From: a virus
Length of the DNA: 64,000 nt
Virus genome (UHGV): UHGV-0057547
Direction: 5' to 3' (one strand)
Shown: piece after piece, positions 1-64,000 of the stretch
Layout: the number at the start of each line of letters is the position of its first letter
Position numbering within the stretch: position 1 is the first letter of the stretch
Translations under genes and position numbers: made by a program
Notes under the pieces: model-generated
Told to the model about the DNA's origin: nothing
Seen by the model: the letters and a program-made list of their open reading frames with translations, nothing else
The model's database searches: none

Positions 1-133
1 TTCTATCATTTTCTATTTTATTAATTTTCATTGTTATAAGTTTATCTTTTTTCAAACTAATCTCTCCTTTAAAGTAAAACAAGGTATATACAAATATATA
101 ACATATCTGTATATACCTTTAATAAGACTTACT

Positions 134-2040
134 TTATATGAAAAATATACTATTATCTTTATCAGCACAAATTATTTTAGTAGTTTTATTTGATTTTCTA
201 AGTTCTTCTTCCATCTTATCTCTAAATTTATATTTACTATCATCGCTATGATGTATAACAATTAAATTAGTATTGATACCTTTCATCATTTTAATTATTT
301 CTTTTCCTTGTATATGAGAAGACCATGTATTATATCTTATGACTTTAGCTTTCTTTTTAAATGACATATTTTCAATTTTAACTTCTTTAGTATTGTCGTT
401 TAATAATAATCCTCCTACTGTTGTTGGAGCACAATAACCAATTATCATTATAGTATAATTACTATCCTCTATATTTGCTTTTAAATGATTTAATATTCTA
501 CCTATATTACACATGCCAGCAGATGATATTACAATTTTTTGTTGTTCTTTATTAAGTGCTAAATTCATAGATGTCTCAAAGTCTTTTACAAAATGAAGTT
601 TTTCCCATGATAATATTTGTTCAAATATGTCTTTATCTTCCTTGTTTAATATTTGTTTATAAACATCATTGATTTCCAAAGAAAGTTTACCATCTAAGAA
701 TATAGGAGTTTTAAAATTTGGGTCATTAGAAAAAGTATTATATAAGTAATATAATAAATCTTGAGTTCTAGCTTGAGCAAAAGCTGGTATTAAAATTGAA
801 TGACCTTGTTTTAATTCATTAATTATATCATCTTTCATTTTTTTTCTTTCTTTTTCAATATCTTTTGCATTAAATCCTCTTGATAAATCTGAATAAGTTG
901 CTTCTGTTATTACTAAATTGGCATTTGATATAGTTTTAGTTTTTTTACGGAATGGTTGTTGATTATTAAAACTACCTGTATCTCCACTATAATATATTTT
1001 TTTTGTAACTCCACTTGGCATTTTAAAGAATAATTCTATTGAAGTTGCTCCTACTATATGGTTATTTGGCAAAAGTCTAAAGCTAACATATTCATTTAAC
1101 TCATGTATAACATCTTCTTCATAAGTAGAAGTTTTTGATAACATTCTATATACATCGCTTTCAGTATAAAGAGGTTCTACCTTATATCCTTGATTACTCA
1201 TTTGTCTACAATTTCTTTGTAATATATAAGCACCATCTATCAATAAAGGTTCAGATAATTCTTTATTCTCATAACCCATAATAAATTTATCTACATTATC
1301 TACTATAGCTGGTAGATTTCCTATATGGTCTAGTGATTTCAAAGATGTGAATGAGATACAAAACAAGCTTTTATTTGACCACATTCACAAACTTTTTCAA
1401 CCACCCCCTTATTAACCACATATTCTTCTCTTAAAGCACCATTCATTTGAACCATACCACATTCAATAAGAACTTTTTCATAGTCTCCTTCTTTTGTTGG
1501 ATATGATAAAAGTATAGATGTTCCAACAACACCATTATGACTTTCTCCTACAAATTCAACTATTACTTTATTTTTATTTTTCTTACTTATAATATATGGA
1601 TTCTTTTTCTTCTTTTTCTTTTTCTTAATTACATTGAGATTTTCTTTTCTACAATCTAAAAAATCACCATTTATAAACTCTATTTTATTATCATTTCCTA
1701 ATATATAATTTTGTAAAGTTGTATTTTTGCCTAGCACATCTCCAATAATACAAGAATGTTTTTTGTTCCATCTTACATTTTTACATGTTTTTACATCGTC
1801 TAAATCTATCAACACTCTTTCTTCAAGCTCTTCTTGAAACAAGGCATCATACAATACAATTTCAGCATAATCTTTATGTATTATTATTTCATTATTGTCA
1901 AATTCTGTTATAGGACTATCTGATATACAGAAACCATATTTCCTATATTCGTCCCAATGTTTTTTGCAAAGTCCATTTTTATTTTTTTTGCTTAATAGTT
2001 TTCCACATTGGTTACAGTATTTTTTATTATCTTTGTTCAT
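134..2040 (-). CDS. beta-CASP metallo-beta-lactamase-fold nuclease (RNase J/CPSF/Artemis-like), carried on two overlapping ORFs (1339..2040 N-terminal, 134..1384 C-terminal) with an apparent frameshift
   Basis: N-terminal ORF ends ...SHSHL; the C-terminal ORF continues in another frame with ...SLDHIGNLP (HxHxDH split across the junction). Downstream LVITEATYS (beta-CASP motif A-like), YYSGDTG, LIPAFAQARTQDLL (beta-CASP P.FA.GR.QE). The ORFs overlap at 1339-1384 in different frames. Confidence 0.6.
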
Positions 2041-2189
2041 TTATTTCCCTCCATCCATACCCTGATACATATATTTTTACATTTTTAATAATAATGTTCT
2101 TTGAATGATAAATCTATTTTTCATCTTATCACCTCATTATCTACATATATTAAATAAGTCAAACTCTTTATAATTATTTATTTACTTAT

Positions 2190-2218
2190 ATTATACTATT
2201 GCTATTATTAAAAGTCAA
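2190..2218 (-). promoter_or_regulatory. consensus sigma-A-type promoter cassette (TTGACT-17-TATAAT) upstream of the MBL nuclease gene
   Basis: Minus strand: TTGACT at 2213-2218, 17-nt spacer, TATAAT at 2190-2195, followed by the conserved ATATAAGTAAATAA initial transcribed sequence. Confidence 0.6.
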
Positions 2219-2338
2219 GGAGTAAATTTTATTTCACTTCCCTTATCTTATTTGCTAAATAATTAGTTTGCAAAAAGTAATCACCTAGACTATGTGCAAA
2301 TAATATTTTTAATAACATTTAAACCTCCTAATAAAATC

Positions 2339-2551
2339 TTATTTTCTTATTGTATATCCTTTATCCTTTATATTTTCTAATTTTCTACCACAGATAGGAC
2401 AAAAGTTAATTTCTATATTTATTTCAGGTACATGAGGACTATCAAAATCTATATCTAATCTATTACCATCCATCACATCAATGTAAGCTCCTGTATCAGT
2501 AACCATATAACTATCACTGTTACATAAAAAACATTTTTCCATATTCAACAT
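2339..2551 (-). CDS. small zinc-ribbon protein (two CxxC pairs)
   Basis: CFLCNS ... CPICGRK. Preceded by the promoter cassette at 2581-2609. Confidence 0.4.
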   Translation of the reverse strand: MLNMEKCFLCNSDSYMVTDTGAYIDVMDGNRLDIDFDSPHVPEINIEINFCPICGRKLENIKDKGYTIRK

Positions 2552-2580
2552 TCCTCCTTTTATTTATCTTATTTACTTAT

Positions 2581-2609
2581 ATTATACTATTACTATTATT
2601 AAAAGTCAA
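2581..2609 (-). promoter_or_regulatory. consensus promoter cassette
   Basis: TTGACT (2604-2609), 17 nt, TATAAT (2581-2586) on the minus strand. Confidence 0.6.
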
Positions 2610-2619
2610 GGAGTAGAAA

Positions 2620-3018
2620 TTAATCTACTCCTAATTCTGCAATATTTGTATTAAAATTTTCATTTAAGTATTCACGCAAAATATGCCTATGGCAAAAATC
2701 AGTAGACTTTTCATAGCATAATAGCACAATTTCCGTATCTGTAATTCCTTCATAATCATATAAGTCTTCAAGTATTTGCTCTAAGTCTAACTCTTTTAAT
2801 TTATCAGTATACGCATTTATAAAATCTTCTTGTGACATTTTGTTGTTCTTTAGTTTAAAAACATTGTCACTAGATGGAGCTAATAATTTATATTCCATAT
2901 AATACTCTTCTCTATCTAAGAACCATTTAGGCAAACTGGTTGAAATTAATACAGGCATATATCTATTCTTTTCTTCTTTTGGCAACCTAGAAAATTTCGC
3001 ATAATAACTAGTCTTCAT
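2620..3018 (-). CDS. DUF488-family protein
   Basis: C-terminal signature IVLLCYEKSTDFCHRHILREYL, typical of DUF488 (LLC.E....CHR..L). Confidence 0.5.
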   Translation of the reverse strand: MKTSYYAKFSRLPKEEKNRYMPVLISTSLPKWFLDREEYYMEYKLLAPSSDNVFKLKNNKMSQEDFINAYTDKLKELDLEQILEDLYDYEGITDTEIVLLCYEKSTDFCHRHILREYLNENFNTNIAELGVD

Positions 3019-3031
3019 AAAATTCCTCCTT

Positions 3032-4564
3032 TTATTTATTTAATTTTCTATATTCATATTCTTCTTTATTTAATTCTTCTATTTCTTCTTCATTAAGTAA
3101 ATGATATTCATCACACCATATTTCAAACTCTCCATTTTGTACCCACTTTGTTTTAATTATTGTATTTCCGTCTTTATCTGTTGTTTCAACTTCTTTTTTT
3201 TCTTTTTTTGCCTTTTGGAACATATGATATACATTAATTACACTAAATGCTTTAAACGGTTGTGCTTCATAAAATCCTTCACCAACTTTTACCTCCATAG
3301 TTTTTCCAGTGCTTATATTAAAAATCCATGCTTTTTTATTCTTAAATTTAGTTACAACGTCAATAACAATACAAGTTGATGAATCATAATCTTCAAAATA
3401 ATAATTACATTCTCCAGTCATTTCAAGATTAATTTTAACTTTATCTATTGATGGCATTTCGCTATCTTCTATGTTCGACATTAATTCATTACATAATTCT
3501 AATGCTTTTTCTACTTTATATTGTTTATATTTATCTTCTTTACTCTTTTCAGTTGCATATTTTTCTATTATTTCTTTAGGGTATGGTAAATTAATTTTAT
3601 TAAATGATACTTCACCTTTTTTACTTTTTATTTTTTTACTTATTATATTTTCATATAACTTTATTATATCTAATAATTTTTGAGATTTACCAAATTCCTT
3701 GAAGAAATCTATTGATATCAGTATATTGAGTTGTCTTGAGTTTATAGATGTTTTATCATTTAAATCAATAAGTAAATCCATAAAACTATCATATTTATTA
3801 TCTTTTAACATATATAATTCTTGTGATACTTGTTCGTTCATATATTTTATACTAGCCATACCTTTATATATAGAGTTACTTTCTTTATCCATAAAATATT
3901 CAGCTTTAGAATATCTAAATTTAGGAGGTAATAATTTTATATCAAAATAGCTTAATTCTTTTATTAGTCTATTTGTTCTAGTTGAATCATCGGAATAAAT
4001 AGATAGGGCAACTGTATAATACTCAAGAGGATAATGTGATTTTAAAAATGCACCATATAGACTATCATAAGCATAAGAAAGTGAATGTGAAGCATTGAAT
4101 GAATATTTTGAAGCATCATTAACTACTTGCCATGTTTCTTCAAAACCATCTATTGAACCAACTTTATCTATCCAACCTTTTTTTAATTTTTCTTCTAGTT
4201 CTATTAATTCTTTTTCTTTAAATTTTTTCTTTGATATTTTTTTTATAATTCCATATGTTTCAGGTTCAGGAATACCTAACCATATTAAATATTTCATAAT
4301 AGATTCTTGATACATTAAATAATGATAACTATCTTCTAATAAATCATCTAATTCTTTTACGCCTGTTGTATATGGTTTCCTTTCTATAAAATTATCTAAT
4401 AAAGAAGCAAATCCAGGTCTAATAGATGCAACAAAAGCACTCATTTCAGCTACACTAGAAATTTTATATCTTGATGCTAAATTAGTTGCAAAATCTGAAT
4501 CAGATTGATTTATTGTGCAAGTTATTTTATCTTCATATATTTTAAATGTTTTTTCATCTAACAT
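3032..4564 (-). CDS. dnaE: DNA polymerase III alpha (DnaE-like), downstream exon. The true exon probably starts upstream of the annotated Met, near 4610
   Basis: SAFVASIRPGFASLLDNFIERK matches the DnaE ALYRPGPM...IRRK region. The frame stays open upstream of the Met back to about 4612. Confidence 0.75.
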   Translation of the reverse strand: MLDEKTFKIYEDKITCTINQSDSDFATNLASRYKISSVAEMSAFVASIRPGFASLLDNFIERKPYTTGVKELDDLLEDSYHYLMYQESIMKYLIWLGIPEPETYGIIKKISKKKFKEKELIELEEKLKKGWIDKVGSIDGFEETWQVVNDASKYSFNASHSLSYAYDSLYGAFLKSHYPLEYYTVALSIYSDDSTRTNRLIKELSYFDIKLLPPKFRYSKAEYFMDKESNSIYKGMASIKYMNEQVSQELYMLKDNKYDSFMDLLIDLNDKTSINSRQLNILISIDFFKEFGKSQKLLDIIKLYENIISKKIKSKKGEVSFNKINLPYPKEIIEKYATEKSKEDKYKQYKVEKALELCNELMSNIEDSEMPSIDKVKINLEMTGECNYYFEDYDSSTCIVIDVVTKFKNKKAWIFNISTGKTMEVKVGEGFYEAQPFKAFSVINVYHMFQKAKKEKKEVETTDKDGNTIIKTKWVQNGEFEIWCDEYHLLNEEEIEELNKEEYEYRKLNK

Positions 4565-4985
4565 TTTTTCTAATTCTTTAATAGTTGGTATTTTAATATT
4601 AGCTAATTCACAAGTTTTTCTTATTAAAGTCCAAACGGTAACTGCAAGATACGTTAATACCGTTCCTTTCGGAATACTTTAACACCCATTTAAGGGTCGG
4701 ACTAGACTATACCTTTATCTTCGACATTACTCGTTAAGATATGCCTATTATAGTCGTTGAAGGTTTCCCATCTTAAAGGGACTTCCCTGCTGATTATCCA
4801 TTCATTCACCCTTAGCACTCTCACAAGGCTTTTATTTCAGCTTAGGCAATCCTTATAATTTTTTCTGCTTTCGCAACCATCAAGTTTAATGTTACCATTT
4901 ACTTTGTGGTTTATAAGGCTTTAGGAACTCCCAGCAATTTAAGGCATCATAATCTACATAATTTCTTATATAGACGACTATTAAA
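4565..4985 (-). ncRNA. group I self-splicing intron interrupting dnaE (no internal ORF)
   Basis: About 420-nt non-coding, GC-enriched insert between two in-order DnaE halves. Minus-sense contains AAGGUAUAGUCUAGUCC (P7 3' strand / P9.0-like, cf. canonical AAGAUAUAGUCC) and CGACUAUAAUAGGC (candidate P7 5' strand GACUA). Confidence 0.6.
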
Positions 4986-6668
4986 TTAATCATTCTTTAA
5001 ATATTTATAAACATCACAATTATAACCATCTAAATTACAACATATTCCTTCTTTAGTTTTTATTAAACCAATTTCTTCTGAAACATTTTTATCATATAGT
5101 AACATTGAACAAGGTGATTCTGATATACTTTCCACTACTCCCTTAAATACTTTTGAATCTTTTATTATTTTTCCCCAATATTCATCGTTTTCATATTGCT
5201 CTAAATTTTTAGCTATTTCATCGTATTTACTAACATGCATATCATTTGCTTTACACCATAATCTAAAAGCAGATGAATCTTGTAAAGGTTTATATGATAA
5301 AATCCAAGCACAATTTTCTTCGCCTAATAAATCTTTAGTTGCTTGTATAAAAACTGAACGGTCTTCTGTATTTAAATCAACATCGGGTAATGAACGAGTA
5401 CCTAATATACGTTCTATACTCATAAATCTAGTTGGATACAATGGAACTGGTGCTGATAATCTATCTATTTCTGTTAAGCCTAATAATTTGTTTATAAGAA
5501 AACTTACAGCAGAACCTCTTCCTGTCTTAGTTAATAAGCCATTATATTTATTTATTGCTCTTTGACATATTTTATAATCTAATATAAAATAATCTTCCAT
5601 ATGTGTTTTCTCAATTATATTAAATTCATATCTTATAGCTTCTAAATATTCATTCCATCTCTCTTTAGGTATTGTATCTCTTATTTCCATCCATCTTTTA
5701 TTAATTATATCTTTTAATTCTTTATTTGGATTATTTGATATTGATGGCATTTTAATTTCTTTATCTAATATAATATTTTCACATTCATCAAAAATTAAAG
5801 TATTATTAATTGCATCTTTTATTTGCTCTTCATTTAATATATTTTGTTTATTATATCGTTCTATTATAGTTTCTACATCAGGATAATCTAATATAAAGTT
5901 TGTTTCTTCTTTATATATGATGCCTTTTGCTTTAAGAAATAATTCTCTATAAATATAATCTTGTGGATTAATATAATGTGAATCGTTACCATGAATAATA
6001 TTAATATTATATTTTTCACTTAAGCATAGAATTTTTTTATTAAGATTTTTTTGTATATCTTCATTATGGTTTTGAACTTCTAAATAAAAATTATTACCAA
6101 AATATTCTTTCATTTTTATAATCCAATCGTCTAAGCCTTCATCATTTCTTAAACGACCAGCAACACAAGCAGTTGTTATAATTGTATTATTTGGATTAAT
6201 ACTAAATAATAATTCATCATCTATTCTATTTTTATAATATACCCCATCTATATTGCTATAGGATAATATTCTATTTAAGTCTCTATATCCATCTTTATTT
6301 TTTGCTATTATAACTAAGTGATAATTAGAGTTATCTTTTTCTTTTCTATCTTTAACATAATATGCTTCTGCACCAACTACCATTTTAATACCTTTATATG
6401 ATTTATCGCATGTATCTTTATATTTACATTTTTCACAATTATGTTTTGTATATTCATTATTTTCTTGAGTAAGTTTTACACATACTTCACTACATAAAGT
6501 ATTTGCTTCATATACATTACCTTGATAACCATGTTCAGTAGTAAAATATATTGCATCTTTACCATCTAATTCAATTGCTCTAACTATATATTCTATTGGT
6601 TTAGTAACCACATCTAAACTTTTAATATTGCTATATATTTTATGTGAATGATAATTATTACATCTCAT
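4986..6668 (-). CDS. dnaE: DNA polymerase III alpha (DnaE-like), upstream exon: PHP domain plus N-terminal polymerase core
   Basis: N-terminal PHP motif YHSHKIYSNIKSLD...YFTTEHG. Size and order are consistent with DnaE when joined to 3032..4564 (about 1070 aa). Confidence 0.75.
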   Translation of the reverse strand: MRCNNYHSHKIYSNIKSLDVVTKPIEYIVRAIELDGKDAIYFTTEHGYQGNVYEANTLCSEVCVKLTQENNEYTKHNCEKCKYKDTCDKSYKGIKMVVGAEAYYVKDRKEKDNSNYHLVIIAKNKDGYRDLNRILSYSNIDGVYYKNRIDDELLFSINPNNTIITTACVAGRLRNDEGLDDWIIKMKEYFGNNFYLEVQNHNEDIQKNLNKKILCLSEKYNINIIHGNDSHYINPQDYIYRELFLKAKGIIYKEETNFILDYPDVETIIERYNKQNILNEEQIKDAINNTLIFDECENIILDKEIKMPSISNNPNKELKDIINKRWMEIRDTIPKERWNEYLEAIRYEFNIIEKTHMEDYFILDYKICQRAINKYNGLLTKTGRGSAVSFLINKLLGLTEIDRLSAPVPLYPTRFMSIERILGTRSLPDVDLNTEDRSVFIQATKDLLGEENCAWILSYKPLQDSSAFRLWCKANDMHVSKYDEIAKNLEQYENDEYWGKIIKDSKVFKGVVESISESPCSMLLYDKNVSEEIGLIKTKEGICCNLDGYNCDVYKYLKND

Positions 6669-6760
6669 ATATATTCTCCCTTCCTTCCTTTATATATATT
6701 ATACTATAAATTTTATTAAAAGTAAAATAGGATAGAGAATTTATCTCTATCCTTAATAAA

Positions 6761-7219
6761 TTAATATATTAATATAATATTATCTAAATATTTTCCATTA
6801 TTATTGACAGTCAATGGTAATAGATAGTGAATTATTATATCACTATTTATATTAATATCACTATCACCTATACAATCAATAAAAACTTGGTCAACTCGCA
6901 TACCTTTAATTTCTTCTATATTATAATCTTTTTTTATTATTATTAGAATTTTTTCTTGATTACCTATTAAACAATCTATAATTATTTTATTAGGTATTTT
7001 TCTTATATTCATAATATCCATACAATCCATATATGTGACTATTGCCTTATGGATTGTACTATAAGTTTCCTCTATATCCGATGTTATAAATAATAATGTT
7101 CCATGATTTTTTTCTCTAAATACCCAATAATTATCTAATAATTTTTCAAAGGTTCTAACTCTTTTACTTTTTCTAATGTGTAATACACTATCACAATATT
7201 GAAATAATTCTTTTTTCAT
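6761..7219 (-). CDS. hypothetical protein
   Basis: 152-aa ORF in the operon-like minus-strand series; no recognisable motif. Confidence 0.4.
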   Translation of the reverse strand: MKKELFQYCDSVLHIRKSKRVRTFEKLLDNYWVFREKNHGTLLFITSDIEETYSTIHKAIVTYMDCMDIMNIRKIPNKIIIDCLIGNQEKILIIIKKDYNIEEIKGMRVDQVFIDCIGDSDININSDIIIHYLLPLTVNNNGKYLDNIILIY

Positions 7220-7255
7220 TTTTATATAACTCCTCCCTTTTATATGAAATTTTAT

Positions 7256-9052
7256 TTAAAATGGTATGTTTTTATCTTTTTTCTTTTTATCTTTATCAAT
7301 ATGAGTTTTTGCACTCTTTATTCCAAAGCAAGGTTTTTTGCGAAAATCATCCCACTCAATAGTTACCACCATTTCATCTATTATTATATCAGGTCTTCCA
7401 AATATACCTTTCATTTCTTCTTCACATAAAAAGTCTTCTTTAAATACCCTAGAACAAAATTCTTTTTTAAATGTTATACCATCTATATCAAATGTTAATA
7501 ATGTTGGATATGGATTTTTTATATTTGCAGGCTTAATTTTTAAATTAGACAAAATAAAGGTTGGCTTAGGGCAAAACGTAAACCACAATGGTTTTAAATC
7601 AACTATTTCATTCATTTGTTTAAATGATATAGTATCTAAATCTATTGCACAATCTATATTTATTGCTACATCTTCTACTTCTACATCTTCCATAACTTTA
7701 TCAATTCTTTTTTTTACTCTTCTTATATTACTATAATCTGTTTCTACACCAGCAGAACCATTATGTCCTTTTACAGTAAGTATTTCTGTCGATTCAAGAA
7801 TTGATTTAAAATCATCTATACCATATGTTCTCATACTACCTATTAATTTATCTTTTTTAGACGAAGCAGATAATAATACAACAGGTTTTTTATATATATC
7901 AATTAAATTAGTGGCTATTAATCCAGTTATTCTCTTGTCTACTAATTTTCTTTCTTCATCTATTATTGTCAAAACTTTACTATCATTACAATTATTTTCT
8001 TCTATATATTTTTCACAAAGCTTTATGCATTCTTTTTTCTTTTTGTCTTGTTTCTGCTTAACACTTTTAGCAATTCTAACCATATGTTGTTGTAATGTTT
8101 CTATTTGAACTTGTGGATTAGGATTATTTTTAGATTTTCTAGGTTTATATTCAAATTCTTTTTCTTCTCCTATTAATGCTTTAAATAATAATTCACATTC
8201 TTCCATACTACTAAATCTTATAGTTCCATTTATAATATTAGCTAAATTAAATGATATTGTTTCAGGTGTTATATCATCTAAATCAAAATCTTTTAATATT
8301 TCTTTAAAAAATTCATTTCTTATATTATTTAAACCTTTATGCACTAAGTATGCAACTTCTTTATCATGTATATCCATTATATCAGCTATACAACCAATTG
8401 CAACTAAATCCAAATAATGTTCTAACTCATTCTCAGTCATTCCGACTAGAAACTTATAAACAACTCCTACACCACTTAAATTATGTGAATATTCATCCAA
8501 CTGATTATTGACAATAACTCCAATAAGAGCATTACTTGTATCTCTAAATACTGTTTTAAATTCTTCACTATTAGACTGTGGTCTATGGTGGTCAAGGACT
8601 AAAATTCTTTTGCCTATTGATAATAATTCTTTAATTTCCTTAAAATCATTAGTAGAAGCATCAGGTATTATTAAAAATTCTACACTAGATTTTTTTATTC
8701 GTTTAAAAACTTTTGGGTCAAGTCCATGAAATTTTCCATCATGAAAAAATAAAGTTATTTTTTCTTTAGGAACTTGACATTCATTAATTAAAAACAAATA
8801 CATTAAAGCAGAACTAGTATATCCATCTACATCGGTATCAACTAAGATACCGATGTTACTCCCTTTATCAAGTTCACTTATGAATAATTCTATTCCTTTG
8901 TCTACATTTTTTATTTTAAATGGCATTTCTTGATATTCAGAAGTAGGATTAAGTAAAAAATCCACATCTTTTTCAGTCAATTCTCTATTTTTTAATACTA
9001 TATCTCTTAATGTTCTACCAAAGGTGTTTTCTGTTTTTATATTATATTTCAT
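7256..9052 (-). CDS. DHH-family phosphoesterase, RecJ-like ssDNA exonuclease
   Basis: DHH motifs: DTDVDGYTSSA (motif I) and LVLDHHRPQ (DHH). Confidence 0.65.
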   Translation of the reverse strand: MKYNIKTENTFGRTLRDIVLKNRELTEKDVDFLLNPTSEYQEMPFKIKNVDKGIELFISELDKGSNIGILVDTDVDGYTSSALMYLFLINECQVPKEKITLFFHDGKFHGLDPKVFKRIKKSSVEFLIIPDASTNDFKEIKELLSIGKRILVLDHHRPQSNSEEFKTVFRDTSNALIGVIVNNQLDEYSHNLSGVGVVYKFLVGMTENELEHYLDLVAIGCIADIMDIHDKEVAYLVHKGLNNIRNEFFKEILKDFDLDDITPETISFNLANIINGTIRFSSMEECELLFKALIGEEKEFEYKPRKSKNNPNPQVQIETLQQHMVRIAKSVKQKQDKKKKECIKLCEKYIEENNCNDSKVLTIIDEERKLVDKRITGLIATNLIDIYKKPVVLLSASSKKDKLIGSMRTYGIDDFKSILESTEILTVKGHNGSAGVETDYSNIRRVKKRIDKVMEDVEVEDVAINIDCAIDLDTISFKQMNEIVDLKPLWFTFCPKPTFILSNLKIKPANIKNPYPTLLTFDIDGITFKKEFCSRVFKEDFLCEEEMKGIFGRPDIIIDEMVVTIEWDDFRKKPCFGIKSAKTHIDKDKKKKDKNIPF

Positions 9053-9064
9053 ATATTCACCAAC

Positions 9065-9286
9065 CTAATCTTCGTATTCTTCTATTTCTAATAAATTAAC
9101 ATACAAAAATGTTTTATATATACTTTTATCATAACTAGATACTTCAAGTTCCACATAACTATTTGTTAAGTCAGCTATTTTTCCTATTACATTTTCATCT
9201 TTTGTTCTTACTCTTATATAATCTCCAACAATTAAAGTAATTTCTTTACCATTATTTTCTATTGTATATATTTTTCTTATTTCCAT
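9065..9286 (-). CDS. hypothetical protein
   Basis: 73-aa ORF; no recognisable motif. Confidence 0.35.
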   Translation of the reverse strand: MEIRKIYTIENNGKEITLIVGDYIRVRTKDENVIGKIADLTNSYVELEVSSYDKSIYKTFLYVNLLEIEEYED

Positions 9287-9489
9287 TATTTTATATCTTC
9301 TCCTTTTTCTAACAATGTGTTATATCCTAACAATTCATAAAATGAATAATAACTTAATTTTTTACCTGCTATTTTTGTAATTCCAAATCTATCTTTCATT
9401 CTTTTTATTAAAATACTTTTAATAATAATCAGCTCCTTTATTTACTTATTTACTTATATTATACTATTATTCTTATTAAAAATCAATCG

Positions 9490-9900
9490 TTATTTAAGAT
9501 TTTCTTTTGATAATTCTTCTGCCACTTCGTTAATTTCATTGAAATAGAAGAACACATCATGAAATTTTTTAACTTCTTTATCTAGTTCTTTAGTTGTACT
9601 ATAATATCCATCAAAAGAACAATGTATTCTTAAAGGCAAATCTTTGTTATTTATAAGTCTACAACTGTCTAAAATAGAAGAATAAATAACTTCTTCTATT
9701 TTCTTATACTGTATAACTCCACTGCTAACCTTTTTATCTGCAATAAGTTCTAATTCATCATTAATGTATTTTAAATAAATACCATAACTAGCTTTAGTTG
9801 TTTTATTTACTTTATTAACATATATATAAACTTCTATTAAACTATTCATACTTTCTAGCCCTCCTATACAACTCAAGGAATACAAATTCACCCTCATCAA
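9490..9900 (-). CDS. hypothetical protein
   Basis: 136-aa ORF overlapping the end of the primase gene by 58 nt. Confidence 0.35.
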   Translation of the reverse strand: MMRVNLYSLSCIGGLESMNSLIEVYIYVNKVNKTTKASYGIYLKYINDELELIADKKVSSGVIQYKKIEEVIYSSILDSCRLINNKDLPLRIHCSFDGYYSTTKELDKEVKKFHDVFFYFNEINEVAEELSKENLK

Positions 9901-19594: not shown

Positions 19595-20686
19595 CTATTT
19601 ATTATAATTTTTATATTCTTTAATTAGCTTCTTTGTATAATTAAATAAACTATTCGAATCTTTTCTTTGTATTTCAACATCATACCATTCCATAGGTGTT
19701 CTTGAATAAAAATCCCCAAACCCTCCTGGTGCAACATGACCATTATGTACTCCCATACCTATTTCAGTACCATAATATATGCATATATCATTATTTTTAA
19801 AAGAGAACATTATTTCTAAAGCTTGTTTTATTTTATTAATATCATGATTAAAACTTACAGATATTCTCGTTTGGTCGTGATTGTCTAAAAATATAACAGA
19901 CCTTTCTTCATTATTGTCAATAACTAAATGTTGTTTATTTATAACTGTGTTTTTAACCCATCCAGCTTCCTGGAAGTTAAATGTCTTCATACCTGTTTCT
20001 TTTGCATACATATCACTTATTTCAAAACTATCCCATGCTTCTCCTACAATATATGCGTTAGGTTTTATTGAATAAACCATATTACAGAACCATTTCCAAA
20101 ATTCAATCTTATCACCACTTGCAAAAATAATAGCATCAAGTCTAAAACCATCTACCTTATGTTCTAATAACCAAAATCTAATTACACTTTCAATCATTTC
20201 TCTAACTTTTTCAGATTGATTATTAAGTTGTGGCATTTGCTCTGACCAAGGGGCTAGATACCATTTTTTATTACTATAGCAGTATTTCCATTGGTTATTT
20301 ATTTGAACATCAGACCAAAAGTAGCAGTCATTTTTTCCTTCTATACTCTCTTGAAATAATTTATGATGATATCCGGTATGACATAAAACTAAATCTAATA
20401 ATACTTCTAAACCATTTTCATGTGCCTTTTTAATAAAATTATCAAAATCTTCTAAAGTCCCATATTGTTCTCTAATTTTAAAATATGAATCTACAGAATA
20501 CCCATGTTCATTATCAGATGGATGAATAGGAGTTAACCATAAAGTTGTAACTCCCAATTCTACAAAATAAGGTATTTTTTCAGTTAAATCTTTAAAATCT
20601 CTACAAAATGATGGAAAATATATTTCATATATCACTCTTCTTTTTTTATTCATTTTTTTCTTCACACTCCTTGATATAATCTTCAT
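19595..20686 (-). CDS. glycoside hydrolase family 13 (alpha-amylase catalytic domain)-like protein
   Basis: GH13 regions: DGFRLDAIIF (region II), IVGEAWD (region III), FLDNHDQTR (region IV). Confidence 0.6.
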   Translation of the reverse strand: MKIISRSVKKKMNKKRRVIYEIYFPSFCRDFKDLTEKIPYFVELGVTTLWLTPIHPSDNEHGYSVDSYFKIREQYGTLEDFDNFIKKAHENGLEVLLDLVLCHTGYHHKLFQESIEGKNDCYFWSDVQINNQWKYCYSNKKWYLAPWSEQMPQLNNQSEKVREMIESVIRFWLLEHKVDGFRLDAIIFASGDKIEFWKWFCNMVYSIKPNAYIVGEAWDSFEISDMYAKETGMKTFNFQEAGWVKNTVINKQHLVIDNNEERSVIFLDNHDQTRISVSFNHDINKIKQALEIMFSFKNNDICIYYGTEIGMGVHNGHVAPGGFGDFYSRTPMEWYDVEIQRKDSNSLFNYTKKLIKEYKNYNK

Positions 20687-22067
20687 AATACATCCATTTT
20701 AATTTTGTTCCATCTTTTAATTTACCAGCATGTTCTCTTTCACCATTACAACAACTAGAAATATTACTTTTTCCCATATTGAAATATTCTTCAGCTTCGC
20801 ATATAGAATCAAATTTTTTATCTATTGTTATACAATATACTTCTCGTGAACCATAATGATTACGACCTCTATTTTTATTATATCCTATCCTTTTACTTTC
20901 TTCTATTGTATAATCACATTTATCACATTCCACTCCTCTTTTTAGGAATTTTACAACAAGACTTCTATTTATTTTTAACATATCTCCTATTTTAACAACA
21001 TCATGTATTCCACTATTCCATAATTCCCAAGATTTAACACATAAGCTATTTTGACTTTCTTCCCATGCTAATTCCCAATCAATATTAGATAAATCAAAAC
21101 AATCACTAAGTTCTTTTATGATGTTTTCTTTTAACCAATTAAGTTCACTATATCTACAATCAATTGTAATATAATTATCAATATGATTTTTAGCACATTT
21201 ATATTTAAATAAGTCGTTCATTTTTGTTTCGTCTAATTTTCCCCAATTTCCTCCTGGTTGAACATAATGTTGTCCTCCATGTGTTTCTATTATCATATTT
21301 AAGCTAGGAATATAAAAATCATATTCATAATTATTACACCAAGTAAAATTTGTTTTTGATAAATGTAATATATAATCAATTTTCAATTGACTTAATATGT
21401 TTAGCATAAATTTTTCAGGTATGTTTATTCTATCTCCACATATATAACATGAATAACCTCTTTTTACTATATTAGACAAAAGTTTTTTATCTCGTGATAT
21501 TGCGTTACAATCTAAACATTTGAAATAAAACTTTCTATTACTATAACACGATATTTTATAACAATCTTCAAAAGTTAAGTTGTTTTTAGGTATCGCAATC
21601 ATCTTAGCTATTTTGGGATAGTTATAAGCTAAGGAATCCTTTGGATGAAGTTTATTTTGTTTTCTACAATAGCTACATCTATTTCCTTCATAAAAATGTG
21701 AGCAAGTAACACTGTATCCACCATAATCATTATGATAATCACATTTAAGACAATATAACCATATTTTCCTATTACTCCTTTTAGTAATCTGATAAGGATT
21801 AATTCCATTTTTATTATTTTTATCCCAATTCCAAATATCATTTATGTTTAATTTTAATTCTTTTTCTATATAATATCCTATAGTTTCTTCATATCTAATT
21901 GGATGTTTTACTGACCCATCTTTAAAATCTCTATAACTTCTATGCTTAATGATAACTCCATCTTCAAATTGAATACTTATATCTTGATTATTTATGTATT
22001 CTATTATAGTTATTTTCTCACCTTTTTTATTATAGTTGCTTTCTCCTACTCTATTTATTAAAGGCAT
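20646..22067 (-). CDS. Cys-rich hypothetical protein (multiple CxxC zinc-finger-like pairs; possible nuclease-like C-terminus)
   Basis: Numerous CxxC/CxxH pairs (e.g. CLKCDYH, CSYCRK, CLDCN, CYICG). Confidence 0.4.
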   Translation of the reverse strand: MPLINRVGESNYNKKGEKITIIEYINNQDISIQFEDGVIIKHRSYRDFKDGSVKHPIRYEETIGYYIEKELKLNINDIWNWDKNNKNGINPYQITKRSNRKIWLYCLKCDYHNDYGGYSVTCSHFYEGNRCSYCRKQNKLHPKDSLAYNYPKIAKMIAIPKNNLTFEDCYKISCYSNRKFYFKCLDCNAISRDKKLLSNIVKRGYSCYICGDRINIPEKFMLNILSQLKIDYILHLSKTNFTWCNNYEYDFYIPSLNMIIETHGGQHYVQPGGNWGKLDETKMNDLFKYKCAKNHIDNYITIDCRYSELNWLKENIIKELSDCFDLSNIDWELAWEESQNSLCVKSWELWNSGIHDVVKIGDMLKINRSLVVKFLKRGVECDKCDYTIEESKRIGYNKNRGRNHYGSREVYCITIDKKFDSICEAEEYFNMGKSNISSCCNGEREHAGKLKDGTKLKWMYYEDYIKECEEKNE

Positions 22068-22183
22068 TTATCATAATCGCTCCCTCCATTTATATTATTT
22101 ACTTATATTATACTATTACCATTATTAAAAGTCAACAATTATTAATAAAAAAATAGGAAGAAATTTATTCTTCCTATTTTTAT

Positions 22184-22276
22184 TCATTTAAACAAATCAG
22201 TTACAGCAAGTATAAAAATAAATAAACATATTGCGCATAAAACAATCGCTATTATCATACCTAATGTTTGTAACAT
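22184..22276 (-). CDS. small hydrophobic peptide (30 aa) MLQTLGMIIAIVLCAICLFIFILAVTDLFK
   Basis: Hand-translated; good RBS (AAAGGAGAA) upstream; paralog of 22291..22383. Confidence 0.45.
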   Translation of the reverse strand: MLQTLGMIIAIVLCAICLFIFILAVTDLFK

Positions 22277-22290
22277 CTTATTCTCCTTTA

Positions 22291-22383
22291 TTATCTAAAT
22301 ATTTCTGCTACACTAACTGCAAACATGAATAAACATCCAACACACAAAGCACTTACTACTATTGCACCTAATATTTGTAACAT
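22291..22383 (-). CDS. small hydrophobic peptide (30 aa) MLQILGAIVVSALCVGCLFMFAVSVAEIFR
   Basis: Hand-translated; RBS GAAGGAGAT upstream; paralog of 22184..22276. Confidence 0.45.
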   Translation of the reverse strand: MLQILGAIVVSALCVGCLFMFAVSVAEIFR

Positions 22384-22404
22384 ATCAACATCTCCTTCGT
22401 ATCA

Positions 22405-22572
22405 TTAATCTTCATTGTCATAAATAAATACTTGAATAAAACAATTACAATTTTTACATTCATAGGAATACACCATTCCATCGTATCCTCTAATTCCTTC
22501 ATCATATAATGTTTTCTCATCTACTAATTTTAATTCTCCATCACAGTTTATACATCTTTTGTTATTATTCAT
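22405..22572 (-). CDS. small zinc-ribbon protein (55 aa; CINC...CKNCNC)
   Basis: Hand-translated minus-strand ORF, not in the ORF track. Confidence 0.35.
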   Translation of the reverse strand: MNNNKRCINCDGELKLVDEKTLYDEGIRGYDGMVYSYECKNCNCFIQVFIYDNED

Positions 22573-22614
22573 TCTATCTTCTCCTATTTTGAAATTTTAT
22601 ATTATAACCTCCAA

Positions 22615-22776
22615 TTATTTTTGTTGCTTATTATTTTCATAGTATTTATAGTATTTACATGAGTATGCTCTATGAACATCGTAATTAATATTATGACCAT
22701 CTATATAACACAAATTTTTTACACTATAAAAACAATCTTTACAATTTTTAGTATGTGTTAATTCTTTTTCTTCCAT
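22615..22776 (-). CDS. small Cys-containing protein (53 aa)
   Basis: Hand-translated: MEEKELTHTKNCKDCFYSVKNLCYIDGH.... Confidence 0.3.
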   Translation of the reverse strand: MEEKELTHTKNCKDCFYSVKNLCYIDGHNINYDVHRAYSCKYYKYYENNKQQK

Positions 22777-22787
22777 AATATCACCAC

Positions 22788-23207
22788 CTATAAATTAGTA
22801 CTATCATAACTACCAAATGCTTTTACTTTTAAAATCAAATAATCTACTTCTGTCATTTTCATTTTATCTAAATACATAGAATAAAATTTTGTATTATTAC
22901 CATCTACTAAATATGTCACTCTCATATCAGCTATTCTATTTTTATCTTTTAATAATACTTTACCATTTATTTCTACGAATTGATTTCCTTCACTATCTTT
23001 ATAATAAGTGTAATTTAATTTTTGTATATATTTACTATATGCTTTATCTAATGTTGTATCTTTATTTATATTAGATTTTATATTTTTTACTGAATTAATT
23101 GCATTTACTTTTTCTTCATGTTTTTTGTAACCTACAATACTAGTTACTAAAGTTAAAACTATCAATCCTAACCCTATATATTTTTTTATCTTTTTACTTA
23201 TTTTCAT
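22788..23207 (-). CDS. secreted or membrane-anchored protein (N-terminal signal/TM)
   Basis: MKISKKIKKYIGLGLIVLTLVTSIVGY hydrophobic N-terminus. Confidence 0.45.
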   Translation of the reverse strand: MKISKKIKKYIGLGLIVLTLVTSIVGYKKHEEKVNAINSVKNIKSNINKDTTLDKAYSKYIQKLNYTYYKDSEGNQFVEINGKVLLKDKNRIADMRVTYLVDGNNTKFYSMYLDKMKMTEVDYLILKVKAFGSYDSTNL

Positions 23208-23390
23208 TTACATCTCTCCTTTAATCACCACTTTCATAAAATTATTTATCATTTGTTTATTTACTTATATTATACTATTGCTATTATTAAAAGTCAATGA
23301 TTATTGTAAAAAAATAGAAAGAAAATTATTCTTTCTATTTTTACTATTTTATTTTATAACATCTCAATCAATCATTTAACGTCACCTCTT

Positions 23391-24068
23391 TTAATATTTT
23401 ATAGCATTTTGCTTATTCATAAAGAAGTGTATTCCAGTTGAACATTCATTCCATCTATTCTCATCAAAATTATCTACTTTTACTATCTCTCCAACTTTAT
23501 ATATAAAATTAATATCATAGTCACTAGGGGTACTTTCTATTTTTTCACCAGTATCAATCTTTTCTATATCTAATACTTTAGCTTTATCACATCTACATTT
23601 AAGAGTTGTAGCACTATTTCTTTTGCTATCCTCCATTATTAGTAATTTAACAATATACTTTCCAACTTTCTTATACCCTATAAAACTACCTTCTTCAGGA
23701 CAAGCTAAATTATATCCTATAGTATACATATTTGTTTTAACATTATTTAAATTTGCATTATTTAAATTAGAGCTATATAAATTAGCATTATATAAACTAG
23801 CACCACTTAAATTAGCATTATATAAACTAGCACCACTTAAATTAGCACTATTTAAATTAGCACCACTTAAATCAACACCTCTTAAATTAGCACATCTTAA
23901 ATCGGCACTATTTAAATCGGCACTATTTAAATTAGCACATCTTAAATCAATATTATATAAATTAGCATATCTTAAATCAGCACCTCTTAAATTAGCACAT
24001 TCTCCACCTTCACCATTTAACCATAATTTATGATTTTTTAATATTTCATTTAATTTATTTATTTCCAT
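23391..24068 (-). CDS. pentapeptide-repeat protein
   Basis: About 20 tandem A(N/D)L..-type pentapeptides (ANLRGADLRYANLYNIDLRCANLNSADL...). The DNA-level tandem repeats are at 23750-23990. Confidence 0.8.
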   Translation of the reverse strand: MEINKLNEILKNHKLWLNGEGGECANLRGADLRYANLYNIDLRCANLNSADLNSADLRCANLRGVDLSGANLNSANLSGASLYNANLSGASLYNANLYSSNLNNANLNNVKTNMYTIGYNLACPEEGSFIGYKKVGKYIVKLLIMEDSKRNSATTLKCRCDKAKVLDIEKIDTGEKIESTPSDYDINFIYKVGEIVKVDNFDENRWNECSTGIHFFMNKQNAIKY

Positions 24069-24214
24069 TTAACATCTCTCCTTTTATTAATTTATTTAAT
24101 TATATTATACTATTGCCATCATTAAAAGTCAATTAATTTTCATAAAAAACTTTATATAATTTATATGTTTCAATCAAATCACGCTTTGATAATATTTCTT
24201 GAGGTGAATGCATG

Positions 24215-24985
24215 CTAATCATCATATTCTATTTCATATTTACACATAGCGTTATATAGTTTTTGTGGTATGAGTTCTATATATTCATTAGCTATTTTTC
24301 GTATGACCGATTCTTTATATTGTTTATAAGCCTGAAATGCTTCTTCTTGTGTAGGATATGTTCCTATAGTAGTCCATTTTTTGTAACCATTACTACAATA
24401 TGCTTGATAATTTCCTGAAGGTAATACACGTACACCTAATGGCAGTTCTCCTCTATTTCTTTTGCTATTAACAAATAAACTATTTATAGTTTGAGGTACA
24501 AATACACAAGTATCAGGACTGTATATTTTATTATTTTTAACTAATATATCTTTATCTAATGCCATATTCTTGGCATTATCTATTTCATAATAATTCTCCT
24601 CAAACCATTGAGCAAATATTTGGAAATTGCACCATTCGCCACACACCGTACATCCTATGTATGATGGTTCTTTTTGTTGAAATTTTTTATAATAGCACCT
24701 TTTTAGCATATTGTTCCATGTATTATATGCTTTTTTACTATTTAAAGAAGAATATATTCCTTCTCCCATGTATCCATGTCCCCATAAACGTGCTTCATAA
24801 GGACATTTTATGTTTCCAATATTAAATTCTTTATAGTCCGAATTGTATTTTGTCCAATTATATTCAGGAAAATAAACATCCATACTTCTTGAATTTTTAT
24901 ATCTTGTTATTATCATGACACTTCCAAAATTATTAGTTTTTTCTTCTCCTGTTCTATCTATTTTAGCTACCATATTTTTATACAC
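24215..24985 (-). CDS. homing-endonuclease-like protein with C-terminal AP2-type DNA-binding domain
   Basis: C-terminal NYQAYCSNGYKKWTTIGTYPTQEEAFQAYKQY resembles the AP2 domain common in phage HNH/GIY homing endonucleases. Confidence 0.45.
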   Translation of the reverse strand: MYKNMVAKIDRTGEEKTNNFGSVMIITRYKNSRSMDVYFPEYNWTKYNSDYKEFNIGNIKCPYEARLWGHGYMGEGIYSSLNSKKAYNTWNNMLKRCYYKKFQQKEPSYIGCTVCGEWCNFQIFAQWFEENYYEIDNAKNMALDKDILVKNNKIYSPDTCVFVPQTINSLFVNSKRNRGELPLGVRVLPSGNYQAYCSNGYKKWTTIGTYPTQEEAFQAYKQYKESVIRKIANEYIELIPQKLYNAMCKYEIEYDD

Positions 24986-24988
24986 CTC

Positions 24989-26605
24989 TTATTTATTACT
25001 TTCATAAAAAACTTTATATAATTTATATGTCTCATATAAATCACGCTTACTAATTGTTTCCATAGGGCTATGCATGGATGCCGTAGGCACACCAGCATCC
25101 ATTGTTTCCATTCCTCTTATTCCAAAGAACATAGCAACTGTTCCTCCACCAGTTTCACTAACTTTAGTTGTATCAACTTGATATTTTACATTATTATCAA
25201 CACATAAACCTTTAATATATTCTCTCATCTCTATACTTGCATCATTTCCTCGTTTTAATCCAGTAAATGGTACTAATGCAACACCATTACCACATACTGC
25301 TTTGGCACTATCTTCAAAGTGACTACTATAATTACTATCAAATCCACCAGTTACATCTGCACTAATTACCTTTGTATTTCTCATAAACTCTCTAGTCAAT
25401 AATGTATGTCCATTTGCTAAAATAAGAAATATATCATCTATAAATTGAGTTTCAGCACCACTCATTTGTCCACTTCCAGTTTCTTCATAAGCAGTGAATA
25501 AAGCTATCTTTGTTCTTTTATTAGGCTTGCTAGTTAATATAGCTTCTAATTCAGCATAAGCACAACTTTTATCATCATGTCCATAACCTAATAATAAATC
25601 TTTATCTAATCCCATTTCTAAAGTTCTAAAATAAGGTACAAAACTTAAATCAGCTAATTCAAAATTCTCTTTTGTTATTCCATATTCTTTTTCTAGCATT
25701 TCAAATAATTCTTCTTTATTTCCATTACTCATTCTTACTAATAATTTATCATAAGACAAGTCTTTCACTTCTTTTCTACCTCTTAAATGAGGCAATAAAC
25801 TAGTTATAGAAAATAAATATCCTTTTTCTCCAGTATTTATATATTTGATTTCATCATCTACTTTTATTTTTCCAACCATTACAAAAGGTCTATCCAACCA
25901 TAATTGTGGTATTATTCCTCCATATGGTTGTGTTTTTATAAATGTTCCATCATCATTAGATACAAATGGTTCACCTACTATAACATCTAATCTAGGACTA
26001 TCAATATGACTTACTATTAAATTAGCACCTTCTGATATATCTTCACCTACTTCTACTAAAGCTATCAATTTATCTCTAAATTCAAATATTAATTTATCTC
26101 CTACATTAAAGTGTTTATAATTATAAGTTTTATATCCCACATCTTCTGCTTTATCTTTTATATATTTTAATACTTGTGTTTCATGTAAGCCTTCTTCTAA
26201 TAAATATTTATATTCATCTATAAAATTATCCTCTTCATTATTATCTTGTGCCTTATATAATTCTTCTAATAAAACATCTAATACATCTCTATCTTTTTCT
26301 TCATCAATTATTTCTTTTAAGGTATCATATTTTATATCAGGAAGCCATTTTGAATACATAACATTATCTCTAAATATTATTTTTATTCTTGATTTTTTAG
26401 CTATAATAGATTTTGTGTTTAATTCATAAATCTTTTTCCATTGAGTTGGCAATTCTCTTCCATTCGACCAATAATAACCCAATTCTTCTAATGATATTAA
26501 TACTTGCTCAATAACTTCTTTATCATCATTAACTTCTATTATAACTTGTTTATCATTTTTTTTACTTAATTCCTCTATTAAACTTGTTATCCTTCTTATA
26601 CTCAT
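24989..26605 (-). CDS. M18/M42-like aminopeptidase-family protein with N-terminal extension
   Basis: C-terminal GGGTVAMFFGIRGMETMDAGVPTASMHSPMET resembles the C-terminal zinc-ligand region of the aspartyl aminopeptidase family. Confidence 0.4.
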   Translation of the reverse strand: MSIRRITSLIEELSKKNDKQVIIEVNDDKEVIEQVLISLEELGYYWSNGRELPTQWKKIYELNTKSIIAKKSRIKIIFRDNVMYSKWLPDIKYDTLKEIIDEEKDRDVLDVLLEELYKAQDNNEEDNFIDEYKYLLEEGLHETQVLKYIKDKAEDVGYKTYNYKHFNVGDKLIFEFRDKLIALVEVGEDISEGANLIVSHIDSPRLDVIVGEPFVSNDDGTFIKTQPYGGIIPQLWLDRPFVMVGKIKVDDEIKYINTGEKGYLFSITSLLPHLRGRKEVKDLSYDKLLVRMSNGNKEELFEMLEKEYGITKENFELADLSFVPYFRTLEMGLDKDLLLGYGHDDKSCAYAELEAILTSKPNKRTKIALFTAYEETGSGQMSGAETQFIDDIFLILANGHTLLTREFMRNTKVISADVTGGFDSNYSSHFEDSAKAVCGNGVALVPFTGLKRGNDASIEMREYIKGLCVDNNVKYQVDTTKVSETGGGTVAMFFGIRGMETMDAGVPTASMHSPMETISKRDLYETYKLYKVFYESNK

Positions 26606-26624
26606 TTAACATTTCTCCTTCTTC

Positions 26625-27280
26625 TTATTTATTATTCTCTATTCTATCTTTAGACATATTAAAATAATCCTTATCCAATTCTATACCTATAAAATTCCTA
26701 TTAGTCTTTAAACAAGCAACTCCTGTACTACCACTTCCCATTGTAAAGTCCAATACTAAATCATCTTCATTAGTATAAGTCTTAATTAAATATTCTAATA
26801 ATTCAACAGGTTTTTGAGTAGGATGGACACCACCTCTTCTCACCTTATTAAATTCAATTAATGTTATTGGATTTTTATATTCATATGTTTTTTTATATTC
26901 TTTTCCTTTACCCATACATTTAAAATCAGCATATGCACCTGCTTGAATATTGTTGCCACCACTTTTATAGGTTTTTCTCTTTTAATCATTTGTGGATAAT
27001 ATATTGTCTTTTCTCCATTTTTCGTAAATACACATATATCTTCAGTTTGTTGCATAGGTCTATATTTCGCATTTCCCATACCACTAGGTATTTTCTTATT
27101 CCAATCCCATCTATATTTAAATCCCTTTAAATTACTACATATTAAATTACTTGTAAATGGTTCATTCCCAAATAAACATATAGCCCCATTAGGTTTTATC
27201 AACTTATTTATTCTTTCCCACATTTCATTAAATGGAATTACACTATCCCATTTACATGTAGTAGTTCCGATTTCAACCAT
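26625..27280 (-). CDS. DNA methyltransferase (N6A/N4C beta-class), carried on two overlapping frames (26864..27280 N-terminal, 26625..26915 C-terminal). Frameshift within about 26864-27000
   Basis: C-terminal HPTQKPVELLEYLI...DLVLDFTMGSGSTGVA (motif I region) and NRNFIGIELDKDY. N-terminal part has a DPPY-like LFGNEPF and RPMQQTEDICVFTK. Both frames are open across the overlap. Confidence 0.6.
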
Positions 27281-27557
27281 ACGGAGGGTCAGTAAGTATA
27301 CAATCTACTTGTATATCATGTTCTATTAAATAATCCATTACTTCTAAACAATCTCCATTAAATAGAACACAATTAGAGTCTCCGTATGAATTGAAATCAC
27401 CTCCTTTAACTAAATCATTTAAATCTATCATATTAAATAATCACCTATCCTTTTCTTTATTATCTTATTTACTTATATTATACTATTATTCTTATTAAAA
27501 GTCAATAATTATTTAATAAAAAATAGGAAGAAATTTATTCTTCCTATTTTATTTACT

Positions 27558-28616
27558 TTATCTATTTTCTTTTATTAAATCTTTCATTTCTTCTATACAT
27601 AATTCTAATGCTTCGGCATTATCTTGTATTGCTTCATCTAATGTTCTTTGTACTCCTTCTGAATCAGTACCTAATGCTTTATTCATAATCAATATAGCCT
27701 TATCTCTTAATCCTAATTCAGCACATTCTCCACCTAATTTAACTACATCTTCTTTTATTTCATCTATATCTCTATACTTTTCTGTAAACTCTCCTATTGT
27801 AGCTTGTTTTCTTTCTGTTGTTATATTATCTTCACCAAAACCTTTTATTGCTCTTTCTACTTCTGTCCATACTTTCTTAGCACTATCTTTTTCATTTTTT
27901 TCTAATTCTATTTCTAATGGCATTCTTACATATTTATTAGTTTTGTTTTTACCAAAAGAAGTTTTACATTCATCAGTTACTAAAAATCTGTGAACTTTTC
28001 CTTCATCATCATATCTTTTATCTATAAACCAAACGTAATCCATTTCTTTTTTTAGTATATCTAAAATTCTTTTATTAGATTGTGGTTCATATCTTAAATA
28101 ACTATGTCCTTTATTATCAGTTAATTCTTCTACAGTAGCATGGCAAGTCCATACAATATTCCAACCAGCAGATTTTATAGGGTCAAATATTTCATCAAAA
28201 TATCTAGTTACTAAACCATAAGCACCATTCCATTTTTTTACTTCATCCATAAATTGTTTACCTGCTCTTGATAGTATATATGATTCTATATACGAACCAA
28301 CTTTAGTAGCAGTATCGACAATCAATGTTGAATATCCTAATTCTTCAATACTTTTTGGGTCAGATAAAACTTTTGACATTTCTTTTAAATCTTTAAATGA
28401 TGCAACTTCTATTTCATTTGCACAAAGACAAGCTTTTGCACCATATTCAGTAGCTAACATTAAATGTTTCCCTTCAAACATACCACTAACCAATGATGTT
28501 TTTCCACCATCAGGTAAAGAATAAACTAAATAAGAATATGAACGTGGGTCTATACTTACTTTTTTCTCTTTATTTTCTTGAGTTCTTTTTTTAATATCAT
28601 TTAAATTTAGTGCCAT
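27558..28616 (-). CDS. Sak4-like (AAA_24 family) phage recombination ATPase
   Basis: Walker A in YSLPDGGKTSLVSGM near the N-terminus, as in AAA_24/Sak4; adjacent to an SSB-like gene. Confidence 0.55.
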   Translation of the reverse strand: MALNLNDIKKRTQENKEKKVSIDPRSYSYLVYSLPDGGKTSLVSGMFEGKHLMLATEYGAKACLCANEIEVASFKDLKEMSKVLSDPKSIEELGYSTLIVDTATKVGSYIESYILSRAGKQFMDEVKKWNGAYGLVTRYFDEIFDPIKSAGWNIVWTCHATVEELTDNKGHSYLRYEPQSNKRILDILKKEMDYVWFIDKRYDDEGKVHRFLVTDECKTSFGKNKTNKYVRMPLEIELEKNEKDSAKKVWTEVERAIKGFGEDNITTERKQATIGEFTEKYRDIDEIKEDVVKLGGECAELGLRDKAILIMNKALGTDSEGVQRTLDEAIQDNAEALELCIEEMKDLIKENR

Positions 28617-28697
28617 TATACATCTCTCCTTTTTATTAACTTATTTACTTATATTATACTATCACTCTTATTAAAAGTCAATATTTATTTTTAAATT

Positions 28698-29171
28698 TTA
28701 TATTTCAAACATAATTTCTAATTCTAACATTTTATTCATTCTCAAAAGATAACCTAACGCATAGTCACCCATTTCAACCTCTCTCAAATTATCTTTTTCA
28801 TTTTTTATATATTCCCTTAAGTTATACATATTGATATAATATAATTTATCTACTTCTGATAAGTAGTAAAACATTACATCACACTTTGTTTTCTCAAAGC
28901 AACCTTTCGTTCCATAATGCTTATTACTTGTATATTCATATACTATATTTTTAGAAAGATGTGCTTGAGTATCAGTTTTTACTTCTATCTTTAATAAATC
29001 ACCATTTTTACAAATCAATATGAAGTCGACATCGTTATCTCTCCAAAATTTATCATCTCTAACATCTATTATATCTTGTGTAAAATTTTCTTTTTGTAAG
29101 TATTCTATTGTTTTTATCTCTCCTATTTCACCAGTTTTAAGGTCTATTATAAATTTATCGTTATTCCCCAT
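28698..29171 (-). CDS. possible PD-(D/E)xK-fold nuclease-like protein
   Basis: DVDFILI...LKIEVKTD resembles a D-(D/E)xK motif. Confidence 0.3.
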   Translation of the reverse strand: MGNNDKFIIDLKTGEIGEIKTIEYLQKENFTQDIIDVRDDKFWRDNDVDFILICKNGDLLKIEVKTDTQAHLSKNIVYEYTSNKHYGTKGCFEKTKCDVMFYYLSEVDKLYYINMYNLREYIKNEKDNLREVEMGDYALGYLLRMNKMLELEIMFEI

Positions 29172-29256
29172 AATCTCTCTCCATTATCCTATAAAAATAG
29201 AGATAGGAAATCAATCAGCTATCTCTATTTTTATTTTATATTATACTATTTTTATA

Positions 29257-30264
29257 CTAGAATGGTAAATCTGTTGAAGTCTTTTTACCAAATCCTTTAT
29301 GTGCAGTAAAATCTTTTGGTTGGTCTTGTTTAAGTTCTTCTAGTTTTCTTTCGTATTCTTCTACACCTTTGCTATATAATTCTAAGTTAAATGCATTATC
29401 ACCTTCATATTCTTCTTCTTCAAGTGGGAAACCACCTATTGCTCTTATTTCTCTTACAACTTTTGTAGAAGGTGTAAATTCAACTTTTTTACCAAATCCT
29501 CTTTTACTAGTTGGTGTTTCTTCTTCAACTGCAACTACTTTTACTGTTGGTACTATTGAAGTTGATACAACTACATTTTCTTCAAATTCACTTTCTACGA
29601 AATCTTTAGCACCTTCAAATTCGTCATCACTATTAAAATCTTCTTTTTTCATTACTATTTCAAATTTATCAACTGCTACACTTTCTTCTCTATCTCCCCA
29701 TGCATTTCTATATTCAGGAACAGTTAATTCAAATTTTATATATTCCCCATCACTATCTTCTAATATAACTGGAACTTTACTTACTACACCTATTAATTCA
29801 CCTTCTAAATAAGGTTCTTTAGCATCTGTTTCTTTTGCTCTATTTACAAAGTTCACAGATAATCTAAAGTTTGAATTTAATTGACCATCTCTCATATAAT
29901 GATTCATTGAAATTTTAATACCTTTATTAGCATATACAAAATCACATTCTTCTAAGCTACCTACTGTTGTTGCTTCATCTTTTTCAGGTTTTGCATCACT
30001 ACTCATTCTTTTATTTGTTACTGTACTATCCAAAGATTTATATTCATCTCTTATAGTTTTAAGTGCTTGATAAGATTTATTTGCACTACCTGTTGATGTA
30101 AATTCATTTGCAAATATAGTTAAGTCAACTTCTTGATTTTCAGCAATTCTTAATTTTAATTGTCCCATCATCCAATTTTTTCTAGTTTCTTTGTTTACAC
30201 CTAACATTATATTTTTACTTATTAAATAACCACCACATTTTACTCTATTACATTCTAAAGCCAT
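29257..30264 (-). CDS. putative non-canonical ssDNA-binding protein (acidic C-terminal tail ending DLPF)
   Basis: Acidic C-terminal region ending ...KKTSTDLPF (SSB-type tip, cf. DDDIPF/DDDLPF); next to the Sak4-like ATPase. Confidence 0.4.
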   Translation of the reverse strand: MALECNRVKCGGYLISKNIMLGVNKETRKNWMMGQLKLRIAENQEVDLTIFANEFTSTGSANKSYQALKTIRDEYKSLDSTVTNKRMSSDAKPEKDEATTVGSLEECDFVYANKGIKISMNHYMRDGQLNSNFRLSVNFVNRAKETDAKEPYLEGELIGVVSKVPVILEDSDGEYIKFELTVPEYRNAWGDREESVAVDKFEIVMKKEDFNSDDEFEGAKDFVESEFEENVVVSTSIVPTVKVVAVEEETPTSKRGFGKKVEFTPSTKVVREIRAIGGFPLEEEEYEGDNAFNLELYSKGVEEYERKLEELKQDQPKDFTAHKGFGKKTSTDLPF

Positions 30265-30343
30265 TATACATCTCTCCTTTTTATTTTTATTTATTTATTA
30301 TTTTAATTATATTATACTATTACTCTTATTAAAAGTCAATATC

Positions 30344-30589
30344 TTAATAGAAAAACATTTTTGAAAAAAAACTATTAACCATTTCTTCATCTATAAATTC
30401 TACTAGTTTATTGTCATCATCTTTATAAGTATGTATTTTCATTACTTTTTCATTATTTTCATCATATCCTAATGTTACTACATAGCTATTCTTACCATTG
30501 TATCCTATTTTAACTACATTCTTACTTCTTATTGGTATAAATTTACCATCATATATAGTTATTGCTCTAGGTTCTCTCATGTACATCAA
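30344..30589 (-). CDS. hypothetical protein
   Basis: 81-aa ORF; no recognisable motif. Confidence 0.35.
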   Translation of the reverse strand: MMYMREPRAITIYDGKFIPIRSKNVVKIGYNGKNSYVVTLGYDENNEKVMKIHTYKDDDNKLVEFIDEEMVNSFFSKMFFY

Positions 30590-30592
30590 CTC

Positions 30593-30766
30593 CTATTTAT
30601 CATATATTTTAAAATCATCTGATACTACTTGAAAATACTTACCATCTAGTTTCATAGAACTATTATTTAGCATTTTACAAAGTTCATTTGCATATTCTTC
30701 ATCTACTCCCATACAAAATAATTCATCAGGTTTCATTTTATACAAGTCTCTAACTAAAATTTTCAT
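30593..30766 (-). CDS. hypothetical small protein (57 aa)
   Basis: Hand-translated MKILVRDLYKMKPDELFCMGVDEEYANELCKMLNNSSMKLDGKYFQVVSDDFKIYDK. Confidence 0.3.
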   Translation of the reverse strand: MKILVRDLYKMKPDELFCMGVDEEYANELCKMLNNSSMKLDGKYFQVVSDDFKIYDK

Positions 30767-30950
30767 TTTCCATCAACCCCTAATTCTTTTAAAATTTTAT
30801 TTTCTAATTCATTAGTTGTCATTTCTAGTATCCCATTTATCAAGTGACCGAACATTCTAGTTTTTTCTAATTCTATTATTTCTACTGAAACATCATTACC
30901 TTTTCTAATAAATATTACTTTACAATCTTTTTCAGCTATCACACAATAAC

Positions 30951-31072
30951 GTTTCAGTGCTTGTTACAATTTCAGAACAAGCTTCCCTATTCATCGTATC
31001 CTCTTTCCTTTTTACAAAGTACTCAAGTTTGTATGATACTCCCAGGGCGTAAATTCGGAACTGAACTTTCCT
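30951..31072 (-). ncRNA. conserved structured RNA element (copy 2), directly downstream of promoter 31094..31122
   Basis: Minus-sense AUAGGAAAGUUCAGUUCC-GAAUUUACGCCCUGGGAGU-(UACAAACUUGAGUACUUUGUA hairpin)-GAGGAUACGAUGAAUAGGGAAGCUUGUUCUGAAAUUGUAACAAGCACUGAAAC. Confidence 0.6.
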
Positions 31073-31093
31073 ATTTATTTCTTATTTACTTAT

Positions 31094-31122
31094 ATTATAC
31101 TACTACTCTTATTAAAAGTCAA
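31094..31122 (-). promoter_or_regulatory. consensus promoter cassette driving the RNA element
   Basis: TTGACT (31117-31122), 17 nt, TATAAT (31094-31099). Confidence 0.6.
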
Positions 31123-31139
31123 TAATTATTTTAAAAAAA

Positions 31140-32450
31140 TTATTCAACATTTGTATCGTCTATTCCTTCCTTATCAAATCTTATATATTCTCTGCCTTTC
31201 CAGGTCGCAAACCTAAATCCATATTCACCTTGTTTATTTGTGCTTATCTCAAAATAGCTTATAGTTATTACTTTACCTATTAATTCATCTTTATGTTCCC
31301 AATAATATTTTCTTTCACTATCATTAAATCCTGAACCAACATAATTAGTATAAATTTTATCGTTATATTTAAATTGAACTTCAATTTTACCTAAAGTGCC
31401 AACTAATCTTCCTTCTCCTTCTATTATATCTGTTACTAATACATCTCCATCTTGAAACTTTTTAACCTTCATTATTGTTTTAGGTCGTTTACCAAATTCA
31501 TATTTACCATTTAAATCATTCAACATTAAACCTTCTAATTGTTGACTTACAACTTCATTTAACTTACTATATATCTCATCAATATCTTTAGTAATACCAA
31601 ATTTAGGAACAAGTCTTATAAACTCATTTCCCTTTCCAATTTTTTCTTCCATAAGTTTTAATCTTTCTGTATATGTCATGTTGCATTTACCCTTGTGATA
31701 ATCTTCTATTGGTGTCATATCAAACACAACAAATTCTAAACCTTCCTTATTATCTGATTTACTATTTACAATAGTTGTTGTTAATCTAAAGTTTTCATCG
31801 GAAGGTATATTGTCATAATTAATTCTGATAAGTTCACCATCTATGAAATAACCATCCAATTTCAATTCTTCTAATGCTTTATTTATTTGATTTAACCCTT
31901 CTACTACTTTACCTTGTCTTGACTTATGAAGTATTCTATTGTTTTCAATCATAGCACTATTTCTAACTCCATCAAGTTTTAAACTCATAGATACTTCATT
32001 CTTAAGTTTACCTTCAAATTTACTTGCTAACATTACTTGATGTTGTTGTATTAAATTAGGTATAGCTTTATTAACTCCTTTTACATCCATTCCTATTTTC
32101 AATGATTTTGTAAATAAACCTATACAGAATTCCTTATTAGTATCAGTTTGTTTATCGCAAAATTCTCTTACAATAGCAATATCTATATCTCTACCACTAT
32201 TATGTGCTTTTAAGTATTCCATAACCTCTCTAATTGTATCTAATTTAAGTTTATCATCTTTTAATGGTATATTTTTATTTATTTTTTTCTTACTTAATCC
32301 AGTGACTATATCACTATCTAATAAAAACTTCAAACATTCTATAAATAATTCATTATCTTTATTCCATCTAACTATTTTAATTTTGTCATTTTTACCACTA
32401 ATTTTAGTTATTAAATTAAATATTTCCACAACTTCTTTTAAATTTTCCAT
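31140..32450 (-). CDS. ATP-dependent DNA ligase
   Basis: Adenylation motif I KLDGVRN (KxDGxR); C-terminal GKYEFGKR (motif V-like). Confidence 0.65.
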   Translation of the reverse strand: MENLKEVVEIFNLITKISGKNDKIKIVRWNKDNELFIECLKFLLDSDIVTGLSKKKINKNIPLKDDKLKLDTIREVMEYLKAHNSGRDIDIAIVREFCDKQTDTNKEFCIGLFTKSLKIGMDVKGVNKAIPNLIQQHQVMLASKFEGKLKNEVSMSLKLDGVRNSAMIENNRILHKSRQGKVVEGLNQINKALEELKLDGYFIDGELIRINYDNIPSDENFRLTTTIVNSKSDNKEGLEFVVFDMTPIEDYHKGKCNMTYTERLKLMEEKIGKGNEFIRLVPKFGITKDIDEIYSKLNEVVSQQLEGLMLNDLNGKYEFGKRPKTIMKVKKFQDGDVLVTDIIEGEGRLVGTLGKIEVQFKYNDKIYTNYVGSGFNDSERKYYWEHKDELIGKVITISYFEISTNKQGEYGFRFATWKGREYIRFDKEGIDDTNVE

Positions 32451-32522
32451 ATCTTCTCTCCTTATCTATCTATTATTGATTATACTAAAATTCTTATCAA
32501 AAGTCAATGTTCTTTAAAAAAT

Positions 32523-33386
32523 TTATATTTTTCTTTTTAAGTTATATACAGAATATACATTTGCTTTTATATTCATATTGTTTAATAAACCTTTAATTTG
32601 TTTTTCACTTAATTCAATTCCAGTTTCAAGTTCAAAGTTTTTGATTTTATCTGCAACATAAGAATTATATAAAGAAGTAGTTGATATTCCTTCAACATCT
32701 ATTCTTCTTAATATTCTGTTTATTTTATCTCTACCTGCATTTTCTTTAATTCTATCTAATCCATCATTGTTAAATTTATTTTTTCTATTTTTCCATAGGT
32801 ATGGATTGCTTTCATTATAGTAGTAGTAATCATAATTACTTTTTTCTTTAACATACATTTTATATCCACGTTCTTTAGATGCTTTATCAATTATTCCCAT
32901 AGTATAATCATCTAAAACTATTTTTTTATCTTCTAATTTTATTTCATTTTTTTCAACATTAATATTATCCATTTTTATATTAATGATTTCTTCACCTTTT
33001 AATCCATTTCTTAATAATAGTACTATAGCTTTATCTAAATAGTTTTCAAATACATTAACGCCCATTATAACTTCTTCATAAGGGATATATCTTAATGTTC
33101 CATTTTCTATATCTAATAAGTCATTTTTATTTATATCTCTATATACTTTATTTCCTATAAATATTAAATATTTTTTTAATAAACTCCATTTAACTGCTAA
33201 TGTATTATATTTTCTACAGTCTAAAGAAGATAACATGTTTATACAGTCTTCTTTATTCCAATCTTCTATTGTTCTATTTATTGTTGTTTCATGTGCTTCT
33301 ATATTTTTGAATAATGTAACATATGATTTTCTAGTACTTTCACTCATTTCTTTTTCTTTTAAAAATCTACTTATATTAGTTTCCAT
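32523..33386 (-). CDS. divergent tyrosine-recombinase-like protein (paralog A; no box II HxxR)
   Basis: Integrase SAM-like N-terminal domain; box I-like LLLRNGLKGEEIINIKMDNI; C-terminal LRRIDVEGISTTSLYNSYV has a candidate Tyr but no HxxR. Confidence 0.4.
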   Translation of the reverse strand: METNISRFLKEKEMSESTRKSYVTLFKNIEAHETTINRTIEDWNKEDCINMLSSLDCRKYNTLAVKWSLLKKYLIFIGNKVYRDINKNDLLDIENGTLRYIPYEEVIMGVNVFENYLDKAIVLLLRNGLKGEEIINIKMDNINVEKNEIKLEDKKIVLDDYTMGIIDKASKERGYKMYVKEKSNYDYYYYNESNPYLWKNRKNKFNNDGLDRIKENAGRDKINRILRRIDVEGISTTSLYNSYVADKIKNFELETGIELSEKQIKGLLNNMNIKANVYSVYNLKRKI

Positions 33387-33406
33387 AACATCTCTTCTCC
33401 TTTTTA

Positions 33407-34297
33407 TTAATTATTTGCCTTTTGTTTGGTCATATTTCTAATATCATAAACATTTTTTGTAATACCAAATTCATATTTTAAATAATCCCTTAGTTCACTT
33501 TGAGTTAAATTTCTTTCTATTTTATGTTGATGTTCAATTACTTTATCAACTACATAACTAAGGGTAAGGTTGCTTAATATGATAGTGTTATCATTTAATT
33601 CCTCTTTTATTTTTTGAAGTCTACCTCTCATGCCACTTATTTTTAAATGTGATAATCCATCATTAGTCCATTTGGTTCTTCTAGTCTTAAATAGATATTC
33701 ACTATCCATATTGTATACTATTATTTTTTCATAGCTCCCTAGTGCCACATATTCTTTTTCTTCTGTTGCTCTTTTAACTAGATACATTGTATAGTCATCT
33801 ATTCTCTTATTATATATCATATTTCTTTTAAAATCAATATCTTTTACTTTTAATTTTACTAAATCTTCTGCTTCAAATTTCATTCCTATACCATTTCTAG
33901 CTAAAAATAATAATGCTTTATCAGAATAGTTTTCCAATTTGCTGACTAGTTTTATTAAATCTTCTTTATAGATATATCTTTTTTCTTCATACTCTTTATT
34001 GATTTCTATGATTTTATTCAAATCTTTTTTTGTAATTAATTTTATATTTTTATTTCCTATGAAGTCATAATACTTTTTTAGTAAACTCCATCTGCTATTA
34101 ATAGAATTGTATGTACCCTTATCTATGCAATGATTAAGTAATAATATAAATTCTTCTTTACTTTTAATATCTTCTATGTTTTTATTCAATACTTTTTCTA
34201 ATTCTATCATTTTTGCAAATAGACTTTCATACATGTTATATGTATTTTCATTATTAATTGTTGCTAAAAATATTTCTCTATACTTCATGTATATCAC
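33407..34297 (-). CDS. divergent tyrosine-recombinase-like protein (paralog B)
   Basis: Paralogous to 32523..33386 (WSLLKKY.FIGNK; ALLFLARNGIGMKFEAEDL box I-like; C-terminal LTLSYVV). Confidence 0.4.
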   Translation of the reverse strand: MIYMKYREIFLATINNENTYNMYESLFAKMIELEKVLNKNIEDIKSKEEFILLLNHCIDKGTYNSINSRWSLLKKYYDFIGNKNIKLITKKDLNKIIEINKEYEEKRYIYKEDLIKLVSKLENYSDKALLFLARNGIGMKFEAEDLVKLKVKDIDFKRNMIYNKRIDDYTMYLVKRATEEKEYVALGSYEKIIVYNMDSEYLFKTRRTKWTNDGLSHLKISGMRGRLQKIKEELNDNTIILSNLTLSYVVDKVIEHQHKIERNLTQSELRDYLKYEFGITKNVYDIRNMTKQKANN

Positions 34298-34451
34298 TCC
34301 TTTTATATTTTATCTATATTATAGACAAAATTTAGAAGAATATACAAAATGATAAAGATTTTTTATTTTTTATCTTATTTACTTATATTATACTACTGAT
34401 ATTATTAAAAGTCAATAAAAAAAGAGAGAAAATTTTCTCTCATTTTAAAAT

Positions 34452-35393
34452 CTATAAATCAAATATATTTATTTTTTGCATAGATTCTTGTATATCTTTA
34501 CGTTGTTGTATATAGAATTTTTGTGATGTTGAAATATTCGAATGTCCAAGCGTATCTTTTATTTCTTGTAAAGTAATATTTGGATTTTCTCCCATTTTTG
34601 TACCTATTGTATGTCTTACATTATGAAAATGAACTCTAGGAACTCCAGCTATATCGCAACAGTCATACCAAACATTTCTTATACCTTGCTCAGTTAATTT
34701 TTCGCCATTTCTATTTGTAAATAAATATTCTCTATTTGGATTATATAATACTAATTTTTTTATAAGTTCAGCAACTTCATTATTACAATTTGTACTACGA
34801 CCAATATGACCTTTATTACCTTTAGAACGTACCATTATTTTATTGTTATCTTCTAATTTTAAATCTTCTATTTTTATTCTACTCATTTCTCCAATTCTTA
34901 ATGCAGTTGAAAATACTAATTTTACAATTACTTTATTTCTTAAATTTATATAATTACTATGACAGTTAAATTCTTCTTTATCTGTTGCTTGTAATATTGC
35001 TTTTATAATATCATCACTAAATGCTTTATCTCCTTTATAATCATTTTCCCCTTTTTCATTAACTTTAGGAAATCTATATAGACAATTATCATCTAATAAT
35101 CCTTCATTGACTAAGAAATTATAAAAACTACTCATTTGTTTTATTTTTTTATTTATTGTTGCTATTGATATATCACTTTCATCTTTTTGTTTATCTACCC
35201 ATTTAAACCAAAATTCCTTATCCATATTAACAAATTCATTAACTTCATTTATTTTTTCATCTTTGACAAATTTTTGTAGTGTACTAACATAACTTTTAAT
35301 TGTAGCTTCACTTTTGTTTAATAAATTTAAATATTTCACATATTTAAAAATGCAATTATCCATACTCATATTTTTATCTAACATATAAACCAC
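34452..35393 (-). CDS. tyrosine site-specific recombinase/integrase
   Basis: Box I ALRIGEMSRIKIEDL; box II HNVRHTIGTKM...LGHSNISTSQKFY. Confidence 0.75.
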   Translation of the reverse strand: MVYMLDKNMSMDNCIFKYVKYLNLLNKSEATIKSYVSTLQKFVKDEKINEVNEFVNMDKEFWFKWVDKQKDESDISIATINKKIKQMSSFYNFLVNEGLLDDNCLYRFPKVNEKGENDYKGDKAFSDDIIKAILQATDKEEFNCHSNYINLRNKVIVKLVFSTALRIGEMSRIKIEDLKLEDNNKIMVRSKGNKGHIGRSTNCNNEVAELIKKLVLYNPNREYLFTNRNGEKLTEQGIRNVWYDCCDIAGVPRVHFHNVRHTIGTKMGENPNITLQEIKDTLGHSNISTSQKFYIQQRKDIQESMQKINIFDL

Positions 35394-35447
35394 TCCTTTA
35401 TTTATTTATATAATAATTGTAACATAAAGTTTATATAATGTCAATCA

Positions 35448-35609
35448 TTATTTGAAAATTCTTTTTACTTTTATATTCCTTTCTTTACAATAAGGGCAAT
35501 ATGATATTTCGATTTTATAAATTTTATCTTCGGTATATAATTTATAATATGTTTTATCTTTTGCTATATAAGTTATTAGACAATCTTTACATCTTCTTAT
35601 ATTAAACAT
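35448..35609 (-). CDS. small zinc-ribbon protein (53 aa)
   Basis: Hand-translated: MFNIRRCKDCLITY...YCPYCKERN. Confidence 0.3.
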   Translation of the reverse strand: MFNIRRCKDCLITYIAKDKTYYKLYTEDKIYKIEISYCPYCKERNIKVKRIFK

Positions 35610-35718
35610 TCAATCACCCACTCCTTAATTATTTATTTTATACTTATATTATACTATTGATATTATATAAAGTCAATAGAATTCATAAAAAAACTAGAGA
35701 AAATTTTCTCTAGTCATT

Positions 35719-36102
35719 TTACTTTAACAAATCTTCATTCTCATATATGTTTCCCACAACTTCAACATCACCAAAATACATATAAATATATAAACTATCT
35801 TCCCATTTCCCTTCATTTACAACACGATATTCACCATTGGTATATTTTACATATAAATTGGCTTCTCCATCGTCAAGTTTAACTTTTAATATATCACCTT
35901 CATATATTTCTTTTCCGTTTTTATCTTTTAAATTTGTATATTGCATTAATCTACAAACATATGAATACGTAGCTCTCCAACGTCTACATTCTTCATCTTC
36001 CATACCAACCTCATAATCATTTAATCCTATAAAATTAACAGTTGCCATTTCTTGTTTTTCAGTATCCCATGCTCTAAATTTAAATTCTCTCATATTCATC
36101 AC
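35719..36102 (-). CDS. hypothetical protein
   Basis: 127-aa ORF; no recognisable motif. Confidence 0.4.
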   Translation of the reverse strand: MMNMREFKFRAWDTEKQEMATVNFIGLNDYEVGMEDEECRRWRATYSYVCRLMQYTNLKDKNGKEIYEGDILKVKLDDGEANLYVKYTNGEYRVVNEGKWEDSLYIYMYFGDVEVVGNIYENEDLLK

Positions 36103-36105
36103 CTA

Positions 36106-36660
36106 TTAATAATTTCCTAAATCTTCTTTTAGATTTTTTATTATTTTCTCAAGAAATGCTAATTCTTTTGTTATATTTTCTCTTTCTACTTTTAATTCAC
36201 CCATTCTTTTCTTTTTACAACAAATTTCTAATCCAATTTCAGGATTAAAAATATCAGTTCTATGACATTTGGTTTTAAAAATATTGAAACTATTATCTAT
36301 CACTATTACTTCAGGATTATTTATTATCACCACTTTAGCCCATTCTCTATTCGTAATCCAAAACTTATTTAGAAAATCATAAGGACAATCATCACCTAGT
36401 TTATATATTTCCATTTTATTAATTTTTGTCATAGGTTCTAGCATGCTCTTGCTAAAGCAGTATGGATTATAATAATCATCAGAATCAAGTTTTATTATAT
36501 ATCTAATACGTTCTTCGTTTCTTGATATCCTTACGATTTCTCCTACTTTACCTAAAGTATCCTTCATGTTACTTATGAATTTACACCCATCGTCATAAAA
36601 TGTATCAACTATTAAGTCATTTTTAACTCTCACTTTATCTCCAATTTTGAATTTTTCCAT
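36106..36660 (-). CDS. hypothetical protein (shared N-terminal K.GD.VR.K module)
   Basis: MEKFKIGDKVRVKNDLIVDTFY... Confidence 0.4.
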   Translation of the reverse strand: MEKFKIGDKVRVKNDLIVDTFYDDGCKFISNMKDTLGKVGEIVRISRNEERIRYIIKLDSDDYYNPYCFSKSMLEPMTKINKMEIYKLGDDCPYDFLNKFWITNREWAKVVIINNPEVIVIDNSFNIFKTKCHRTDIFNPEIGLEICCKKKRMGELKVERENITKELAFLEKIIKNLKEDLGNY

Positions 36661-36681
36661 TTTACCATCTCCTTTATTTTT

Positions 36682-37257
36682 TTAAGATAATTCTAAACAT
36701 TTATGTTTTATTTTTTTAACCGCTCTATTGAAAATTTGATTTACATTTTGTTTTGATAAATGTAATATTTTACCCATTTCCTCAAACGTATAACCAGCTA
36801 AGAACAATCTTATAATTTGTCCACTTCTTTCACTTATTAAATCAGCATATTTTATTATTTCTTTAACTAAATCTTTTTCTATAATTTTATCTTCCAAATT
36901 ATAATCATATTCTATTAATTCTAATAATGTTTTACTTTCTTCTTCATGAACAATTTTTCTATCCAAACTATCAACAGTTGCATCTCCTCTTCTTTTCATT
37001 GTATTTTTATTTTGATAAAATTTTTTACAACTCCATTTAATAGAATTTTCTATAAAAACAGATTTTCCCATTACTTCATCTAATTTATCTAGGTCTTTTA
37101 ATAGATTTAATATTATTTCTGATTTCAAATCTTCAAGACCAAAATAATTATTCTTTGCATTGTTATAATAAAACATTCTTGCATATTTATCTATCAGCAT
37201 TTCATAATCATTTATTATGTTAACCTTTAATTCATTATTCATATACCCCATCTCCAT
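36682..37257 (-). CDS. sigma-70-family RNA polymerase sigma factor (phage-encoded, small)
   Basis: Region 2-like DYEMLIDKYARMFYYN; region 4 HTH LHLSKQNVNQIFNRAVKKIK. Confidence 0.6.
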   Translation of the reverse strand: MEMGYMNNELKVNIINDYEMLIDKYARMFYYNNAKNNYFGLEDLKSEIILNLLKDLDKLDEVMGKSVFIENSIKWSCKKFYQNKNTMKRRGDATVDSLDRKIVHEEESKTLLELIEYDYNLEDKIIEKDLVKEIIKYADLISERSGQIIRLFLAGYTFEEMGKILHLSKQNVNQIFNRAVKKIKHKCLELS

Positions 37258-37294
37258 TTATAATTTTTATTTTTCTAATATGTATTCTACTATA

Positions 37295-37406
37295 GTTTCA
37301 ATGCTTACATTTAAGCTTCCCTATTCAACATATCCTCTTTCACCTAATGGCTACTTGAGTTTGTGTGATACTCCCAGGGCGTAAATTCGGGTTTGAACAT
37401 CCCTAC
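37295..37406 (-). ncRNA. conserved structured RNA element (copy 3), in the 5' leader of sigma factor gene 36682..37257
   Basis: GUAGGGAUGUUCAAACCC-GAAUUUACGCCCUGGGAGU...GGAUAUGUUGAAUAGGGAAGCUUAAAUGUAAGCAUUGAAAC. Near-identical to the copy at 41340..41451. Confidence 0.6.
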
Positions 37407-37443
37407 ATATTAATTTTTTATTTTTATTATCTTATTTACTTAT

Positions 37444-37472
37444 ATTATACTATTGCTATTATTAAAAGTCAA
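37444..37472 (-). promoter_or_regulatory. consensus promoter cassette
   Basis: TTGACT (37467-37472), 17 nt, TATAAT (37444-37449). Confidence 0.6.
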
Positions 37473-37507
37473 TAATTATTTAAAAAAATTAAGGAGAAAA
37501 TCTCTCC

Positions 37508-37756
37508 TTAATCTTCATCAACAGTAAGTTTTGCATTAGGCATGAAAACTAAAACTAAAAACCAAAACAATCCGTTTAATCCATTGCTATCATTTAACAT
37601 AGGTGCTAGCCAATTTAACCAAGGAATACCATTGACATTTACATTAACTATGTCTAGTATCCAAATTACATAAATTGCCATCTTAACTAAACTAACTAAA
37701 GTATTAAATAAAAAACATATAAAAATATTTCTATATTTCATTCTCATCCTCTCCAA
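37508..37756 (-). CDS. small membrane protein
   Basis: 82 aa, two hydrophobic segments. Confidence 0.35.
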   Translation of the reverse strand: MERMRMKYRNIFICFLFNTLVSLVKMAIYVIWILDIVNVNVNGIPWLNWLAPMLNDSNGLNGLFWFLVLVFMPNAKLTVDED

Positions 37757-38120
37757 TCTCTTTTAAATAATTTCCAAACTCAATAAAAACTTTCAAATCT
37801 CTTAAAGATTCATCGATATAATTAGAAGTTTTTATACTTACTTTTTCTAAGTTTTCATTTTCACATCTTAATTTATCTATTTCATATTCAATTCTATCAT
37901 TCTTCTCATCAATTGGTTCAGAATAATATACATCAATTATATAGGGAACTTTATAATCAACTCTAATCTTCAATCCTTCTATCTTTCCATTTACAATATG
38001 ATTTTGTAAATGTTTAATAGCTTCTCTACCTATTGTAACCTTATTACAACGTTTACTATGTGTCATATTATATAATTTAATGTTAACTATTAATTCATCA
38101 TAATAACTATATTCCTTCAT
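37731..38120 (-). CDS. hypothetical protein
   Basis: 129-aa ORF; no recognisable motif. Confidence 0.35.
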   Translation of the reverse strand: MKEYSYYDELIVNIKLYNMTHSKRCNKVTIGREAIKHLQNHIVNGKIEGLKIRVDYKVPYIIDVYYSEPIDEKNDRIEYEIDKLRCENENLEKVSIKTSNYIDESLRDLKVFIEFGNYLKEIGEDENEI

Positions 38121-38132
38121 AATATCACCATC

Positions 38133-38918
38133 CTAATCAGCAAATTTAAAAGATACTTTCATATCAGCTTTAGTACAACTAGCTTGAGCATTATATTTTT
38201 TATTTAATAGATTATATTTTATTGTATATTTGTTACAACCTAAAACTTTACAAGCTATTAAATAATTGTCAAATACTTTATGATAACCATCATTATTAAA
38301 TACAATTACTTCTTTATCTTCTATTTTATCACTTTCATCTTCATAATCATATTCATTAATACTTAATTGTTCTTTATTGTTTATTAATTCTTTTCTTAAT
38401 TTCATTATTAATTGTTGCACTCTTTGTTTACTTATTTCCATTTTACAACCTATTTCCTCATAGTTATAACCATTCATAAGCATTATAACTATATCATATA
38501 ATCTTTTATCTTTTAAATTTTTTATATAATTTAATATTTCATTTCTATAAATACCTGTAAAATCATCTAATCTTCCAACAGTTCTATCTCTAACTTTTTC
38601 GGTATCTTCATCCATACCTTCATTTTCATGAACTTTTCTTTCTCCACCTTTTTGAACATATTTATATAAATCATTATTAACAAAACTTAACATTTTATTT
38701 CTAATTGATTTTACAGCCAAAGTACTAAATTTTCCTTTACTTTCATCATAAGTTTTAATGACATTATATAAAGTTATCATTCCAATTTGTTTTAAATCAG
38801 CATATACATCATATTCAGATACAGTTGTATAGAAAAATCTTTGTATTACCCAATCCACTAAACTTTCATTTTCTATTAACATTTTTTCTATTCTTATTTC
38901 ATTTTCAAATTTTTCCAT
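38133..38918 (-). CDS. sigma-70-family sigma factor
   Basis: Region 2 DWVIQRFF...ADLKQIGMITLYNVIKTYDESKG; region 4 MEISKQRVQQLIMKLRKEL. Confidence 0.6.
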   Translation of the reverse strand: MEKFENEIRIEKMLIENESLVDWVIQRFFYTTVSEYDVYADLKQIGMITLYNVIKTYDESKGKFSTLAVKSIRNKMLSFVNNDLYKYVQKGGERKVHENEGMDEDTEKVRDRTVGRLDDFTGIYRNEILNYIKNLKDKRLYDIVIMLMNGYNYEEIGCKMEISKQRVQQLIMKLRKELINNKEQLSINEYDYEDESDKIEDKEVIVFNNDGYHKVFDNYLIACKVLGCNKYTIKYNLLNKKYNAQASCTKADMKVSFKFAD

Positions 38919-39016
38919 CTTTCATATCCCCCATTCTTTATCATATAATAATTATATTACATTTTTTATCTATTGTCAACAATTATCACCAACTTTATTT
39001 TTTATTTTTTTTTACT

Positions 39017-39763
39017 TTATTCCCTCCATTCAAAATTTATTTTCTTATTTAAAGTTTTACTTTTAGCACTTTTCCTTAATCCTTGACATATTTTCCTAAT
39101 AGAGTTCTTATCAATGCCTAAATCTTCACTAGCCATTTGAAGATTATCATAATTTTTATAAAATTTTCCATCTATAAAAGCTACAACACTTCCTTTACTT
39201 TTCCTAATTTCATGTTTAATATTAAATTTTTCTTTTAAGTTTTCTTTTATAAAAAACATTTTTTTATTTATAATACGATAATTATTATTTAATATTTCAC
39301 TTATTTCTTTTCCGTTGTATCCTCTTAGCATATAGTAAAATATTATATAATAATCTCCACCTAAATTCTTTACATATTGTAAATACATTTCAATGTATAA
39401 AATTGTTTCGTCATCATAATCACCCAACATATCTTCAAGAGTTAACTTTTCATCTTCTTTAGTTTGTATATCTTCATTAAGTGATAAAATATTTTTATTA
39501 TTTATTGTATGTTTTTTATTAATATAGGTTATAATAGAATTGTAAATGCATTTACTACAATAACAAATAAAGGATTTCTCATTGTTTATATTGTCAATAG
39601 GTCTATAAGTCTTATATGCTTTTACAATAGCTATTCTACCTTCTTGTAATAAATCATCATAATCATTGCTATAAATGAAATTTGAAAAATGTCTTTTGAT
39701 ATTTGATTTAATCAGATATTCATATTTGATTACAACTTCATTTATATCAATTGCGTTCTCCAT
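39017..39763 (-). CDS. sigma-70-family sigma factor-like protein
   Basis: Region 2-like DDLLQEGRIAIVKAYKTYRP; C-terminal basic HTH-like region. Confidence 0.5.
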   Translation of the reverse strand: MENAIDINEVVIKYEYLIKSNIKRHFSNFIYSNDYDDLLQEGRIAIVKAYKTYRPIDNINNEKSFICYCSKCIYNSIITYINKKHTINNKNILSLNEDIQTKEDEKLTLEDMLGDYDDETILYIEMYLQYVKNLGGDYYIIFYYMLRGYNGKEISEILNNNYRIINKKMFFIKENLKEKFNIKHEIRKSKGSVVAFIDGKFYKNYDNLQMASEDLGIDKNSIRKICQGLRKSAKSKTLNKKINFEWRE

Positions 39764-39870
39764 TTTTCAATTCCCCCTTTATTACTTTATTTACTTATAT
39801 TATACTATCATTCTTATTAAAAGTCAATAATAAAAAAAATAAAAAAGGAGAAAATTTTCTCCTTACAAAT

Positions 39871-40185
39871 TTATAAATAAGTTATTTCTAATCCTAAATT
39901 TTTAGCTACTCCTATAATCTGATATACTTCTTCATCCCTTTCAGGAAGTACATAAACTTCATCAGCAAAGGTTAATATTTTTAATGAATAATTTATCAAC
40001 TCATCCTTATCAATGTCCTTAGAAAGCCAACCAACGGCTTTCAATGGACTTATATATAATATATGTTTCCTTCCATTCTTTAAATCATCCCTAATCAATT
40101 CTCTAATTAAGGATTCAATTGCTTTTTCTTGTCCTTCCGTATTACTACCAGTAATAAATATAACCTTATAATCATCTAACTTCAT
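39871..40185 (-). CDS. possible nucleoside 2-deoxyribosyltransferase-like (DUF4406-like) protein
   Basis: KVIFITGS...ILYISPL...ADEVYVLPE pattern. Confidence 0.3.
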   Translation of the reverse strand: MKLDDYKVIFITGSNTEGQEKAIESLIRELIRDDLKNGRKHILYISPLKAVGWLSKDIDKDELINYSLKILTFADEVYVLPERDEEVYQIIGVAKNLGLEITYL

Positions 40186-40197
40186 TATATCATCCCC

Positions 40198-40848
40198 TTA
40201 TAAATTAGTAGTTTTGTATCTAATTAATTTCATTGCCATGTCGTCAAGTTGTTGAAATGATTCTCTTAATGTTTTAGAAAAATATTGTTCTTTACCTAAT
40301 TCCTTTTCTCCTAATTGAACAGTGCTACCACTAAAATCAGTTTCTTCAAGTTCTTCATTTTCATTTAAACAGTTTACCATTTTATTATATGAAACATCAG
40401 TCATAATTAATACTTCTTTATATTGTATTTCAAATACTAATTTCCATTTTCTTTTATCCTCAGTTCCATTTTTATTAATTTTAAGTTTTAGGTAATCACT
40501 TACTTTATCTCTTATTGGTAATATTTCTATTAAACTTCTTTCAACAGATTTTTGTATATTATTGTATGTTCTATATATATTACTATCATTTTCCATATTC
40601 CTTATTAACCATTTTTCATGAGCTTTAACATGACATACGCCAAACATTATATTAAGTGAATGGTATAGCCATTTATTTTCTTTTTTACTTTGGTTTATTA
40701 TTATTCTTATTTTTGTTTTAAAACTATTTTCTTTTGCTATTCTTCTTGTGCCTTGATTACCATGTTGTTTATATTCTTCATAACTATCTAATTTTCTATA
40801 ATCTTTTCTTTCTTTTAAATTTACATTAGTTTCTAATTCTTTTTTCAC
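40198..40848 (-). CDS. hypothetical protein
   Basis: 216-aa ORF; no recognisable motif. Confidence 0.4.
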   Translation of the reverse strand: MKKELETNVNLKERKDYRKLDSYEEYKQHGNQGTRRIAKENSFKTKIRIIINQSKKENKWLYHSLNIMFGVCHVKAHEKWLIRNMENDSNIYRTYNNIQKSVERSLIEILPIRDKVSDYLKLKINKNGTEDKRKWKLVFEIQYKEVLIMTDVSYNKMVNCLNENEELEETDFSGSTVQLGEKELGKEQYFSKTLRESFQQLDDMAMKLIRYKTTNL

Positions 40849-40878
40849 AATATCTTCTCCCCTTTTTATAATTTATTT

Positions 40879-41256
40879 TTATTTTTTACTTTTACCTTTT
40901 CCTTTTAATTCGGATTCTTTTTCTTTTTCAGCTTTTTTTGATTTCTTAAGTTCTTCAAAATAAGTTGGTAATATTTGTTTCATTTTTTTTCTAAATTCTT
41001 TTGCAAAATATTCTTTAATTTCTTTAACTTCTTTTTCTACCTCTTTAGGAATTTCATCACTTACATCAATTTCATTTAATATACTTAAATGCAATTTTCC
41101 AAAGTCATTATTATATCTTGCACTTTCGGCTCTAGTTTCGCTAAATCTAACTAGATATTTGTTTGTGTATTCCTCATTGAAACAATATTTATATGCATCA
41201 ACTTGTCTGTCAACAAAGTTATCTAATTTTTCTTTATCACTTTTTTTCATAATCAT
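40879..41256 (-). CDS. hypothetical highly charged protein
   Basis: 125 aa, Lys/Glu-rich; downstream of RNA element copy 4. Confidence 0.4.
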   Translation of the reverse strand: MIMKKSDKEKLDNFVDRQVDAYKYCFNEEYTNKYLVRFSETRAESARYNNDFGKLHLSILNEIDVSDEIPKEVEKEVKEIKEYFAKEFRKKMKQILPTYFEELKKSKKAEKEKESELKGKGKSKK

Positions 41257-41339
41257 CTCTCCCTTTTTATAATTTTTTATATTTATTTTAATACTTGATT
41301 GTTATATTTGTATTATTCTTCTTCTTAGCTTATCGGTTT

Positions 41340-41451
41340 GTTTCAATGCTTACATTTAAGCTTCCCTATTCAACATATCCTCTTTCACCTAATGGCTACT
41401 TGAGTTTGTGTGATACTCCCAGGGCGTAAATTCGGGTTTGAACATCCCTAC
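41340..41451 (-). ncRNA. conserved structured RNA element (copy 4), in the 5' leader of gene 40879..41256
   Basis: Near-identical to copy 3. Promoter 41489..41517 immediately upstream. Confidence 0.6.
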
Positions 41452-41488
41452 ATATTAATTTTTTATTTTTATTATCTTATTTACTTAT

Positions 41489-41517
41489 ATTATACTATTG
41501 CTATTATTAAAAGTCAA
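41489..41517 (-). promoter_or_regulatory. consensus promoter cassette
   Basis: TTGACT (41512-41517), 17 nt, TATAAT (41489-41494). Confidence 0.6.
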
Positions 41518-41621
41518 GTATTATTTTTATCTTATTTATTCGTCTACTTAGTTTCATGTTTGTTTTAGCATATGTTACATTTGTACGTAATCCATTTTTT
41601 AAATATAGAAGACTACTATCA

Positions 41622-41786
41622 TGTTTCAGTGCTTGTTACACTTGTATGGAAAGACTACTAAAAAGACAATGGAGTTTCAGTGCTTTGACAAGCTTCCCTG
41701 TTCATCGTGTTCTTTTTCACTTTATATAAGCTACTCAAGTTTTTATAACACTCCAAGGGCGTAAATTCGGAACTGAACTTTCCTAC
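41622..41786 (-). ncRNA. conserved structured RNA element (copies 5 and 6; internally duplicated 3' module), located 47 nt downstream of the tnpB stop codon with no promoter of its own. Candidate omegaRNA-like RNA
   Basis: Same AUAGGAAAGUUCAGUUCC-GAAUUUACGCCCUUGGAGUG-...-GAACACGAUGAACAGGGAAGCUUG core, then two GCACUGAAAC modules. Positionally equivalent to a TnpB omegaRNA (3' of tnpB, same strand). Confidence 0.5.
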
Positions 41787-41832
41787 ATACCGAATATATC
41801 TTGTTGGTGATTATTATTCGGTTTTATTATAT

Positions 41833-43014
41833 TTAATATTGTGCTAAGTTTATAGAGGCATTTAAGTCTCTATCCATTGTGTGTCCACATTCAGGACAAG
41901 TAAAAGTTCTATCTTTCAATTTTAATCTTTCTTTTCCTATTCTTATATATCCACATTTACTACAAGTTTGTGAACTAGGATACCATCTGTCAGCTACTAC
42001 TAATTCAATTCCATAGTCATCACATTTATAAGTTAATTGATTTTTGATTTCATTAAATCCTTGTTGCCCTATTGATTTACTTAGATGTTTATTTTTCATC
42101 ATCCCTTTTACGTTTAAATTTTCAATAACTACTCTTTGTGGTTTCTTTTCTACTATTTGATGTGTCATTGTATGTCTATAATTATTTCTTATACCTGCAA
42201 TTCTATGTTGTAATTTAAGTATTTGTTTTTCTAATTTTATTATATTATTAGTCTTATGATATTTCTTTCCTTGTCTATTCATTTCATATTTTCTACTCAC
42301 TTGTCGTTGCATACGTTTTAATTTCTTTTCTAATTTTCTAACATGAGCAGTTTTATTAATGTTTTTATATACTGTGCCATCACTACATATTGCTAAATCT
42401 TTTATTCCTAAGTCTATTCCTAATGATGTTGGATTTAATTCAGGTTTTTCTTTTATTTCTCTTAAGCCTACACTAATGCTCCAATATATCCCATTGTATG
42501 TGACTCTAGGATTTACATATTTAATTTTAGGATACATTTCGCTTTCTTCATAAGGTATATAACCTTTTCTAGCTAATTTGATTGTTCCTATCTTAGATAT
42601 TTTTACTGTATCTTCAGTGATTTTTATACGTTGATAATGTGGTGCAAAAGCTGGAGTTGTTTTATTTCTACTTTTAAATTTAGGATAACCAACATCAGGT
42701 CTTTTGAAAAAATTTTTAAAAGCATTACAACTATCTGTATATGCAATTACTAGTGCCATTGAATCACAATCTTTAAGCCATTCATTACCTTCTTGATTTT
42801 TGTAAGCAGTGAAATATTTGCTTAATCCTTTTGATGGTATAAACTTTTCTTTTTTAGGAATACTTTCATCTTCATATCTACTTTTTTGAAATGCTAAACA
42901 CCAATTATATACATGTCTTGCACATCCTGCTTGAAAGAACATTTGTTTTTCTTGTTGTTTTGTTGGATATAACCTAACTTTGAAAGTTCTAATCTCCATT
43001 TTCAATTCCCCCAT
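41833..43014 (-). CDS. tnpB: TnpB (IS200/IS605 OrfB-type RuvC-like nuclease), catalytic residues intact
   Basis: FKVRLYPTKQQ N-terminus; RuvC-I GIDLGIKDLA; RuvC-II VVIENLNVKGMMKN; zinc finger CSKCGY...CPECGH; RuvC-III MDRDLNASINLA. Confidence 0.85.
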   Translation of the reverse strand: MGELKMEIRTFKVRLYPTKQQEKQMFFQAGCARHVYNWCLAFQKSRYEDESIPKKEKFIPSKGLSKYFTAYKNQEGNEWLKDCDSMALVIAYTDSCNAFKNFFKRPDVGYPKFKSRNKTTPAFAPHYQRIKITEDTVKISKIGTIKLARKGYIPYEESEMYPKIKYVNPRVTYNGIYWSISVGLREIKEKPELNPTSLGIDLGIKDLAICSDGTVYKNINKTAHVRKLEKKLKRMQRQVSRKYEMNRQGKKYHKTNNIIKLEKQILKLQHRIAGIRNNYRHTMTHQIVEKKPQRVVIENLNVKGMMKNKHLSKSIGQQGFNEIKNQLTYKCDDYGIELVVADRWYPSSQTCSKCGYIRIGKERLKLKDRTFTCPECGHTMDRDLNASINLAQY

Positions 43015-43032
43015 TTATCTTTATTTACTTAT

Positions 43033-43061
43033 ATTATACTATCGTCCTTATTAAAAGTCAA
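43033..43061 (-). promoter_or_regulatory. consensus promoter cassette driving tnpB
   Basis: TTGACT (43056-43061), 17 nt, TATAAT (43033-43038). Confidence 0.6.
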
Positions 43062-43070
43062 TAAATTTTG

Positions 43071-43100
43071 AAAAAAACTGAGAAGAAAAATTTTCTTCTC
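43071..43100 (-). terminator. rho-independent terminator
   Basis: Minus-sense hairpin GAGAAGAAAAUUUUUCUUCUC followed by UUUUUUU. Confidence 0.55.
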
Positions 43101-43390
43101 TATATTAAATCATATAGTTCTATACATATTCTAGAAAGTAAATTATCTATTTCTATCAAATTGTCGGTACAAACAACATCCGTGTATTTCATTAAATTGG
43201 TAAGTGCATTTAAAACTCCTTTAATTTCTTCTTTTGATTTAAAATTTATTATTCCATTTTTAACTCTATTGTATAAAAATAATAAATAATATTCATCATC
43301 ACTCTTGAATCCTTTACCATACTTATTTAATGTTTTCTTTATGGCATCCTCTAGCATTTCACTTTCAACTAAGTTTAAATTATATTTCAT
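43100..43390 (-). CDS. hypothetical protein
   Basis: 96-aa ORF; no recognisable motif. Confidence 0.4.
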   Translation of the reverse strand: MKYNLNLVESEMLEDAIKKTLNKYGKGFKSDDEYYLLFLYNRVKNGIINFKSKEEIKGVLNALTNLMKYTDVVCTDNLIEIDNLLSRICIELYDLI

Positions 43391-43514
43391 AATTCCCCAA
43401 CTCCTTTTTATTTTTTTATTTTATTTACTTATATTGTACTATTACTTTTATTAAATGTCAAGTATTTTTGAAAAAAACTGAGAAGAAATTTTTCTTCTCT
43501 AAATTAAGTATTTA

Positions 43515-43799
43515 TTAAAATGTCTTAATTAAGAATACTATCATTATTACTACTCCTATGCCCCCTAAAATTGCTCCCATTTTACTAAATTTAATTTGTT
43601 CTTCCATTGCCATTATTAATCTTTCTTTGTCCTCTTGTACTGTAAATCCATCTTTTCTCATTTCCTCTATAAGCGTATCTATATTGGCTGAGTATTCATT
43701 GTAATATGCTCTATCTCTAATGTAATTTAGAATAGGTAAAAAAGCTAAACAAATACCAAATACTTCTAATGCTCTACTTATTAATAATGATAAATTCAT
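43515..43799 (-). CDS. small membrane protein
   Basis: Hydrophobic N- and C-terminal segments. Confidence 0.4.
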   Translation of the reverse strand: MNLSLLISRALEVFGICLAFLPILNYIRDRAYYNEYSANIDTLIEEMRKDGFTVQEDKERLIMAMEEQIKFSKMGAILGGIGVVIMIVFLIKTF

Positions 43800-43940
43800 A
43801 AAATACCTCCAATTTAAAGTCCTTAAGACTATTTATTTTTTTTATTTTGTTTTTTTATATTTATTATACTATTATTATATCATGTAGTTTATGTTATGTC
43901 AAGCATTTTTGAAAAAACTGAGAAGAAAATTTTTCTTCTC

Positions 43941-44537
43941 TTATAAACTTAGATTTAATAAATTAACTTGTTCTATTATTTCTTTATTATCAGATAAAAA
44001 AACTTTTTTTCTTCTATCGTACAATACTACATGACTACCACATTTCTTGCAACTAGCACCTTTGAAGGCTTGCTTTTTGCTTTCTGTCAATTTACTAACA
44101 GTTCCTATTATTCCATCTTTTGGACAGATTACAAAATATTTATCATTTCTTTCTTCATATTTCAATTTTACTTTCAGACTATCAGATATTTCTAAATACT
44201 TACAAACTTCTTTCCATCTATCATCATGATTACAATTATCATCGTGTAATTCATTAGCTATATAATGTGCTAATTCATGTTTTAATACGTATTCAAGTTT
44301 TTCATTTGTTGCATTTCTAAAAAATGATTTAGATATTTGCATGTCACAAGGGACTATTTTTTTAGAGTTTCTTGTAAGATAAAATCTATAACAAGCAACT
44401 TTCTTTTTAAATCTTCCATTAAGATTTATATCTTTTTCAAATAATGGTATTTCATTTCCTGTTTTCTTATTAAACATTTCTATGTTTTCATTTAAAAATA
44501 CTCTTACTTCATTAACATTTTTTATTCTTCTTTCCAT
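43941..44537 (-). CDS. SprT-like zinc metalloprotease with C-terminal zinc ribbon
   Basis: HELAHYIANELHDDNCNHDDRW (HExxH plus downstream His); CKKCGSH. Confidence 0.55.
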   Translation of the reverse strand: MERRIKNVNEVRVFLNENIEMFNKKTGNEIPLFEKDINLNGRFKKKVACYRFYLTRNSKKIVPCDMQISKSFFRNATNEKLEYVLKHELAHYIANELHDDNCNHDDRWKEVCKYLEISDSLKVKLKYEERNDKYFVICPKDGIIGTVSKLTESKKQAFKGASCKKCGSHVVLYDRRKKVFLSDNKEIIEQVNLLNLSL

Positions 44538-44650
44538 TCTTCATTCCCCCTAAAATATTTTTATTATTTATTTCTTTTATACTTATATTATATACTAGAT
44601 TTTATCTATTGTCAAGTATTTTTGTAAAAACTGAGAAGAAAAAATCTTCT

Positions 44651-45238
44651 CTATTCAACTTCAACTTCTATTTTTTTAAAAAAATCTATCATTTCTTTTT
44701 CGTATTTATTGAAAAGTCTGACTGCTTTTTTATCTGCTATTTTTTCACATTCGATATTCCTATAGTGTTCCATTTGCATCTCACCAATTAACCAAGTATT
44801 TATTTCATATTCCTTTTCACATTCAAAATATAATTTATTATATCCATGTTTATCAAGCGACCTATTTAGTGTTATCATATGCCCTATTTCATGTAATATA
44901 GAAACCATGCAATAAACTTGAAAAAAATTCATTTCATATTTTTTCATTATGTAATTGTAATTAAAACCATAATGCTTTAAATAATCCACAAAATATTCAT
45001 GCTGTCTAATTATACTTTCTCTTTCGGTATAAACATTTTCAGGAACATATAACAAACTATATCTATCAACTTTTTCTTGTCCTCCACATGCAAAAGATTT
45101 TTTTGAATATTTTTGTATGCAATAAGGTATTCCTTTTTTCAATTCTTTTTTCTCTATAAAAAAATCAAATATTGAATTCATAAAATCTTCTGTGATGTCA
45201 ATATATTTTCTTTTTATTAAATCACTTTTAAGTTTCAT
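44651..45238 (-). CDS. HEXXH metallopeptidase (ImmA/IrrE-like)
   Basis: ILHEIGHMITLN. Confidence 0.45.
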   Translation of the reverse strand: MKLKSDLIKRKYIDITEDFMNSIFDFFIEKKELKKGIPYCIQKYSKKSFACGGQEKVDRYSLLYVPENVYTERESIIRQHEYFVDYLKHYGFNYNYIMKKYEMNFFQVYCMVSILHEIGHMITLNRSLDKHGYNKLYFECEKEYEINTWLIGEMQMEHYRNIECEKIADKKAVRLFNKYEKEMIDFFKKIEVEVE

Positions 45239-45264
45239 TTTTTATTTCCCCCTTTATACTATAT

Positions 45265-45293
45265 ATTATATATTAAGTTTTATATATTGTCAA
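45265..45293 (-). promoter_or_regulatory. sigma-A-type promoter (TTGACA-17-TATAAT) for gene 44651..45238
   Basis: TTGACA 45288-45293, 17-nt spacer, TATAAT 45265-45270. Confidence 0.5.
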
Positions 45294-45302
45294 TCACTTT
45301 TG

Positions 45303-45331
45303 AAAAAAACTGAGAAGAAAAAATTCTTCTC
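45303..45331 (-). terminator. rho-independent terminator, 3' of RNA element copy 7
   Basis: Minus-sense GAGAAGAAUUUUUUCUUCUC followed by AGUUUUUUUC. Confidence 0.55.
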
Positions 45332-45384
45332 TTTTAAAAAAAATTTTCTTTAATAAAATCTTTTATTTCAATTAGAATTACTCC

Positions 45385-45498
45385 GTTTCAATACTTGTTA
45401 TCAAGCTTCCCTATTCAACGTATCCTCTTCCCCTCTTATGAGGTACTCAAGTTTATATGATACTCCAAGGGCGTAAATTCGGAACTGAACTTTCCTAT
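45385..45498 (-). ncRNA. conserved structured RNA element (copy 7), a stand-alone unit flanked by its own promoter (45518..45546) and terminator (45303..45331)
   Basis: AUAGGAAAGUUCAGUUCC-GAAUUUACGCCCUUGGAGUAUC...GGAUACGUUGAAUAGGGAAGCUUGAUAACAAGUAUUGAAAC. Terminator about 45 nt downstream; a second promoter then drives the next gene. Confidence 0.6.
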
Positions 45499-45517
45499 TT
45501 ATTTCTTATTTACTTAT

Positions 45518-45546
45518 ATTATACTATTTTTACTGTTGAATGTCAA
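45518..45546 (-). promoter_or_regulatory. promoter cassette driving RNA element copy 7
   Basis: TTGACA 45541-45546, 17 nt, TATAAT 45518-45523. Confidence 0.6.
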
Positions 45547-45657
45547 GTATTATTTTTAAAAACTGGGAAGAAAAATTTTCTTCCCTTGATTGTTTTCGCA
45601 CAAAAGTAGGCTACGTCAGCACAAAAGTGGGCGACCCTATATTTTATTCCAATTTAA

Positions 45658-46236
45658 TTATTCCAATTTTTTAATCATATAGTGCGTAATTTTTCTTTTT
45701 CCTTTTTTCTTTCTTTTTAAATCATATCCATGCTCTTTTAATATTTTTTCTAAAGTGGGTAAACCTATTAATCTATTTCTGTTATCCCTAAGGTTATTTT
45801 TAATAATTATATCATTAAAAATAATATCTCTAGTAATCCATTTATTAAGTAGATTATCTTCAATGGAAAGGTCAATTTTTATATGTTTATGTTTTCTATG
45901 AATAACACTAAGATGACAATGTATACATAATGTTTTATAAGTATAAAACAAGTGTTTTCCTAATACTTTTTCTTCTATGTTTTTCAACTCTAATTTTGTA
46001 TAATTATCTATTGTTTTATATTCTTCTAGTCCTAACTCAATTAAAGTATCTTTTACCATATTAGCAAATGGATAAATGTGATGAACTTGTAAATCTTCAA
46101 TTCCACCGCATTGTTCACATTTATTCTTTTTAACTAACTTTACAAACTTATACCAAACTTTTATCCTTATATAATTGTTTAATGTTTGTTTTCTTTTTTC
46201 ATTATTTAACATTCCTTTTTTAATTATAATATTCAC
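45658..46236 (-). CDS. HNH endonuclease
   Basis: CEQCGG...LQVHHIYPF...CIHCHLSVIH. Confidence 0.65.
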   Translation of the reverse strand: MNIIIKKGMLNNEKRKQTLNNYIRIKVWYKFVKLVKKNKCEQCGGIEDLQVHHIYPFANMVKDTLIELGLEEYKTIDNYTKLELKNIEEKVLGKHLFYTYKTLCIHCHLSVIHRKHKHIKIDLSIEDNLLNKWITRDIIFNDIIIKNNLRDNRNRLIGLPTLEKILKEHGYDLKRKKKGKRKITHYMIKKLE

Positions 46237-46239
46237 CTT

Positions 46240-47307
46240 TTATTTTTTATTATAAATATACATTTTGTAGAAATTATCCCAAATTTGATAGTATTCTTCA
46301 GAATATTGAAGTTGTCTTAATCTACTTTCTTTCATAAGTATAGCATATTCAACATTAAATCCATTTCTAGATTTTATTTTTTCATCAATAGTTTTTTTAT
46401 TTTTATTTTGTCTTTTTAGTGCCAAAGATTTTCTAATTTCATATATATCATTTTTAATTATATCCACATCAAAACCATTTAAATAGTTCTTCTTAATATA
46501 TTCTATATCTTTAGTTAGAAAAATTTGAAATGCTTCATAAGTATATTTATATCCTAATTCACAAGTCAATTCAAAACTTAATTCTTTATCAAAGTCTTTT
46601 AATTTTTGAATATTACATTTTATATTTTCCTTTCTGTTGCCATATACTAAATCATTTCTACTTGTAATACTATATTTCTCACATATTCTATTTTCAATAT
46701 CTATTACTTTTCTTAATTGTATAGAATTTGTATTAAGATACACTTCATTATTTTCTAAGTCTACTGCAATTTTCACTTTATACCATTTTATTAAATTATC
46801 TTTTTTTTCAAGTTTATTTAAAGCAGATAAAAAATTTGAATATAAGGCAGAATTTTCAACAGAGAAAAAATCTTTTTTAACTATATCTTTATCGTTTAAA
46901 ATAGGATATTGATAATTAATATTCTTTTTTTCATTTGGATAAAATATTTCTACTAGAGCCATACTAGTTAGCCAATTGTCAAATGTTTTTACACAATATG
47001 TTTCATCTTTAAAATTGCAATAACCTATAATAGAATTTAATAAAGCTTGTTTCATTAAAAAACTCATACTCTTTTCATCCTCCTTAATATCATATACTTT
47101 CCTTTTGGAACTATCAAATTCTATCCCATTGCTCCCCATAAGAGTATAATATACTCTACTTCCTATTTTATTTTTTTCCACTGCACATACTTTGGAAAGT
47201 TTATTGATTAAAGTTTTTTCTTTTTTTCTAAAATTACTATAACTGTAGTCACAAAGTTCACAAAGTTCTTTTGATGTATAAGTCCCATCTTGTAATATTA
47301 CTTCCAT
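46240..47307 (-). CDS. hypothetical protein
   Basis: 355-aa ORF; no recognisable motif. Confidence 0.4.
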   Translation of the reverse strand: MEVILQDGTYTSKELCELCDYSYSNFRKKEKTLINKLSKVCAVEKNKIGSRVYYTLMGSNGIEFDSSKRKVYDIKEDEKSMSFLMKQALLNSIIGYCNFKDETYCVKTFDNWLTSMALVEIFYPNEKKNINYQYPILNDKDIVKKDFFSVENSALYSNFLSALNKLEKKDNLIKWYKVKIAVDLENNEVYLNTNSIQLRKVIDIENRICEKYSITSRNDLVYGNRKENIKCNIQKLKDFDKELSFELTCELGYKYTYEAFQIFLTKDIEYIKKNYLNGFDVDIIKNDIYEIRKSLALKRQNKNKKTIDEKIKSRNGFNVEYAILMKESRLRQLQYSEEYYQIWDNFYKMYIYNKK

Positions 47308-47323
47308 ATCATCAACTCCTTTT

Positions 47324-47387
47324 GTCCCCCAAACAGTTCTCTATATATATTATATTATATATTATATTATAGAACTGTTTGGGGGAC
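47324..47387. repeat. large GC-rich inverted repeat (about 19-bp arms GTCCCCCAAACAGTTCT / AGAACTGTTTGGGGGAC around a 25-nt TATAAT-like AT loop)
   Basis: Read directly; exceptionally GC-rich arms for this genome; abuts the RBS of gene 46240..47307. Confidence 0.6.
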
Positions 47388-47489
47388 ATTATTTTTATAT
47401 ATTTATATATATTATACTATAAATTTTATTAAAAGTCAATAATAAAAATAAAAAAAAGAAAGGCTATTTAAACCTTTCTTTTATATGAA

Positions 47490-48065
47490 TTAAACATTAA
47501 ACATTAAATCACCTAAGCATAAAAGAAAATCTTTTTCTAATTCCCAGTTATCCCATATTAAAACATCATATTCATTTTTTGTATGTCCTTCATATCCTTT
47601 TTCACAATATAACCAAGTTATTAATTCACCATCGGCTTCTCTGTAAGTTGCTCTATGTGCCACTACTGTTTCTAAATAATTTGTATCATGTAAAAAATCT
47701 TCATTTTTTAAATCTTCTTCTGTTAATTTGTCTTTTGCTATTTTTAAAACAAATATATCATTACAGTTTTCTATATCTTCATCTTTATAACCTAAAGTCA
47801 CTGTTGCTTCATAATTATCATCCAATTCTTCTATATCTACATTAATCTTATCTATATCTTTAGCAGAATCTAAATATAATTTTTTATTATCATTTAATTC
47901 ATTATATTGTGGCTGATATTCTTCAATGTTTCTTTCGATTTCATTTATTATATTTTCTTTTAACAATTTTTCACCTTGTTCTATTTGGTTATTAGAACAT
48001 CCTATCATAGATATGGCCATTAGACCTCCTAAAATCAATCCTAAGCCCTTTCTAAATACTTTCAT
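47490..48065 (-). CDS. lipoprotein
   Basis: Signal peptide plus lipobox MKVFRKGLGLILGGLMAISMIGCS. Confidence 0.55.
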   Translation of the reverse strand: MKVFRKGLGLILGGLMAISMIGCSNNQIEQGEKLLKENIINEIERNIEEYQPQYNELNDNKKLYLDSAKDIDKINVDIEELDDNYEATVTLGYKDEDIENCNDIFVLKIAKDKLTEEDLKNEDFLHDTNYLETVVAHRATYREADGELITWLYCEKGYEGHTKNEYDVLIWDNWELEKDFLLCLGDLMFNV

Positions 48066-48158
48066 GAATAATTCCTCCTTTAACCTTTAAAATTCATTTA
48101 AATCAATTATATCCCATTATAGGACAGAATATACAACTGAGGATATTAAATATCCTCT

Positions 48159-48314
48159 TTATTTGTTTTTATCAGGTAGACAAACTATAACTAATAGTGC
48201 GAAAAATCCAAAGAAAAATCCTAATAATAACCAAGCTACAGTACTTCTACCTTTTTCAGTAGCAATAAGACAACATCCAATTGCAAATAAAATACTCCAA
48301 ATTAATATAGCCAT
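48159..48314 (-). CDS. small membrane protein (51 aa)
   Basis: Hand-translated MAILIWSILFAIGCCLIATEKGRSTVAWLLLGFFFGFFALLVIVCLPDKNK. Confidence 0.4.
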   Translation of the reverse strand: MAILIWSILFAIGCCLIATEKGRSTVAWLLLGFFFGFFALLVIVCLPDKNK

Positions 48315-48380
48315 AATTTCAACTCCTTTTTAAATTTTATATTTTGTTATCAACTGAGGATATTAAATATCCTCTTTAAT

Positions 48381-48983
48381 TTAATATGTTATTAAATCCA
48401 ATTCTTCCATTTCGTTTAATAAGTCATAATCGCATACATCTTTATAATAGCCATTTTCATATTTAAATAAATTTATCTCATCGCTTAAAGCATTTACTTC
48501 TACATAATATATTTCATCATTTAATTCAACTTCTACTGATTTAGAACATTCTAAGAATAATTCTAAAAATTCTTCTTCATAATTAAATTTCAAATACATC
48601 CATTCAGAATATCCAACTCTTACATCTCCACGTCCACAATGAACTCTAAATCCAACTATATATTCATCTTCTTTAGTATCATAATAAGTTCTAAAATCAA
48701 TATGATTAATTAATGGTGCATTCCAGTTATAAGTATTATCGGCAGTTATTTCTTCTATCCAACCTTCATCAAGTCCTATTTCTAAATAATCATCAATATA
48801 ATATTCATAATCAGTTTCTTCTTCTTTATCCCATATAATACCATTAATAACTTCATAAGGTTCTAAAACATTTAATATATCCATTATATCAACTGTCAAT
48901 TCATTTTCTTTTATATTATAAGTTCCTTCTAAGCATTTTTTTACATCTTCTATTTTTGTTCTTCCAAACATATAAACCTCCAA
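48381..48983 (-). CDS. hypothetical acidic protein
   Basis: 200-aa ORF; no recognisable motif. Confidence 0.4.
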   Translation of the reverse strand: MEVYMFGRTKIEDVKKCLEGTYNIKENELTVDIMDILNVLEPYEVINGIIWDKEEETDYEYYIDDYLEIGLDEGWIEEITADNTYNWNAPLINHIDFRTYYDTKEDEYIVGFRVHCGRGDVRVGYSEWMYLKFNYEEEFLELFLECSKSVEVELNDEIYYVEVNALSDEINLFKYENGYYKDVCDYDLLNEMEELDLITY

Positions 48984-49220
48984 GTTTAAAGTCCTAAAGA
49001 CTATTTATTTTTTTATTTATACTTATATTATATAGTATAATTTATATCATGTCAACTATTTTTAAAAAAATATTTTAAATTTTTTATTTTGTTTTTATTG
49101 ATTGTTAATAACTGAGAACATTAAATATCCTCTTTATACTATATATTATATATTAGTTTATATGATATGTCAATATAATATTAAAAAAATATAGAGAAAA
49201 AATCTCTATATTTTTTATAT

Positions 49221-50051
49221 CTATGCCAATTGTTGTAAATCAGTTTTATTTATTTCTATTTTTAAAATTTTACTTAATGCCATTATGCCTTTAGGAGTGA
49301 TTTTAAGATTACTATAATTATGACCTTCTTTCTCTCCAACTATTACCTTAAACCACGTTTTATCAACTTCAGAATACGGTAACCAACTTTTGCCTTGCTT
49401 GAATATAATTCTATTTTCATTTAATGTTTTATTAAATTGTTGTGCTGATTTAAATTTAAATAATTTAGCAACTTGAGTTGATGTATATAATCCATTGCTA
49501 TTCATAAAATCATCAAAATAATTTACTTTAGGTTTATCTTTTTCTATTTTTTCTAATAATGGTTTCTTTTCTAGTTTTGCTAATTCTTTTGATGCTACTA
49601 TTCCCTCTTGTCCACCATTATAGATATCTAGTAATAATTTTGCTTTTAATTGTTCATCAGAATTTATTACTTCTCTCATTGCAAAATATTCTCTTCTTAA
49701 TTGTTTTCTTATTTCTTTTGCTTTTTCAGTTTTCATGAATCCAACCAATAACATATAACCTTGTTCAGATAATAAATAGCAATTTTTTTGTCTATTATTA
49801 GTTATAAATCCTAAAACCTTAGCAAGGTTTAAGGATTTTTCATCAGACATCAAATCCAATAAATCAATTCCTATTTCAAATTCATCTATATGTTCATTTA
49901 TTAATGTATTAACTTTATCCAATCTAGTATCATGTATTTCAGATATTGTTTTAGCTAAGATAGCTTTTTGACCTTCACCAAATCCACTTTCTACAACAGG
50001 TATTTCTTTACCCATAAAATCTTGTGTGCCATTAACTTTCAATTCATTCAT
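49221..50051 (-). CDS. antirepressor-like protein (paralogous N-terminus with 53650..54756)
   Basis: NGTQDFMGKEIPVVESGFGEGQKAILAKTISEIHD vs NGTQDFMGVKIPVIEGGFGEGKRCLTDKVISEIHN. Confidence 0.4.
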   Translation of the reverse strand: MNELKVNGTQDFMGKEIPVVESGFGEGQKAILAKTISEIHDTRLDKVNTLINEHIDEFEIGIDLLDLMSDEKSLNLAKVLGFITNNRQKNCYLLSEQGYMLLVGFMKTEKAKEIRKQLRREYFAMREVINSDEQLKAKLLLDIYNGGQEGIVASKELAKLEKKPLLEKIEKDKPKVNYFDDFMNSNGLYTSTQVAKLFKFKSAQQFNKTLNENRIIFKQGKSWLPYSEVDKTWFKVIVGEKEGHNYSNLKITPKGIMALSKILKIEINKTDLQQLA

Positions 50052-50167
50052 ATTACCAGCTCCTTTTATTCTTATTTGATTATATTATACTTATGCCTTT
50101 ATTAAAAGTCAATAAAAACCTAAAAATAAATTTTAGGTTTCATAACTGAGGATTAATTAAAACCCTC

Positions 50168-50602
50168 TTATTTTACTTTATGTCCATTTATGCTATAAGT
50201 ATGAGTTTTGCCTTTATTGTCAATTCCTTTCACTGTCACCTTATAAGTTCTATATTCTTTTAAATCTTTTTCCATATTTGTTCCATGTAATTTGTTAGCT
50301 ACTTGTTTTACTATCTTCTTAGTTTTAGAACTGTTTAAGTTGCTTCTAAATTTAACTACATATTCTTTACTATTCATTTTTAAACTATAACTTGTTATTC
50401 TTAAATATTTTAATACTTCTTTATTTTCTCTTTTTTCTATGCTGTCAAGTGTTATGTAAGTTCTTCCTTTTGCTCCTTGAATTACTTTAGCATTAATTAT
50501 TACTGTATTTCCTAAAACCATTAAACCTATTAAACCTACCATAGTAATTTTTTTTATTAAATTTTTCATAATATCAAATCTCCTTTTTATTTTTTTATTC
50601 AC
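50168..50602 (-). CDS. secreted/membrane-anchored hypothetical protein
   Basis: N-terminal hydrophobic segment after a basic stretch. Confidence 0.4.
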   Translation of the reverse strand: MNKKIKRRFDIMKNLIKKITMVGLIGLMVLGNTVIINAKVIQGAKGRTYITLDSIEKRENKEVLKYLRITSYSLKMNSKEYVVKFRSNLNSSKTKKIVKQVANKLHGTNMEKDLKEYRTYKVTVKGIDNKGKTHTYSINGHKVK

Positions 50603-50623
50603 CTTTTGGGTGATAACTGAGGA

Positions 50624-50815
50624 TTATAAAATCCTCTTAAAATAAAAATTGAAGTTCATTCTATTAATGTCATCATGTATCATGTCATCGTGGACTTTTA
50701 CCCACTCATCGGATACACTGCTTAACAAATCCTCTATGCCTTCATTGAAATAGCTTAAATAAAAATTGTCAAATTTAATTGCGTTCATATCCAACTCTCT
50801 ATCCTCTGAAAACAT
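50624..50815 (-). CDS. small hypothetical protein immediately 3' of RNA element copy 8
   Basis: Probable ATG start MFSEDREL...; the last codons and the stop lie within a conserved hairpin. Confidence 0.3.
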   Translation of the reverse strand: MFSEDRELDMNAIKFDNFYLSYFNEGIEDLLSSVSDEWVKVHDDMIHDDINRMNFNFYFKRIL

Positions 50816-50842
50816 ATTATTTTTTGCTTCTACTGTCAATAG

Positions 50843-50952
50843 GTTTCAGTGCTCATTAGTAAGCTTCCCTGTTCAACGTGTTCTCTTTCGTTTTAAACTA
50901 CTCAAGTTTTTTACAACACTCCAAGGGCGTAAATTCGGAACTGAACTTTCCT
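50843..50952 (-). ncRNA. conserved structured RNA element (copy 8)
   Basis: Promoter TTGACATTATATATAAGCTAGTATATAAT immediately upstream. Element ends GCACUGAAAC about 30 nt before the next ATG. Confidence 0.55.
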
Positions 50953-51045
50953 ATTTATATTATATACTAGCTTATATATAATGTCAACTGAAAACTTAAA
51001 AATAAATTTTAAATTTTCTCACTGAGGATATTATTAAATATCCTC

Positions 51046-51303
51046 TTAATACCATTTTCCGTATCTACTTTCATATTCATCTAGTGTTATTATACTAAAA
51101 TCAATCTCTGAATCTACCTCTGATATTTCAACTATATAAGGTTTTCTATTGATAAAAACTTTTGTATCTGAAACATATTTTATATTGTCTAAAACCTTTT
51201 TTAAATTTTGTTTATTAAGTTTATCTAGCATATTATCATATATACCTAATGTATACCCTTCACTTTTTATTTTATTTATTATTATTTCCTTATTTGTTTT
51301 CAT
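51046..51303 (-). CDS. hypothetical protein
   Basis: 85-aa ORF, cassette region. Confidence 0.4.
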   Translation of the reverse strand: MKTNKEIIINKIKSEGYTLGIYDNMLDKLNKQNLKKVLDNIKYVSDTKVFINRKPYIVEISEVDSEIDFSIITLDEYESRYGKWY

Positions 51304-51416
51304 TTTTAAAATCCTCCTAATTCATTTTTATACTATAATTGTATCATAGTATTTATCTATTGTCAAGTAAAAACTTAAAAATAATTTTTATTTTTCTTAA
51401 CTTTCATAACTGAGGA

Positions 51417-51842
51417 TTAATTAAAATCCTCCAAAGATATTAGTATTTGTTTAAATACATTATCATTGCTTAAATCTTTTATTATATTTTTTAAATCATT
51501 ATTTTTATTACTGTCTCTTATTATTAATTCTATGTCTTCTTCTATGTAATCTATGCTGTCATAGACATATTCTTCATAGTCACATCCCATATAGCTTACT
51601 AGTTCTCCATTATCATTATAATGAAATAAATCTTCATTAGAATTAAAATTACCATTTTCAATTTTATCTGCTATTTCTAGTGGCTCTAAACCTTCCATTA
51701 ATTCGTTGAATTCTTCCATATCATGAACTATTAACCAATCTAAATAAAAACTATTATAACTTATAACTTCAACAAGTTCTAATAAATCAGTGTAATTACT
51801 TCTATCCTCTAAATTTTTTCTTAAAGATTCAAATTTATTCAT
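51417..51842 (-). CDS. hypothetical acidic protein
   Basis: 141-aa ORF, cassette region. Confidence 0.4.
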   Translation of the reverse strand: MNKFESLRKNLEDRSNYTDLLELVEVISYNSFYLDWLIVHDMEEFNELMEGLEPLEIADKIENGNFNSNEDLFHYNDNGELVSYMGCDYEEYVYDSIDYIEEDIELIIRDSNKNNDLKNIIKDLSNDNVFKQILISLEDFN

Positions 51843-51979
51843 AATAACAACTCCCTTATTTATTTTTTTTATTTATCTTTATACTATGTATTATATACTA
51901 GTAATTATATATTGTCAAGTGAAAATCTAAATTTTATTTTTAAATTTTCATAACTGAGAATACAGAATTGTATTCTCTT

Positions 51980-52309
51980 TTAGATATTTAAGAATTCATT
52001 ATCTTCTAACATTGTTACTTTATAATCATAATATTTTTTTATAATGTTGATATCGTTTTTATCATATGCTATTATATAAATATTACCTTCTACTTCAGCA
52101 ACTTCTCCAATAATAAAATTATTAAATCGTTCCAATGTTAAATCTTCCAATACAGAATCATCTTCTTCAAATAATTTTTCTTTTTCTTTTTCATCTTTTG
52201 CTAATAAATCAACTAAACATTCAAAATGTAAACTATTTTCTATAAGTTTTCCATCAGCTATAACAAAAGCATTTTTTCTATATAATTCATAATCATATTC
52301 TATTTTCAT
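51980..52309 (-). CDS. hypothetical protein
   Basis: 109-aa ORF, cassette region. Confidence 0.4.
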   Translation of the reverse strand: MKIEYDYELYRKNAFVIADGKLIENSLHFECLVDLLAKDEKEKEKLFEEDDSVLEDLTLERFNNFIIGEVAEVEGNIYIIAYDKNDINIIKKYYDYKVTMLEDNEFLNI

Positions 52310-52621
52310 AATAATAACTCCCTTTAATTTATTTTTTATTTATCTTTATACTATGTATTATATATTAGTGATTATATATTGTCAAGCATTTAAATAAAAA
52401 AATCCATATATTTTTACATATATGGATTTTAGATATTTTATTTAAAATAATAATTCATATTATTTACAATTAAGTTAGTAACATATAGTAAACCTTTTTT
52501 AGTCATACAGATACCCTTAGAATTATTATTTATATTTTCATATATAAATAAATTTTTCTTTTTATTTTTATCTGTTAATCTTTCACTTGTTTTGAATTGC
52601 TTTTGTTTTATCATAAATTTA

Positions 52622-53383
52622 TTAAATAATGTTATTCCTATTTTTTTTATGATAGAATTCATATTTATTAAATAAATCTACGTATTCTTTTTTACCCATA
52701 ATTACATTATCATCTAAACTATTTAAATAAGTTTTAAACTTATCTAAATTAGTTATATTAATTACTGTCATATCATTATTTTTAGTAGTTAAAGTTTTAG
52801 AACTTTTATTTAAATCATCAATCTTATCAGATAAACTTTCTATCATTTTTAATAATTCATTTATTGTTTTATTTTGTTCTTCTATTTTATCAAGTAGTTC
52901 CGTATTGTTTACTGTTAGTGTTTCATTATTAGAATTTCCATTTAAAATTATGTCAAGCATTTTACTTCTTATTTCTTGTGCTACTTTGCTATCTCTTAAT
53001 AACATTGCCATATTTAAAAAACATCTTTTATTTACCAATGTATTACTTCTATTATTAAATTTTCTATTATCTGATATAAAATAACCTTTATAGTTATGAA
53101 GGGAAATATTGTCCCCTCCTAAAAATTCTCTTGTTTCCTTACCTTTTAATATTAATAAACCATTTTTAATTAATTCTCTTTTATTGTTTTGAACTAATTT
53201 TTTAATACATTCATAATCAACTTCAAAATATTTAGCCACTCTGTCAAGTGTTTCATATTCCATATTATTAATTGTAGTTATAGTTTTATATTTATTCATT
53301 ATATCTAAACTTTTATTATTATTTAATATCTCTTGTCTTAATTCCTCTTTTTCTAAAATATCATTTAATACCATTATTACCAA
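52622..53383 (-). CDS. hypothetical protein
   Basis: 253-aa ORF; no recognisable motif. Confidence 0.4.
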   Translation of the reverse strand: MVIMVLNDILEKEELRQEILNNNKSLDIMNKYKTITTINNMEYETLDRVAKYFEVDYECIKKLVQNNKRELIKNGLLILKGKETREFLGGDNISLHNYKGYFISDNRKFNNRSNTLVNKRCFLNMAMLLRDSKVAQEIRSKMLDIILNGNSNNETLTVNNTELLDKIEEQNKTINELLKMIESLSDKIDDLNKSSKTLTTKNNDMTVINITNLDKFKTYLNSLDDNVIMGKKEYVDLFNKYEFYHKKNRNNII

Positions 53384-53649
53384 CTCCTTTTATATTTTTT
53401 ACTTATATTATACTTATACATTTATTAAAAGTCAATGAATACTCATAAAAATATTTAATTTTCCATAAATATTTTATAGAAATATAAACTCAAATCTAAA
53501 TTTAATTTTTGTCAAATTTTGTCGATTAATACCAAATAAAAAAACCCAAAGCTAAATTTAATTTTAACTTTGGGATAACTGAGGATTAATATAATCCTCT
53601 ATAAATAATACTTGTAATTAATTTTACTGTTTATTATATTACCAACTCC

Positions 53650-54756
53650 CTATTGTAATAATTCTAACAATTTATTTAAACCATCATCTGTTATTTTACT
53701 GTATTTATAATATCTATACATATAATTATTATCTCTAGCATATTGTGTTTCAATTTCATTTTTATCTAACCAATTTATTTTTTTAAGTTTATTCATTAAG
53801 TATTCTAAACTAATGTCATTGTTAAGGTTATTATTTAATATTTTTAATGCTTGTCTATATGTGTATCCTTCATTTGTTTTTCTTCTCTTTTTTTCTTCTG
53901 TCGTTCTATTAATTATTTTAGATATTTGTTGCATTAATTTTAATATGTCATTATCTATGATATAATCTACCATTTTAGGATTCCATGTATAAACGTTTGT
54001 TATGCTTGCTCTACATAAACCGTTTTTAATAAATTCATTTTCAAATTTATCATTATGTATAAATCTAGTTTTTTTATTTATTAATTTATTTTCACCATAT
54101 CCTTTTATTTCTAATGCTTCAAAGAAAATTTTTGTAAACAATTTCTTTGAAGGTAATTGTTTTATTAAATCTATTGTTGATAAATAATTTTCTATTCTTT
54201 CATTTTCTAATTCTATTTTATCAATTTCCTTTTGTTTTTCAGCCCCATATTCTTCTTTTAGTTCACCGAATAATTTTGTATTTAAAACTCTATCTTCTTC
54301 TGTATTTGAAAATATAGATTTATAAAATGTTTCAGCTAATATTTTTTCTTTTGAATTTACAATTTCTCTCATAGTAAAATAATCATCAACTAATTTATCA
54401 TGTATTTCCCAGGCTAAATCTGTATCCATTATTTTTATAAGTTTTGCATAACCTCTTTCTGATAATAAGTAAATATTTTTAGCTTGTGTTATAGATTGTT
54501 TAGCGTAACCCATTTTTGTCAACGTATCGTTGTCGTCGATACGTTTAAGATTTATAAAATCTACACCTTCTTTAAATCTTTTGATGTTTTTATTAAGTGT
54601 TTCTCTAACATGAATCATTTTCATATTATGTATTTCAGATATAACTTTATCAGTTAAACATCTTTTTCCTTCACCAAAACCACCTTCTATCACTGGTATT
54701 TTAACTCCCATAAAATCTTGTGTGCCATTAATTATGATATTATTCATATTTACCAA
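53650..54756 (-). CDS. antirepressor-like protein (paralog of 49221..50051 at the N-terminus)
   Basis: Shared N-terminal domain; see 49221..50051. Confidence 0.4.
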   Translation of the reverse strand: MVNMNNIIINGTQDFMGVKIPVIEGGFGEGKRCLTDKVISEIHNMKMIHVRETLNKNIKRFKEGVDFINLKRIDDNDTLTKMGYAKQSITQAKNIYLLSERGYAKLIKIMDTDLAWEIHDKLVDDYFTMREIVNSKEKILAETFYKSIFSNTEEDRVLNTKLFGELKEEYGAEKQKEIDKIELENERIENYLSTIDLIKQLPSKKLFTKIFFEALEIKGYGENKLINKKTRFIHNDKFENEFIKNGLCRASITNVYTWNPKMVDYIIDNDILKLMQQISKIINRTTEEKKRRKTNEGYTYRQALKILNNNLNNDISLEYLMNKLKKINWLDKNEIETQYARDNNYMYRYYKYSKITDDGLNKLLELLQ

Positions 54757-55142
54757 CTCCTTTATATATTTGATTATATTATACTTAACATATTATTAAA
54801 AGTCAATAAATACTCATAAATATATTTAATTTTCCATAAAAATATATATCTCTGAGCCATTTAAATGGATTTTAAGCTTGTTATAACTACTTAATGGATA
54901 AACTATTCATTAAGTTATAAACTCATATTTAAATTTAATTCTTGTCAATTCTGTTTAAAAATAGGCATAAAAAAAATCCTCTACCATAATAGTAGAGGAT
55001 TAATTAGTTTCTAATAATAAAGTCCCTTCTGATTTTATTTTGTTACTTCCATAAGTATCTCTTATAGAACTCATATTTTTTCCTTATTTATTTCTTTAAA
55101 TACTTCTTCATTTTCCTTTCTATCAGGGTGAAACTTCATAGC

Positions 55143-55254
55143 GTTTCAATGCTTGTAACAAGCTTCCCTATTCAACGTGTTCTTTTTCACTTTATAAGCT
55201 ACTCAAGTTTTTGTAACACTCCCAGGGCGTAAATTCGGAACTGAACTTTCCTAC
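55143..55254 (-). ncRNA. conserved structured RNA element (copy 9)
   Basis: Promoter 55270-55320 upstream. GUAGGAAAGUUCAGUUCC-GAAUUUACGCCCUGGGAGUG...GAACACGUUGAAUAGGGAAGCUUGUUACAAGCAUUGAAACGC. Followed only by tiny ORFs (21 and 23 aa). Confidence 0.55.
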
Positions 55255-55385
55255 ATGTTATTTTTAATTTTTTATTTTATTTACCTATATTATACTGCTA
55301 TTATTATTAAAAGTCAATAAATATTTTCATTTTTTTATTTAATTTTCACAAAACTTTTTAACTTTCAGCAATAACTGAGGATTAA

Positions 55386-55736
55386 TTAAAATCCTCTATT
55401 TGGGAAAGATAGACTTCTACAGCCTATTATTCTTCCCTTATCATCTCTTACAGATTCATTTACCAAAGCTAAATCAGTTCTAGTTTTGCAAGCATTAGCA
55501 ACCATAGCAGATACAATAAGGATAGTATCAGCTTGTTGTGGAGGTAATCCTATAACATCACCAAAAGTATTGTCAGTTATAGGAATTTCTATACCATCAG
55601 CAATTATACTTCCTGCATCAGTAGTAGTTTGTGATACTCTTATTAAAGTTCCGGAAGCTGGTATGGTAAGTATAATATTATTATCACTATCCATTATATT
55701 AATATCATGAGGCGTACAATTTATTAATTTTTTCAT
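55386..55736 (-). CDS. hypothetical protein
   Basis: 116-aa ORF, cassette region. Confidence 0.4.
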   Translation of the reverse strand: MKKLINCTPHDINIMDSDNNIILTIPASGTLIRVSQTTTDAGSIIADGIEIPITDNTFGDVIGLPPQQADTILIVSAMVANACKTRTDLALVNESVRDDKGRIIGCRSLSFPNRGF

Positions 55737-55845
55737 GATATAAAACCCTCCTAAATATTCTCATTTTTTTATTTAATTCCTATGAAAGTTTTTAACTTTC
55801 AGTAACTGAAAAAGGAATTTAATTTTCCTTTTTCTCGCACATATT

Positions 55846-56145
55846 TTAGGATACATAAGCTACTTGCTCTACTATAAAATTTCTCTTTTCTAACTCATGA
55901 GTTATTTTTTCGCTTTCATTTTTTAGTTTTTTTCTAGCTAAATCATAGAAGTCCCAAAAATACATTAAATTTATATCTATTCTATAACCACTTATTATTA
56001 TTACTTGGTCTTCATATTCTAACTGTAAATCAGCACTTAAATAATCTTCTTCATTGACATATATTGCAACCCTTATATTATCATTATCTTTTCTATTTAT
56101 CATGTTTATAGCTTTTTCAATGCTATTATATCTTATTTTTTTCAT
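55846..56145 (-). CDS. hypothetical protein
   Basis: 99-aa ORF; promoter and RBS upstream. Confidence 0.4.
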   Translation of the reverse strand: MKKIRYNSIEKAINMINRKDNDNIRVAIYVNEEDYLSADLQLEYEDQVIIISGYRIDINLMYFWDFYDLARKKLKNESEKITHELEKRNFIVEQVAYVS

Positions 56146-56274
56146 AATATAAAACCCTCCTAAAATTTTATTTATTAACTATATTATAGCATTTTAGCTA
56201 TATAAAGTCAATAAAATATTTAATTCTCATGAAAGTTTTTAACTTCCATGTAACAGAGGATTATAATTAATCCT

Positions 56275-56514
56275 CTATAAATAGTATTTGTAATTAATTA
56301 TGCTATTCACATAGCAACTTTCAGCAACTTTATATGCATTTAAGCTTCTGCTTATATGCACTCCAAAAGTTCTATTTGCTATTTTAACTGCTTTTGTTAG
56401 ACTTATTAATTCTTGTTCAACTGCATAGTTTAAACAAGGATATAATGCAATAATTGCACGTCTATTGCTTTCAGCTCTAACTATTTTTCCATTTACAACG
56501 AATTTTTTATTCAT
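56275..56514 (-). CDS. hypothetical protein
   Basis: 79-aa ORF; AGGAGGG RBS upstream. Confidence 0.4.
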   Translation of the reverse strand: MNKKFVVNGKIVRAESNRRAIIALYPCLNYAVEQELISLTKAVKIANRTFGVHISRSLNAYKVAESCYVNSIINYKYYL

Positions 56515-56917
56515 ATAAGACCCTCCTAAATATTTCCATTTTTTTATTTAATTTTCATGAAAGTTTTTAGCTTTCATGTTACAGAGGATTTTAATTAATC
56601 CTCTACAAATATTTCTAAGATATCATCTTTAAAATCCCACGCTTCAAGATGCTTATAGCTTACATTATGTTCTTTTGCTTCTTCTCCAATGTCTAAATCA
56701 GATATTCCTTTTATGGTATATCTATTTACTAAATCTTTAAATCCTTCAGTTACTTTAAATTCATATCTTTTCATAATACAAAACCCTCCTAAATATTTTC
56801 ATTTTTTTATTTAATTTTCATTTATATTATATACCAGTTTTTATATAAAGTCAATATATAATATAAAAAAATCCAAAGTTAGGTTTAAATTTAACTTTGG
56901 AATAACTGAAAAAGGAA

Positions 56918-57211
56918 CTAATAAGTTAAAATTCCTTTTTCTTTATAACTTGCCATTTTAAAACCTAAGTTTTCATTTAATGTTTCTATATTGTCTAATA
57001 TGAAAATCTTATCGTCATGATTCAAATATGATATATTATATTCTTTTTCATTGTTTACAGTCCATGATAAAATTATATTTTGTTCTTCCATAGCATTTAA
57101 TAGAATATTAATATTGTTATAATTCTTTTCCTCTGCATAGAAAACTTTTAAGTCTATTTTGTTTATTTCAATTTCTTTTTTCATATATAAAACCCTCCTA
57201 AATATTTTCAT
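56918..57211 (-). CDS. hypothetical protein
   Basis: 97-aa ORF, cassette region. Confidence 0.4.
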   Translation of the reverse strand: MKIFRRVLYMKKEIEINKIDLKVFYAEEKNYNNINILLNAMEEQNIILSWTVNNEKEYNISYLNHDDKIFILDNIETLNENLGFKMASYKEKGILTY

Positions 57212-57267
57212 TTTTTTAATTAATTCTCATGAAAGTATTTAACTTTCACGATTACAGAGGATTATAA

Positions 57268-57654
57268 TTAATCCTCTATTATTTCTTCATATTCTGCAAT
57301 TGTAACTTCATTGTATATTTCATTTACCATATACTCAAAAGCTAACCAACTTAAATTATTTGCATCTACTTCAAAATCAGGACTTAAATTTTCTTTTGTG
57401 CTATTGTATATTTCAAATATTTCTTCCATATGTTTAATGAAGAAACATTTTGTTTCATTAAAGTATATTAATTCTCCTATCATACCACTTGCACACCCAT
57501 ATTGAATTACTTCCTCTAAAAATGTTATTGGATTTTCATAATCATCAATATGATTAAGAATTATATCAATAACATTATCCTTTAATTCGCTTTCTCCATA
57601 CATATTTTCTAAAAAAGTATTTAATTTCATAAAAACCCTCCTAAATATTTTCAT
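57268..57654 (-). CDS. hypothetical protein (paralog of 59621..59986)
   Basis: KLNTFLENMYGESELKDNVIDIILNHIDDYENP vs MLENLYGESELKDNVIDILLDHIEDYEEP. Stop codon sits in a conserved hairpin loop. Confidence 0.45.
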   Translation of the reverse strand: MKIFRRVFMKLNTFLENMYGESELKDNVIDIILNHIDDYENPITFLEEVIQYGCASGMIGELIYFNETKCFFIKHMEEIFEIYNSTKENLSPDFEVDANNLSWLAFEYMVNEIYNEVTIAEYEEIIED

Positions 57655-57709
57655 TTTTTTAATTAATTCTCATGAAAGTATTTAACTTTCACGATTACAG
57701 AGGATTAAT

Positions 57710-58072
57710 TTAATCCTCTAAGCTATACGCCATACACATGTTAAAATCTTTATCCTTATATTGTTCTGAAAAATCAATAACTATGAATTCGCCATTATTG
57801 CTTTTATGTTTATACCATTTTGTACCAGTTAATCCATTTAGCCATGATTTTTTACCTTTGACATCACCTTCTAACATTTCAAATACTACTTCATTATTAT
57901 TATATCTAATACCTTTTCTCTTGCTTATATCTTTTGTTAATTTTACATATTTTTCATTTTCCATATTTAACAATTCATGAGCTTTTTCTAAGCTAACATA
58001 TCCAGTTAAAACTAATTTAGATATACTTTCTCTTAATTCTATCATACCTTGTTTTTTAGTTATTTTTTTCAT
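57710..58072 (-). CDS. hypothetical protein
   Basis: 120-aa ORF, cassette region. Confidence 0.4.
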   Translation of the reverse strand: MKKITKKQGMIELRESISKLVLTGYVSLEKAHELLNMENEKYVKLTKDISKRKGIRYNNNEVVFEMLEGDVKGKKSWLNGLTGTKWYKHKSNNGEFIVIDFSEQYKDKDFNMCMAYSLED

Positions 58073-58190
58073 AATATAAACCCTCCTAAAATTTTATTTA
58101 TTAACTATATTATAGTATAACCACTATATAAAGTCAATAAATATTTTAATTATTACAAAAGTTTTTAACTTTTGTTACTGAAGAAGGATT

Positions 58191-58526
58191 TTATTTTCCT
58201 TCTTCTATGTCTTTATTGAATAAAGATTTTATTTTCTTAGAGAATTTTTTATTACATGTCACGTCATAAAATTTGAATTCATTGTAAAAAGTATATTCTT
58301 TTAATGCTTCAAGGTGTGAATTAATCGCTTGAGTTGTAGAACTTGTATCATAATTGCAATTATCAACAATTATTTTACTTTCAAGCGTATCAATTATCAT
58401 TATTATATTTTCATGATACATTAGATAGTAACTATCATTAATCTTGCTAAATGAATGATTCCCTATTTTCATTTTAATGTTACCTTCCATTATTCCTCTA
58501 AATAATTTTTCACTATATTTTCTCAT
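58191..58526 (-). CDS. hypothetical protein
   Basis: 111-aa ORF; promoter TTGACT-17-TATAAT at about 58105-58135 upstream. Confidence 0.4.
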   Translation of the reverse strand: MRKYSEKLFRGIMEGNIKMKIGNHSFSKINDSYYLMYHENIIMIIDTLESKIIVDNCNYDTSSTTQAINSHLEALKEYTFYNEFKFYDVTCNKKFSKKIKSLFNKDIEEGK

Positions 58527-58644
58527 ATCATACCCTCCTAAAATTCATTTATTAACTATATAATAACATAGTGTTTATATAAAGTCAATAAATATTTTAA
58601 TTATTACCAAAAGTTTTTAACTTTTGGATAACTGAAGAAGGAAT

Positions 58645-58935
58645 TTATTTTCCTTCTTCTTTTCTAAATCTGAACTCAAATATATTTTCTTTTCTATGTC
58701 CTTTGATTAAATCAATCTCACTTTCGCCTTGTTGGTCTGTATTGTGGATTAAATTATATACTAAAAATCCAACTCTTGTATCGCCTTCATATTGAAAATA
58801 AACTAAGTCATTTTTAAAATCAATTCTTATTTTATTTATCCATATATTTTCATTTATTCTTTTTTCTCTTTTAATCATGTCAATTATTTTATCCATATTC
58901 TTTAATATCTCAAGTCTTATTTGTTTTCTATTCAT
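58645..58935 (-). CDS. hypothetical protein
   Basis: 96-aa ORF, cassette region. Confidence 0.4.
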   Translation of the reverse strand: MNRKQIRLEILKNMDKIIDMIKREKRINENIWINKIRIDFKNDLVYFQYEGDTRVGFLVYNLIHNTDQQGESEIDLIKGHRKENIFEFRFRKEEGK

Positions 58936-59062
58936 ATAAAACCCTCCTAAAATTTATTTATTAACTTTATTGTAGTATAACCACTATATAAAGTCAATAA
59001 ATATTTTAATTATTACAAAAGTTTTTAACTTTTGTTACTGAAGAAGGAAAAAATCCTTCTTC

Positions 59063-59305
59063 TTATAAGTTTTCAACTTCTATGCTTGTAATTGTATTTC
59101 CATTGCAAGTTATTAAAAATCCTACTTTACTTTTAAAGGATTTTACAAATAATGCTTGAAAAAAATTACCCTTACAGTATGAACTTTTAGGACTATAGCC
59201 TATACTGTTCATGAAAGGTATAATTCTTTTTTCACCTTTTATAATGTTTATTTCTTTTATTTCCTCTTCACTAAATATTTTTTTCATTGATTCATAATTA
59301 TTCAT
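59063..59305 (-). CDS. hypothetical protein
   Basis: 80-aa ORF, cassette region. Confidence 0.4.
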   Translation of the reverse strand: MNNYESMKKIFSEEEIKEINIIKGEKRIIPFMNSIGYSPKSSYCKGNFFQALFVKSFKSKVGFLITCNGNTITSIEVENL

Positions 59306-59620
59306 AATGTAAACCCTCCTAAATTTTTAATTCAGTAATAAAAATTACTGTTACTGAAGAAGGAAAAAATCCTTCTTCTTATAATGTATCTAAAAAGTTA
59401 TTAACAATTGATATTTCTTTATCGTTTAATAATATTTCAGTATGGCAATATTTAGAATTAATGTAACTATTTTCAAAATGTATATTGTTTTCATGAAGAA
59501 AATCTATTAATAACATAGTGTCCTTTCTATTTAGTTCTATATTATAATATTTTTTCATAATAAAAATCCTCCTAAAATTTTATTTCAGTAATTTAAAATT
59601 ACTGTTACTGAAGAAGAGAA

Positions 59621-59986
59621 TTAAATCTCTTCTTCTTCTTCTTCTTCCATTGTTTCAACTTCATTATATATTTCACTTACCATATACTCAAAAGCTAACC
59701 AGCTTAAATTATTTGCGTTTACTTCAAAATCATCACTTAAATTGTCTTTAAGTTGGTTGTAAATGTCGAATATTTCTTCCATATGTTTAATGAAGAAACA
59801 TTTTGTTTCATTATAGTATATTAATTCAGGTACTGTACCACTAATACAACCATAATTCATAATGTCTTCTAAAAATCCTTTTGGTTCTTCATAGTCTTCA
59901 ATATGGTCTAAAAGGATATCAATAACATTATCCTTTAATTCGCTTTCTCCATATAAATTTTCTAACATATTATTTATTTTTTTCAT
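59621..59986 (-). CDS. hypothetical protein (paralog of 57268..57654)
   Basis: See 57268..57654; C-terminal poly-Glu. Confidence 0.45.
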   Translation of the reverse strand: MKKINNMLENLYGESELKDNVIDILLDHIEDYEEPKGFLEDIMNYGCISGTVPELIYYNETKCFFIKHMEEIFDIYNQLKDNLSDDFEVNANNLSWLAFEYMVSEIYNEVETMEEEEEEEI

Positions 59987-60103
59987 AATAAAAACCCTCC
60001 TAAAATTTATAAATTTTATTTCAGTAACTCAAAATTTATATTTGAATTACTGTCACTGAAAAAGTATAGATTTTATAAAATCCCTTGTTTTTTCTTATAT
60101 TTT

Positions 60104-60436
60104 TTATTCTTCAATTTTAAAATTTTTAATCTCAAGTCCAAAATTTTCTTGTCCCTTTTTATTTGTGTATTTTCTTATTTTAGCTCTGAAACTTATTTTT
60201 TGTCCTTCTTGAATATTTTCTTTAAACATTTTTTTAGTAACGTTGCTTATCATATCGCATAAGCAGTGACAGCATATAAAATCATTATCTTTATATATAT
60301 TGTTGATAAGTGCTATTTTTCTGCACCCTCTTTTTTCTATTTTGTTGAAAGTTCCTTTGAATTCTACAATTGATTCATTGTATTTTTCAAGTCCTTTTCT
60401 ATATTCATATCTCCCACTTTTACTATTTACATACAT
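60104..60436 (-). CDS. hypothetical Cys-containing protein
   Basis: 110-aa ORF; CCHCLC cluster. Confidence 0.4.
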   Translation of the reverse strand: MYVNSKSGRYEYRKGLEKYNESIVEFKGTFNKIEKRGCRKIALINNIYKDNDFICCHCLCDMISNVTKKMFKENIQEGQKISFRAKIRKYTNKKGQENFGLEIKNFKIEE

Positions 60437-60892
60437 TTACAAAACCTCCCTTTTTTAAAACAAGAGATTTTATAAACTCTATACCTTTTCCGATTAACTG
60501 AAAAAGGATAAAATCCTTTTTCCGTTTTTAGGAGGAGGGAACATATTCAATTATATAATAGGATTTTTACCATTGCACTTCATACGCCCTTGTAACTGTT
60601 CAATGGCTGTTGGATAATAAAATCCAACTTTTGATTATTATCTTATAACCTTTTGAGTACTTTTCAGGAGTTCCGACTTAAAAAGTATGTTTTCGTAAGT
60701 ACTTATTAATCGTCGATTAACAGTTTACCTATATAACCTTTGGTAATAGGGTTTTTACCAAAAGCACCTTTTAAGTTTTTCCTCTTGTCAGTTGCTTAAA
60801 AGTTTTAAGATAATGCTTAGCTCTAAAAAATGCTAAGCTTCTATTATATACCTTATGCGTATAGCTTAAGGATTTTTTTTATTACTTTTTCT

Positions 60893-61240
60893 TTAATTGT
60901 ATCATGTCTTTTATTCAATGTCAACTGCTTTTTTAAAAATCTTTTAAAACTTTTTAAGTAGTTCCTAAGTTGCTTTATTAACTTAATTGTAGTAGTTCTT
61001 TTATTCAATGTCAACTATTTTTTAAAAGTTTTTTAAATTTTTTTTAAGTAGCTCTTAAACTGCTTTCCTAAGTTGCTTTTGTTTTATTATCTTAATTGTA
61101 GCAGGTCTTTTATCTAATGTCAAGTACTTTTTTAAAACTTTTTAAAACTTTTTTAACTGCCTTTCCTAAGTTGCTTTTGTTTTATTAACATAATTGTAGC
61201 ATCACTTTATTGATTGTCAACTATTTTTTTATGTTTTTTT
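60893..61240. repeat. about 3.5 tandem direct repeats of a roughly 100-bp unit (iteron-like) in the divergent intergenic region
   Basis: Unit TAATTGTAG...TCTTTTATTCAATGTCAACTRYTTTTTAAAARYTTTTAAAACTTTTTAAGTAGYTCYTAAGTTGCTTT repeated at about 60893, 60998, 61093 and partially 61192. Confidence 0.6.
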
Positions 61241-61572
61241 ATGTTTTTTGTATACATTAAACAATATACAAAATACAATATTCATTATAATGTATACAAT
61301 ATATCTATATTCTTTTTAGTATCAGTTCTAAAATCATTTTTCTATTTTATTTTTTTTCTACTGTTGCCGTATGACGTGATATAAGGCGTTTTAAAGACTT
61401 TTAAGATAGTTAGTGGATAATTAATCAATTAGATAATATATTCTCTTATATTGTCTTCTATTGCCTTATATTGATATATGAAAAAAAATAGAAAAACTTT
61501 TGAATAATTGTTGACATTAGATAATATTATGCTAACATTAAGATAATAAATAAATAAAGGAGATTGATAAGC

Positions 61573-61782
61573 ATGAAAAAATATAGTATAGAAATAAAGG
61601 GCAATATATGGACAAAGGAATTAATTGTTAATATATGCAAGGAAAAGAGACTATTTAAATATAATGTAACAGAATTATTAAGTGGATTAAAATACTGTAT
61701 ACAATTGAATGATTTAAGCTTTTGGAACTATCATTATTTTAAAAAACTTAAAAGAATAGAAGAAAAAAAATAGTAGACTTTT
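61573..61782 (+). CDS. small basic hypothetical protein (plus strand; first rightward gene)
   Basis: ATG at 61573 with AAAGGAG 8 nt upstream. Shares the leader TAAGATAATAAATAAATAAAGGRGATTGATAA with gene 63137..63298. Confidence 0.45.
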
Positions 61783-61800
61783 CTACTATTTTTTTATTGT
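61770..61800 (+). terminator. rho-independent terminator (plus strand)
   Basis: TAGTAGACTTTTCTACTA hairpin followed by TTTTTTTATT. Confidence 0.5.
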
Positions 61801-62900
61801 ATATATGAATAACTGTTCATATGTTTAATTGTATACAACATGTAATATATAGTATAATGTATCATGTATTAAATATCTTGTATGTAATATTATGCATAAT
61901 GTATTTTGTATGCAATATATAATATACTGTATACATTATTATGTATATTGTATTATATTAGTTTACATGTTAACTATTCTCATATTGATAATAAATAATA
62001 GTTGACAAATAAACAAGTGTTCTGCAATCGAACGTAGCATACTTTATGGTGTTTGTCAACAGTTAATTTTGTCCGAAAAGTTTAGTATAAGTAAACATTG
62101 CAAACGTGAAACCATTGAAAATACTATATTATCATTTTGATAAATTTACAAATACTAAGAAAAATTCATGACCTATTTAAATCGATTCTAAGAGGGCGAA
62201 CAAAATCCCTCTTTATAGTTAATTCTTTATATAAAGTCACCCTATACACTGCTTTAAAATCGACAGTAAAAGGTCGGTATGTATTTTTAAAAAGGTGACT
62301 ATAGTTTTTATTGTATGCATTTTATTGTATACAATTTATTATCATAATGATAATATATGAATAGGTATTCAAGTATTCATATATAGAATTGTATATTATA
62401 TGAATACTTATTCATATGTTTAATTATCAATATGTAAATAGTAAACATGTTAACTATTATCAATATGATAATATATGAGTGACTGTTCATATATTATGAT
62501 TAATGTATACAATATAATATATGGTGTATACGTATGAATAAATGTTCATATATTACTATGCATAATGCATAGTGTATAATGTTTAATGTATACAGTATTA
62601 TATATTATGTATGTTATACTATGTTTAATGTATACAATATATTATATAATGTATAGTGTATGATATACTAAGTACTATGTATGCTGTATAGTGTGCATTG
62701 CATACAATATGATATACTATGTATAGTGTACTATGTACTATGTATACAATATATAGTTAACATGTTAACTACTATCAATATGATAACATATGAGTGACTG
62801 TTCATACAATCAACTGTTATTAATATAACATATGAGTGACTGTTCATAGGTTCATATGATAGTATGATAGAACAACTGTTCCTATGATGTTCTATGTTAG
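61800..62900. repeat. repeat-dense noncoding region: many copies of TGTATACAAT (GTATAC palindrome), ATGTTAACAT/GTTAAC palindromes, and direct repeats GAGTGACTGTTCATA and (A)ATGTTAACTA(T/C)TATCAATATGATAA
   Basis: Read directly; no ORF of 60 aa or more; palindromic motifs recur more than 15 times. Confidence 0.55.
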
Positions 62901-63074
62901 AAGAACATATGATACAAAGAACGAACTGCTTAGGATTGATTGTAAGGCGTTGGCGTTGTGTCCTTCTTATGTTATATCGTTGAGAGTGTATCTCTTCTTA
63001 TATTGCCTTGTATTGTCTTATAATAGTATATGTAAAAAATAGTGTATAGAGAAAAAAATTTTCTTAAAAATTGT

Positions 63075-63102
63075 TGCTAAATAAGAGAGGAACTGCTATA
63101 CT
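63075..63102 (+). promoter_or_regulatory. candidate sigma-A promoter (TTGCTA-16-TATACT) for gene 63137..63298
   Basis: TTGCTA 63075-63080; TATACT 63097-63102; shared leader and RBS downstream. Confidence 0.35.
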
Positions 63103-63136
63103 TAAGATAATAAATAAATAAAGGGGATTGATAAAT

Positions 63137-63298
63137 ATGAAAAAATTATTATTAGTTTTAGGATTGGTTATTATTGCTGTATTTTTTAAAGACTGTATAT
63201 TAATAGGATTAATGGATTTTGTTGATTTTGTGGGAAACTTATTTAACTTGAATGTAATTGTTCCGATTGACTTTTTAAATACTTTATATTATCTATAA
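63137..63298 (+). CDS. small membrane protein (53 aa) MKKLLLVLGLVIIAVFFKDCILIGLMDFVDFVGNLFNLNVIVPIDFLNTLYYL
   Basis: Hand-translated; RBS AAAGGGG; same leader as gene 61573..61782. Confidence 0.4.
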   Translation: MKKLLLVLGLVIIAVFFKDCILIGLMDFVDFVGNLFNLNVIVPIDFLNTLYYL

Positions 63299-64000
63299 GC
63301 AGAGAATAAGTGGGACAAAATATGTCCTACTTATTTTTTATGGTGTATTGTATACAGTATTTTTTATGTTGTATATTGTATGGTGAATTGTTTATGGTGA
63401 ATTGTTTATATTGTATACATTATTATATATTATGTATGGTGAATTGATTATAATGTATTGATTGTTGTGTATTGTATGGTATAATATAATATGAAAGAGT
63501 TTTGTACATTTTTGTCAAATATTGTAATATATAAAGCCTTGTTACACGTGGAACACGGTGAAAAAACTAAGGGGATTTTGTGGGGAATTGTAGGGAATTT
63601 TAAGGAACTTATAAGGGGGGACTCTGAAAATTTTGTGGGACATATAATAGGGGGGTGGGTCGAAAAAAGTCCCACTATAAATTCTTTGTATACAGTGTTT
63701 TAAAAAAGAGTTCTTAGAGAACTATTTACCTTTTCGACATAAAGGGGGTAGTTTTCGTAACTTTTCGTGTTTTTTCGACAATATATGAGTATAGTCCCTT
63801 TATCTACACACTATCAAATTTTATCAAAGTATAACCAAATACTATCAAATTTCATAATATTTTACTATCAAAACACCATCAAAACATAATCAATATTTCT
63901 ACATCATATACCACGTAAAATTAATATCATAAAAATACACTACGTTGTATACACTATATTGTATACACTACCCACATAACACAGTATACTTTACATTGTA

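Follow-up and report, generated by a model that had tools for sequence, protein, structure and literature searches.

About 50 near-identical cassettes, all intergenic and on one strand, divide a phage arm of about 60 kb within the 64,000-nucleotide stretch of DNA analysed here (the window), and the sequence gives good support for their shared motif being a perfect sigma-A/sigma-70-type promoter with a -35 hexamer, an exact 17-nt spacer and a -10 hexamer. With moderate confidence, we favour an overall explanation in which about 50 host sigma-A promoters cut the arm into units and also carry the operator of an MrpR/SroF-type repressor. Actual initiation at the predicted promoters, and its timing, we infer from the sequence. 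The source is an uncultured phage of ~150-200 kb related to C. difficile phiCD211, C. botulinum c-st and SPbeta. Its integrase and antirepressor-like genes, the only indicators of lifestyle, suggest that it is temperate, and the binning of relatives in 'Bacilli bacterium' MAGs is the only hint at its host.

A strand-specific promoter family

The 14-mer TTGACTTTTAATAA matched 41 times with at most two mismatches, compared to 7.9 +/- 2.9 matches in shuffles, and 35 of the 41 were on the minus strand. A strict 34-base pattern occurred 12 times versus 0.00 expected. When only the hexamers were searched (TTGAC-N18-TATAAT, at most one mismatch), the exact 17-nt spacer gave 53 minus-strand matches; spacers of 15, 16, 18 or 19 nt, or the plus strand, gave 1-3 matches each. 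Although non-coding DNA makes up only 16% of the arm, 50 of the 53 matches were intergenic and three intragenic. The sequence-only reading of this DNA had proposed a genome-wide motif search; a position weight matrix derived from the 50 intergenic sites picked out, at a cut-off of >=15 bits, 51 minus-strand sites and none on the plus strand. More than 40 copies had been claimed for positions 2190-58140, where we found 45. About 31 of these fit the original consensus, the others being three related variants that cluster in space, and five further cassettes lie beyond this range at 58.5-61.1 kb.

The view of the cassette as a textbook sigma-A promoter likewise agrees with what follows it: in 44 of 50 cases, a Shine-Dalgarno sequence and start codon come 17-167 nt after the predicted +1 (17-68 nt in 38, where the Shine-Dalgarno sequence is always of the GGAG type), and in the remaining six an RNA gene comes next. 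The conserved stretch spans ~43 bp, from the -35 to about +8. Downstream of the -10, it comprises mostly the discriminator and about eight transcribed nucleotides, rather than the +1 to +20 segment described before.

Layout of the arm

All cassettes read leftward along the arm, which begins in a repeat-rich control region at 61-64 kb; all features located below are on the minus strand. The 50 promoters serve ~90 genes in 21 single-gene, 8 two-gene, 11 three-gene and larger units (mean 1.8 genes, range 1-7), so that one promoter per gene was an overstatement. The units contain replication genes, three phage sigma factors, many small ORFans, TnpB and 6-7 TnpB guide RNAs.

Predicted class A promoters (TTGACT-17-TATAAT) precede ORFs 1339-2040 (promoter 2175..2218), 2339-2551 (2566..2609), 9065-9286 (9443..9486, with TTGATT), 10365-10892 (10901..10944), 13572-14096 (14112..14155), 20646-22067 (22092..22135), 22788-23207 (23254..23297), 23391-24068 (24089..24132), 29257-30264 (30296..30339), 46240-47307 (47396..47439) and 52622-53383 (53392..53435). 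They also precede the dnaE 5' exon (ORF 4986-6668; 6683..6726, with TTTACT), an FtsH-like ORF (10995-12854; 12879..12922, in tandem with 13005..13048), ORF 15756-16322 plus a DnaB-like helicase (16351..16394), a seven-gene unit (19221..19264), a five-gene unit including an M18 aminopeptidase (27462..27505), an AAA_24 ORF (27558-28616; 28638..28681), two MrpR-like genes (34372..34415), an antirepressor-like ORF6N/KilAC ORF (49221-50051; 50069..50112) and an ORF6N ORF (53650-54756; 54763..54806).

Class B promoters lead to ORFs 43515-43799 (43859..43902), 44651-45238 (45250..45293), 48381-48983 (49012..49055, in tandem with 49130..49173), 51046-51303 (51323..51366), 51417-51842 (51875..51918) and 51980-52309 (52342..52385) and to a SprT-like ORF (43941-44537; 44572..44615). 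A class B-like promoter with TACAAT (35401..35444) precedes the tyrosine integrase (34452-35393). Further cassettes stand before a DNA ligase (31140-32450; 32464..32507, with a TTTGATAA spacer and divergent initial transcribed sequence), ORF 35448-35609 (35633..35676) and ORF 43100-43390 (43418..43461). Small ORFans follow the class C promoters (TTGACT TTATATAG .. ATAGTTAATAAATAA) at 56168..56211, 56811..56854 and 58094..58137 and, past the range first described, at 58545..58588 (TATTAT) and 58954..58997 (TACAAT). The head of the arm holds three class D promoters in tandem (TTGACA TTGAATAAAAGA .. TACAAT; 60924, 61014 and 61123, within 60881..61123), carried by repeats of ~90-109 bp; a fourth, having a 16-nt spacer, is at ~61230.

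An IS607-type TnpB with its RuvC D/E/D residues kept (41833..43014) lies behind the class A cassette at 43018..43061, with a RAGATH-18 reRNA scaffold (41694..41759) directly 3' of it. Solo RAGATH-18 guide RNAs stand behind six or seven cassettes: 30983-31047 (31079..31122), 37317-37379 (37429..37472), 41362-41424 (41474..41517) and 55164-55227 (55274..55317), all class A; 50865-50927 (50944..50987), class B; and 45407-45471 (45503..45546). A truncated cassette (17673..17716) before another solo RAGATH-18 RNA consists of half the spacer, the -10 and the initial transcribed sequence without a -35, and is missing in relatives L017, L004 and L009. The three sigma-70-like proteins are encoded at 36682..37257 (region 4; behind cassette 37472 and its guide RNA), 38133..38918 (regions 2 and 4; behind the class B-like cassette 38936..38979) and 39017..39763 (region 2; behind the class A cassette 39784..39827).

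Over both strands, a terminator scan gave 40 terminator-like matches where ~5.4 were expected; the minus strand accounts for 23 distinct ones. The scan recovered all five terminators listed by the sequence-only reading: 13106..13130, 34424..34441, 39845..39864, 43080..43100 (GAGAAGAAAA..TTCTTCTC) and 45312..45331, the last four upstream of promoters 34415, 39827, 43061 and 45293 (promoters are named here by their last coordinate). The family of 43080..43100 includes 45312..45331 as well as 43480..43499, 43920..43940 and 44633..44651, upstream of promoters 43461, 43902 and 44615. Terminator-like hairpins adjoin the -35 of promoter 2609 (2609..2632) or overlap that of 14155 (14152..14181), and a hairpin with T-run (6729..6753) lies upstream of 6726. 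Other upstream terminators are 10946..10977 (promoter 10944), 16397..16423 (16394), 19282..19303 (19264), 35692..35715 (35676), 45565..45585 (45546) and 47454..47482 (47439), in addition to two bidirectional ones at 22149..22181 (22135; A-tract/hairpin/T-tract) and 27520..27550 (27505). A relaxed scan added 23312..23340 (23297; two GC pairs), 37486..37514 (37472), 49184..49216 (49173), 50116..50140 (50112), 52398..52431 (52385) and 56872..56901 (56854). In 25 promoters, the hairpin ends 1-17 nt upstream of the -35, except for one at 48 nt. Many cassettes are indeed preceded by an intrinsic terminator, but only about half have a recognisable one, so that the picture of promoter-gene-terminator modules was overstated on this point.

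Selection on the cassette and a candidate operator

Conservation goes further than sigma-A requires: it extends to TTTAATAA within the spacer, to a G at -13 and to ATAAGTAAATAAG over the discriminator and start site. Among 76 orthologous sequences of 30 promoters, divergence was ~5% in the flanks, 0.2% in the -35 hexamer, 1.6% in the spacer block TTTAATAA and 1.75% in the -10 hexamer (combined odds ratio 0.24, p=7e-14). The discriminator/initial transcribed block exceeded the flanks in conservation only by a narrow margin (divergence 3.6% versus 5%, p=0.05). The spacer centre diverged by 10.7%, which, next to the conserved blocks, marks the pattern as block-wise constraint rather than recent copying. 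The comparison of orthologues thus places the spacer block, outside the hexamers, under purifying selection.

That such non-hexamer bases serve as a regulatory target, as had been suggested, is plausible. We see no evidence that the motif is read by sigma factors of the phage itself. The window encodes two MrpR/SroF-type repressor homologues; in our reading, therefore, the cassette combines a host sigma-A promoter with a putative repressor operator. The first, a MrpR/SroF-family protein of tyrosine-recombinase fold (32523..33386), is the candidate trans-factor for the non-hexamer blocks, and its paralogue (33407..34297) is 34% identical to it. Pfam MrpR_N_CB matches both, at 31.9 bits (cut-off 27) and 26.9 bits, and their homologues combine MrpR_N_CB with MrpR_C_cat. 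For an AF2 model of the repressor homologue (pLDDT 80), the best Foldseek matches were SPbeta MrpR (8a0a), phi3T SroF-DNA (9rd5) and YopR (8bj6), with true recombinases ranking below these three; Arg-I is aligned to Lys. Most probably, TTTAATAA, G at -13 and ATAAGTAAATAAG would form the binding site of one or both proteins.

Several observations speak against this operator. Cassette divergence does not tightly follow MrpR divergence: the cassette is almost unchanged in a lineage with 57% MrpR identity and differs in one with 53%. The phi3T box CAGTAATTTTATTTTTATTCTTAATG bears no convincing similarity to the cassette. Furthermore, the MrpR genes are themselves behind a cassette promoter in the window's lineage, where the separate non-cassette MrpR promoter of sister lineages is degenerate.

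Under the promoter-operator explanation, host RNA polymerase would initiate from ~50 strong host sigma-A promoters (TTGACw, exact 17-nt spacer, TATAAT, A/T-rich upstream region), 5-7 nt after TATAAT and with the G or A of ATAAGTAAATAAG as +1. Terminator-promoter units would divide the arm into transcription units of 1-7 genes, and sigma factors produced from cassette units would switch on other promoters elsewhere. The repressor(s) from 32.5-34.3 kb would bind the non-hexamer conserved bases of the cassettes. If the operator is real, a single protein could silence all ~50 units together.

Relatives and known systems

The strict 34-nt pattern was not found in 185,579 species genomes and is thus specific to phages. 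Relative genomes of 147-198 kb contain 9-12 strict cassettes each. Since 24 of the 25 loci holding them match the window, all in its first ~51 kb (L006 shows no match), the strict cassette is limited to this one arm, and it does not follow that the whole genome is built from promoter-gene-terminator modules. Module shuffling gains some support, because homology breakpoints between relatives, and allelic replacements among them, are concentrated at cassettes. Sister lineages keep hexamers, spacing and density with changed flanking blocks, reading TTGACA TTTGATAA..wTG TATAAT ATAAGTAAATAAGAT in L038/L043 and TAtrATAt..TA TATAAT TAAAGTATAT in L044.

The window is far denser in such promoters than its closest relatives in culture, phiCD211 and c-st, where the count is just 3-5 per 50 kb. 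In SPbeta, MrpR bound the SPBRE box in 10 promoter regions (PMC10516654), and SroF acts as a monomer that reads 24/26 bp at multiple distant sites (bioRxiv 10.1101/2025.11.27.690993). In SPbeta and phi3T, a protein of this kind binds as a monomer to an extended, asymmetric box that recurs at early promoters. Splitting a phage arm into short units by ~50 near-identical bacterial promoters is a familiar phage strategy, and the cassette belongs to a type of element already known, with the PeSLs of T4 and the SPBRE of SPbeta as close counterparts.

A sigma-A-type promoter repeated along one phage arm

The sequence-only reading had described more than 40 promoter cassettes, one per gene, in a genome made of promoter-gene-terminator modules. 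Its 14-mer occurred 41 times in the window when up to two mismatches were allowed, as compared to 7.9 ± 2.9 times in shuffles. As circularity was to be avoided, we carried out a second search with the hexamers alone (TTGAC-N18-TATAAT, at most one mismatch). This search returned 53 minus-strand matches at a spacer of 17 nt, compared to 1-3 at 15, 16, 18 or 19 nt or on the plus strand. Fifty of the 53 matches are intergenic, while non-coding DNA makes up 16% of the arm. A position weight matrix derived from the intergenic sites recovered 51 sites on the minus strand and none on the plus strand, and the strict 34-base pattern was found 12 times with zero expected. The repeat postulated from the sequence is thus real, and the statistical support for the cassette family is overwhelming. 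Forty of the 50 sites contain TTGAC without change, the divergence of the -35 hexamer between orthologues is 1/456, and each cassette is followed on the same strand by an RNA gene or an ORF with a Shine-Dalgarno (SD) sequence. The -35 and -10 hexamers, their 17-nt distance and the intergenic location on the coding strand all fit sigma-A/sigma-70-type promoters, which is what the cassettes are as judged from their sequence. An extended -10 element (TGnTATAAT) was rejected because the conserved G is located at -13, immediately adjoining TATAAT. The segment from +1 to +20 that had been proposed to be conserved shrinks considerably: the transcribed part of the conserved block comprises only about 8 nt, and the remainder is discriminator.

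Four spatially clustered variants of the cassette occur. The blocks TTTAATAA and (A)G-TATAAT-ATAAGTAAATAAG are present at about 30 sites and related variants at about 20. Class A (TTGACT TTTAATAA N7 AG TATAAT ATAAGTAAATAAG) occupies most of the region from 2 to 43 kb, with some further sites as far as 55 kb. Class B (TTGACA ATAtATAA .. TA TATAAT ATAtAGTATAAAG) is found at 43.9-52.4 kb, class C (TTGACT TTATATAG .. TATAAT ATAGTTAATAAATAAAATTTTAGGAGGG) precedes unrelated small ORFans at 56-59 kb, and class D consists of three tandem copies at the head of the arm (60.9-61.1 kb). We rejected the idea that the likeness among class C sites stems from tandem paralogous genes, as the 16 small proteins include only one related pair. 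The members of this pair (window 57268-57630 and 59621-59986) are 75% identical; the remaining small early ORFans are unrelated, though their promoter, leader and SD sequences are near-identical.

Many genes had also been proposed to end in their own terminators. A scan for hairpins containing G+C and followed by a T-run yielded 40 terminator-like sites against about 5.4 expected, 23 of them distinct sites on the minus strand, and recovered all five terminators that had been named beforehand. At 25 promoters, a hairpin with a T-run ends 1-17 nt upstream of the -35 hexamer (48 nt in one case), and several of these hairpins form repeated families themselves. The notion that every gene is its own transcription unit did not hold, since 50 promoters serve about 90 minus-strand genes. 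We counted 21 single-gene, 8 two-gene and 11 three-gene units, two units of four genes and one each of five and seven; six of the 50 promoters are arranged in tandem or drive an RNA only. Among the 56 gaps of at least 60 bp, 41 contain one or more of the 50 cassettes and a 42nd contains a truncated cassette (17.7 kb); the weight matrix revealed no weaker copies in the others. The genes are therefore organized in short operons rather than behind one promoter each.

The window has a G+C content of 24-25%. The minus strand carries nearly all ORFs as far as about 60.4 kb, and past 60 kb the GC skew is reversed. The predicted proteins include a DnaE-type DNA polymerase III alpha subunit (PolIII alpha), a DnaB-like helicase, an ATP-dependent ligase, a DHH phosphoesterase, a Beta-CASP nuclease, an AAA_24 protein, a tyrosine integrase, two MrpR-like proteins, three sigma-70-like proteins, antirepressor-like proteins and an IS607-type TnpB; a tRNA scan of the window found no tRNAs. 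Three cassette-driven units carry cargo that is unusual for a phage early region, namely a full-length FtsH-like AAA+/M41 protease (10995-12854), a GH13 alpha-amylase (19595-20686) and an M18 aminopeptidase (24989-26605). The dnaE gene is split into ORFs 4986-6668 and 3032-4564 by a 421-bp gap that represents a group I intron (4684-4998, minus strand; Rfam RF00028, 61.9 bits against a gathering score of 50, E = 2.8e-15), which had been missed by a whole-window Rfam search at gathering threshold. Unlike the window gene, dnaE of phiCD211 is uninterrupted.

The cultured phages nearest to the window by PolIII alpha are Clostridioides difficile phiCD211/phiCDIF1296T (64% identity) and Clostridium botulinum c-st (55%). 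When 20 kb were compared by megablast to 50,697 phage records, a 60-bp methylase match was all that emerged; hence, none of the cultured phages is closely related to the window in DNA sequence. In the assembly collection, 96 indexed blocks contain the DnaB-like helicase, and contigs of 147-204 kb that are near-identical or 87-100% identical to the window are present in several metagenomes. As sister lineages were in addition binned in 'Bacilli bacterium' MAGs, which is a weak host label, the sequence places the window as one arm of an uncultured phage of about 150-200 kb that infects a low-GC Gram-positive host. The description of a whole genome built of modules has to be restricted to this arm: relatives of 147-198 kb contain 9-12 strict cassettes each, and 24 of the 25 loci with strict cassettes in relatives match the window, all within its first 51 kb or so (the remaining one, L006, gave no match).

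In the equivalent 50-kb arm, phiCD211 possesses three to four consensus promoters and c-st about five of its own type, which indicates that the cassette density is specific to the lineage of the window phage. In three sister lineages whose MrpR is 53-64% identical, this density persists (14 sites in 20.9 kb, 15 in 20 kb and 9 in 14 kb), as do the hexamers and their spacing, whereas the flanking blocks differ: two sister loci, L038 and L043, have TTGACA TTTGATAA .. wTG TATAAT ATAAGTAAATAAGAT, and a third, L044, has TTGACw TAtrATAt .. TA TATAAT TAAAGTATATtAA. None of the 185,579 species genomes searched (bacterial and archaeal) contained the 34-nt pattern, so that the cassette is neither a host consensus nor a widespread element.

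The head of the arm has features of its own. On the minus strand at 60440-61250, we observed four tandem promoters in repeats of about 90-109 bp with AAAAGTTTTAAAA tracts before each, followed by a leader of about 450 nt with higher G+C and several hairpins and then by the first ORF (60104-60436); the region gave no match to Rfam families at gathering threshold. The adjacent stretch at 61200-64000 is repeat-dense and largely non-coding. It harbors three clusters of iterons of the TGTATACA type, spaced at 14/21/28/42 bp, together with palindromic TATGAGTGACTGTTCATA boxes and palindromes of the sequence TAGTTAACATGTTAACTA. Two small ORFs on the plus strand have duplicated 5' regions (61530-61582 and 63094-63146). 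An origin, partition or control function is probable for this stretch.

Constraint outside the hexamers and a candidate operator

To what extent the bases outside the hexamers are constrained was determined by comparing 76 distinct orthologous sequences from 30 promoters, each with at least 110 bp on either side of the cassette. Compared to a divergence of about 5% in the flanks, the -35 hexamer diverged by 0.2%, the spacer block next to it by 1.6%, the -10 hexamer by 1.75% and the discriminator/initial transcribed sequence (ITS) by 3.6%, while the central 7 nt of the spacer reached 10.7%. In Fisher tests, the three constrained blocks together differed from the flanks with p = 7e-14, the ITS with p = 0.05 and the faster-diverging spacer center with p = 5e-7; these values are indicative only because the compared sequences are related. 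This block-wise constraint around a fast-evolving center argues against simple recent copying.

The hexamers themselves would be read by host sigma-A, which is the economical candidate because hexamers and spacing match the housekeeping consensus and the phage sigma genes lie downstream of cassettes. We propose that the non-hexamer blocks serve as the operator of the two MrpR-like proteins encoded on the minus strand at 32.5-34.3 kb (32523-33386 and 33407-34297). These proteins match the Pfam family MrpR_N_CB, and their homologs are annotated with MrpR_N_CB and MrpR_C_cat. The best Foldseek matches of an AlphaFold model (pLDDT 80) in the PDB were SPbeta MrpR (8a0a), DNA-bound phi3T SroF (9rd5) and YopR (8bj6), which outranked XerA and Cre; the Arg-I position aligns to a Lys. 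In sequence searches, tblastn against phages gave one weak match and did not reach SPbeta, and phmmer against PDB sequences gave marginal matches only, so that the family assignment was based on Pfam and the fold search. By Pfam, homolog domains and the predicted fold, the phage encodes homologs of the MrpR/SroF family of recombinase-fold repressors.

SPbeta MrpR occupies the SPBRE box in ten promoter regions, which it represses (PMC10516654), and SroF is a monomer that reads 24 of 26 bp at genome-dispersed sites (bioRxiv 10.1101/2025.11.27.690993). A protein of this type would need a long asymmetric conserved sequence, and the sequence wrapped around each cassette promoter fits this demand. 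A comparison of the cassette with the phi3T box CAGTAATTTTATTTTTATTCTTAATG did not give a convincing match, which is one of the main weaknesses of the proposal. Such missing likeness to SPBRE/Phi3TRE would be expected if specificity has diverged, yet it lends nothing to the operator reading. In the sister lineages, the second MrpR-like gene is preceded by a different promoter of its own (TAGACA .. TGGTG TATAAT), located inside the end of the upstream paralog (L038:9940-9968, L043:9060-9088, L042:1414-1442), which could be a maintenance promoter; the corresponding position in the window (33387-33450) is degenerate, with CAAACA and no -10. An operator as an additional layer on the promoter appears plausible and is testable.

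Alternatively, the cassette could be an optimized host promoter only, in which the additional bases act on strength or mRNA performance through an AT-rich curved spacer, the discriminator, easy promoter escape and an A-rich leader, with no phage DNA-binding protein involved. This would agree with the hexamers and the 17-nt spacing being the most constrained parts, with an ITS block that is barely more conserved than the flanks, with a ATAAGTAAATAAGAT block common to two lineages whose MrpR is only 57-58% identical, and with the near-consensus early promoters that large phages commonly possess (PMC2839356). Positions -29 to -22, however, are not read by sigma-A, and yet TTTAATAA diverges three-fold less than the flanks. 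Moreover, the blocks switch as a set (TTGACT/TTTAATAA/AG, TTGACA/TTTGATAA/TG, TAtrATAt/TA/TAAAGTATAT) around constant hexamers, and the 34-nt pattern, absent from all species genomes searched, is thus not a general host optimum. We consider an optimized promoter without an operator rather unlikely.

The extended identity might also be maintained mainly by recombination or gene conversion, as in the PeSLs of T4-type phages (PMC2839356, PMC4122927), so that the copies would be homogenized rather than selected outside the hexamers and act as portable linkers for module shuffling. Of 126 internal homology breakpoints between the window and close relatives, 32 are no farther than 60 bp from a cassette center, with 8.7% expected by area; this three-fold enrichment is based on non-independent counts, and intergenic DNA is prone to indels anyway. 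Three loci have alternative contents starting at a cassette (17.6, 37.4 and 30.9 kb), the variable segments at 37.4 and 30.9 kb beginning directly behind the ITS and that at 17.7 kb within the cassette. At 17.6 kb, the cassette and its guide RNA (reRNA; see below) are absent from three relatives (L017, L004 and L009), and a fourth carries an extra gene. The terminator hairpins, too, form repeated families, and a spacer center that diverges twice as much as the neutral flanks would be expected if copies occasionally exchange. While this pattern resembles the PeSL model, it is not decisive. Conversion tracts should homogenize the central 7 nt as well, but these are the least conserved part, and the well-resolved insertion at 24187-24999 is bounded by duplicated coding sequence and not by cassettes. 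This insertion of 813 bp, which is absent from four relatives, contains a 256-aa ORF (24215-24985) and is flanked by a direct duplication of about 50 bp from the 3' end of the aminopeptidase gene. As the main cause of the identity, conversion appears unlikely to us, and it would be compatible with the promoter-operator explanation instead of displacing it.

Recognition of the motif by a phage factor (one of the three sigma-70-like proteins) instead of host sigma-A, which would mark a middle or late class, is highly unlikely: the arm does contain three sigma-like ORFs and the blocks are specific to the phage lineage, but the motif is exactly the housekeeping consensus (TTGACA/T, 17 nt, TATAAT), the sigma genes themselves are situated downstream of cassettes so that another factor must fire first, and the genes of the arm are of replication or takeover type and not virion genes.

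TnpB guide RNAs behind the cassettes

The window contains eight RAGATH-18 RNAs (Rfam RF03064, 57-69 bits against a threshold of 44.9), all on the minus strand (17556-17621, 30983-31047, 37317-37379, 41362-41424, 41694-41759, 45407-45471, 50865-50927 and 55164-55227). RAGATH-18 is the scaffold of the guide RNAs of IS607-type TnpB (PMC11061315). The single TnpB gene (41833-43014, minus strand) is cassette-driven and has kept the RuvC residues D, E and D in comparison to 8iaz_A (E = 4e-68). Only one of the eight RNAs (41694-41759) directly follows tnpB, and the other seven are solo. For six of the solo reRNAs, the distance to the cassette start site upstream is 25-58 nt; the seventh is located behind a truncated cassette. 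All eight have a common extended scaffold that ends in TGAAAC, followed by a different putative guide of about 20 nt in each.

In relatives, the cassettes that precede reRNAs in the window are followed by intact small genes, and the putative guides in the window are the retained downstream parts of these genes (window 37293-37422 compared to L018:2961-3330 and L011:2420-2860; 30950-31080 to L005:2800-3100; 17496-17712 to L017, L004 and L009). Behind one cassette, for example, one relative has an intact ORF of about 85 aa, the scaffold in the window spares only the last 27 nt or so, and in another relative the scaffold sits at a different position in the same gene and replaces only its first 100 nt or so. 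Within 20 kb around the MrpR genes, relatives have between none and four RAGATH-18 copies and the sister lineages have none, so that the reRNAs are recent additions that made use of pre-existing cassettes. The published AGGAG/GAGGG TAM was not found beside the guide-matching sites in intact alleles; the five bases before these sites are TACTG, AATTG, GATTG, GGTTA and TAATA (mostly xxTTG/xxCTG). Together, the eight reRNAs and the one TnpB resemble a phage-borne TnpB system with several dispersed guides, an arrangement of which no description was found in the literature searched.

It would be most improbable that the cassettes are the ends of a miniature mobile element derived from IS607/TnpB and spread through the genome: six or seven of them directly precede RAGATH-18 scaffolds, the promoter-reRNA unit is polymorphic for presence, and the units at 37.4 and 41.4 kb have 187 bp of paralogous homology in common, but 43 of 50 cassettes come without an reRNA, intact-gene alleles occur behind the same cassette, and L038, L043 and the close relative L037 are equally dense in cassettes without RAGATH-18 within 20 kb, which largely refutes such an origin and indicates that the cassette predates the reRNAs.

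A broader and rather speculative reading, which we hold to be less probable than not by a good way, is that the cassette is a dual-purpose 'address label': a promoter with an MrpR/SroF operator that is at the same time promoter and left homology arm for TnpB guides. One repressor protein could then toggle about 50 transcription units together. The active-looking TnpB and the seven solo reRNAs with their different guides would form a dispersed set, in which, depending on the relative, an reRNA takes the place of some or all of the gene usually found behind the same cassette. Such a set might act as an RNA-guided homing or allele-exclusion system between co-infecting phages and would be a repeat-free, promoter-per-guide counterpart of a CRISPR array.

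Significance and relation to known systems

The cassettes provide a clear transcription map of a widespread group of uncultured phages of about 200 kb, and a ready-made set of promoters and terminators for low-GC Firmicutes that should be very strong and are probably repressible. If the blocks are an MrpR/SroF operator, the recombinase-fold repressor system, with its 10 or so sites in SPbeta, would be extended to about 50 sites embedded in promoters, with three lineage-specific natural variants for deciphering the recognition code. The cassette-driven solo guide RNAs are a more unusual by-product and suggest that phages use TnpB with several independently transcribed guides.

In kind, the cassettes belong to the familiar family of phage early promoter/terminator cassettes; what is unusual is their use in driving TnpB guides. 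The host-takeover module of SPO1 and the early promoters of T5 and T7 likewise form clusters of near-consensus host-type promoters with terminators, giving rise to many short early transcripts for small takeover genes. With about a dozen units, these arrays are shorter than the one described here, and they are not known to have in common an identical cassette of about 43 bp that includes spacer and start site. The stoperators of cluster A mycobacteriophages are 20-30 asymmetric, orientation-specific intergenic sites for one repressor, gp71 in L5; they are 13 bp long, block elongation and mostly are not promoters, and the repressor is an unrelated HTH protein.

Closer parallels exist to the SPBRE/Phi3TRE boxes of MrpR (YopR, SroF) (PMC10516654; bioRxiv 10.1101/2025.11.27.690993). 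In both cases, MrpR-family proteins are encoded (two in the window), and a long asymmetric motif is found at early promoters over tens of kilobases; a repressor gene with its own different promoter is seen in the sister lineages. The cassette differs in lacking sequence similarity to the phi3T box, and no arbitrium genes were seen in the window. Its density is higher, with about 50 copies in 60 kb compared to 10 ChAP-seq peaks in 134 kb for SPBRE, and the -35 and -10 hexamers lie interspersed among its conserved bases, whereas SPBRE is a separate box.

The PeSLs of T4-type phages (Arbiol et al. 2010, PMC2839356; Comeau et al. 2014, PMC4122927) resemble the cassettes in their strong sigma-70-type early promoter with a terminator stem-loop, their AT-rich upstream region, their number of about 50 per genome and the conservation of most of the intergenic space. 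Both mostly precede small ORFans, and the cassettes, like PeSLs, appear to be associated with insertions, deletions and replacements between close relatives; about half of the cassettes combine promoter and stem-loop in one intergenic unit. Unlike in PeSLs, the hairpin is always located upstream of the -35 hexamer and never within the promoter, and selection acts on the conserved blocks in the spacer and at the start site. The cassettes also head core replication genes and not hyperplastic regions only, the setting of PeSLs in T4-like myovirus genomes; the window phage groups with SPbeta-, c-st- and phiCD211-like phages of low-GC Gram-positive hosts. With phiCD211 and c-st as the nearest cultured relatives of this phage and with SPbeta-type YorF/MrpR genes, the cassette works like a PeSL but is not a PeSL by descent.

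Follow-up and report, generated by a model that had tools for sequence, protein, structure and literature searches.

The window analysed here is the whole 64,000-nt stretch of virus genome UHGV-0057547. On its minus strand, the ORF list places two ORFs head to tail, one of 560 aa (4986–6668) carrying a PHP domain and one of 510 aa (3032–4564) carrying an IRPG motif. The initial annotation had read these same-strand neighbours as the two halves of one colinear DnaE separated by a group I intron, and this reading holds; the joined halves align without a gap to uninterrupted DnaE proteins. The phage dnaE gene, which encodes the DNA polymerase III (Pol III) alpha subunit, is confirmed at the sequence level to be interrupted by a predicted 337-nt group I intron that contains no endonuclease gene. 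The features of the locus are the following.

4989–6668, minus strand: dnaE exon 1, encoding aa 1–560 with the PHP and palm/'NTPase' domains and ending AAU GAU, with U4989 as the last base; assigned from the ORF and the Pfam PHP and DNA_pol3_alpha matches, with the junction set by alignment to the phiCD211 and c-st DnaE proteins.
4652–4988, minus strand: predicted group I intron of 337 nt with no ORF, starting UAAUUUAAUAGUCGUC and ending GGUAUUAACG; assigned from RF00028, covariation, GC content and the MFE z-score.
4986–4988, minus strand: in-frame UAA, the first three bases of the intron, which ends ORF 1; read directly from the sequence.
4652, minus strand: terminal G (omega-G) of the intron, the sole G that gives an in-frame, gapless D560|Y561 junction.
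3032–4651, minus strand: dnaE exon 2, encoding aa 561–1099 and the stop codon with the finger, HhH and C-terminal regions and starting UAU CUU GCA; assigned from a frame open from 4678, the conservation in intron-less DnaE of the residues encoded by 4651–4565, and the Pfam finger and HHH_6 matches.

Conceptual splicing produces a DnaE of 1099 aa, which corrects the approximately 1070 aa first proposed. Pfam analysis of this protein identified PHP (PF02811, aa 6–201), DNA_pol3_alpha (PF07733, aa 325–512), finger (PF17657, aa 568–719) and HHH_6 (PF14579, aa 798–885) domains, and the IRPG motif is located at aa 637–640. The host gene therefore has the family C arrangement: PHP comes first, followed by a palm that carries the PDxD and (K/M)D aspartates, then by finger and HhH. 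Among solved structures, the spliced protein matches DnaE entries of the PDB at an E value of 1e-18. Its SLPDVDLN segment aligns to SMPDIDID of Mycobacterium tuberculosis DnaE1 (PDB 5LEW), and its YLKND|YLAV segment aligns to LLKMD|FLGL of the same protein, with LKND corresponding to LKMD. The intron is found directly 3' of the codon for D560, the residue that matches the Asp in LLKMD|FLGL. The active-site residues of E. coli Pol III alpha are D401, D403 and D555, and D560 corresponds to the last of these three catalytic aspartates. Homing endonucleases usually target highly conserved sites of this kind.

The boundaries of the intron were set by the protein junction. YKYLKND|YLAVTVWTLIRK aligns without gaps to YKYLKNDYLTVKVWSLIRK in the DnaE of Clostridium phage phiCD211 (CEK40467) and to YKYLKNDYLTVSVWSIISK in the DnaE of phage c-st (CST061), with YLAVTVW following the junction, and the genes of both phages are uninterrupted. 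The alignment of the conceptual spliced protein to DnaE, one of the checks suggested beforehand, is colinear with no gap. The uninterrupted phiCD211-type site reads AAAAATGAT|TATTTA, while the predicted spliced mRNA junction of the window reads ...AAGAAUGAU|UAUCUUGCA... and the junction peptide spans ...YLKNDYLAVTVW.... Junction mapping gives an intron of 337 nt at 4652–4988 in place of the interval of 421 nt originally given (4565–4985), which was 87 nt too long at the 3' end and 3 nt short at the 5' end. The 87 nt at 4565–4651 are coding exon 2 and encode YLAVTVWTLIRKTCELANIKIPTIKELEK, which is conserved in intron-less homologues by alignment; the description of the spacer as non-coding is correct for 4652–4988 and incorrect for 4565–4651. 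The last base of exon 1 is U4989, which pairs with G4978 in P1, and the last base of the intron is G4652, as the splice-site check had anticipated. A slide of one or two bases gives the same mRNA and loses the terminal G, so that 4988–4652 is the only assignment that fits both group I rules. In the spliced sequence, ligation of GAU to UAU restores D560-Y561 and keeps the frame. For annotation, the two 'DnaE fragments' should become one 1099-aa gene, join(complement 4989..6668, 3032..4651). The spacer had also been described as GC-richer than its flanks, and over the exact intervals the GC content is 35.6% for the intron, compared with 23.8% for the exons and 24.4% for the window. In windows of 200 nt, the spacer reaches approximately 37% compared with 18–30% in the flanks.

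The Rfam check on the slice 4300–5300 returned Intron_gpI (RF00028) at 61.9 bits, above the gathering score of 50 (E 4.3e-15). The match, found on this 1-kb slice, spans 4684–4998 on the minus strand and model positions 1–253, and the CM alignment sets P1 at the end of ORF 1. The J6/7-P7 (UCAACGACUAUA) and J8/7-P7' (AAGGUAUAGUC) segments are near-exact matches to the Rfam consensus. The P7-like AAGGUAUAGUCUAGUCC and the upstream GACUAUA partner noticed initially are present at 4715–4699 and 4755–4749, respectively, and 4755–4749 pairs with 4711–4705. Rfam scans of the whole window in gathering and E-value modes missed Intron_gpI and returned RAGATH-18 only (eight RNAs at gathering). Because the 1-kb slice scored above threshold, these misses are considered filter artefacts of a long AT-rich query; as a point of method, Rfam scans of a whole AT-rich window can miss true introns that are above threshold on short slices. 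Rfam slice scans of 1–2400 and 61500–64000 gave nothing credible for a second intron, and a BLASTN search of the window with the intron finds only itself. The GC-rich islands elsewhere in the window coincide with RAGATH-18 copies or coding sequence.

The structural elements of the intron are listed below.

4974–4993, minus strand: P1 hairpin, in which exon AUGAU (4993–4989) and intron UA (4988–4987) pair with the guide UAGUCGU (4980–4974).
4954–4973, minus strand: P2, 8 bp with a GAAA tetraloop; the same-site relative L068 has compensatory U-A to C-G and A-U to G-C changes.
4943–4947, minus strand: P3 5' strand, AUGCC, which pairs with 4741–4745 (GGCAU).
4788–4936, minus strand: domain of P4 and P5, the latter extended at length; P4 is formed by 4931–4936 with 4788–4793, and P5 is 4924–4926 with 4797–4799.
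4911–4918 with 4851–4858, minus strand: P5a, in which 8 of 8 pairs covary.
4876–4910, minus strand: P5b, a long hairpin with a GUAA loop.
4866–4875, minus strand: P5c, UGC-GAAA-GCA.
4762–4786, minus strand: P6/P6a, GG/CC and the short hairpin GUCCCUUUAAGAUGGGA; relatives carry a LAGLIDADG cassette of approximately 845 nt there.
4749–4755, minus strand: P7 5' strand, GACUAUA, which pairs with 4705–4711 (UAUAGUC).
4717–4740, minus strand: P8/P8a hairpin, with both-side changes in 6 of 8 pairs.
4684–4697, minus strand: P9, ACCC/GGGU; ACUU/AAGU in the same-site relative L009 and ACUC/GAGU in L068.
4663–4674, minus strand: P9.1, UUCC-GAAA-GGAA; UUGG/CCAA, UUAC/GUAA or UGAC/GUCA in others.

P1 is based on the CM alignment and the pair list, and U4989-G4978 is the 5' splice-site wobble. 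The internal guide is identical in L068 at the same site. P10 is limited to 3 bp, in which A4979, U4980 and A4981 can pair with U4651, A4650 and U4649 of exon 2 (UAU/AUA). The P5 extension also holds an A-rich stretch and another GNRA hairpin at 4818–4827. The full P1–P9.1 structure was written out with P3 and P7 as pseudoknot brackets and scored on a seven-member alignment consisting of the window intron, three same-site relatives with the cassette removed, and the introns of Enterococcus phage phiEF17H (in the ribonucleotide reductase gene), Staphylococcus phage 80B and Lactococcus phage AM1 (in dnaE). In this small set, three of whose sequences differ very little from the window, the paired cells amount to 92.9% (84 pairs, n = 7) compared with 31–43% when the 3' partners are slid by 1–3 columns; the structure was partly derived from the window sequence, and the alignment of P1 and P2 to the distant members is poor. 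Both-side changes occur in 44 of the 84 pairs, compared with 3–10 in the slid controls, and none of 500 shuffles reaches the observed covariation values. Most pairs covary in P3, P8 and P9.1, with both-side changes in 3 of 5 pairs and 91% of cells paired for P3. P4 and P5 are 100% paired in the family alignment, and P7 is near-invariant in the family with 94% of cells paired. P7 is the helix with the guanosine-binding site in group I introns, and the near-invariance of P7 and P4 is as expected of a catalytic core. Unconstrained folding recovers P2, the P5 extension, P7 enclosing P8, P9 and P9.1, and the intron has an MFE of −81.3 kcal/mol (z = −3.1 against dinucleotide shuffles). The conserved core is thus present, with P3–P8 and P4–P6 domains and the P3/P7 pseudoknot pairings supported by covariation, and the fold suggested at the outset, P1–P9 with the claimed P7 pairing, is borne out. 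Only 3 nt (AUA) separate P7 (4749–4755) from P3' (4741–4745), and P7.1/P7.2 are therefore absent.

The same intron, with an unchanged internal guide, is found at the same site, after D560, in seven IMG/VR and metagenome contigs (L009, L014, L068 and L097–L100), of which L009 is IMGVR_UViG_3300000360_000171. Nucleotide identity to the window over the ribozyme and exons is 95–100% in L009, L014 and L097–L100 and approximately 80% in L068, and the L009 DnaE is 96–99% identical to that of the window at the protein level. In all seven relatives, the 17-nt P6a hairpin at window positions 4766–4782 is replaced by approximately 845 nt. This cassette is composed of a long closing stem (AAUAUGUUUAUUA...UAAUAAACAUAUU in L009) around an ORF of approximately 265 aa; the closing stem of the L068 cassette has a different sequence and is still complementary. 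The ORF contains two LAGLIDADG motifs, LLLADGHI and MFDGDGSI, and a Pfam LAGLIDADG_3 domain (E 4e-7). The window P6 is a compact hairpin with no cassette, and no endonuclease ORF was identified within the 337 nt, where the longest ORFs of the list are 33–40 aa. The absence of an endonuclease ORF claimed in the initial annotation is thus correct for these 337 nt; it is not a general trait, since the seven same-site relatives carry LAGLIDADG in P6. A gapped pattern spanning P6 gave no matches in IMG/VR to other endonuclease-free alleles at the D560 site. One further metagenome locus (L101) is 100% identical to window positions 3000–4760, ends before P6 and is 97.8% identical elsewhere. An exon duplication in L009, suggested by a tblastn HSP extending to residue 581, was rejected, as the nucleotide alignment identifies a spurious extension.

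A sister intron (L031/L060), with a core 82% identical to that of the window intron, is located in another gene, approximately 2.8 kb upstream of dnaE. It contains the near-identical hairpin GUCCCUUUAAAAUGGGA, and its LAGLIDADG ORF lies downstream, in the P9 region. The Alicyclobacillus phage copy contains GUCUCGAAUAGAGA at the P6a position. The idea that the window P6a hairpin is a deletion scar was rejected because of the near-identical hairpin in L031/L060 and its occurrence in the Alicyclobacillus phage copy, and for the same reason the endonuclease-free P6a is regarded as the ancestral-type state of the family.

Other splicing elements are encoded in related DnaE genes. In-frame inteins of 431–436 aa with LAGLIDADG-like motifs are present at G385|S386 in L014 and L067 (TGRG|C...VHN|SAVSF), and L027 carries an intein with an HNH motif after SFN (approximately N746). 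A few codons separate this L027 site from the dnaE intron of Lactococcus phage AM1, which is upstream of it. At D429|V430, between the first two catalytic Asp codons, L054 and L056–L059 have an out-of-frame interruption with a GIY-YIG ORF. The L056 interruption gives a sub-threshold Rfam Intron_gpI match (34.3 bits, E 9e-7), and in L054 the element shows homology to the window intron in its 3' part; the D429 element is accordingly a probable group I intron. Further dnaE interruptions with HNH or LAGLIDADG ORFs in L079 and L080 are putative introns, with no Rfam match in the L080 interruption. L014 has both the G385 intein and the D560 intron, and the window has only the bare D560 intron. The placeable insertion sites in related DnaE genes are at conserved or catalytic motifs.

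From the fold, the boundaries and the colinear exons, we infer that the window element is very probably a splicing-competent group I intron; an inactivating change in the ribozyme could be invisible to a covariance model. Group I chemistry is a standard two-step, guanosine-initiated transesterification, and the pathway proposed here follows it. The dnaE gene would be transcribed as one pre-mRNA containing the 337-nt ribozyme (4652–4988, minus strand), and this RNA would fold into the P1–P9.1 architecture. An external guanosine bound in P7 would attack the phosphodiester after U4989, at the U-G wobble formed in P1 with the guide UAGUCGU. The freed 3' OH of exon 1 would then attack after G4652, with the 3-bp P10 aligning exon 2, and the ligation of GAU to UAU would restore the D560-Y561 codons of the 1099-aa Pol III alpha. 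As the intron opens with UAA in the frame of exon 1, ribosomes on unspliced RNA would stop at the splice site, and the unspliced RNA would be translated only as far as this codon.

Three other explanations were considered for the interruption. The gene caller reports two ORFs, and in GenBank the DnaE of Lactococcus phage AM1 is likewise annotated as pieces, which would agree with a split dnaE in which the PHP/palm and finger/HhH polypeptides are translated separately and assembled without splicing, the spacer being merely intergenic. However, the spacer is a complete group I ribozyme, which scores above the Rfam threshold and is supported by covariation, and the 29 codons that precede ATG4564 share its reading frame and are conserved in intron-less DnaE. 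ATG4564, preceded by AAAGAAUUAGAAAAA, lacks a Shine-Dalgarno sequence and encodes an internal Met, and GGAGG-like sites precede five of the six other start codons examined nearby. The break also falls one residue after the residue aligned with the catalytic Asp, inside a contiguous motif, and a split gene is considered highly improbable. An intein or other protein-level element in place of an RNA intron has next to no chance of being correct: there is an in-frame UAA at intron bases 1–3, the longest internal ORFs are 33–40 aa, 337 is not a multiple of 3 and intein motifs are absent from the 337 nt. The DnaE proteins of relatives do carry inteins, at the other sites described above (G385|S386 in L014 and L067; near N746 in L027), but the opening stop codon together with a length that is not a multiple of three makes an intein impossible here.

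It is also very unlikely, on the state of both the gene and the ribozyme, that this is a decayed intron in a dead gene, with the endonuclease lost, no splicing and dnaE reduced to a pseudogene. Both exons are intact and open, the exon nucleotides are 95–100% identical to those of relatives and the DnaE of L009 is 96–99% identical at the protein level. The core helices are all intact, J6/7, P7 and J8/7 match the Rfam consensus, the P9 differences are compensatory (ACCC/GGGU compared with ACUU/AAGU), and the P6a hairpin is well formed and shared with the sister intron L031/L060. These observations stand against the two that decay would fit, namely that the endonuclease is absent here and present in every near-identical relative recovered, and that an apparently disrupted metallo-beta-lactamase-fold gene is located nearby.

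With the element read as a splicing-competent group I intron, its history may be considered from the allele series. To judge from the sequences, either the window allele is older than the entry of the cassette into P6, or it regained its core through recombination with an endonuclease-free copy. A tentative scenario, to which slightly less than an even chance is assigned, is that the window retains an ancestral-type endonuclease-free core, that LAGLIDADG genes invaded the lineage independently at P6 (dnaE) and P9 (L031/L060), and that the dnaE clade carries further splicing elements. If true, these genes would constitute a natural series for the endonuclease gain/loss cycle and for intron/intein competition in one gene. 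The near-identical pair of alleles with and without LAGLIDADG is material for testing the gain/loss cycle. Because the window copy has no endonuclease gene inside it, we infer that it cannot home by itself, and it would spread only via recombination or homing promoted in trans.

Phage group I introns are classically found in DNA polymerase, ribonucleotide reductase, thymidylate synthase, lysin and structural genes. Examples include the DNA polymerase genes of Bacillus phages SPO1 and SP82, td, nrdB and nrdD of T4, and genes of Staphylococcus phages Twort and K. Like the SPO1, T4 and Twort introns, the window element is a group I ribozyme at a conserved active-site motif in an essential replication gene of a Firmicute phage, with a stop codon just inside the intron. 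In contrast to the SPO1 type, the host gene is DnaE-type (family C) rather than PolA-type and there is no endonuclease ORF. P7.1/P7.2 between P7 and P3' are a hallmark of IA2 introns (T4, SPO1, Twort), whereas the window intron lacks them and has instead a long extension of P5, in which GNRA loops and an A-rich segment are found. As a phage selfish element it is of an ordinary kind, and what is less usual is that its host gene encodes a DnaE-type polymerase. It leaves the understanding of group I introns unchanged and adds family C polymerases to the phage genes colonised by them. The searchable literature yielded no account of a phage dnaE or Pol III alpha gene that carries a group I intron. 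The phage intron work of Landthaler & Shub and of Goodrich-Blair & Shub is noted here as cited in PMC3888941 and PMC6316719.

BLASTN analysis identified 154 phage records with sequences related to the window intron. Most of these sequences lie where a split gene has an unannotated gap; examples are the ribonucleotide reductase gene of Enterococcus phage phiEF17H and dnaE of Lactococcus phage AM1. The related introns are distributed among phages of Staphylococcus (Twort-like and K-like), Enterococcus, Lactococcus, Brochothrix, Alicyclobacillus, Bacillus and Fusobacterium. The dnaE intron of AM1 and other 949-type Lactococcus phages (KY554768) is a homologous ribozyme, 74.5% identical over 200 nt. 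Unlike the window intron, it is inserted immediately upstream of the (Y)SFNxSH motif, around window residue 745. GenBank lists the AM1 DnaE as separate 'DNA polymerase III alpha subunit' CDSs, from which it follows that such introns already sit unrecognised in GenBank, and several deposited phage genomes, for example those of the Lactococcus 949 type, appear to need the same gene-joining correction. No published description of the AM1 dnaE intron was found, and the only introns mentioned in the phiL47 paper are those between ribonucleotide reductase ORFs (PMC3888941). A second comparison is offered by the split DnaE intein of cyanobacteria (Wu et al. 1998, as cited in PMC2814812). As with DnaE inteins, the window element is a selfish splicing element at a conserved DnaE motif, and related DnaE genes carry inteins; however, inteins act at the protein level from an in-frame ORF, and the window element is an RNA intron.

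In megablast searches, neither the GenBank phages nor the PLSDB plasmids included a close relative of the window, and the best matches, at approximately 71–76% over dnaE only, were to phiCD211/c-st-type Clostridioides and Clostridium phages. Uninterrupted related dnaE genes are present in Clostridioides difficile, Terrisporobacter and Clostridia MAG contigs. Because of these relatives, the window is considered to belong to an uncultured phage or plasmid-prophage of low-GC Clostridia-like hosts.

The sister and second-site introns related to the window intron, the 337-nt group I intron that splits dnaE after the D560 codon, are located as follows, with coordinates being those of the compared loci (L-numbers).
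L031 and L060, 1-~1100: sister intron, with a core 82% identical to the window intron and the same P6a hairpin
L083 (Lactococcus phage AM1, KY554768), 2483-2857: window-intron homologue, in the gap preceding AM1_140
L054, 4195-5536, and L056-L059, 4183-5164: second dnaE intron site, SLPD|VDLN

The sister intron of L031 and L060 is found ~2.8 kb upstream of dnaE within a different gene, at a locus whose 5' end is cut, and its LAGLIDADG ORF occupies the P9 region, past P7', instead of P6. The GenBank annotation of KY554768 divides DnaE between the separate CDSs AM1_137 and AM1_140 with an intervening "hypothetical" CDS, and the homologue that precedes AM1_140 is probably a dnaE intron of the 949-type lactococcal phages that has gone unannotated. 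The second site separates the codons of the first and second catalytic Asp, and the element inserted there contains a GIY-YIG endonuclease ORF. The 3' part of this element in L054 is homologous to the window intron, and the L056 element scores a sub-threshold 34.3 bits against Rfam Intron_gpI.

Relatives of the window DnaE are also interrupted at the protein level, and the window DnaE itself contains an insertion.
L014, 1708-3000; L067, 4051-5358; L027, ~5180-5910: in-frame intein regions
Window, ~6393-6488, minus strand: Cys-rich insertion of ~30 aa in the PHP domain (aa ~61-92), EVCVKLTQENNEYTKHNCEKCKYKDTCDKSYKG

One intein is situated at G385|S386 with a C...VHN|S pattern and LAGLIDADG-like motifs, while another features an HNH motif and is inserted after the SFN motif. 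The dnaE of L014 combines the G385|S386 intein with the endonuclease-bearing D560 intron. Alignment showed that the Cys-rich PHP insertion is missing from the uninterrupted DnaE of Clostridium phages phiCD211 and c-st.

A broken gene is encoded near the start of the window.
~132-2040, minus strand: metallo-beta-lactamase-fold gene, with a break at ~1325-1345 inside the HxHxDH motif
1339-2040, minus strand: ORF of this gene, opening with a putative HNH_3-like endonuclease-type segment assigned by eye, ...IEFINGDFLDCRKENL

The break reads CAT CTT [TGAAATCACTA] GAC CAT, and skipping 11 nt restores HSHL|DHIGNLP. Leu is encoded twice at this position, by the CUU codon before the gap and by the final three bases of the gap, CUA. 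The identical 11 nt are present in five independent metagenome relatives (L014, L097, L099, L100 and L101), and an Rfam search at the break returned no credible match. The break could represent a translational hop or bypass, or else the gene could be a conserved pseudogene. The HNH_3-like segment forms the beginning of the gene's 1339-2040 ORF, and eight Lys codons in a row (a poly-A tract) connect it to the N-terminal end of the metallo-beta-lactamase-fold protein. No Pfam match was obtained for the segment at E 0.01. One possibility is that a free-standing homing endonuclease is fused to, or slips into, the downstream gene.

The window intron was undetected by Rfam scans of the whole 64 kb in both gathering and E-value modes, and on a 1-kb slice it scored 12 bits over the gathering threshold. 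Further structured RNAs of the AT-rich window could likewise have escaped these full-length scans. The Rfam scan of the 64-kb window did identify eight RAGATH-18 RNAs (RF03064; 57-69 bits), all on the minus strand.
17556-17621
30983-31047
37317-37379
41362-41424
41694-41759
45407-45471
50865-50927
55164-55227
41833-43014: TnpB-like ORF, 393 aa, C-terminus ...CPECGHTMDRDLNASINLAQY

RAGATH-18-derived RNAs have been reported to serve as guide RNAs of IS607-type TnpB nucleases (PMC11061315). Only one of the eight copies, 41694-41759, lies directly downstream of a TnpB-like ORF, the one at 41833-43014; the remaining seven are stand-alone, intergenic and flanked by unrelated phage genes.

What the first reader, a model, noticed from the sequence alone, without database searches (positions are those of the whole stretch)
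30951..31122. Roughly 115-nt structured RNA family, 8 loci (9 copies), with three covarying helices, always transcribed from a consensus promoter
Copies lie at 17534-17648, 30951-31072, 37295-37406, 41340-41451, 41622-41786 (two modules), 45385-45498, 50843-50952 and 55143-55254, all in minus-strand sense. Conserved single-stranded blocks are GAAUUUACGCCCU(G/U)GGAGU, GA(A/U)(A/C)CG(U/A)UGAA(U/C)AGGGAAGCUU and a 3' (A/G)YUGAAAC. They are separated by three helices that show compensatory changes between copies: a 5' hairpin GGAAAGUUCAGUUCC vs GGGAUGUUCAAACCC vs GGAUGUUCAAAUCC (loop GUUCA conserved; G-C, A-U and G.U pairings at the same position); a middle hairpin UACAAA...UUUGUA vs UAUAA...UUAUA; and a 3' hairpin GCUUG/CAAGC vs GCUUA/UAAGC vs GCUUG/CAAGU vs AUUUA/UAAAU. 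Covariation of this kind indicates selection on RNA structure rather than a DNA-level repeat. The element begins 8-40 nt after the promoter -10, and in most copies ends 20-90 nt before the next start codon. Downstream genes include a sigma factor, a HEXXH peptidase and small proteins. I cannot match it to a riboswitch or ribozyme class by eye. It could be a cis-regulatory leader (attenuator or riboswitch), a self-cleaving ribozyme, or a guide-RNA scaffold; see the TnpB finding.
Basis: seen in the sequence. Interest (0 to 1): 0.85.

Follow-up and report, generated by a model that had tools for sequence, protein, structure and literature searches.

The report
Phage TnpB guide-RNA genes, dispersed copies
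The repeated 115-nt RNA is the known scaffold (RAGATH-18) of the guide RNA for a TnpB nuclease encoded in this phage, but here seven extra stand-alone copies each carry a guide that matches the equivalent gene in sibling phages, which suggests RNA-guided competition or gene drive between related phages.

Summary
There are exactly 8 full-length copies (111-126 nt, all minus strand), and 11 of 24 base pairs show compensatory changes. The core is Rfam RAGATH-18, the published guide-RNA (reRNA) scaffold of IS607-type TnpB nucleases. A catalytically intact TnpB (41833-43014) lies directly upstream of one copy.

Several features are not in the literature I could search:
- Seven copies are stand-alone, sgRNA-like genes sitting behind the phage's ordinary promoter.
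- Conservation stops exactly at ...UGAAAC.
- The following 20 nt match (0-3 mismatches) genes that are intact at the same locus in sibling phages, where they are preceded by 5'-TTA/TTG instead of the scaffold end.
- Sibling guides hit this window reciprocally at nine or ten sites.
- The 3' flank is about 25 nt, against about 64 nt in the published reRNA, and the inferred TAM differs from the published AGGAG/GAGGG.
- The TnpB-linked copy carries a 2-spacer mini-array. Relatives have true arrays with a 29-nt repeat:anti-repeat, and their spacers hit related phages next to TTA.

Best reading: RNA-guided homing or exclusion between co-infecting phages. This is inferred from sequence, not shown by experiment.

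The parts
41833..43014 (-). tnpB gene (393 aa), IS607-lineage RNA-guided nuclease. The RuvC triad D201/E298/D382 and two CxxC motifs are present. Its own standard promoter is at 43033-43061.
   Evidence: Pfam families HTH_OrfB_IS605, OrfB_IS605 and Cas12f1-like_TNB. Best PDB match is 8iaz, the ISFba1 IS607 TnpB, at E=4e-68. Motif positions.
41674..41787 (-). TnpB-linked scaffold copy (c41694), starting 45 nt after the tnpB stop codon. This is the canonical reRNA position.
   Evidence: Rfam 68.4 bits; R1 model 125 bits.
41562..41673 (-). Mini-array downstream of c41694. Spacer a is 41648-41673 (26 nt). Repeat 2 is 41623-41647 (ATACAAGTGTAACAAGCACTGAAAC). Spacer b is 41587-41622 (36 nt). A degenerate terminal repeat is at 41562-41586 (GTACAAATGTAACATATGCTAAAAC).
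   Evidence: Sequence. The same architecture with 3-9 repeats occurs in relatives L008, L010-L012, L026 and L033. Sibling L030 has spacer a with 1 mismatch.
30951..31075 (-). Solo scaffold c30983, the copy named in the finding. Promoter at 31094-31122. Putative guide at 30931-30950 (GTTATTGTGTGATAGCTGAA).
   Evidence: The guide matches the interior of an intact ~115-codon gene in L005, L036 and L041 (18/20), preceded there by GATTG or AGTTG.
17534..17649 (-). Solo scaffold c17556. It has a variant 3' hairpin (AUUUA/UAAAU) and a degenerate -35 hexamer. Guide at 17514-17533.
   Evidence: No convincing protospacer was found.
37295..37407 (-). Solo scaffold c37317 in the leader of the sigma-factor gene (36682-37257). 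Promoter at 37444-37472. Guide at 37275-37294.
   Evidence: The guide is the last 8 codons of a gene of which L005 keeps 170 nt more. The segment is 100% identical to c41362 over 178 nt, from the -35 hexamer to GAAAC.
41340..41452 (-). Solo scaffold c41362. Promoter at 41489-41517. Guide at 41320-41339 (AAACCGATAAGCTAAGAAGA).
   Evidence: No protospacer was found. Siblings L009 and L013 carry a different guide at the same locus.
45312..45546 (-). Self-contained unit c45407. Promoter at 45518-45546, scaffold at 45385-45499, guide at 45365-45384 (GGAGTAATTCTAATTGAAAT), intrinsic terminator at 45312-45331.
   Evidence: The guide is 20/20 to L003 and 19/20 to L006, L009 and L038. In those siblings it lies inside an intact small membrane-protein gene, preceded by TATTA or TAATA.
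50843..50955 (-). Solo scaffold c50865. Promoter at 50959-50987. Guide at 50823-50842 (CTATTGACAGTAGAAGCAAA).
   Evidence: The empty site in L003 and L006 has the same promoter, followed by 35 nt (RBS, ATG and 2 codons) in place of the scaffold. The guide is 19/20 to L006 and L038, preceded by TGTTA or TGTTG.
55143..55255 (-). Solo scaffold c55164. Promoter at 55289-55317. Guide at 55123-55142 (GCTATGAAGTTTCACCCTGA).
   Evidence: In L006 the site holds an intact J-domain gene. The module replaces its RBS and first 19 codons, and the guide is the HPD-motif segment, 20/20, preceded by AACTA.
30785..30804 (-). Protospacer in the window for a sibling's guide (L004 module). Match is 20/20, with 5' flank GAATTA.
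35763..35782 (-). Protospacer in the window for a sibling's guide (L040, 20/20, 5' flank ATTTA). Further ones: 30867-30886 (L036, 20/20, flank GTTTC), 35686-35705 on the plus strand (L028, 20/20; lies on a palindromic terminator with several near matches), 35994-36013 (L001, 18/20, GATTA), 37256-37275 (L040, 20/20, TATTA), 37523-37542 (L019, 18/20, TTTCA), 43924-43943 (L003, 19/20, GTTTA; the guide is terminator-like with many near matches), 48444-48463 (L003/L006, 19/20, ATTTA) and 55525-55544 (L015, 20/20, GATTA).

Best explanation
Each ~115-nt element is the scaffold of a guide RNA (reRNA/omegaRNA) for the phage-encoded TnpB nuclease at 41833-43014. The scaffold has four parts: a 5' hairpin, the RAGATH-18 core, a short 3' hairpin, and AYUGAAAC. 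The roughly 20 nt that follow the scaffold act as the guide.

One copy sits in the canonical place after tnpB and carries a two-spacer mini-array. The other seven are stand-alone single-guide genes, transcribed from the phage's ordinary promoter, and would use the one TnpB in trans.

Each solo guide is the remaining 3' part of a gene that is intact at the same locus in sibling phages. In those siblings the matching sequence is preceded by 5'-TTA/TTG, the inferred TAM. In this phage the TAM and the 5' part of the gene have been replaced by promoter plus scaffold, so its own copy is not a target.

The proposed mechanism follows from this. During co-infection the TnpB-guide complexes cut the sibling's alleles. 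The break is then either repaired from this genome, which copies the cassette and neighbouring markers (homing, or marker exclusion), or it disables the rival.

Shown here: the identity of the RNA, its structure, the scaffold boundary, an intact TnpB, the protospacers, and the flanking motif.

Inferred: expression and loading of the solo RNAs, cleavage, TTA/TTG acting as the TAM, and the outcome of co-infection.
For: 1. Identity. Rfam RAGATH-18 matches 8 times at 57-69 bits, against a gathering score of 44.9. RAGATH-18 flanked by extra sequence and followed by a guide is the experimentally proven reRNA of IS607 TnpB (PMC11061315).

2. Nuclease. TnpB is most similar to the solved ISFba1 TnpB (E=4e-68), and its D/E/D triad and zinc motifs are intact.

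3. Boundary. Conservation ends exactly at TGAAAC in all 8 copies. c37317 and c41362 are 100% identical for 178 nt up to that base, and unrelated after it.

4. Selection on the fold. 97.9% of cells are paired and 11 pairs covary.

5. Targets. 31 distinct guides were collected from the window and syntenic relatives of 90-99% identity. 19 guide families have a match at 0-3 mismatches in siblings lacking that module; the cases inspected lie at the homologous locus and inside genes.

6. Flanking motif. 13 of those 19 guide families have TTA or TTG immediately 5' of the protospacer, against a background of 5.9% (P about 2e-12). Position -3 is T in 16/19 and position -2 is T in 17/19.

7. Independent check of the motif. 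Four array spacers that act in trans hit related phages at 25/27 to 36/36, and all four are flanked by TTA.

8. Reciprocity. Sibling guides match nine or ten sites in this window, six of them 20/20.

9. Not ordinary transposition. The left junctions are ragged, replacing from 35 nt to about 1.26 kb. The TAM is deleted rather than retained. No TnpA was found. By contrast, a second TnpB element in relatives is inserted cleanly after AGGGG.

10. Transcription. c45407 is a closed promoter-to-terminator sRNA unit.
Against: - There is no experimental evidence for this system.
- A match between a 'guide' and the sibling's sequence at the homologous locus is expected for any insertion or replacement polymorphism. 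The argument therefore rests on the flanking-motif enrichment, the trans-acting array spacers, and homology to proven TnpB biology.
- Two window guides (c17556, c41362) and both window array spacers have no known target.
- Several guide-protospacer pairs have 2-3 mismatches, and ISFba1 TnpB is reported to be mismatch-sensitive.
- The 3' flank (about 21-33 nt) is much shorter than the validated ~64-nt flank, and the inferred TAM differs from AGGAG/GAGGG. Activity with this scaffold is therefore assumed.
- Three close siblings that carry solo modules show no copy of this TnpB in the fragments held.
- Most solo copies are also 5' leaders of downstream genes, so a cis effect on expression is not excluded.
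Confidence: 0.62

Rival explanations
1. The solo copies are non-autonomous IS607 derivatives (MITE/PATE-like) or decayed remnants of full insertions. On this view they spread by a transposase acting in trans, or by recombination, and have no present role in targeting other phages. Their 'guides' would simply be whatever flanks them.
For: - Protein-less elements that keep only the omegaRNA are documented for IS605 (PATEs; PMC10055086).
- 36% of RAGATH-18 loci are not next to a TnpB (PMC11061315).
- A flank matching the sibling's empty site is expected for any insertion.
- A second TnpB element in relatives behaves as a classic insertion.
Against: - No TnpA was detected in the window or in sibling loci.
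- The junctions are not those of simple insertion. The TAM and from 35 nt to 1.26 kb of sequence are replaced, and the left edge lies in or near the generic promoter.
- All copies keep the complete fold with compensatory changes and an exact 3' end.
- The same TTA motif flanks targets of trans-acting array spacers.
Confidence: 0.2
2. The element is a cis-acting 5' leader (riboswitch, attenuator or protein-binding operator) that tunes expression of the downstream phage genes. TnpB might act as the binding protein, so that nuclease levels control a regulon.
For: Five or six of the 8 copies lie between a promoter and the next gene's ribosome-binding site, with no terminator between them. The downstream genes include a sigma factor.
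Against: - The RNA belongs to a family with a proven guide function.
- c45407 ends in a terminator and has no downstream gene. c41694 is followed by an array.
- In relative L004 the module sits at the 3' end of a gene and has no promoter of its own.
- The downstream genes are unrelated to one another, and in relatives the same genes are expressed without the element.
- No riboswitch or ribozyme family matches.
Confidence: 0.08
3. TnpB and these guides act as an RNA-guided DNA-binding regulator or roadblock (TldR-like or Cas12m-like), or they target host DNA rather than rival phages.
For: Phage-encoded TnpB derivatives (TldR) that use guide RNAs to repress host genes are known (PMC10705468, listed).
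Against: The RuvC triad is intact, unlike TldR. The guides with known matches all hit sibling phage loci. There is no second match inside the window. Host genomes could not be searched with each guide.
Confidence: 0.05

Closest known systems
IS607 TnpB reRNA with RAGATH-18 core (ISFba1 system; Ren et al. 2024, PMC11061315; Rfam RF03064)
   Same: - The same RNA core, scoring above the Rfam gathering threshold.
- The same order of parts: 5' flank, core, 3' flank, guide.
- A closely related ~390-aa TnpB with an intact RuvC domain.
- One copy lies directly downstream of tnpB.
   Different: - Seven of 8 copies are detached from any tnpB and are driven by a host-genome-type (phage) promoter.
- The 3' flank is about 21-33 nt, ending in a hairpin plus AYUGAAAC. 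The published flank is ~64 nt, and bacterial copies with the same 5' motif end ...UUUUUGGCAACGG.
- The inferred TAM is TTA/TTG rather than AGGAG/GAGGG.
- No TnpA is present.
- The genome is a phage.
- There is a mini-array.
TranC / early type V CRISPR-like systems with reRNA split into tracrRNA and crRNA, including the phage-borne 'CauTranC9' (bioRxiv 10.64898/2026.03.27.714800)
   Same: - Relatives of this TnpB (75-80% nt identity) have arrays of 37-nt repeats with 35-41-nt spacers.
- The scaffold provides a 28-29-nt anti-repeat (dG about -38 kcal/mol, z about -9).
- The spacers hit related phages next to a short T-rich motif.
- CauTranC9 is reported as ~414 aa, from a Caudoviricetes genome, with 38-bp repeats x5 and phage-matching spacers.
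   Different: - In the window the array is vestigial: 2 spacers, a shortened repeat and weak anti-repeat pairing.
- The dominant form is the fused single-guide scaffold, present in 8 dispersed copies.
- Whether this protein belongs to TranC clade 9 could not be tested, because no sequence was available.
PATEs: protein-less IS200/IS605 derivatives that retain an omegaRNA used in trans (Meers et al. 2023, PMC10055086)
   Same: Guide-RNA-only units that depend on a TnpB encoded elsewhere in the same genome.
   Different: - PATEs have defined transposon ends and insert cleanly next to a TAM through a Y1 TnpA.
- Here no ends or TnpA were found.
- The copied unit is promoter plus scaffold.
- The TAM and part of a gene are replaced.
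- The setting is competing phage genomes.
Free-standing homing endonucleases of T-even phages (SegF, SegG, MobE): intronless homing and localized marker exclusion (reviewed in PMC13565253)
   Same: - The nuclease specificity is encoded next to its target locus.
- The carrier's own allele is not cleavable.
- The rival's allele at the homologous locus is the target.
- There is presence/absence polymorphism among close relatives, and mutual targeting.
   Different: - Specificity is supplied by a ~115-nt RNA plus a 20-nt guide rather than by a protein.
- One nuclease gene serves many loci.
- Self/non-self is set by loss of the TAM.
TldR: phage-encoded, nuclease-dead TnpB-like repressors with guide RNAs (PMC10705468)
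   Same: A phage-encoded TnpB-family protein with guide RNA, exapted from transposition.
   Different: TldR is catalytically dead and targets host flagellin promoters. Here the nuclease motifs are intact and the targets are sibling phage genes.

Membership tests
Rfam RF03064 RAGATH-18 | Covariance-model score at or above the curated gathering score (44.9 bits) | tested here: met
   8 matches at 57.3-69.4 bits, each covering the full model length 1-71. 19 more matches in relatives.
Rfam RF03064 RAGATH-18 | Conserved nested helices with covariation | tested here: met
   Helices H2-H5 are 94-100% paired. 7 pairs in the core have double changes.
IS607 TnpB reRNA (Ren et al. 2024) | Lies immediately downstream of an IS607-type tnpB gene | tested here: not met
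   True for 1 of 8 copies (c41694, 45 nt after the stop codon). The other 7 have no tnpB nearby.
IS607 TnpB reRNA (Ren et al. 2024) | Scaffold followed by a variable guide, with a sharp drop in conservation at the junction | tested here: met
   All 8 copies end at TGAAAC and diverge from the next base.
IS607 TnpB reRNA (Ren et al. 2024) | Conserved 3' flank of about 60-64 nt with two stem-loops | tested here: not met
   The 3' flank here is 21-33 nt with a single hairpin. Bacterial copies with the same 5' motif have ~60 nt ending GGCAACGG.
IS607 TnpB reRNA (Ren et al. 2024) | TAM 5'-AGGAG or 5'-GAGGG | tested here: not met
   The inferred motif is TTA/TTG in 13/19 solo guide families and 4/4 array spacers. 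This is inferred from sequence, not biochemically determined.
IS607 TnpB reRNA (Ren et al. 2024) | Binds TnpB and directs dsDNA cleavage | not testable with these tools
   Needs RIP-seq and cleavage assays.
IS607 transposon | Serine-recombinase TnpA and clean insertion that retains the target motif | tested here: not met
   tblastn with three IS607 TnpAs finds nothing in the window or in phage siblings. The junctions replace from 35 nt to 1.26 kb, including the motif. Only 64 kb of the genome was searched.
CRISPR-like array / TranC | At least 3 regularly spaced direct repeats with unique spacers next to the effector gene | tested here: inconclusive
   The window has the scaffold end, one 25-nt repeat and one degenerate repeat, giving 2 spacers. 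Relatives have 3-9 repeats of 37 nt.
CRISPR-like array / TranC | Repeat:anti-repeat complementarity with a tracr-like RNA | tested here: inconclusive
   Met in relatives: 28-29 bp, dG about -38 kcal/mol, z about -9. Weak in the window: -12.6 kcal/mol, z -2.3.
CRISPR-like array / TranC | Spacers match foreign DNA next to a consistent PAM | tested here: inconclusive
   Four spacers from relatives hit related phages next to TTA. The window's two spacers have no match.
Riboswitch / cis-regulatory leader | Consistently placed in the 5' UTR of functionally related genes, with an expression platform | tested here: not met
   The downstream genes are unrelated. c45407 has its own terminator and no gene. 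c41694 precedes an array. No terminator or anti-terminator alternative was seen.
Self-cleaving ribozyme | Match to a known ribozyme family, or demonstrated cleavage | tested here: not met
   No ribozyme family in Rfam reaches threshold in the window. Cleavage itself cannot be tested here.

The most novel reading that the evidence does not exclude
The solo cassettes are natural single-guide RNA genes that work as RNA-guided gene-drive or marker-exclusion elements among co-infecting sibling phages, with one TnpB serving many loci.

This phage lineage also preserves, side by side, both forms of the same guide RNA: the fused form (reRNA) and the split form (tracr-like scaffold plus repeat-spacer array). 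[quoted passage not shown]

New cassettes may arise by a double crossover. The left crossover would fall in the dispersed promoter repeat. The right crossover would fall between a spacer and its protospacer. This would explain two observations: the 178-nt identical unit running from the -35 hexamer to GAAAC, and the loss of the TAM together with the 5' part of the target gene.
Probability: 0.4. Interest if true: 0.9.

Novelty: new variant of a known kind. Interest (0 to 1): 0.74.

Why it matters
TnpB guide RNAs are understood as parts of transposons that help the transposon stay in place. Here the same RNA appears to have been turned into a set of stand-alone guide genes in a large phage. Each is aimed at the version of a gene carried by close relatives, and the relatives aim back.

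If this is confirmed, three things would follow.
1. It would be a natural example of RNA-guided homing, or exclusion, between viruses. A 2026 review could only call this theoretically possible.
2. It would explain part of the 36% of RAGATH-18 RNAs that are not next to a TnpB.
3. It would provide a compact nuclease with a short T-rich TAM and a ~115-nt natural single-guide scaffold.

The lineage has fused guides, a decaying mini-array and full arrays with a long repeat:anti-repeat. That makes the step from transposon guide RNA to CRISPR array directly testable in one set of closely related genomes.

Tried and rejected
- Riboswitch or ribozyme identity: the Rfam gathering scan gives only RAGATH-18.
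- Self-targeting: no guide has a credible second match in the 64-kb window.
- Promoter as part of the element: rejected, because the same promoter precedes about 30 ordinary genes.
- Close isolate relatives: megablast of 40000-46000 against INPHARED found nothing. A protein search gave only distant hits below 45% identity.
- Targets of c41362, c17556 and window array spacers a and b: exact 20-mer scans of IMG/VR found nothing, or only the same locus in a sibling.
- L008 spacer: likewise no external hit.
- Array spacers against phage isolates: 42 concatenated array spacers gave no match in INPHARED.
- TnpA: a bacterial IS607 copy (L056) had no TnpA. TnpAs taken from L044, L049 and L061 give no tblastn hit in the window or phage siblings.
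- CauTranC9 sequence and PAM: the supplement is not held, so identity with that system is untested.
- Whether siblings without the TnpB at the window's site carry it elsewhere: the search for related loci was not sensitive enough to decide.
- 'Recoded immune allele' in L004: I first read L004's upstream copy of the target segment as recoded. It is better described as the natural L005-type allele, with 4 mismatches to the guide.
- Pseudoknot: I considered a pairing between the invariant 5' loop GUUCA and UGAA, analogous to PK2 of ISFba1. Both sides are invariant, so covariation cannot test it.
Full report
**1. Checking the observation**

The sequence at 30951-31122 (minus strand) reads as a consensus promoter followed by a conserved ~125-nt segment. 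An Rfam gathering scan of the whole window returns eight matches, all on the minus strand and all to one family, RF03064 RAGATH-18. They score 57-69 bits against a threshold of 44.9.

I built a covariance model of the full element, from the 5' hairpin to GAAAC, and ran it without filters. It finds the same eight loci at 123-139 bits. The next best match scores 14 bits. The loci are 17534-17649, 30951-31075, 37295-37407, 41340-41452, 41674-41787, 45385-45499, 50843-50955 and 55143-55255.

**2. Structure**

I used 18 distinct full-length copies from the window and close relatives. RNAalifold predicts 24 pairs in six helices. An independent count gives 97.9% of cells paired, against 39-55% when partners are slid by 1-3 columns. 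Eleven pairs have changes on both sides, and 0 of 500 shuffles reach the observed values.

Its 'single-stranded blocks' are partly wrong. CCCU pairs with AGGG (helix H2), and GUAUC/GAUAC alternates with GUGUU/AACAC (helix H3), as in the Rfam model.

**3. What the RNA is**

RAGATH-18 has been shown experimentally to be the core of the guide RNA (reRNA) of IS607-type TnpB nucleases. That reRNA consists of a 5' flank, the core, a ~64-nt 3' flank and a ~20-nt guide, and the reported TAM is AGGAG or GAGGG (PMC11061315).

The ORF at 41833-43014 is a 393-aa TnpB with Pfam families HTH_OrfB_IS605, OrfB_IS605 and Cas12f1-like_TNB. Its best solved relative is ISFba1 TnpB (8iaz, E=4e-68). It retains D201, E298 and D382 and two CxxC motifs. 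Copy c41694 starts 45 nt after its stop codon, which is the canonical arrangement.

**4. Anatomy and context**

Aligning the eight loci with their flanks shows that conservation begins at (A)UGUAGG or AAUAGG and ends abruptly at UGAAAC in every copy. c37317 and c41362 are 100% identical for 178 nt, from the -35 hexamer to GAAAC, and unrelated from the next base. That is the signature of a scaffold/guide junction.

The promoter is not part of the RNA family. The same TTGACTTTTAATAA...TAGTATAATATAAGTAAATAAG occurs about 30 times on the minus strand and usually leads straight to a ribosome-binding site.
- c41694 has no such promoter.
- c17556 has a degenerate -35 hexamer.
- c45407 is a closed unit, with an intrinsic terminator 52 nt after the guide start.
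- The other solo copies read into the next gene.

The window is the replication-gene region of a large, 24% G+C, virulent-type phage. It encodes a split DNA polymerase, a RecJ-like exonuclease, a DnaB-like helicase, a ligase, an HNH endonuclease and a sigma factor.

**5. Relatives and what the guides match**

A 21-nt scaffold motif retrieves loci from IMG/VR contigs of 147-197 kb and from gut and fermentation metagenomes. These are 90-99% identical to the window and syntenic with it. The modules are polymorphic among these siblings, and alignment breakpoints fall exactly on the GAAAC|guide junction.

- **c50865.** Siblings L003 and L006 keep the same promoter, followed by 35 nt (RBS, ATG and two codons) where the window has the scaffold. 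The guide is 19/20 to L006 and is preceded there by TGTTA.
- **c45407.** L003, L006 and L009 have an intact small membrane-protein gene. The guide is its 3' part (20/20 in L003), preceded by TATTA or TAATA. About 1.26 kb in the siblings is replaced in the window by promoter plus scaffold.
- **c55164.** L006 has an intact J-domain gene. The module replaces its RBS and first 19 codons, and the guide is the HPD-motif segment at 20/20, preceded by AACTA.
- **c30983.** L005 has an intact ~115-codon gene. The window's module replaces its 5' half and the guide is 18/20, preceded by GATTG. L004 carries a different module near the 3' end of the same gene. That module's guide is 20/20 to the window allele (30785-30804, preceded by AATTA), while L004's own upstream copy of the segment is the L005-type allele with 4 mismatches.

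Across 48 full units there are 31 distinct guides. Nineteen guide families have a match at 0-3 mismatches in siblings that lack that module; the cases inspected lie at the homologous locus. Nine or ten sibling guides match this window, six of them 20/20.

**6. A target-adjacent motif**

I took one protospacer per guide family. In 13 of 19, TTA or TTG lies immediately 5' of the protospacer, against a 5.9% background on the gene-sense strand (binomial P about 2e-12). Position -3 is T in 16/19, position -2 is T in 17/19, and position -1 is A or G in 18/19.

A flank matching a sibling's empty site is expected for any insertion, so an independent test was needed. It comes from the arrays described in section 7. 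Four array spacers, which are not adjacent to their targets, match related phages:
- L026 spacer: 35/36 in nine loci.
- L088 spacer: 36/36 in six loci.
- L087 spacer: 34/36.
- L033 spacer: 25/27.

All four are flanked by TTA. In the carrier genome, the base 5' of each guide is the scaffold end GAAAC, so the carrier's own copy lacks the motif.

**7. Arrays, and fused versus split guides**

In the window, c41694 is followed by four elements in turn: a 26-nt spacer, a 25-nt copy of the scaffold's end (ATACAAGTGTAACAAGCACTGAAAC), a 36-nt spacer, and a degenerate third repeat.

Relatives with the same TnpB at 91% nt identity (L008) or 75-80% nt identity (L010-L012, L026, L033 and several loci) have 3-9 repeats of 37 nt with 35-41-nt spacers. 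In those relatives, the scaffold's tail right after AGGGAA is a 28-29-nt anti-repeat. It pairs with the repeat at about -38 kcal/mol (z about -9 against shuffles) and leaves AUUGAAAC plus the spacer free.

The duplex occupies the place of the short cis hairpin H6 of the solo copies. The solo copies are therefore natural single-guide forms, and the arrays are a tracr/crRNA-like split form of one and the same guide RNA. In the window's own mini-array the pairing is weak (-12.6 kcal/mol, z -2.3), so its function is uncertain.

**8. What it is not**

It is not a classical IS607 insertion.
- Three IS607 TnpA sequences taken from bacterial-type loci find nothing in the window or in phage siblings. 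Only 64 kb of this genome was searched.
- The left junctions are ragged, and the motif is deleted rather than retained.
- Bacterial copies with the same 5' motif (Gottfriedia, Bacillus, Clostridium) have a ~60-nt 3' flank ending GGCAACGG.

A contrast is available in the relatives. They carry a second TnpB element, 67% identical at the nucleotide level and absent from the window. It is inserted cleanly between ...AGGGG (a Shine-Dalgarno sequence close to the published TAMs) and its guide. The window has both of those sites empty, at 44547 and at 18719/18720.

No guide has a second target inside the window.

**9. Most likely mechanism**

The shown and inferred steps are set out under the best explanation. 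In short, one nuclease gene serves eight or nine guides. Each solo guide marks a locus where this phage has replaced the TAM and the 5' part of an accessory gene that its siblings still carry. In mixed infections the siblings' alleles would be cut. The break would then either be repaired from this genome, copying the cassette and nearby markers, or remain unrepaired.

This is the logic of intronless homing and marker exclusion by Seg/Mob endonucleases in T-even phages, with RNA supplying the specificity. It is also the 'non-restorative homing' that a 2026 review describes only as theoretically possible for phages (PMC13565253).

How new cassettes are seeded is unknown. I suggest a double crossover, with the left crossover in the dispersed promoter repeat and the right crossover between a spacer and its protospacer. 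This fits the 178-nt identical unit and the junctions, but it is speculation.

**10. Comparison with what is known, and novelty**

Already known:
- RAGATH-18 as the TnpB reRNA core.
- Solo omegaRNAs used in trans (PATEs of IS605).
- TnpB-like effectors with arrays (TranC), including a phage-borne ~414-aa example with 38-bp repeats whose spacers match phages.
- Phage-encoded nuclease-dead TnpB derivatives (TldR).

I found no description of the following in the searchable literature:
- dispersed, promoter-driven, single-guide RAGATH-18 genes in a phage;
- their shortened 3' end and TTA/TTG motif;
- their placement next to, and reciprocal matching of, sibling alleles;
- the coexistence of fused and split guide forms in one lineage.

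I therefore rate this as a new variant of a known kind. The identity of the RNA as a TnpB guide scaffold is close to certain (about 0.95). The inter-phage homing or exclusion function is an inference (about 0.6).

**11. Weak points**

- No experiments exist for this system.
- Two solo guides and both window array spacers have no known target.
- Some guide-protospacer pairs have 2-3 mismatches.
- The short 3' flank is untested with any TnpB.
- Three siblings that carry solo modules show no copy of this TnpB in the fragments I hold.
- Most solo copies are also mRNA leaders, so an additional cis effect cannot be excluded.

Noticed in passing
relatives L003 9475-10826, L009 3309-4660, L002 3349-4702; empty sites in window at 44547 and at 18719/18720: A second TnpB element of about 1.35 kb, 67% nt identity to the window's tnpB, with its own promoter and a reRNA ending TTTTAAGTAACG. 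In siblings it is inserted cleanly between a Shine-Dalgarno ...AGGGG and the start region of a gene. The window lacks it at both sites. It looks like a classic IS607-type homing insertion with a GAGGG-like TAM.
   Followed up: partly
window 3032-4564 and 4986-6668 (minus strand): The DNA polymerase is split into two ORFs that match consecutive parts of the same PHROG profile (phrog_405), separated by about 420 nt. This could be an intron, an intein or another mobile interruption.
   Followed up: no
window 20646-22067 (minus strand): A 473-aa ORF with HNH / homing-endonuclease PHROG matches. This would be a protein-based homing endonuclease in the same genome as the RNA-guided system.
   Followed up: no
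window 60900-61230 (minus strand): Four tandem near-consensus promoters (TTGACA-17-TACAAT) about 100 nt apart, each followed by ...CAAAAGCAACTTAGGAA. GC skew changes sign at about 60-62 kb. This is probably the early-region or divergent-transcription boundary.
   Followed up: no
window, minus strand, throughout (e.g. 45293, 44615, 49173, 51918, 52385; 56211, 58137, 58588, 58997): At least three distinct classes of highly conserved promoter-plus-leader repeats, besides the class that drives the guide RNAs. They may be temporal classes, and a phage sigma factor is encoded at 36682-37257.
   Followed up: no
window 43080-43100, 43480-43499, 43920-43940, 44633-44651, 45312-45331: A conserved terminator family, GAGAAGAAAATTTTTCTTCTC followed by AGTTTTTTT. 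One sibling guide (L003 12084, TAAGAGAAGAAAATTTTTCT) lies on such a terminator and so has many near matches across these genomes.
   Followed up: partly
L078 (Vibrio sp. MA40-2 plasmid NZ_CP178629), around 2279-2520: The conserved 5' motif of the scaffold with a shortened core is followed, within about 150 nt, by two copies of GTTCACCCGCACATGCAGGG spaced like CRISPR repeats. This was not examined further.
   Followed up: no
L013 1810-1830 (minus sense): A solo scaffold ends ...CAAGCACTGAAAC AGA GCATTGAAAC. This is two scaffold ends 3 nt apart, as if an array had collapsed by repeat-repeat recombination.
   Followed up: no
L025 about 5577-6530 and L027 about 4929-5882 (siblings, 97% identical to the window): A weak third TnpB-like tblastn match (29-31% identity to a bacterial IS607 TnpB) that has no counterpart hit in the window.
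   Followed up: no

Follow-up and report, generated by a model that had tools for sequence, protein, structure and literature searches.

Three genes read as sigma-70-family factors, here called S1, S2, and S3, lie within 3 kb of a 64,000-nucleotide stretch of phage DNA (the window). Why one phage carries three such factors side by side, and which promoters they serve, is the question raised by this locus. The first-pass annotation had suggested a temporal transcription cascade or displacement of the host sigma factor, with a ubiquitous sigmaA-type promoter serving early genes and the three factors reading unseen late promoters.

Phage and Genome Organization

The source is an uncultured element of ~204 kb from a gut-type lineage. 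Its phage nature is borne out by recurring contigs of ~200-205 kb, an IMG/VR entry, and neck, protease-like, and endolysin genes. An integrase gene and MrpR-like genes give it a temperate look, two MrpR-like proteins being encoded at 32523-34297, and YorF, YopX, MrpR-like, and SprT-like proteins are SPbeta-like markers. We regard it as a jumbo phage that looks temperate and probably infects a low-GC Firmicute. Searches of deposited phages with the locus (megablast) and with the YorF-like protein (tblastn) gave no match, and S1 and S3 likewise found nothing by tblastn in 50,697 phage records. Because close deposited relatives are lacking, the analysis had to proceed without an annotated reference genome.

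The window comprises the early and replication module, in which the large ORFs have replication or housekeeping functions. The late module (neck, protease-like, endolysin) is convergent to it. The sigmaA-type promoter is indeed ubiquitous in the early region, with 50 sites on the early strand of the window. A relaxed rule gives 0-4 such sites per 21.8 kb of the late strand, and a stricter one gave none in the late module of L045. Late-direction genes in L028 were considered as the start of the late module and ruled out because early-type cassettes are present there. No RNAP-like gene was detected in the sampled part of the genome, and the ten largest scanned ORFs of the window (363-619 aa) showed no RNAP family match; the other ~70 kb of the genome may encode a phage RNAP. 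An 859-aa ORF upstream of the window was considered as an SPbeta YonO-like RNAP and rejected; it has no PHROG match.

Domain Organization of S1, S2, and S3

All three ORFs were recovered where first annotated, on the minus strand: S1 at 36682..37257, S2 at 38133..38918 (261 aa), and S3 at 39017..39763 (248 aa). For S1, the start at 37242 (186 aa), which is supported by a ribosome-binding site, is as likely as that at 37257 (191 aa). Sequence profiles, comparisons between profiles, and the AlphaFold models of S2 and S3 concur in confirming membership in the sigma-70 family. The proposed regions 2 and 4 are likewise present in each protein as sigma2, a disordered linker, and sigma4. S1 consists of sigma2 and sigma4 only, with no C-terminal module. 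S2 comprises sigma2 (residues 2-88), a linker (87-124), sigma4 (125-180), an acidic linker, and a C-terminal module (204-259). In S3, sigma2 (~7-88), the disordered linker (86-122), and sigma4 (118-180) are followed by a C-terminal module at 193-246.

In the Pfam search, S1 exceeded the cut-off for Sigma70_r4 (27.7 bits; cut-off 24.1) and S2 that for Sigma70_r2 (PF04542, 29.3 bits; cut-off 24), and S3 was just below the latter (22.7 bits). The r4_2 match of S2 (19.7 bits) is below its cut-off. S1 itself has no PF04542 match in Pfam; both PF04542 and PF04545 are found in homologs that share 43-47% identity with it. Likewise, the sigma4 of S3 is not matched by Pfam in S3 itself, and homologs at 38-39% identity carry PF08281. 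Within the extended S2/S3 family, PF04542 was found in 16 of 18 members, r4 in nine, and r4_2 in seven. The NCBIfam model TIGR02937, which spans sigma2 and sigma4 of the sigma-70 family (curated cut-off 42.9 bits), aligned end to end with S1 (55.0 bits) and S2 (52.6 bits), both above the cut-off; S3 scored just under it (40.8 bits) with profile positions 8-164 of 165 aligned. PHROG sigma families 351 and 1740 match all three proteins.

Comparison of the S1 family with the S2/S3 family by hhalign gave a probability of 98.4% (E 7.9e-15) over 169 columns, sigma2 included. The S2/S3 family profile matched Fusobacterium SigH (3mzy) across sigma2-sigma4 with an E of 5.8e-16, and S2 matched it with an E of 4.4e-5. 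SigA, FliA, SigB, and SigH were the PDB profile matches of S1. In the AlphaFold models of S2 and S3, sigma2 has three helices and sigma4 has four, with a disordered linker in between, and the best PDB fold matches of both models are sigma factors. For the S2 model (AF2) these made up all 50 of the top 50 matches; for the S3 model, Foldseek returned sigma factors plus I-HmuI (1u3e_M), and BFVD returned phage sigma factors plus homing endonucleases. The sigma2 fold matched the N-domain of SigE (8b3z) with a TM score of 0.72. The sigma-family scores of the trio are far beyond chance. The window contains exactly three sigma-like ORFs, and no further one was found in additional sampled sequence of the same phage lineage.

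Judged by sequence, S1-S3 appear to be three very divergent, anciently separated paralogous sigma factors, with a predicted two-domain sigma2-sigma4 layout nearest to SigH-like and ECF-sized sigmas. The trio occurs in the same order in all sibling genomes and also in L007/L008, where identity is 35-48%, which argues for three separate functions. Both DNA-reading domains are under selection in all three families across this deep divergence. A deep phage lineage with no detectable deposited relative thus keeps three very divergent sigma factors over the long term.

C-terminal Module of S2 and S3

S2 and S3 share a conserved C-terminal NUMOD1/I-HmuI-like module, predicted to bind DNA, which the first-pass annotation had missed. 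The NUMOD1 score of S3 in Pfam (20.1 bits; cut-off 22.8) is marginal alone. NUMOD1 was matched in six of the 18 S2/S3 family members (best E 1.7e-6) and PF22083 in two. Foldseek placed the S3 module on I-HmuI (1u3e_M) with a probability of 1.0, and the module matches in BFVD were HNH, GIY-YIG, and NUMOD1-domain viral proteins over 66-82 columns. The module of S2 was assigned through its alignment to that of S3 and through the same topology, beta-beta-alpha-alpha-beta-beta, in the AF2 model of S2. The module is strongly basic.

For S2, a word-indexed search gave two relatives only, and the family was sized by an exhaustive profile search. Out of 1.84 billion representatives, this search yielded only about a dozen protein clusters with the architecture of sigma factor plus C-terminal module. 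Recent capture of the module from the phage's own NUMOD-bearing HNH-like ORF was considered and rejected because the two show no similarity. On the level of predicted domains, S2 and S3 are a rare twist: sigma factors with a homing-endonuclease-type DNA-binding module.

We tentatively raise the possibility that S2 and S3 form a sigma class with a fused NUMOD1/I-HmuI reader, whose promoters would be read by three contacts (-10, -35, and upstream) or in which the module would take over the upstream reading from a degenerate sigma4. If so, the phage would have a modular route to private promoters closed to every host sigma, which the jumbo-phage lineage would retain in two diverged versions alongside a single plain sigma factor. 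Were the module to read DNA, promoter specificity could be extended through domain capture, and compact orthogonal sigma/promoter pairs might become available for synthetic biology in Firmicutes.

Promoters and Operon Layout

As the first-pass annotation had noted, each sigma gene has its own promoter cassette: a near-consensus TTGAC-N17-TATAAT stands before S3, before S2, and before the leader of S1. All features described here are on the minus strand. The S3 promoter, a class A cassette (39799..39827; TTGACT-N17-TATAAT, 11/12 match), comes right after an intrinsic-terminator-like hairpin (39845..39864) with which the preceding unit ends. S2 is preceded by a class B cassette (38951..38979; TTGACA-N17-TATAAT, 12/12 match) and can also be read from the S3 promoter because no terminator lies in between. 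After a gap of 12 nt, the S2 transcript continues into orf129 (37731..38120), a candidate partner or regulator of S2. The last gene of the operon, orf77 (37508..37741), encodes a small, hydrophobic, predicted membrane protein. Neither protein has an anti-sigma domain match in Pfam or PHROG, and orf129 has no match of any kind in these collections. In the distant relative L008, orf129 is kept after the S2 homolog (30% identity), and orf77 is also kept (50% identity). The S3/S2 operon ends in a terminator-like hairpin with a U-run (37485..37515; 13 bp stem, -13.7 kcal/mol, z -3.26). The next promoter (37444..37472; class A, 11/12 match) drives a RAGATH-18 scaffold and, by read-through, S1.

On the minus strand between 36000 and 41900, matches of 11-12/12 occur only before S3 (39827), S2 (38979), the S1 leader (37472), and orf125 (41517), the cassettes at 37472 and 41517 being identical. 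Low-stringency matches in this interval are at chance level (53 observed versus 48.3 expected). S1 and S3 stand behind class A promoters and S2 behind class B. The class A cassette, TTGACTTTTAATAA..TAGTATAATATAAgTAAATAA, is present at 22 sites and conserved far beyond its two hexamers. In the distant relative, each sigma homolog again has its own TTGAC(A/G)-N17-TATAAT promoter. The suggested temporal cascade found no backing in this layout: no cascade wiring is visible, and because all three genes have sigmaA-type promoters, none is visibly controlled by another.

RAGATH-18 Element before S1

The structured leader RNA previously described upstream of S1 is structured as claimed, matching Rfam RF03064 (RAGATH-18) at 37317-37379 with 58.4 bits (gathering score 44.9), and its reading as a regulatory leader did not stand. 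The element (37295..37405, minus strand) is an IS607-TnpB-type reRNA scaffold that ends in TGAAAC and is directly followed by a 20-nt guide-like segment (37275-37294, minus strand); the reRNA architecture of IS607-type TnpB elements has been described (PMC11061315). The window contains eight RAGATH-18 copies (57-69 bits), one of them directly downstream of a gene for an IS607-type TnpB (8iaz_A, E 4e-68). Other copies correspond to empty sites in sibling genomes, that is, to insertion polymorphism, and the S1 homolog of L008 has no scaffold before it. Apart from these empty sites, no second scaffold-independent target was found for the guide-like segments of the eight scaffolds, and an IMG/VR search anchored on the RAGATH-18 core returned only fragments overlapping the window. 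The scaffold before S1 is an inserted TnpB guide RNA element between promoter and gene, outside the sigma system. This reassignment averts a false riboswitch or attenuator annotation. A separate and possibly more interesting phenomenon is that a single phage holds many solo guide-RNA scaffolds, each driven by a promoter.

Proposed Role of the Three Factors

We consider it most likely that the trio is made early from host-sigmaA promoters and redirects host core RNAP to middle or late promoters of the phage. The promoters before the three genes are observed; their use by host sigmaA-RNAP, which would transcribe the trio early, is the probable first step. S1-S3 would then bind host core RNAP and steer it to phage promoters in which the sigmaA cassette is missing, above all those of the convergent late module with its structural and lysis genes. 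In S2 and S3, the helix-turn-helix module, flexibly linked after sigma4, would most likely add a sequence-specific contact upstream of -35 and so supplement or replace the specificity of sigma4, as suggested by its domain identity and by the position of the sigma4 C terminus in holoenzymes. Because phage sigma factors are a classic route of takeover and this is a 200-kb phage with no detected polymerase, such a trio is expected biology; jumbo phages that have no RNAP of their own typically encode sigma factors (PMC7824862). The trio itself is a known phage strategy, and the domain variant is unusual.

Of the idea of separate late promoters, the near absence of sigmaA sites from the late region is borne out, and the search for a substitute consensus gave only one weak candidate. 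This sole late-strand motif, TAAAAGTCTTATTA, occurs at three sites per genome and has the form of a single block in place of separate -35 and -10 elements; at two of its sites, a terminator-like hairpin comes after it. Among the IMG/VR matches listed, those to the 14-mer late motif were chance matches only. No alternative promoter consensus was found within the window, where nearly every gap >70 nt holds a sigmaA cassette or a weakened copy of one.

Lysogenic conversion, in which the factors would act on the host and reprogram sporulation, competence, or toxin-type regulons, appears unlikely. Such action on the host has been put forward for TcdR-like factors and for sigma genes of the sporulation type that are carried by phages. 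The phage does look temperate from its integrase and MrpR-like genes, the nearest cellular neighbors of the trio are of the SigH, SigF, SigK, and FliA types, and phage "SigK" and "SigF" proteins are among the BFVD fold matches. However, the three are not close copies of host regulators, because no equivalog cut-off is reached, and they are conserved as paralogs amid a lytic early module. The late module has almost no sigmaA promoters and needs another initiation factor.

We regard it as improbable that the phage sigmas, not host sigmaA, read the early cassettes, with classes A, B, and C as temporal classes, one for each sigma. The hexamers with their 17-bp spacing are the textbook sigmaA consensus, and two-domain SigH/ECF-like sigmas normally read other elements. 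Moreover, the sigma genes are themselves preceded by these cassettes, so their first expression must depend on another factor. The difference between the S2 promoter (class B) and those of S1 and S3 (class A) would fit such a scheme, as would the extended conservation of the cassettes, seen at the 22 class A sites and surviving in a relative with proteins only 35-48% identical. The extra conservation has, however, another ready explanation: these positions could be operators bound by the two MrpR-like proteins, much as MrpR of SPbeta binds the repeated SPBRE element.

It is equally doubtful that the proteins are decoys resembling sigma factors, which would occupy core RNAP or compete with host sigma (sigma displacement) and direct no transcription, or that the S2/S3 module serves auto-regulation, as the extensions of ECF41/42/238 do, and does not read DNA. 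In favor of such readings, the region 2.1/2.2 motif of S1 is degenerate, with EDLKSEIILNLL in place of DLxQEG, Pfam does not recognize the sigma4 of S3, and the C-terminal extensions known from two-domain sigmas have regulatory roles (PMC8999054). Selection has nevertheless retained the two DNA-reading domains, the S2/S3 extension is strongly basic and falls into a family of DNA-binding folds, and none of the extension types described in PMC8999054 is a DNA-binding domain.

A coupling of the sigmas to TnpB/RAGATH-18 RNAs, as in dCas12f-sigmaE, or control of S1 by TnpB acting on the scaffold, is hardly credible and as a conserved system largely refuted: although a TnpB gene lies 2 kb upstream, eight promoter-driven scaffolds are present with one fused to the S1 transcript, partnerships of sigma factors with RNA-guided effectors exist in nature (PMC12259090), and 9n9q_C is among the weak sigma matches, the RuvC D/E/D triad seen in the active ISFba1 enzyme is intact in this TnpB, sibling genome L006 has the trio and no TnpB, siblings show empty scaffold sites, and L008 keeps the trio with no scaffold.

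Comparison with Known Systems

A similar situation exists in Bacillus phage SPO1 (gp28 and gp33/gp34; PMC13401047), where several small phage sigmas are expressed from strong host-sigmaA early promoters and are understood to retarget host core RNAP to later phage genes. The present phage differs in having sigmaA-type promoters on all three sigma genes and an extra module on two of the products; an SPO1-type cascade is not apparent from these promoters and the three-site candidate of the late module.

SigH-type sigmas (3mzy; Bacillus subtilis SigH) are the best solved and profile neighbors from sigma2 to sigma4, with similar size and layout. NCBIfam SigH models align nearly full length to the trio, and the equivalogs score 17-27 bits versus cut-offs of 208-415, which makes SigH the nearest neighbor and the trio not members. 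To our knowledge, SigH itself has no C-terminal module like that of S2 and S3, whose 60-70 aa are also missing from core-only sigma relatives of ~170-190 aa. Assignment to the ECF group (group 4) is not supported by Sigma70_ECF, with 16.6 bits for S1 and 17.9 bits for S2 versus a cut-off of 21.1.

S2 and S3 share their layout with two-domain sigmas that carry a C-terminal extension after sigma4. The extension types on record have sensory or regulatory roles (SnoaL-like, TPR, Cys-rich, WD40, anti-sigma-like; PMC8999054), whereas that of S2 and S3 is a homing-endonuclease-type helix-turn-helix module predicted to bind DNA; an extension of this kind has not been described for sigma factors. With the NUMOD1/I-HmuI modules of HNH and GIY-YIG homing endonucleases it has in common the small beta-beta-alpha-alpha-beta fold and the sequence pattern, and it differs from these enzymes in having no nuclease domain and in being fused to a sigma factor. 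The dCas12f-sigmaE systems stably co-encode a nuclease-dead effector, whereas here RuvC D/E/D is retained and the trio persists in genomes with no TnpB or scaffold.

The trio also resembles in strategy the jumbo phages with no RNAP of their own (group 2 of Iyer et al. 2021; PMC7824862), whose sigma factors likewise recruit the host enzyme. That group is T4-like, with gp55/gp33-type or RpoD-like factors, whereas the present phage combines SPbeta-like markers with sigmas of SigH/ECF size.

Identity and conservation of the sigma factors

The first-pass annotation had proposed three clustered sigma-70-family genes, and these were confirmed at their coordinates on the minus strand: S1 at 36682-37257 (191 aa, or 186 aa from the start at 37242 that is backed by a ribosome-binding site), S2 at 38133-38918 (261 aa), and S3 at 39017-39763 (248 aa). 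All three are sigma factors. The NCBIfam sigma-70 superfamily model TIGR02937 (sigma2 plus sigma4, cut-off 42.9 bits) aligned end to end with S1, S2, and S3 at 55.0, 52.6, and 40.8 bits, the value for S3 being slightly below the cut-off. In the Pfam search, Sigma70_r4 was detected in S1 (27.7 bits, cut-off 24.1) and Sigma70_r2 in S2 (29.3 bits, cut-off 24), and Sigma70_r2 in S3 was near threshold (22.7 bits, cut-off 24). The weak points of S1 and S3 close at the family level, because PF04542 and PF04545 both occur in S1 homologs at 43-47% identity, and PF04542 occurs in S3 homologs at 38-45% identity, joined by PF08281 in those at 38-39%. PHROG sigma families 351 and 1740 were matched by all three proteins.

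Alignment of the S1 family profile with the S2/S3 family profile (hhalign) covered 169 columns with a probability of 98.4% and an E value of 7.9e-15. The best PDB match of the S2/S3 profile was Fusobacterium SigH (3mzy, E 5.8e-16), with an alignment spanning sigma2 to sigma4; SigF, SigE, SigB, SigK, and FliA came next. The S1 profile matched SigA, FliA, SigB, and SigH. The AlphaFold models of S2 and S3 (pLDDT about 70, with low confidence chiefly in the inter-domain linkers) showed sigma2 as three helices and sigma4 as four, joined by a disordered linker, and their PDB matches were sigma factors. With pairwise identities of 23-26%, S1, S2, and S3 are distant paralogs. No fourth sigma-like ORF was found in the window or in the other searched loci of the phage lineage.

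The order S3-S2-orf129-orf77-S1, which includes two small ORFs downstream of S2, was found in all sibling genomes examined. A divergent relative (loci L007/L008, binned with a Bacilli MAG) has homologs of all three genes, ordered as in the window (S3 35%, S2 48%, and S1 43% identity). Every one of them is served by a separate sigmaA-type promoter, and orf129 (30%) and orf77 (50%) are present behind S2. That three paralogs were kept side by side over this distance argues for three non-redundant roles.

Genomic context

The window has about 24% G+C and is transcribed almost entirely leftward. It aligns exactly to roughly positions 64,963-128,962 of a 204,515-bp JGI contig, and near-identical contigs of 175-205 kb were found repeatedly in many metagenomes and IMG/VR. 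No detectable relatives were found among deposited phages; MAGs holding relatives are labelled Bacilli or Clostridia. SPbeta-like markers are present (YorF, YopX, two MrpR-type proteins, and SprT-like proteins). Because it encodes PolIII-alpha, DnaB, ligase, and an FtsH-like protease, among others, the window is assigned to the early and replication module. Downstream on the early strand lie genes for RNR, guanylate kinase, and thymidylate synthase, and beyond them a late module runs convergently, carrying neck, protease-like, large structural, and endolysin genes.

PolIII-alpha (4986-6668 and 3032-4564, minus) is split by a group I intron at 4684-4998, minus (Rfam RF00028, 61.9 bits, gathering 50), which was overlooked by the whole-window gathering scan. 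The sibling locus L021 has a LAGLIDADG ORF where the window has this intron, and late structural genes (L148) also hold intron-like inserts. Host-like housekeeping genes of the early module include an FtsH-type AAA+/M41 protease (10995-12854), an M18 aminopeptidase (24989-26605), and an alpha-amylase-family enzyme (19595-20686), all minus, with ClpP and a DnaJ-domain protein in the adjacent loci L020 and L018. About 3 kb (61300-64000) are without credible ORFs; they hold many short direct repeats (TGTATACAATAT-like), and the GC skew switches sign there. A structured-looking 416-nt stretch of higher G+C lies at 60437-60852. Rfam gave no match here with E values as high as 0.01, and the region is possibly a replication origin or module boundary.

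Early and late promoters

The early strand of the window carries about 50 near-consensus TTGAC-N17-TATAAT sites, approximately one per gene or small operon, compared with 5 on the other strand. These sigmaA-type promoters span about 2200-59000 on the minus strand (for example 39799-39827 and 37444-37472). In the 21.8-kb late strand of six genomes, a relaxed sigmaA rule found 0-4 sites; one weakened class A-like cassette was seen by eye in the L148 late module, before an ORF in an intron-like insert. The proposal that sigmaA-type promoters serve early genes is thus borne out as far as this contrast goes. Seemingly promoterless gaps in the window hold weakened copies of the same promoter cassette, so the window has no alternative promoter type. 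As for the alternative -35/-10 motifs that the first-pass annotation proposed to look for upstream of structural genes elsewhere in the genome, the late module yielded a three-site motif only.

This motif, TAAAAGTCTTATTA, occurs in late intergenic regions at three orthologous places per genome, with a one-base variant at the third site in L145 and no third site found in L147 or L149. Late-strand TAAAAGTCTTATTA(T/A)A sites are at 3254, 4627, and 10103 in L045 and at 13164, 14537, and 20013 in L148. The window contains no exact copy, and one-mismatch matches there are at chance. Two of the three sites are followed by a terminator-like hairpin and T-run. With three sites, a single sequence block, and a hairpin after two of the sites, TAAAAGTCTTATTA is only a lead, a candidate late promoter or processing signal.

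We consider it probable that the trio is expressed early from host sigmaA promoters and that its products redirect the core polymerase. Host sigmaA would transcribe S1, S2, and S3 early; the three proteins would then bind the core polymerase of the host and allow initiation at phage promoters inaccessible to host sigmaA, and a C-terminal module of S2 and S3 would add an upstream DNA contact. Set beside the early/late promoter contrast, it is unlikely that the phage sigma factors act on host regulons instead.

Promoter cassettes and operon structure

Conservation of the promoter cassettes reaches far past the hexamers, from about 15 nt upstream of -35 to about +15. The class A cassette (22 sites) reads TTGACTTTTAATAA..TAGTATAATATAAgTAAATAA. 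Class A promoters precede S3 (39827) and the S1 unit (37472), and a class B promoter precedes S2 (38979), in agreement with the suggestion that each sigma gene has its own promoter. A terminator-like hairpin lies just ahead of the S3 promoter, and none was found between S3 and S2. orf129 (37731-38120) starts 12 nt past S2 and is followed by orf77 (37508-37741), which encodes a small predicted membrane protein; a hairpin and U-run end this unit.

The extra-hexamer conservation is retained in the relative whose proteins are at 35-48% identity. In SPbeta, copies of the repeated SPBRE element that lie between genes are bound by MrpR, a dead-recombinase repressor (PMC10516654). By analogy, the extra cassette bases may be operators for the two MrpR-like proteins, of the dead tyrosine-recombinase type, encoded at 32523-33386 and 33407-34297. 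The same conservation could be read as the phage sigma factors themselves recognizing the cassettes, which we rate slightly below an action on host regulons; the cassettes carry near-consensus sigmaA hexamers and also precede the sigma genes.

Four class D consensus promoters (TTGACATTGAATAAAAGA..TACAAT) stand in tandem at 60853-61220, minus, with a spacing of about 100 nt. Each of the upstream three leads into ...AAGCAACTTAGGAA, and between the four there is no ORF of appreciable size; they may represent genes for small RNAs or a regulatory array heading the early module. At 55737-60103, minus, a run of small genes (59-121 aa) has near-identical intergenic units with conserved hairpins (for example CATGAAAGTTAAATACTTTCATG; CAGTAACAGTAATT..ATTACTG) and an identical ribosome-binding region (AAATTTTAGGAGGG); it resembles an early gene cassette amplified in tandem.

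C-terminal module of S2 and S3

S2 and S3 extend 60-70 residues beyond sigma4. The extension is kept across both families with the pattern V-x-A...F-x-N...A-S-x-x-L-G...I-R...F-x-W, and in S3 it was modelled confidently (pLDDT about 90) as beta-beta-alpha-alpha-beta. The NUMOD1 score of the S3 module was 20.1 bits, below the cut-off of 22.8; within the extended S2/S3 family, 6 of 18 members matched NUMOD1 (best E 1.7e-6) and 2 matched the I-HmuI NUMOD-like model. The S3 module can be superposed on the part of the HNH homing endonuclease I-HmuI (1u3e_M) that binds DNA. In a fold search against viral models, phage sigma factors covered 185-212 columns of the query, and HNH, GIY-YIG, "intron-associated endonuclease," and "NUMOD1 domain" proteins covered 66-82. 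When 1.84 billion representative proteins were searched exhaustively with the profile, 14,637 matched the sigma core, mostly proteins of 165-195 aa, and only about a dozen clusters matched over the full length including the module. An origin of the module as a recent copy of the NUMOD region in the phage's own HNH-like ORF was rejected.

A review of non-canonical ECF sigma factors describes C-terminal extensions as sensory or regulatory and mentions no DNA-binding type (PMC8999054), and a full-text literature search for NUMOD1 joined to "sigma factor" gave nothing relevant. We tentatively suggest, at less than even odds, that S2 and S3 form a sigma class in which a captured DNA-reading module specifies private promoters of three elements. 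An auto-regulatory extension would fit the reviewed types, and the sigma factors could also be decoys; with the likeness to the I-HmuI DNA-binding region alongside, this pair of options is as improbable as cassette recognition.

RAGATH-18 scaffolds and TnpB

The structure preceding S1 is real, matching Rfam RAGATH-18 at 58.4 bits, but it is an inserted TnpB scaffold and not the S1 leader of the first-pass annotation. It is one of eight copies in the window, all minus (17556-17621, 30983-31047, 37317-37379, 41362-41424, 41694-41759, 45407-45471, 50865-50927, and 55164-55227). RAGATH-18 is the reRNA (guide RNA) scaffold of IS607-type TnpB nucleases (PMC11061315). A scaffold of about 115 nt with the 3' end TGAAAC is common to the eight copies; past it they diverge fully, where a 20-nt guide would be. 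One directly follows an IS607-type TnpB gene (41833-43014, minus; 393 aa; 8iaz_A, E 4e-68), the single TnpB gene against eight scaffolds within 64 kb; other TnpB copies are at 17162-18262 in L020 and at 5422-6552 and 8303-9307 in L024. Six scaffolds are solo units, each with its own consensus cassette promoter and then a different guide-like 20-mer. Such promoter-driven solo scaffolds, many in one phage, could act as guides in trans, serve as mobile promoters, or be decayed elements.

Four copies have counterparts in sibling genomes where the same flanks lack the scaffold, and in one occupied/empty pair homology restarts exactly past TGAAAC. TnpB is missing from its site in L006, and in the distant relative the promoter of the S1 homolog immediately precedes the ribosome-binding site, with no scaffold. 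S1 is therefore regarded as co-transcribed with an inserted guide-RNA scaffold that stands outside sigma regulation. Coupling of the sigma factors to TnpB/reRNA, as in the RNA-guided dCas12f-sigmaE transcription system, which depends on a dead effector in stable linkage with its sigma gene (PMC12259090), is highly improbable, since the RuvC D/E/D triad is intact here and the linkage is broken in L006.

Comparison with known sigma factors

The trio itself belongs to the familiar type of phage sigma takeover. It would work like the SPO1 sigma factors and those of jumbo phages lacking their own RNAP (PMC7824862), but S1-S3 are not sequence members of either group. SigH is the nearest cellular family, although S1-S3 miss its equivalog thresholds by an order of magnitude. 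What sets the trio apart from known phage sigma factors is the sigma-NUMOD fusion.
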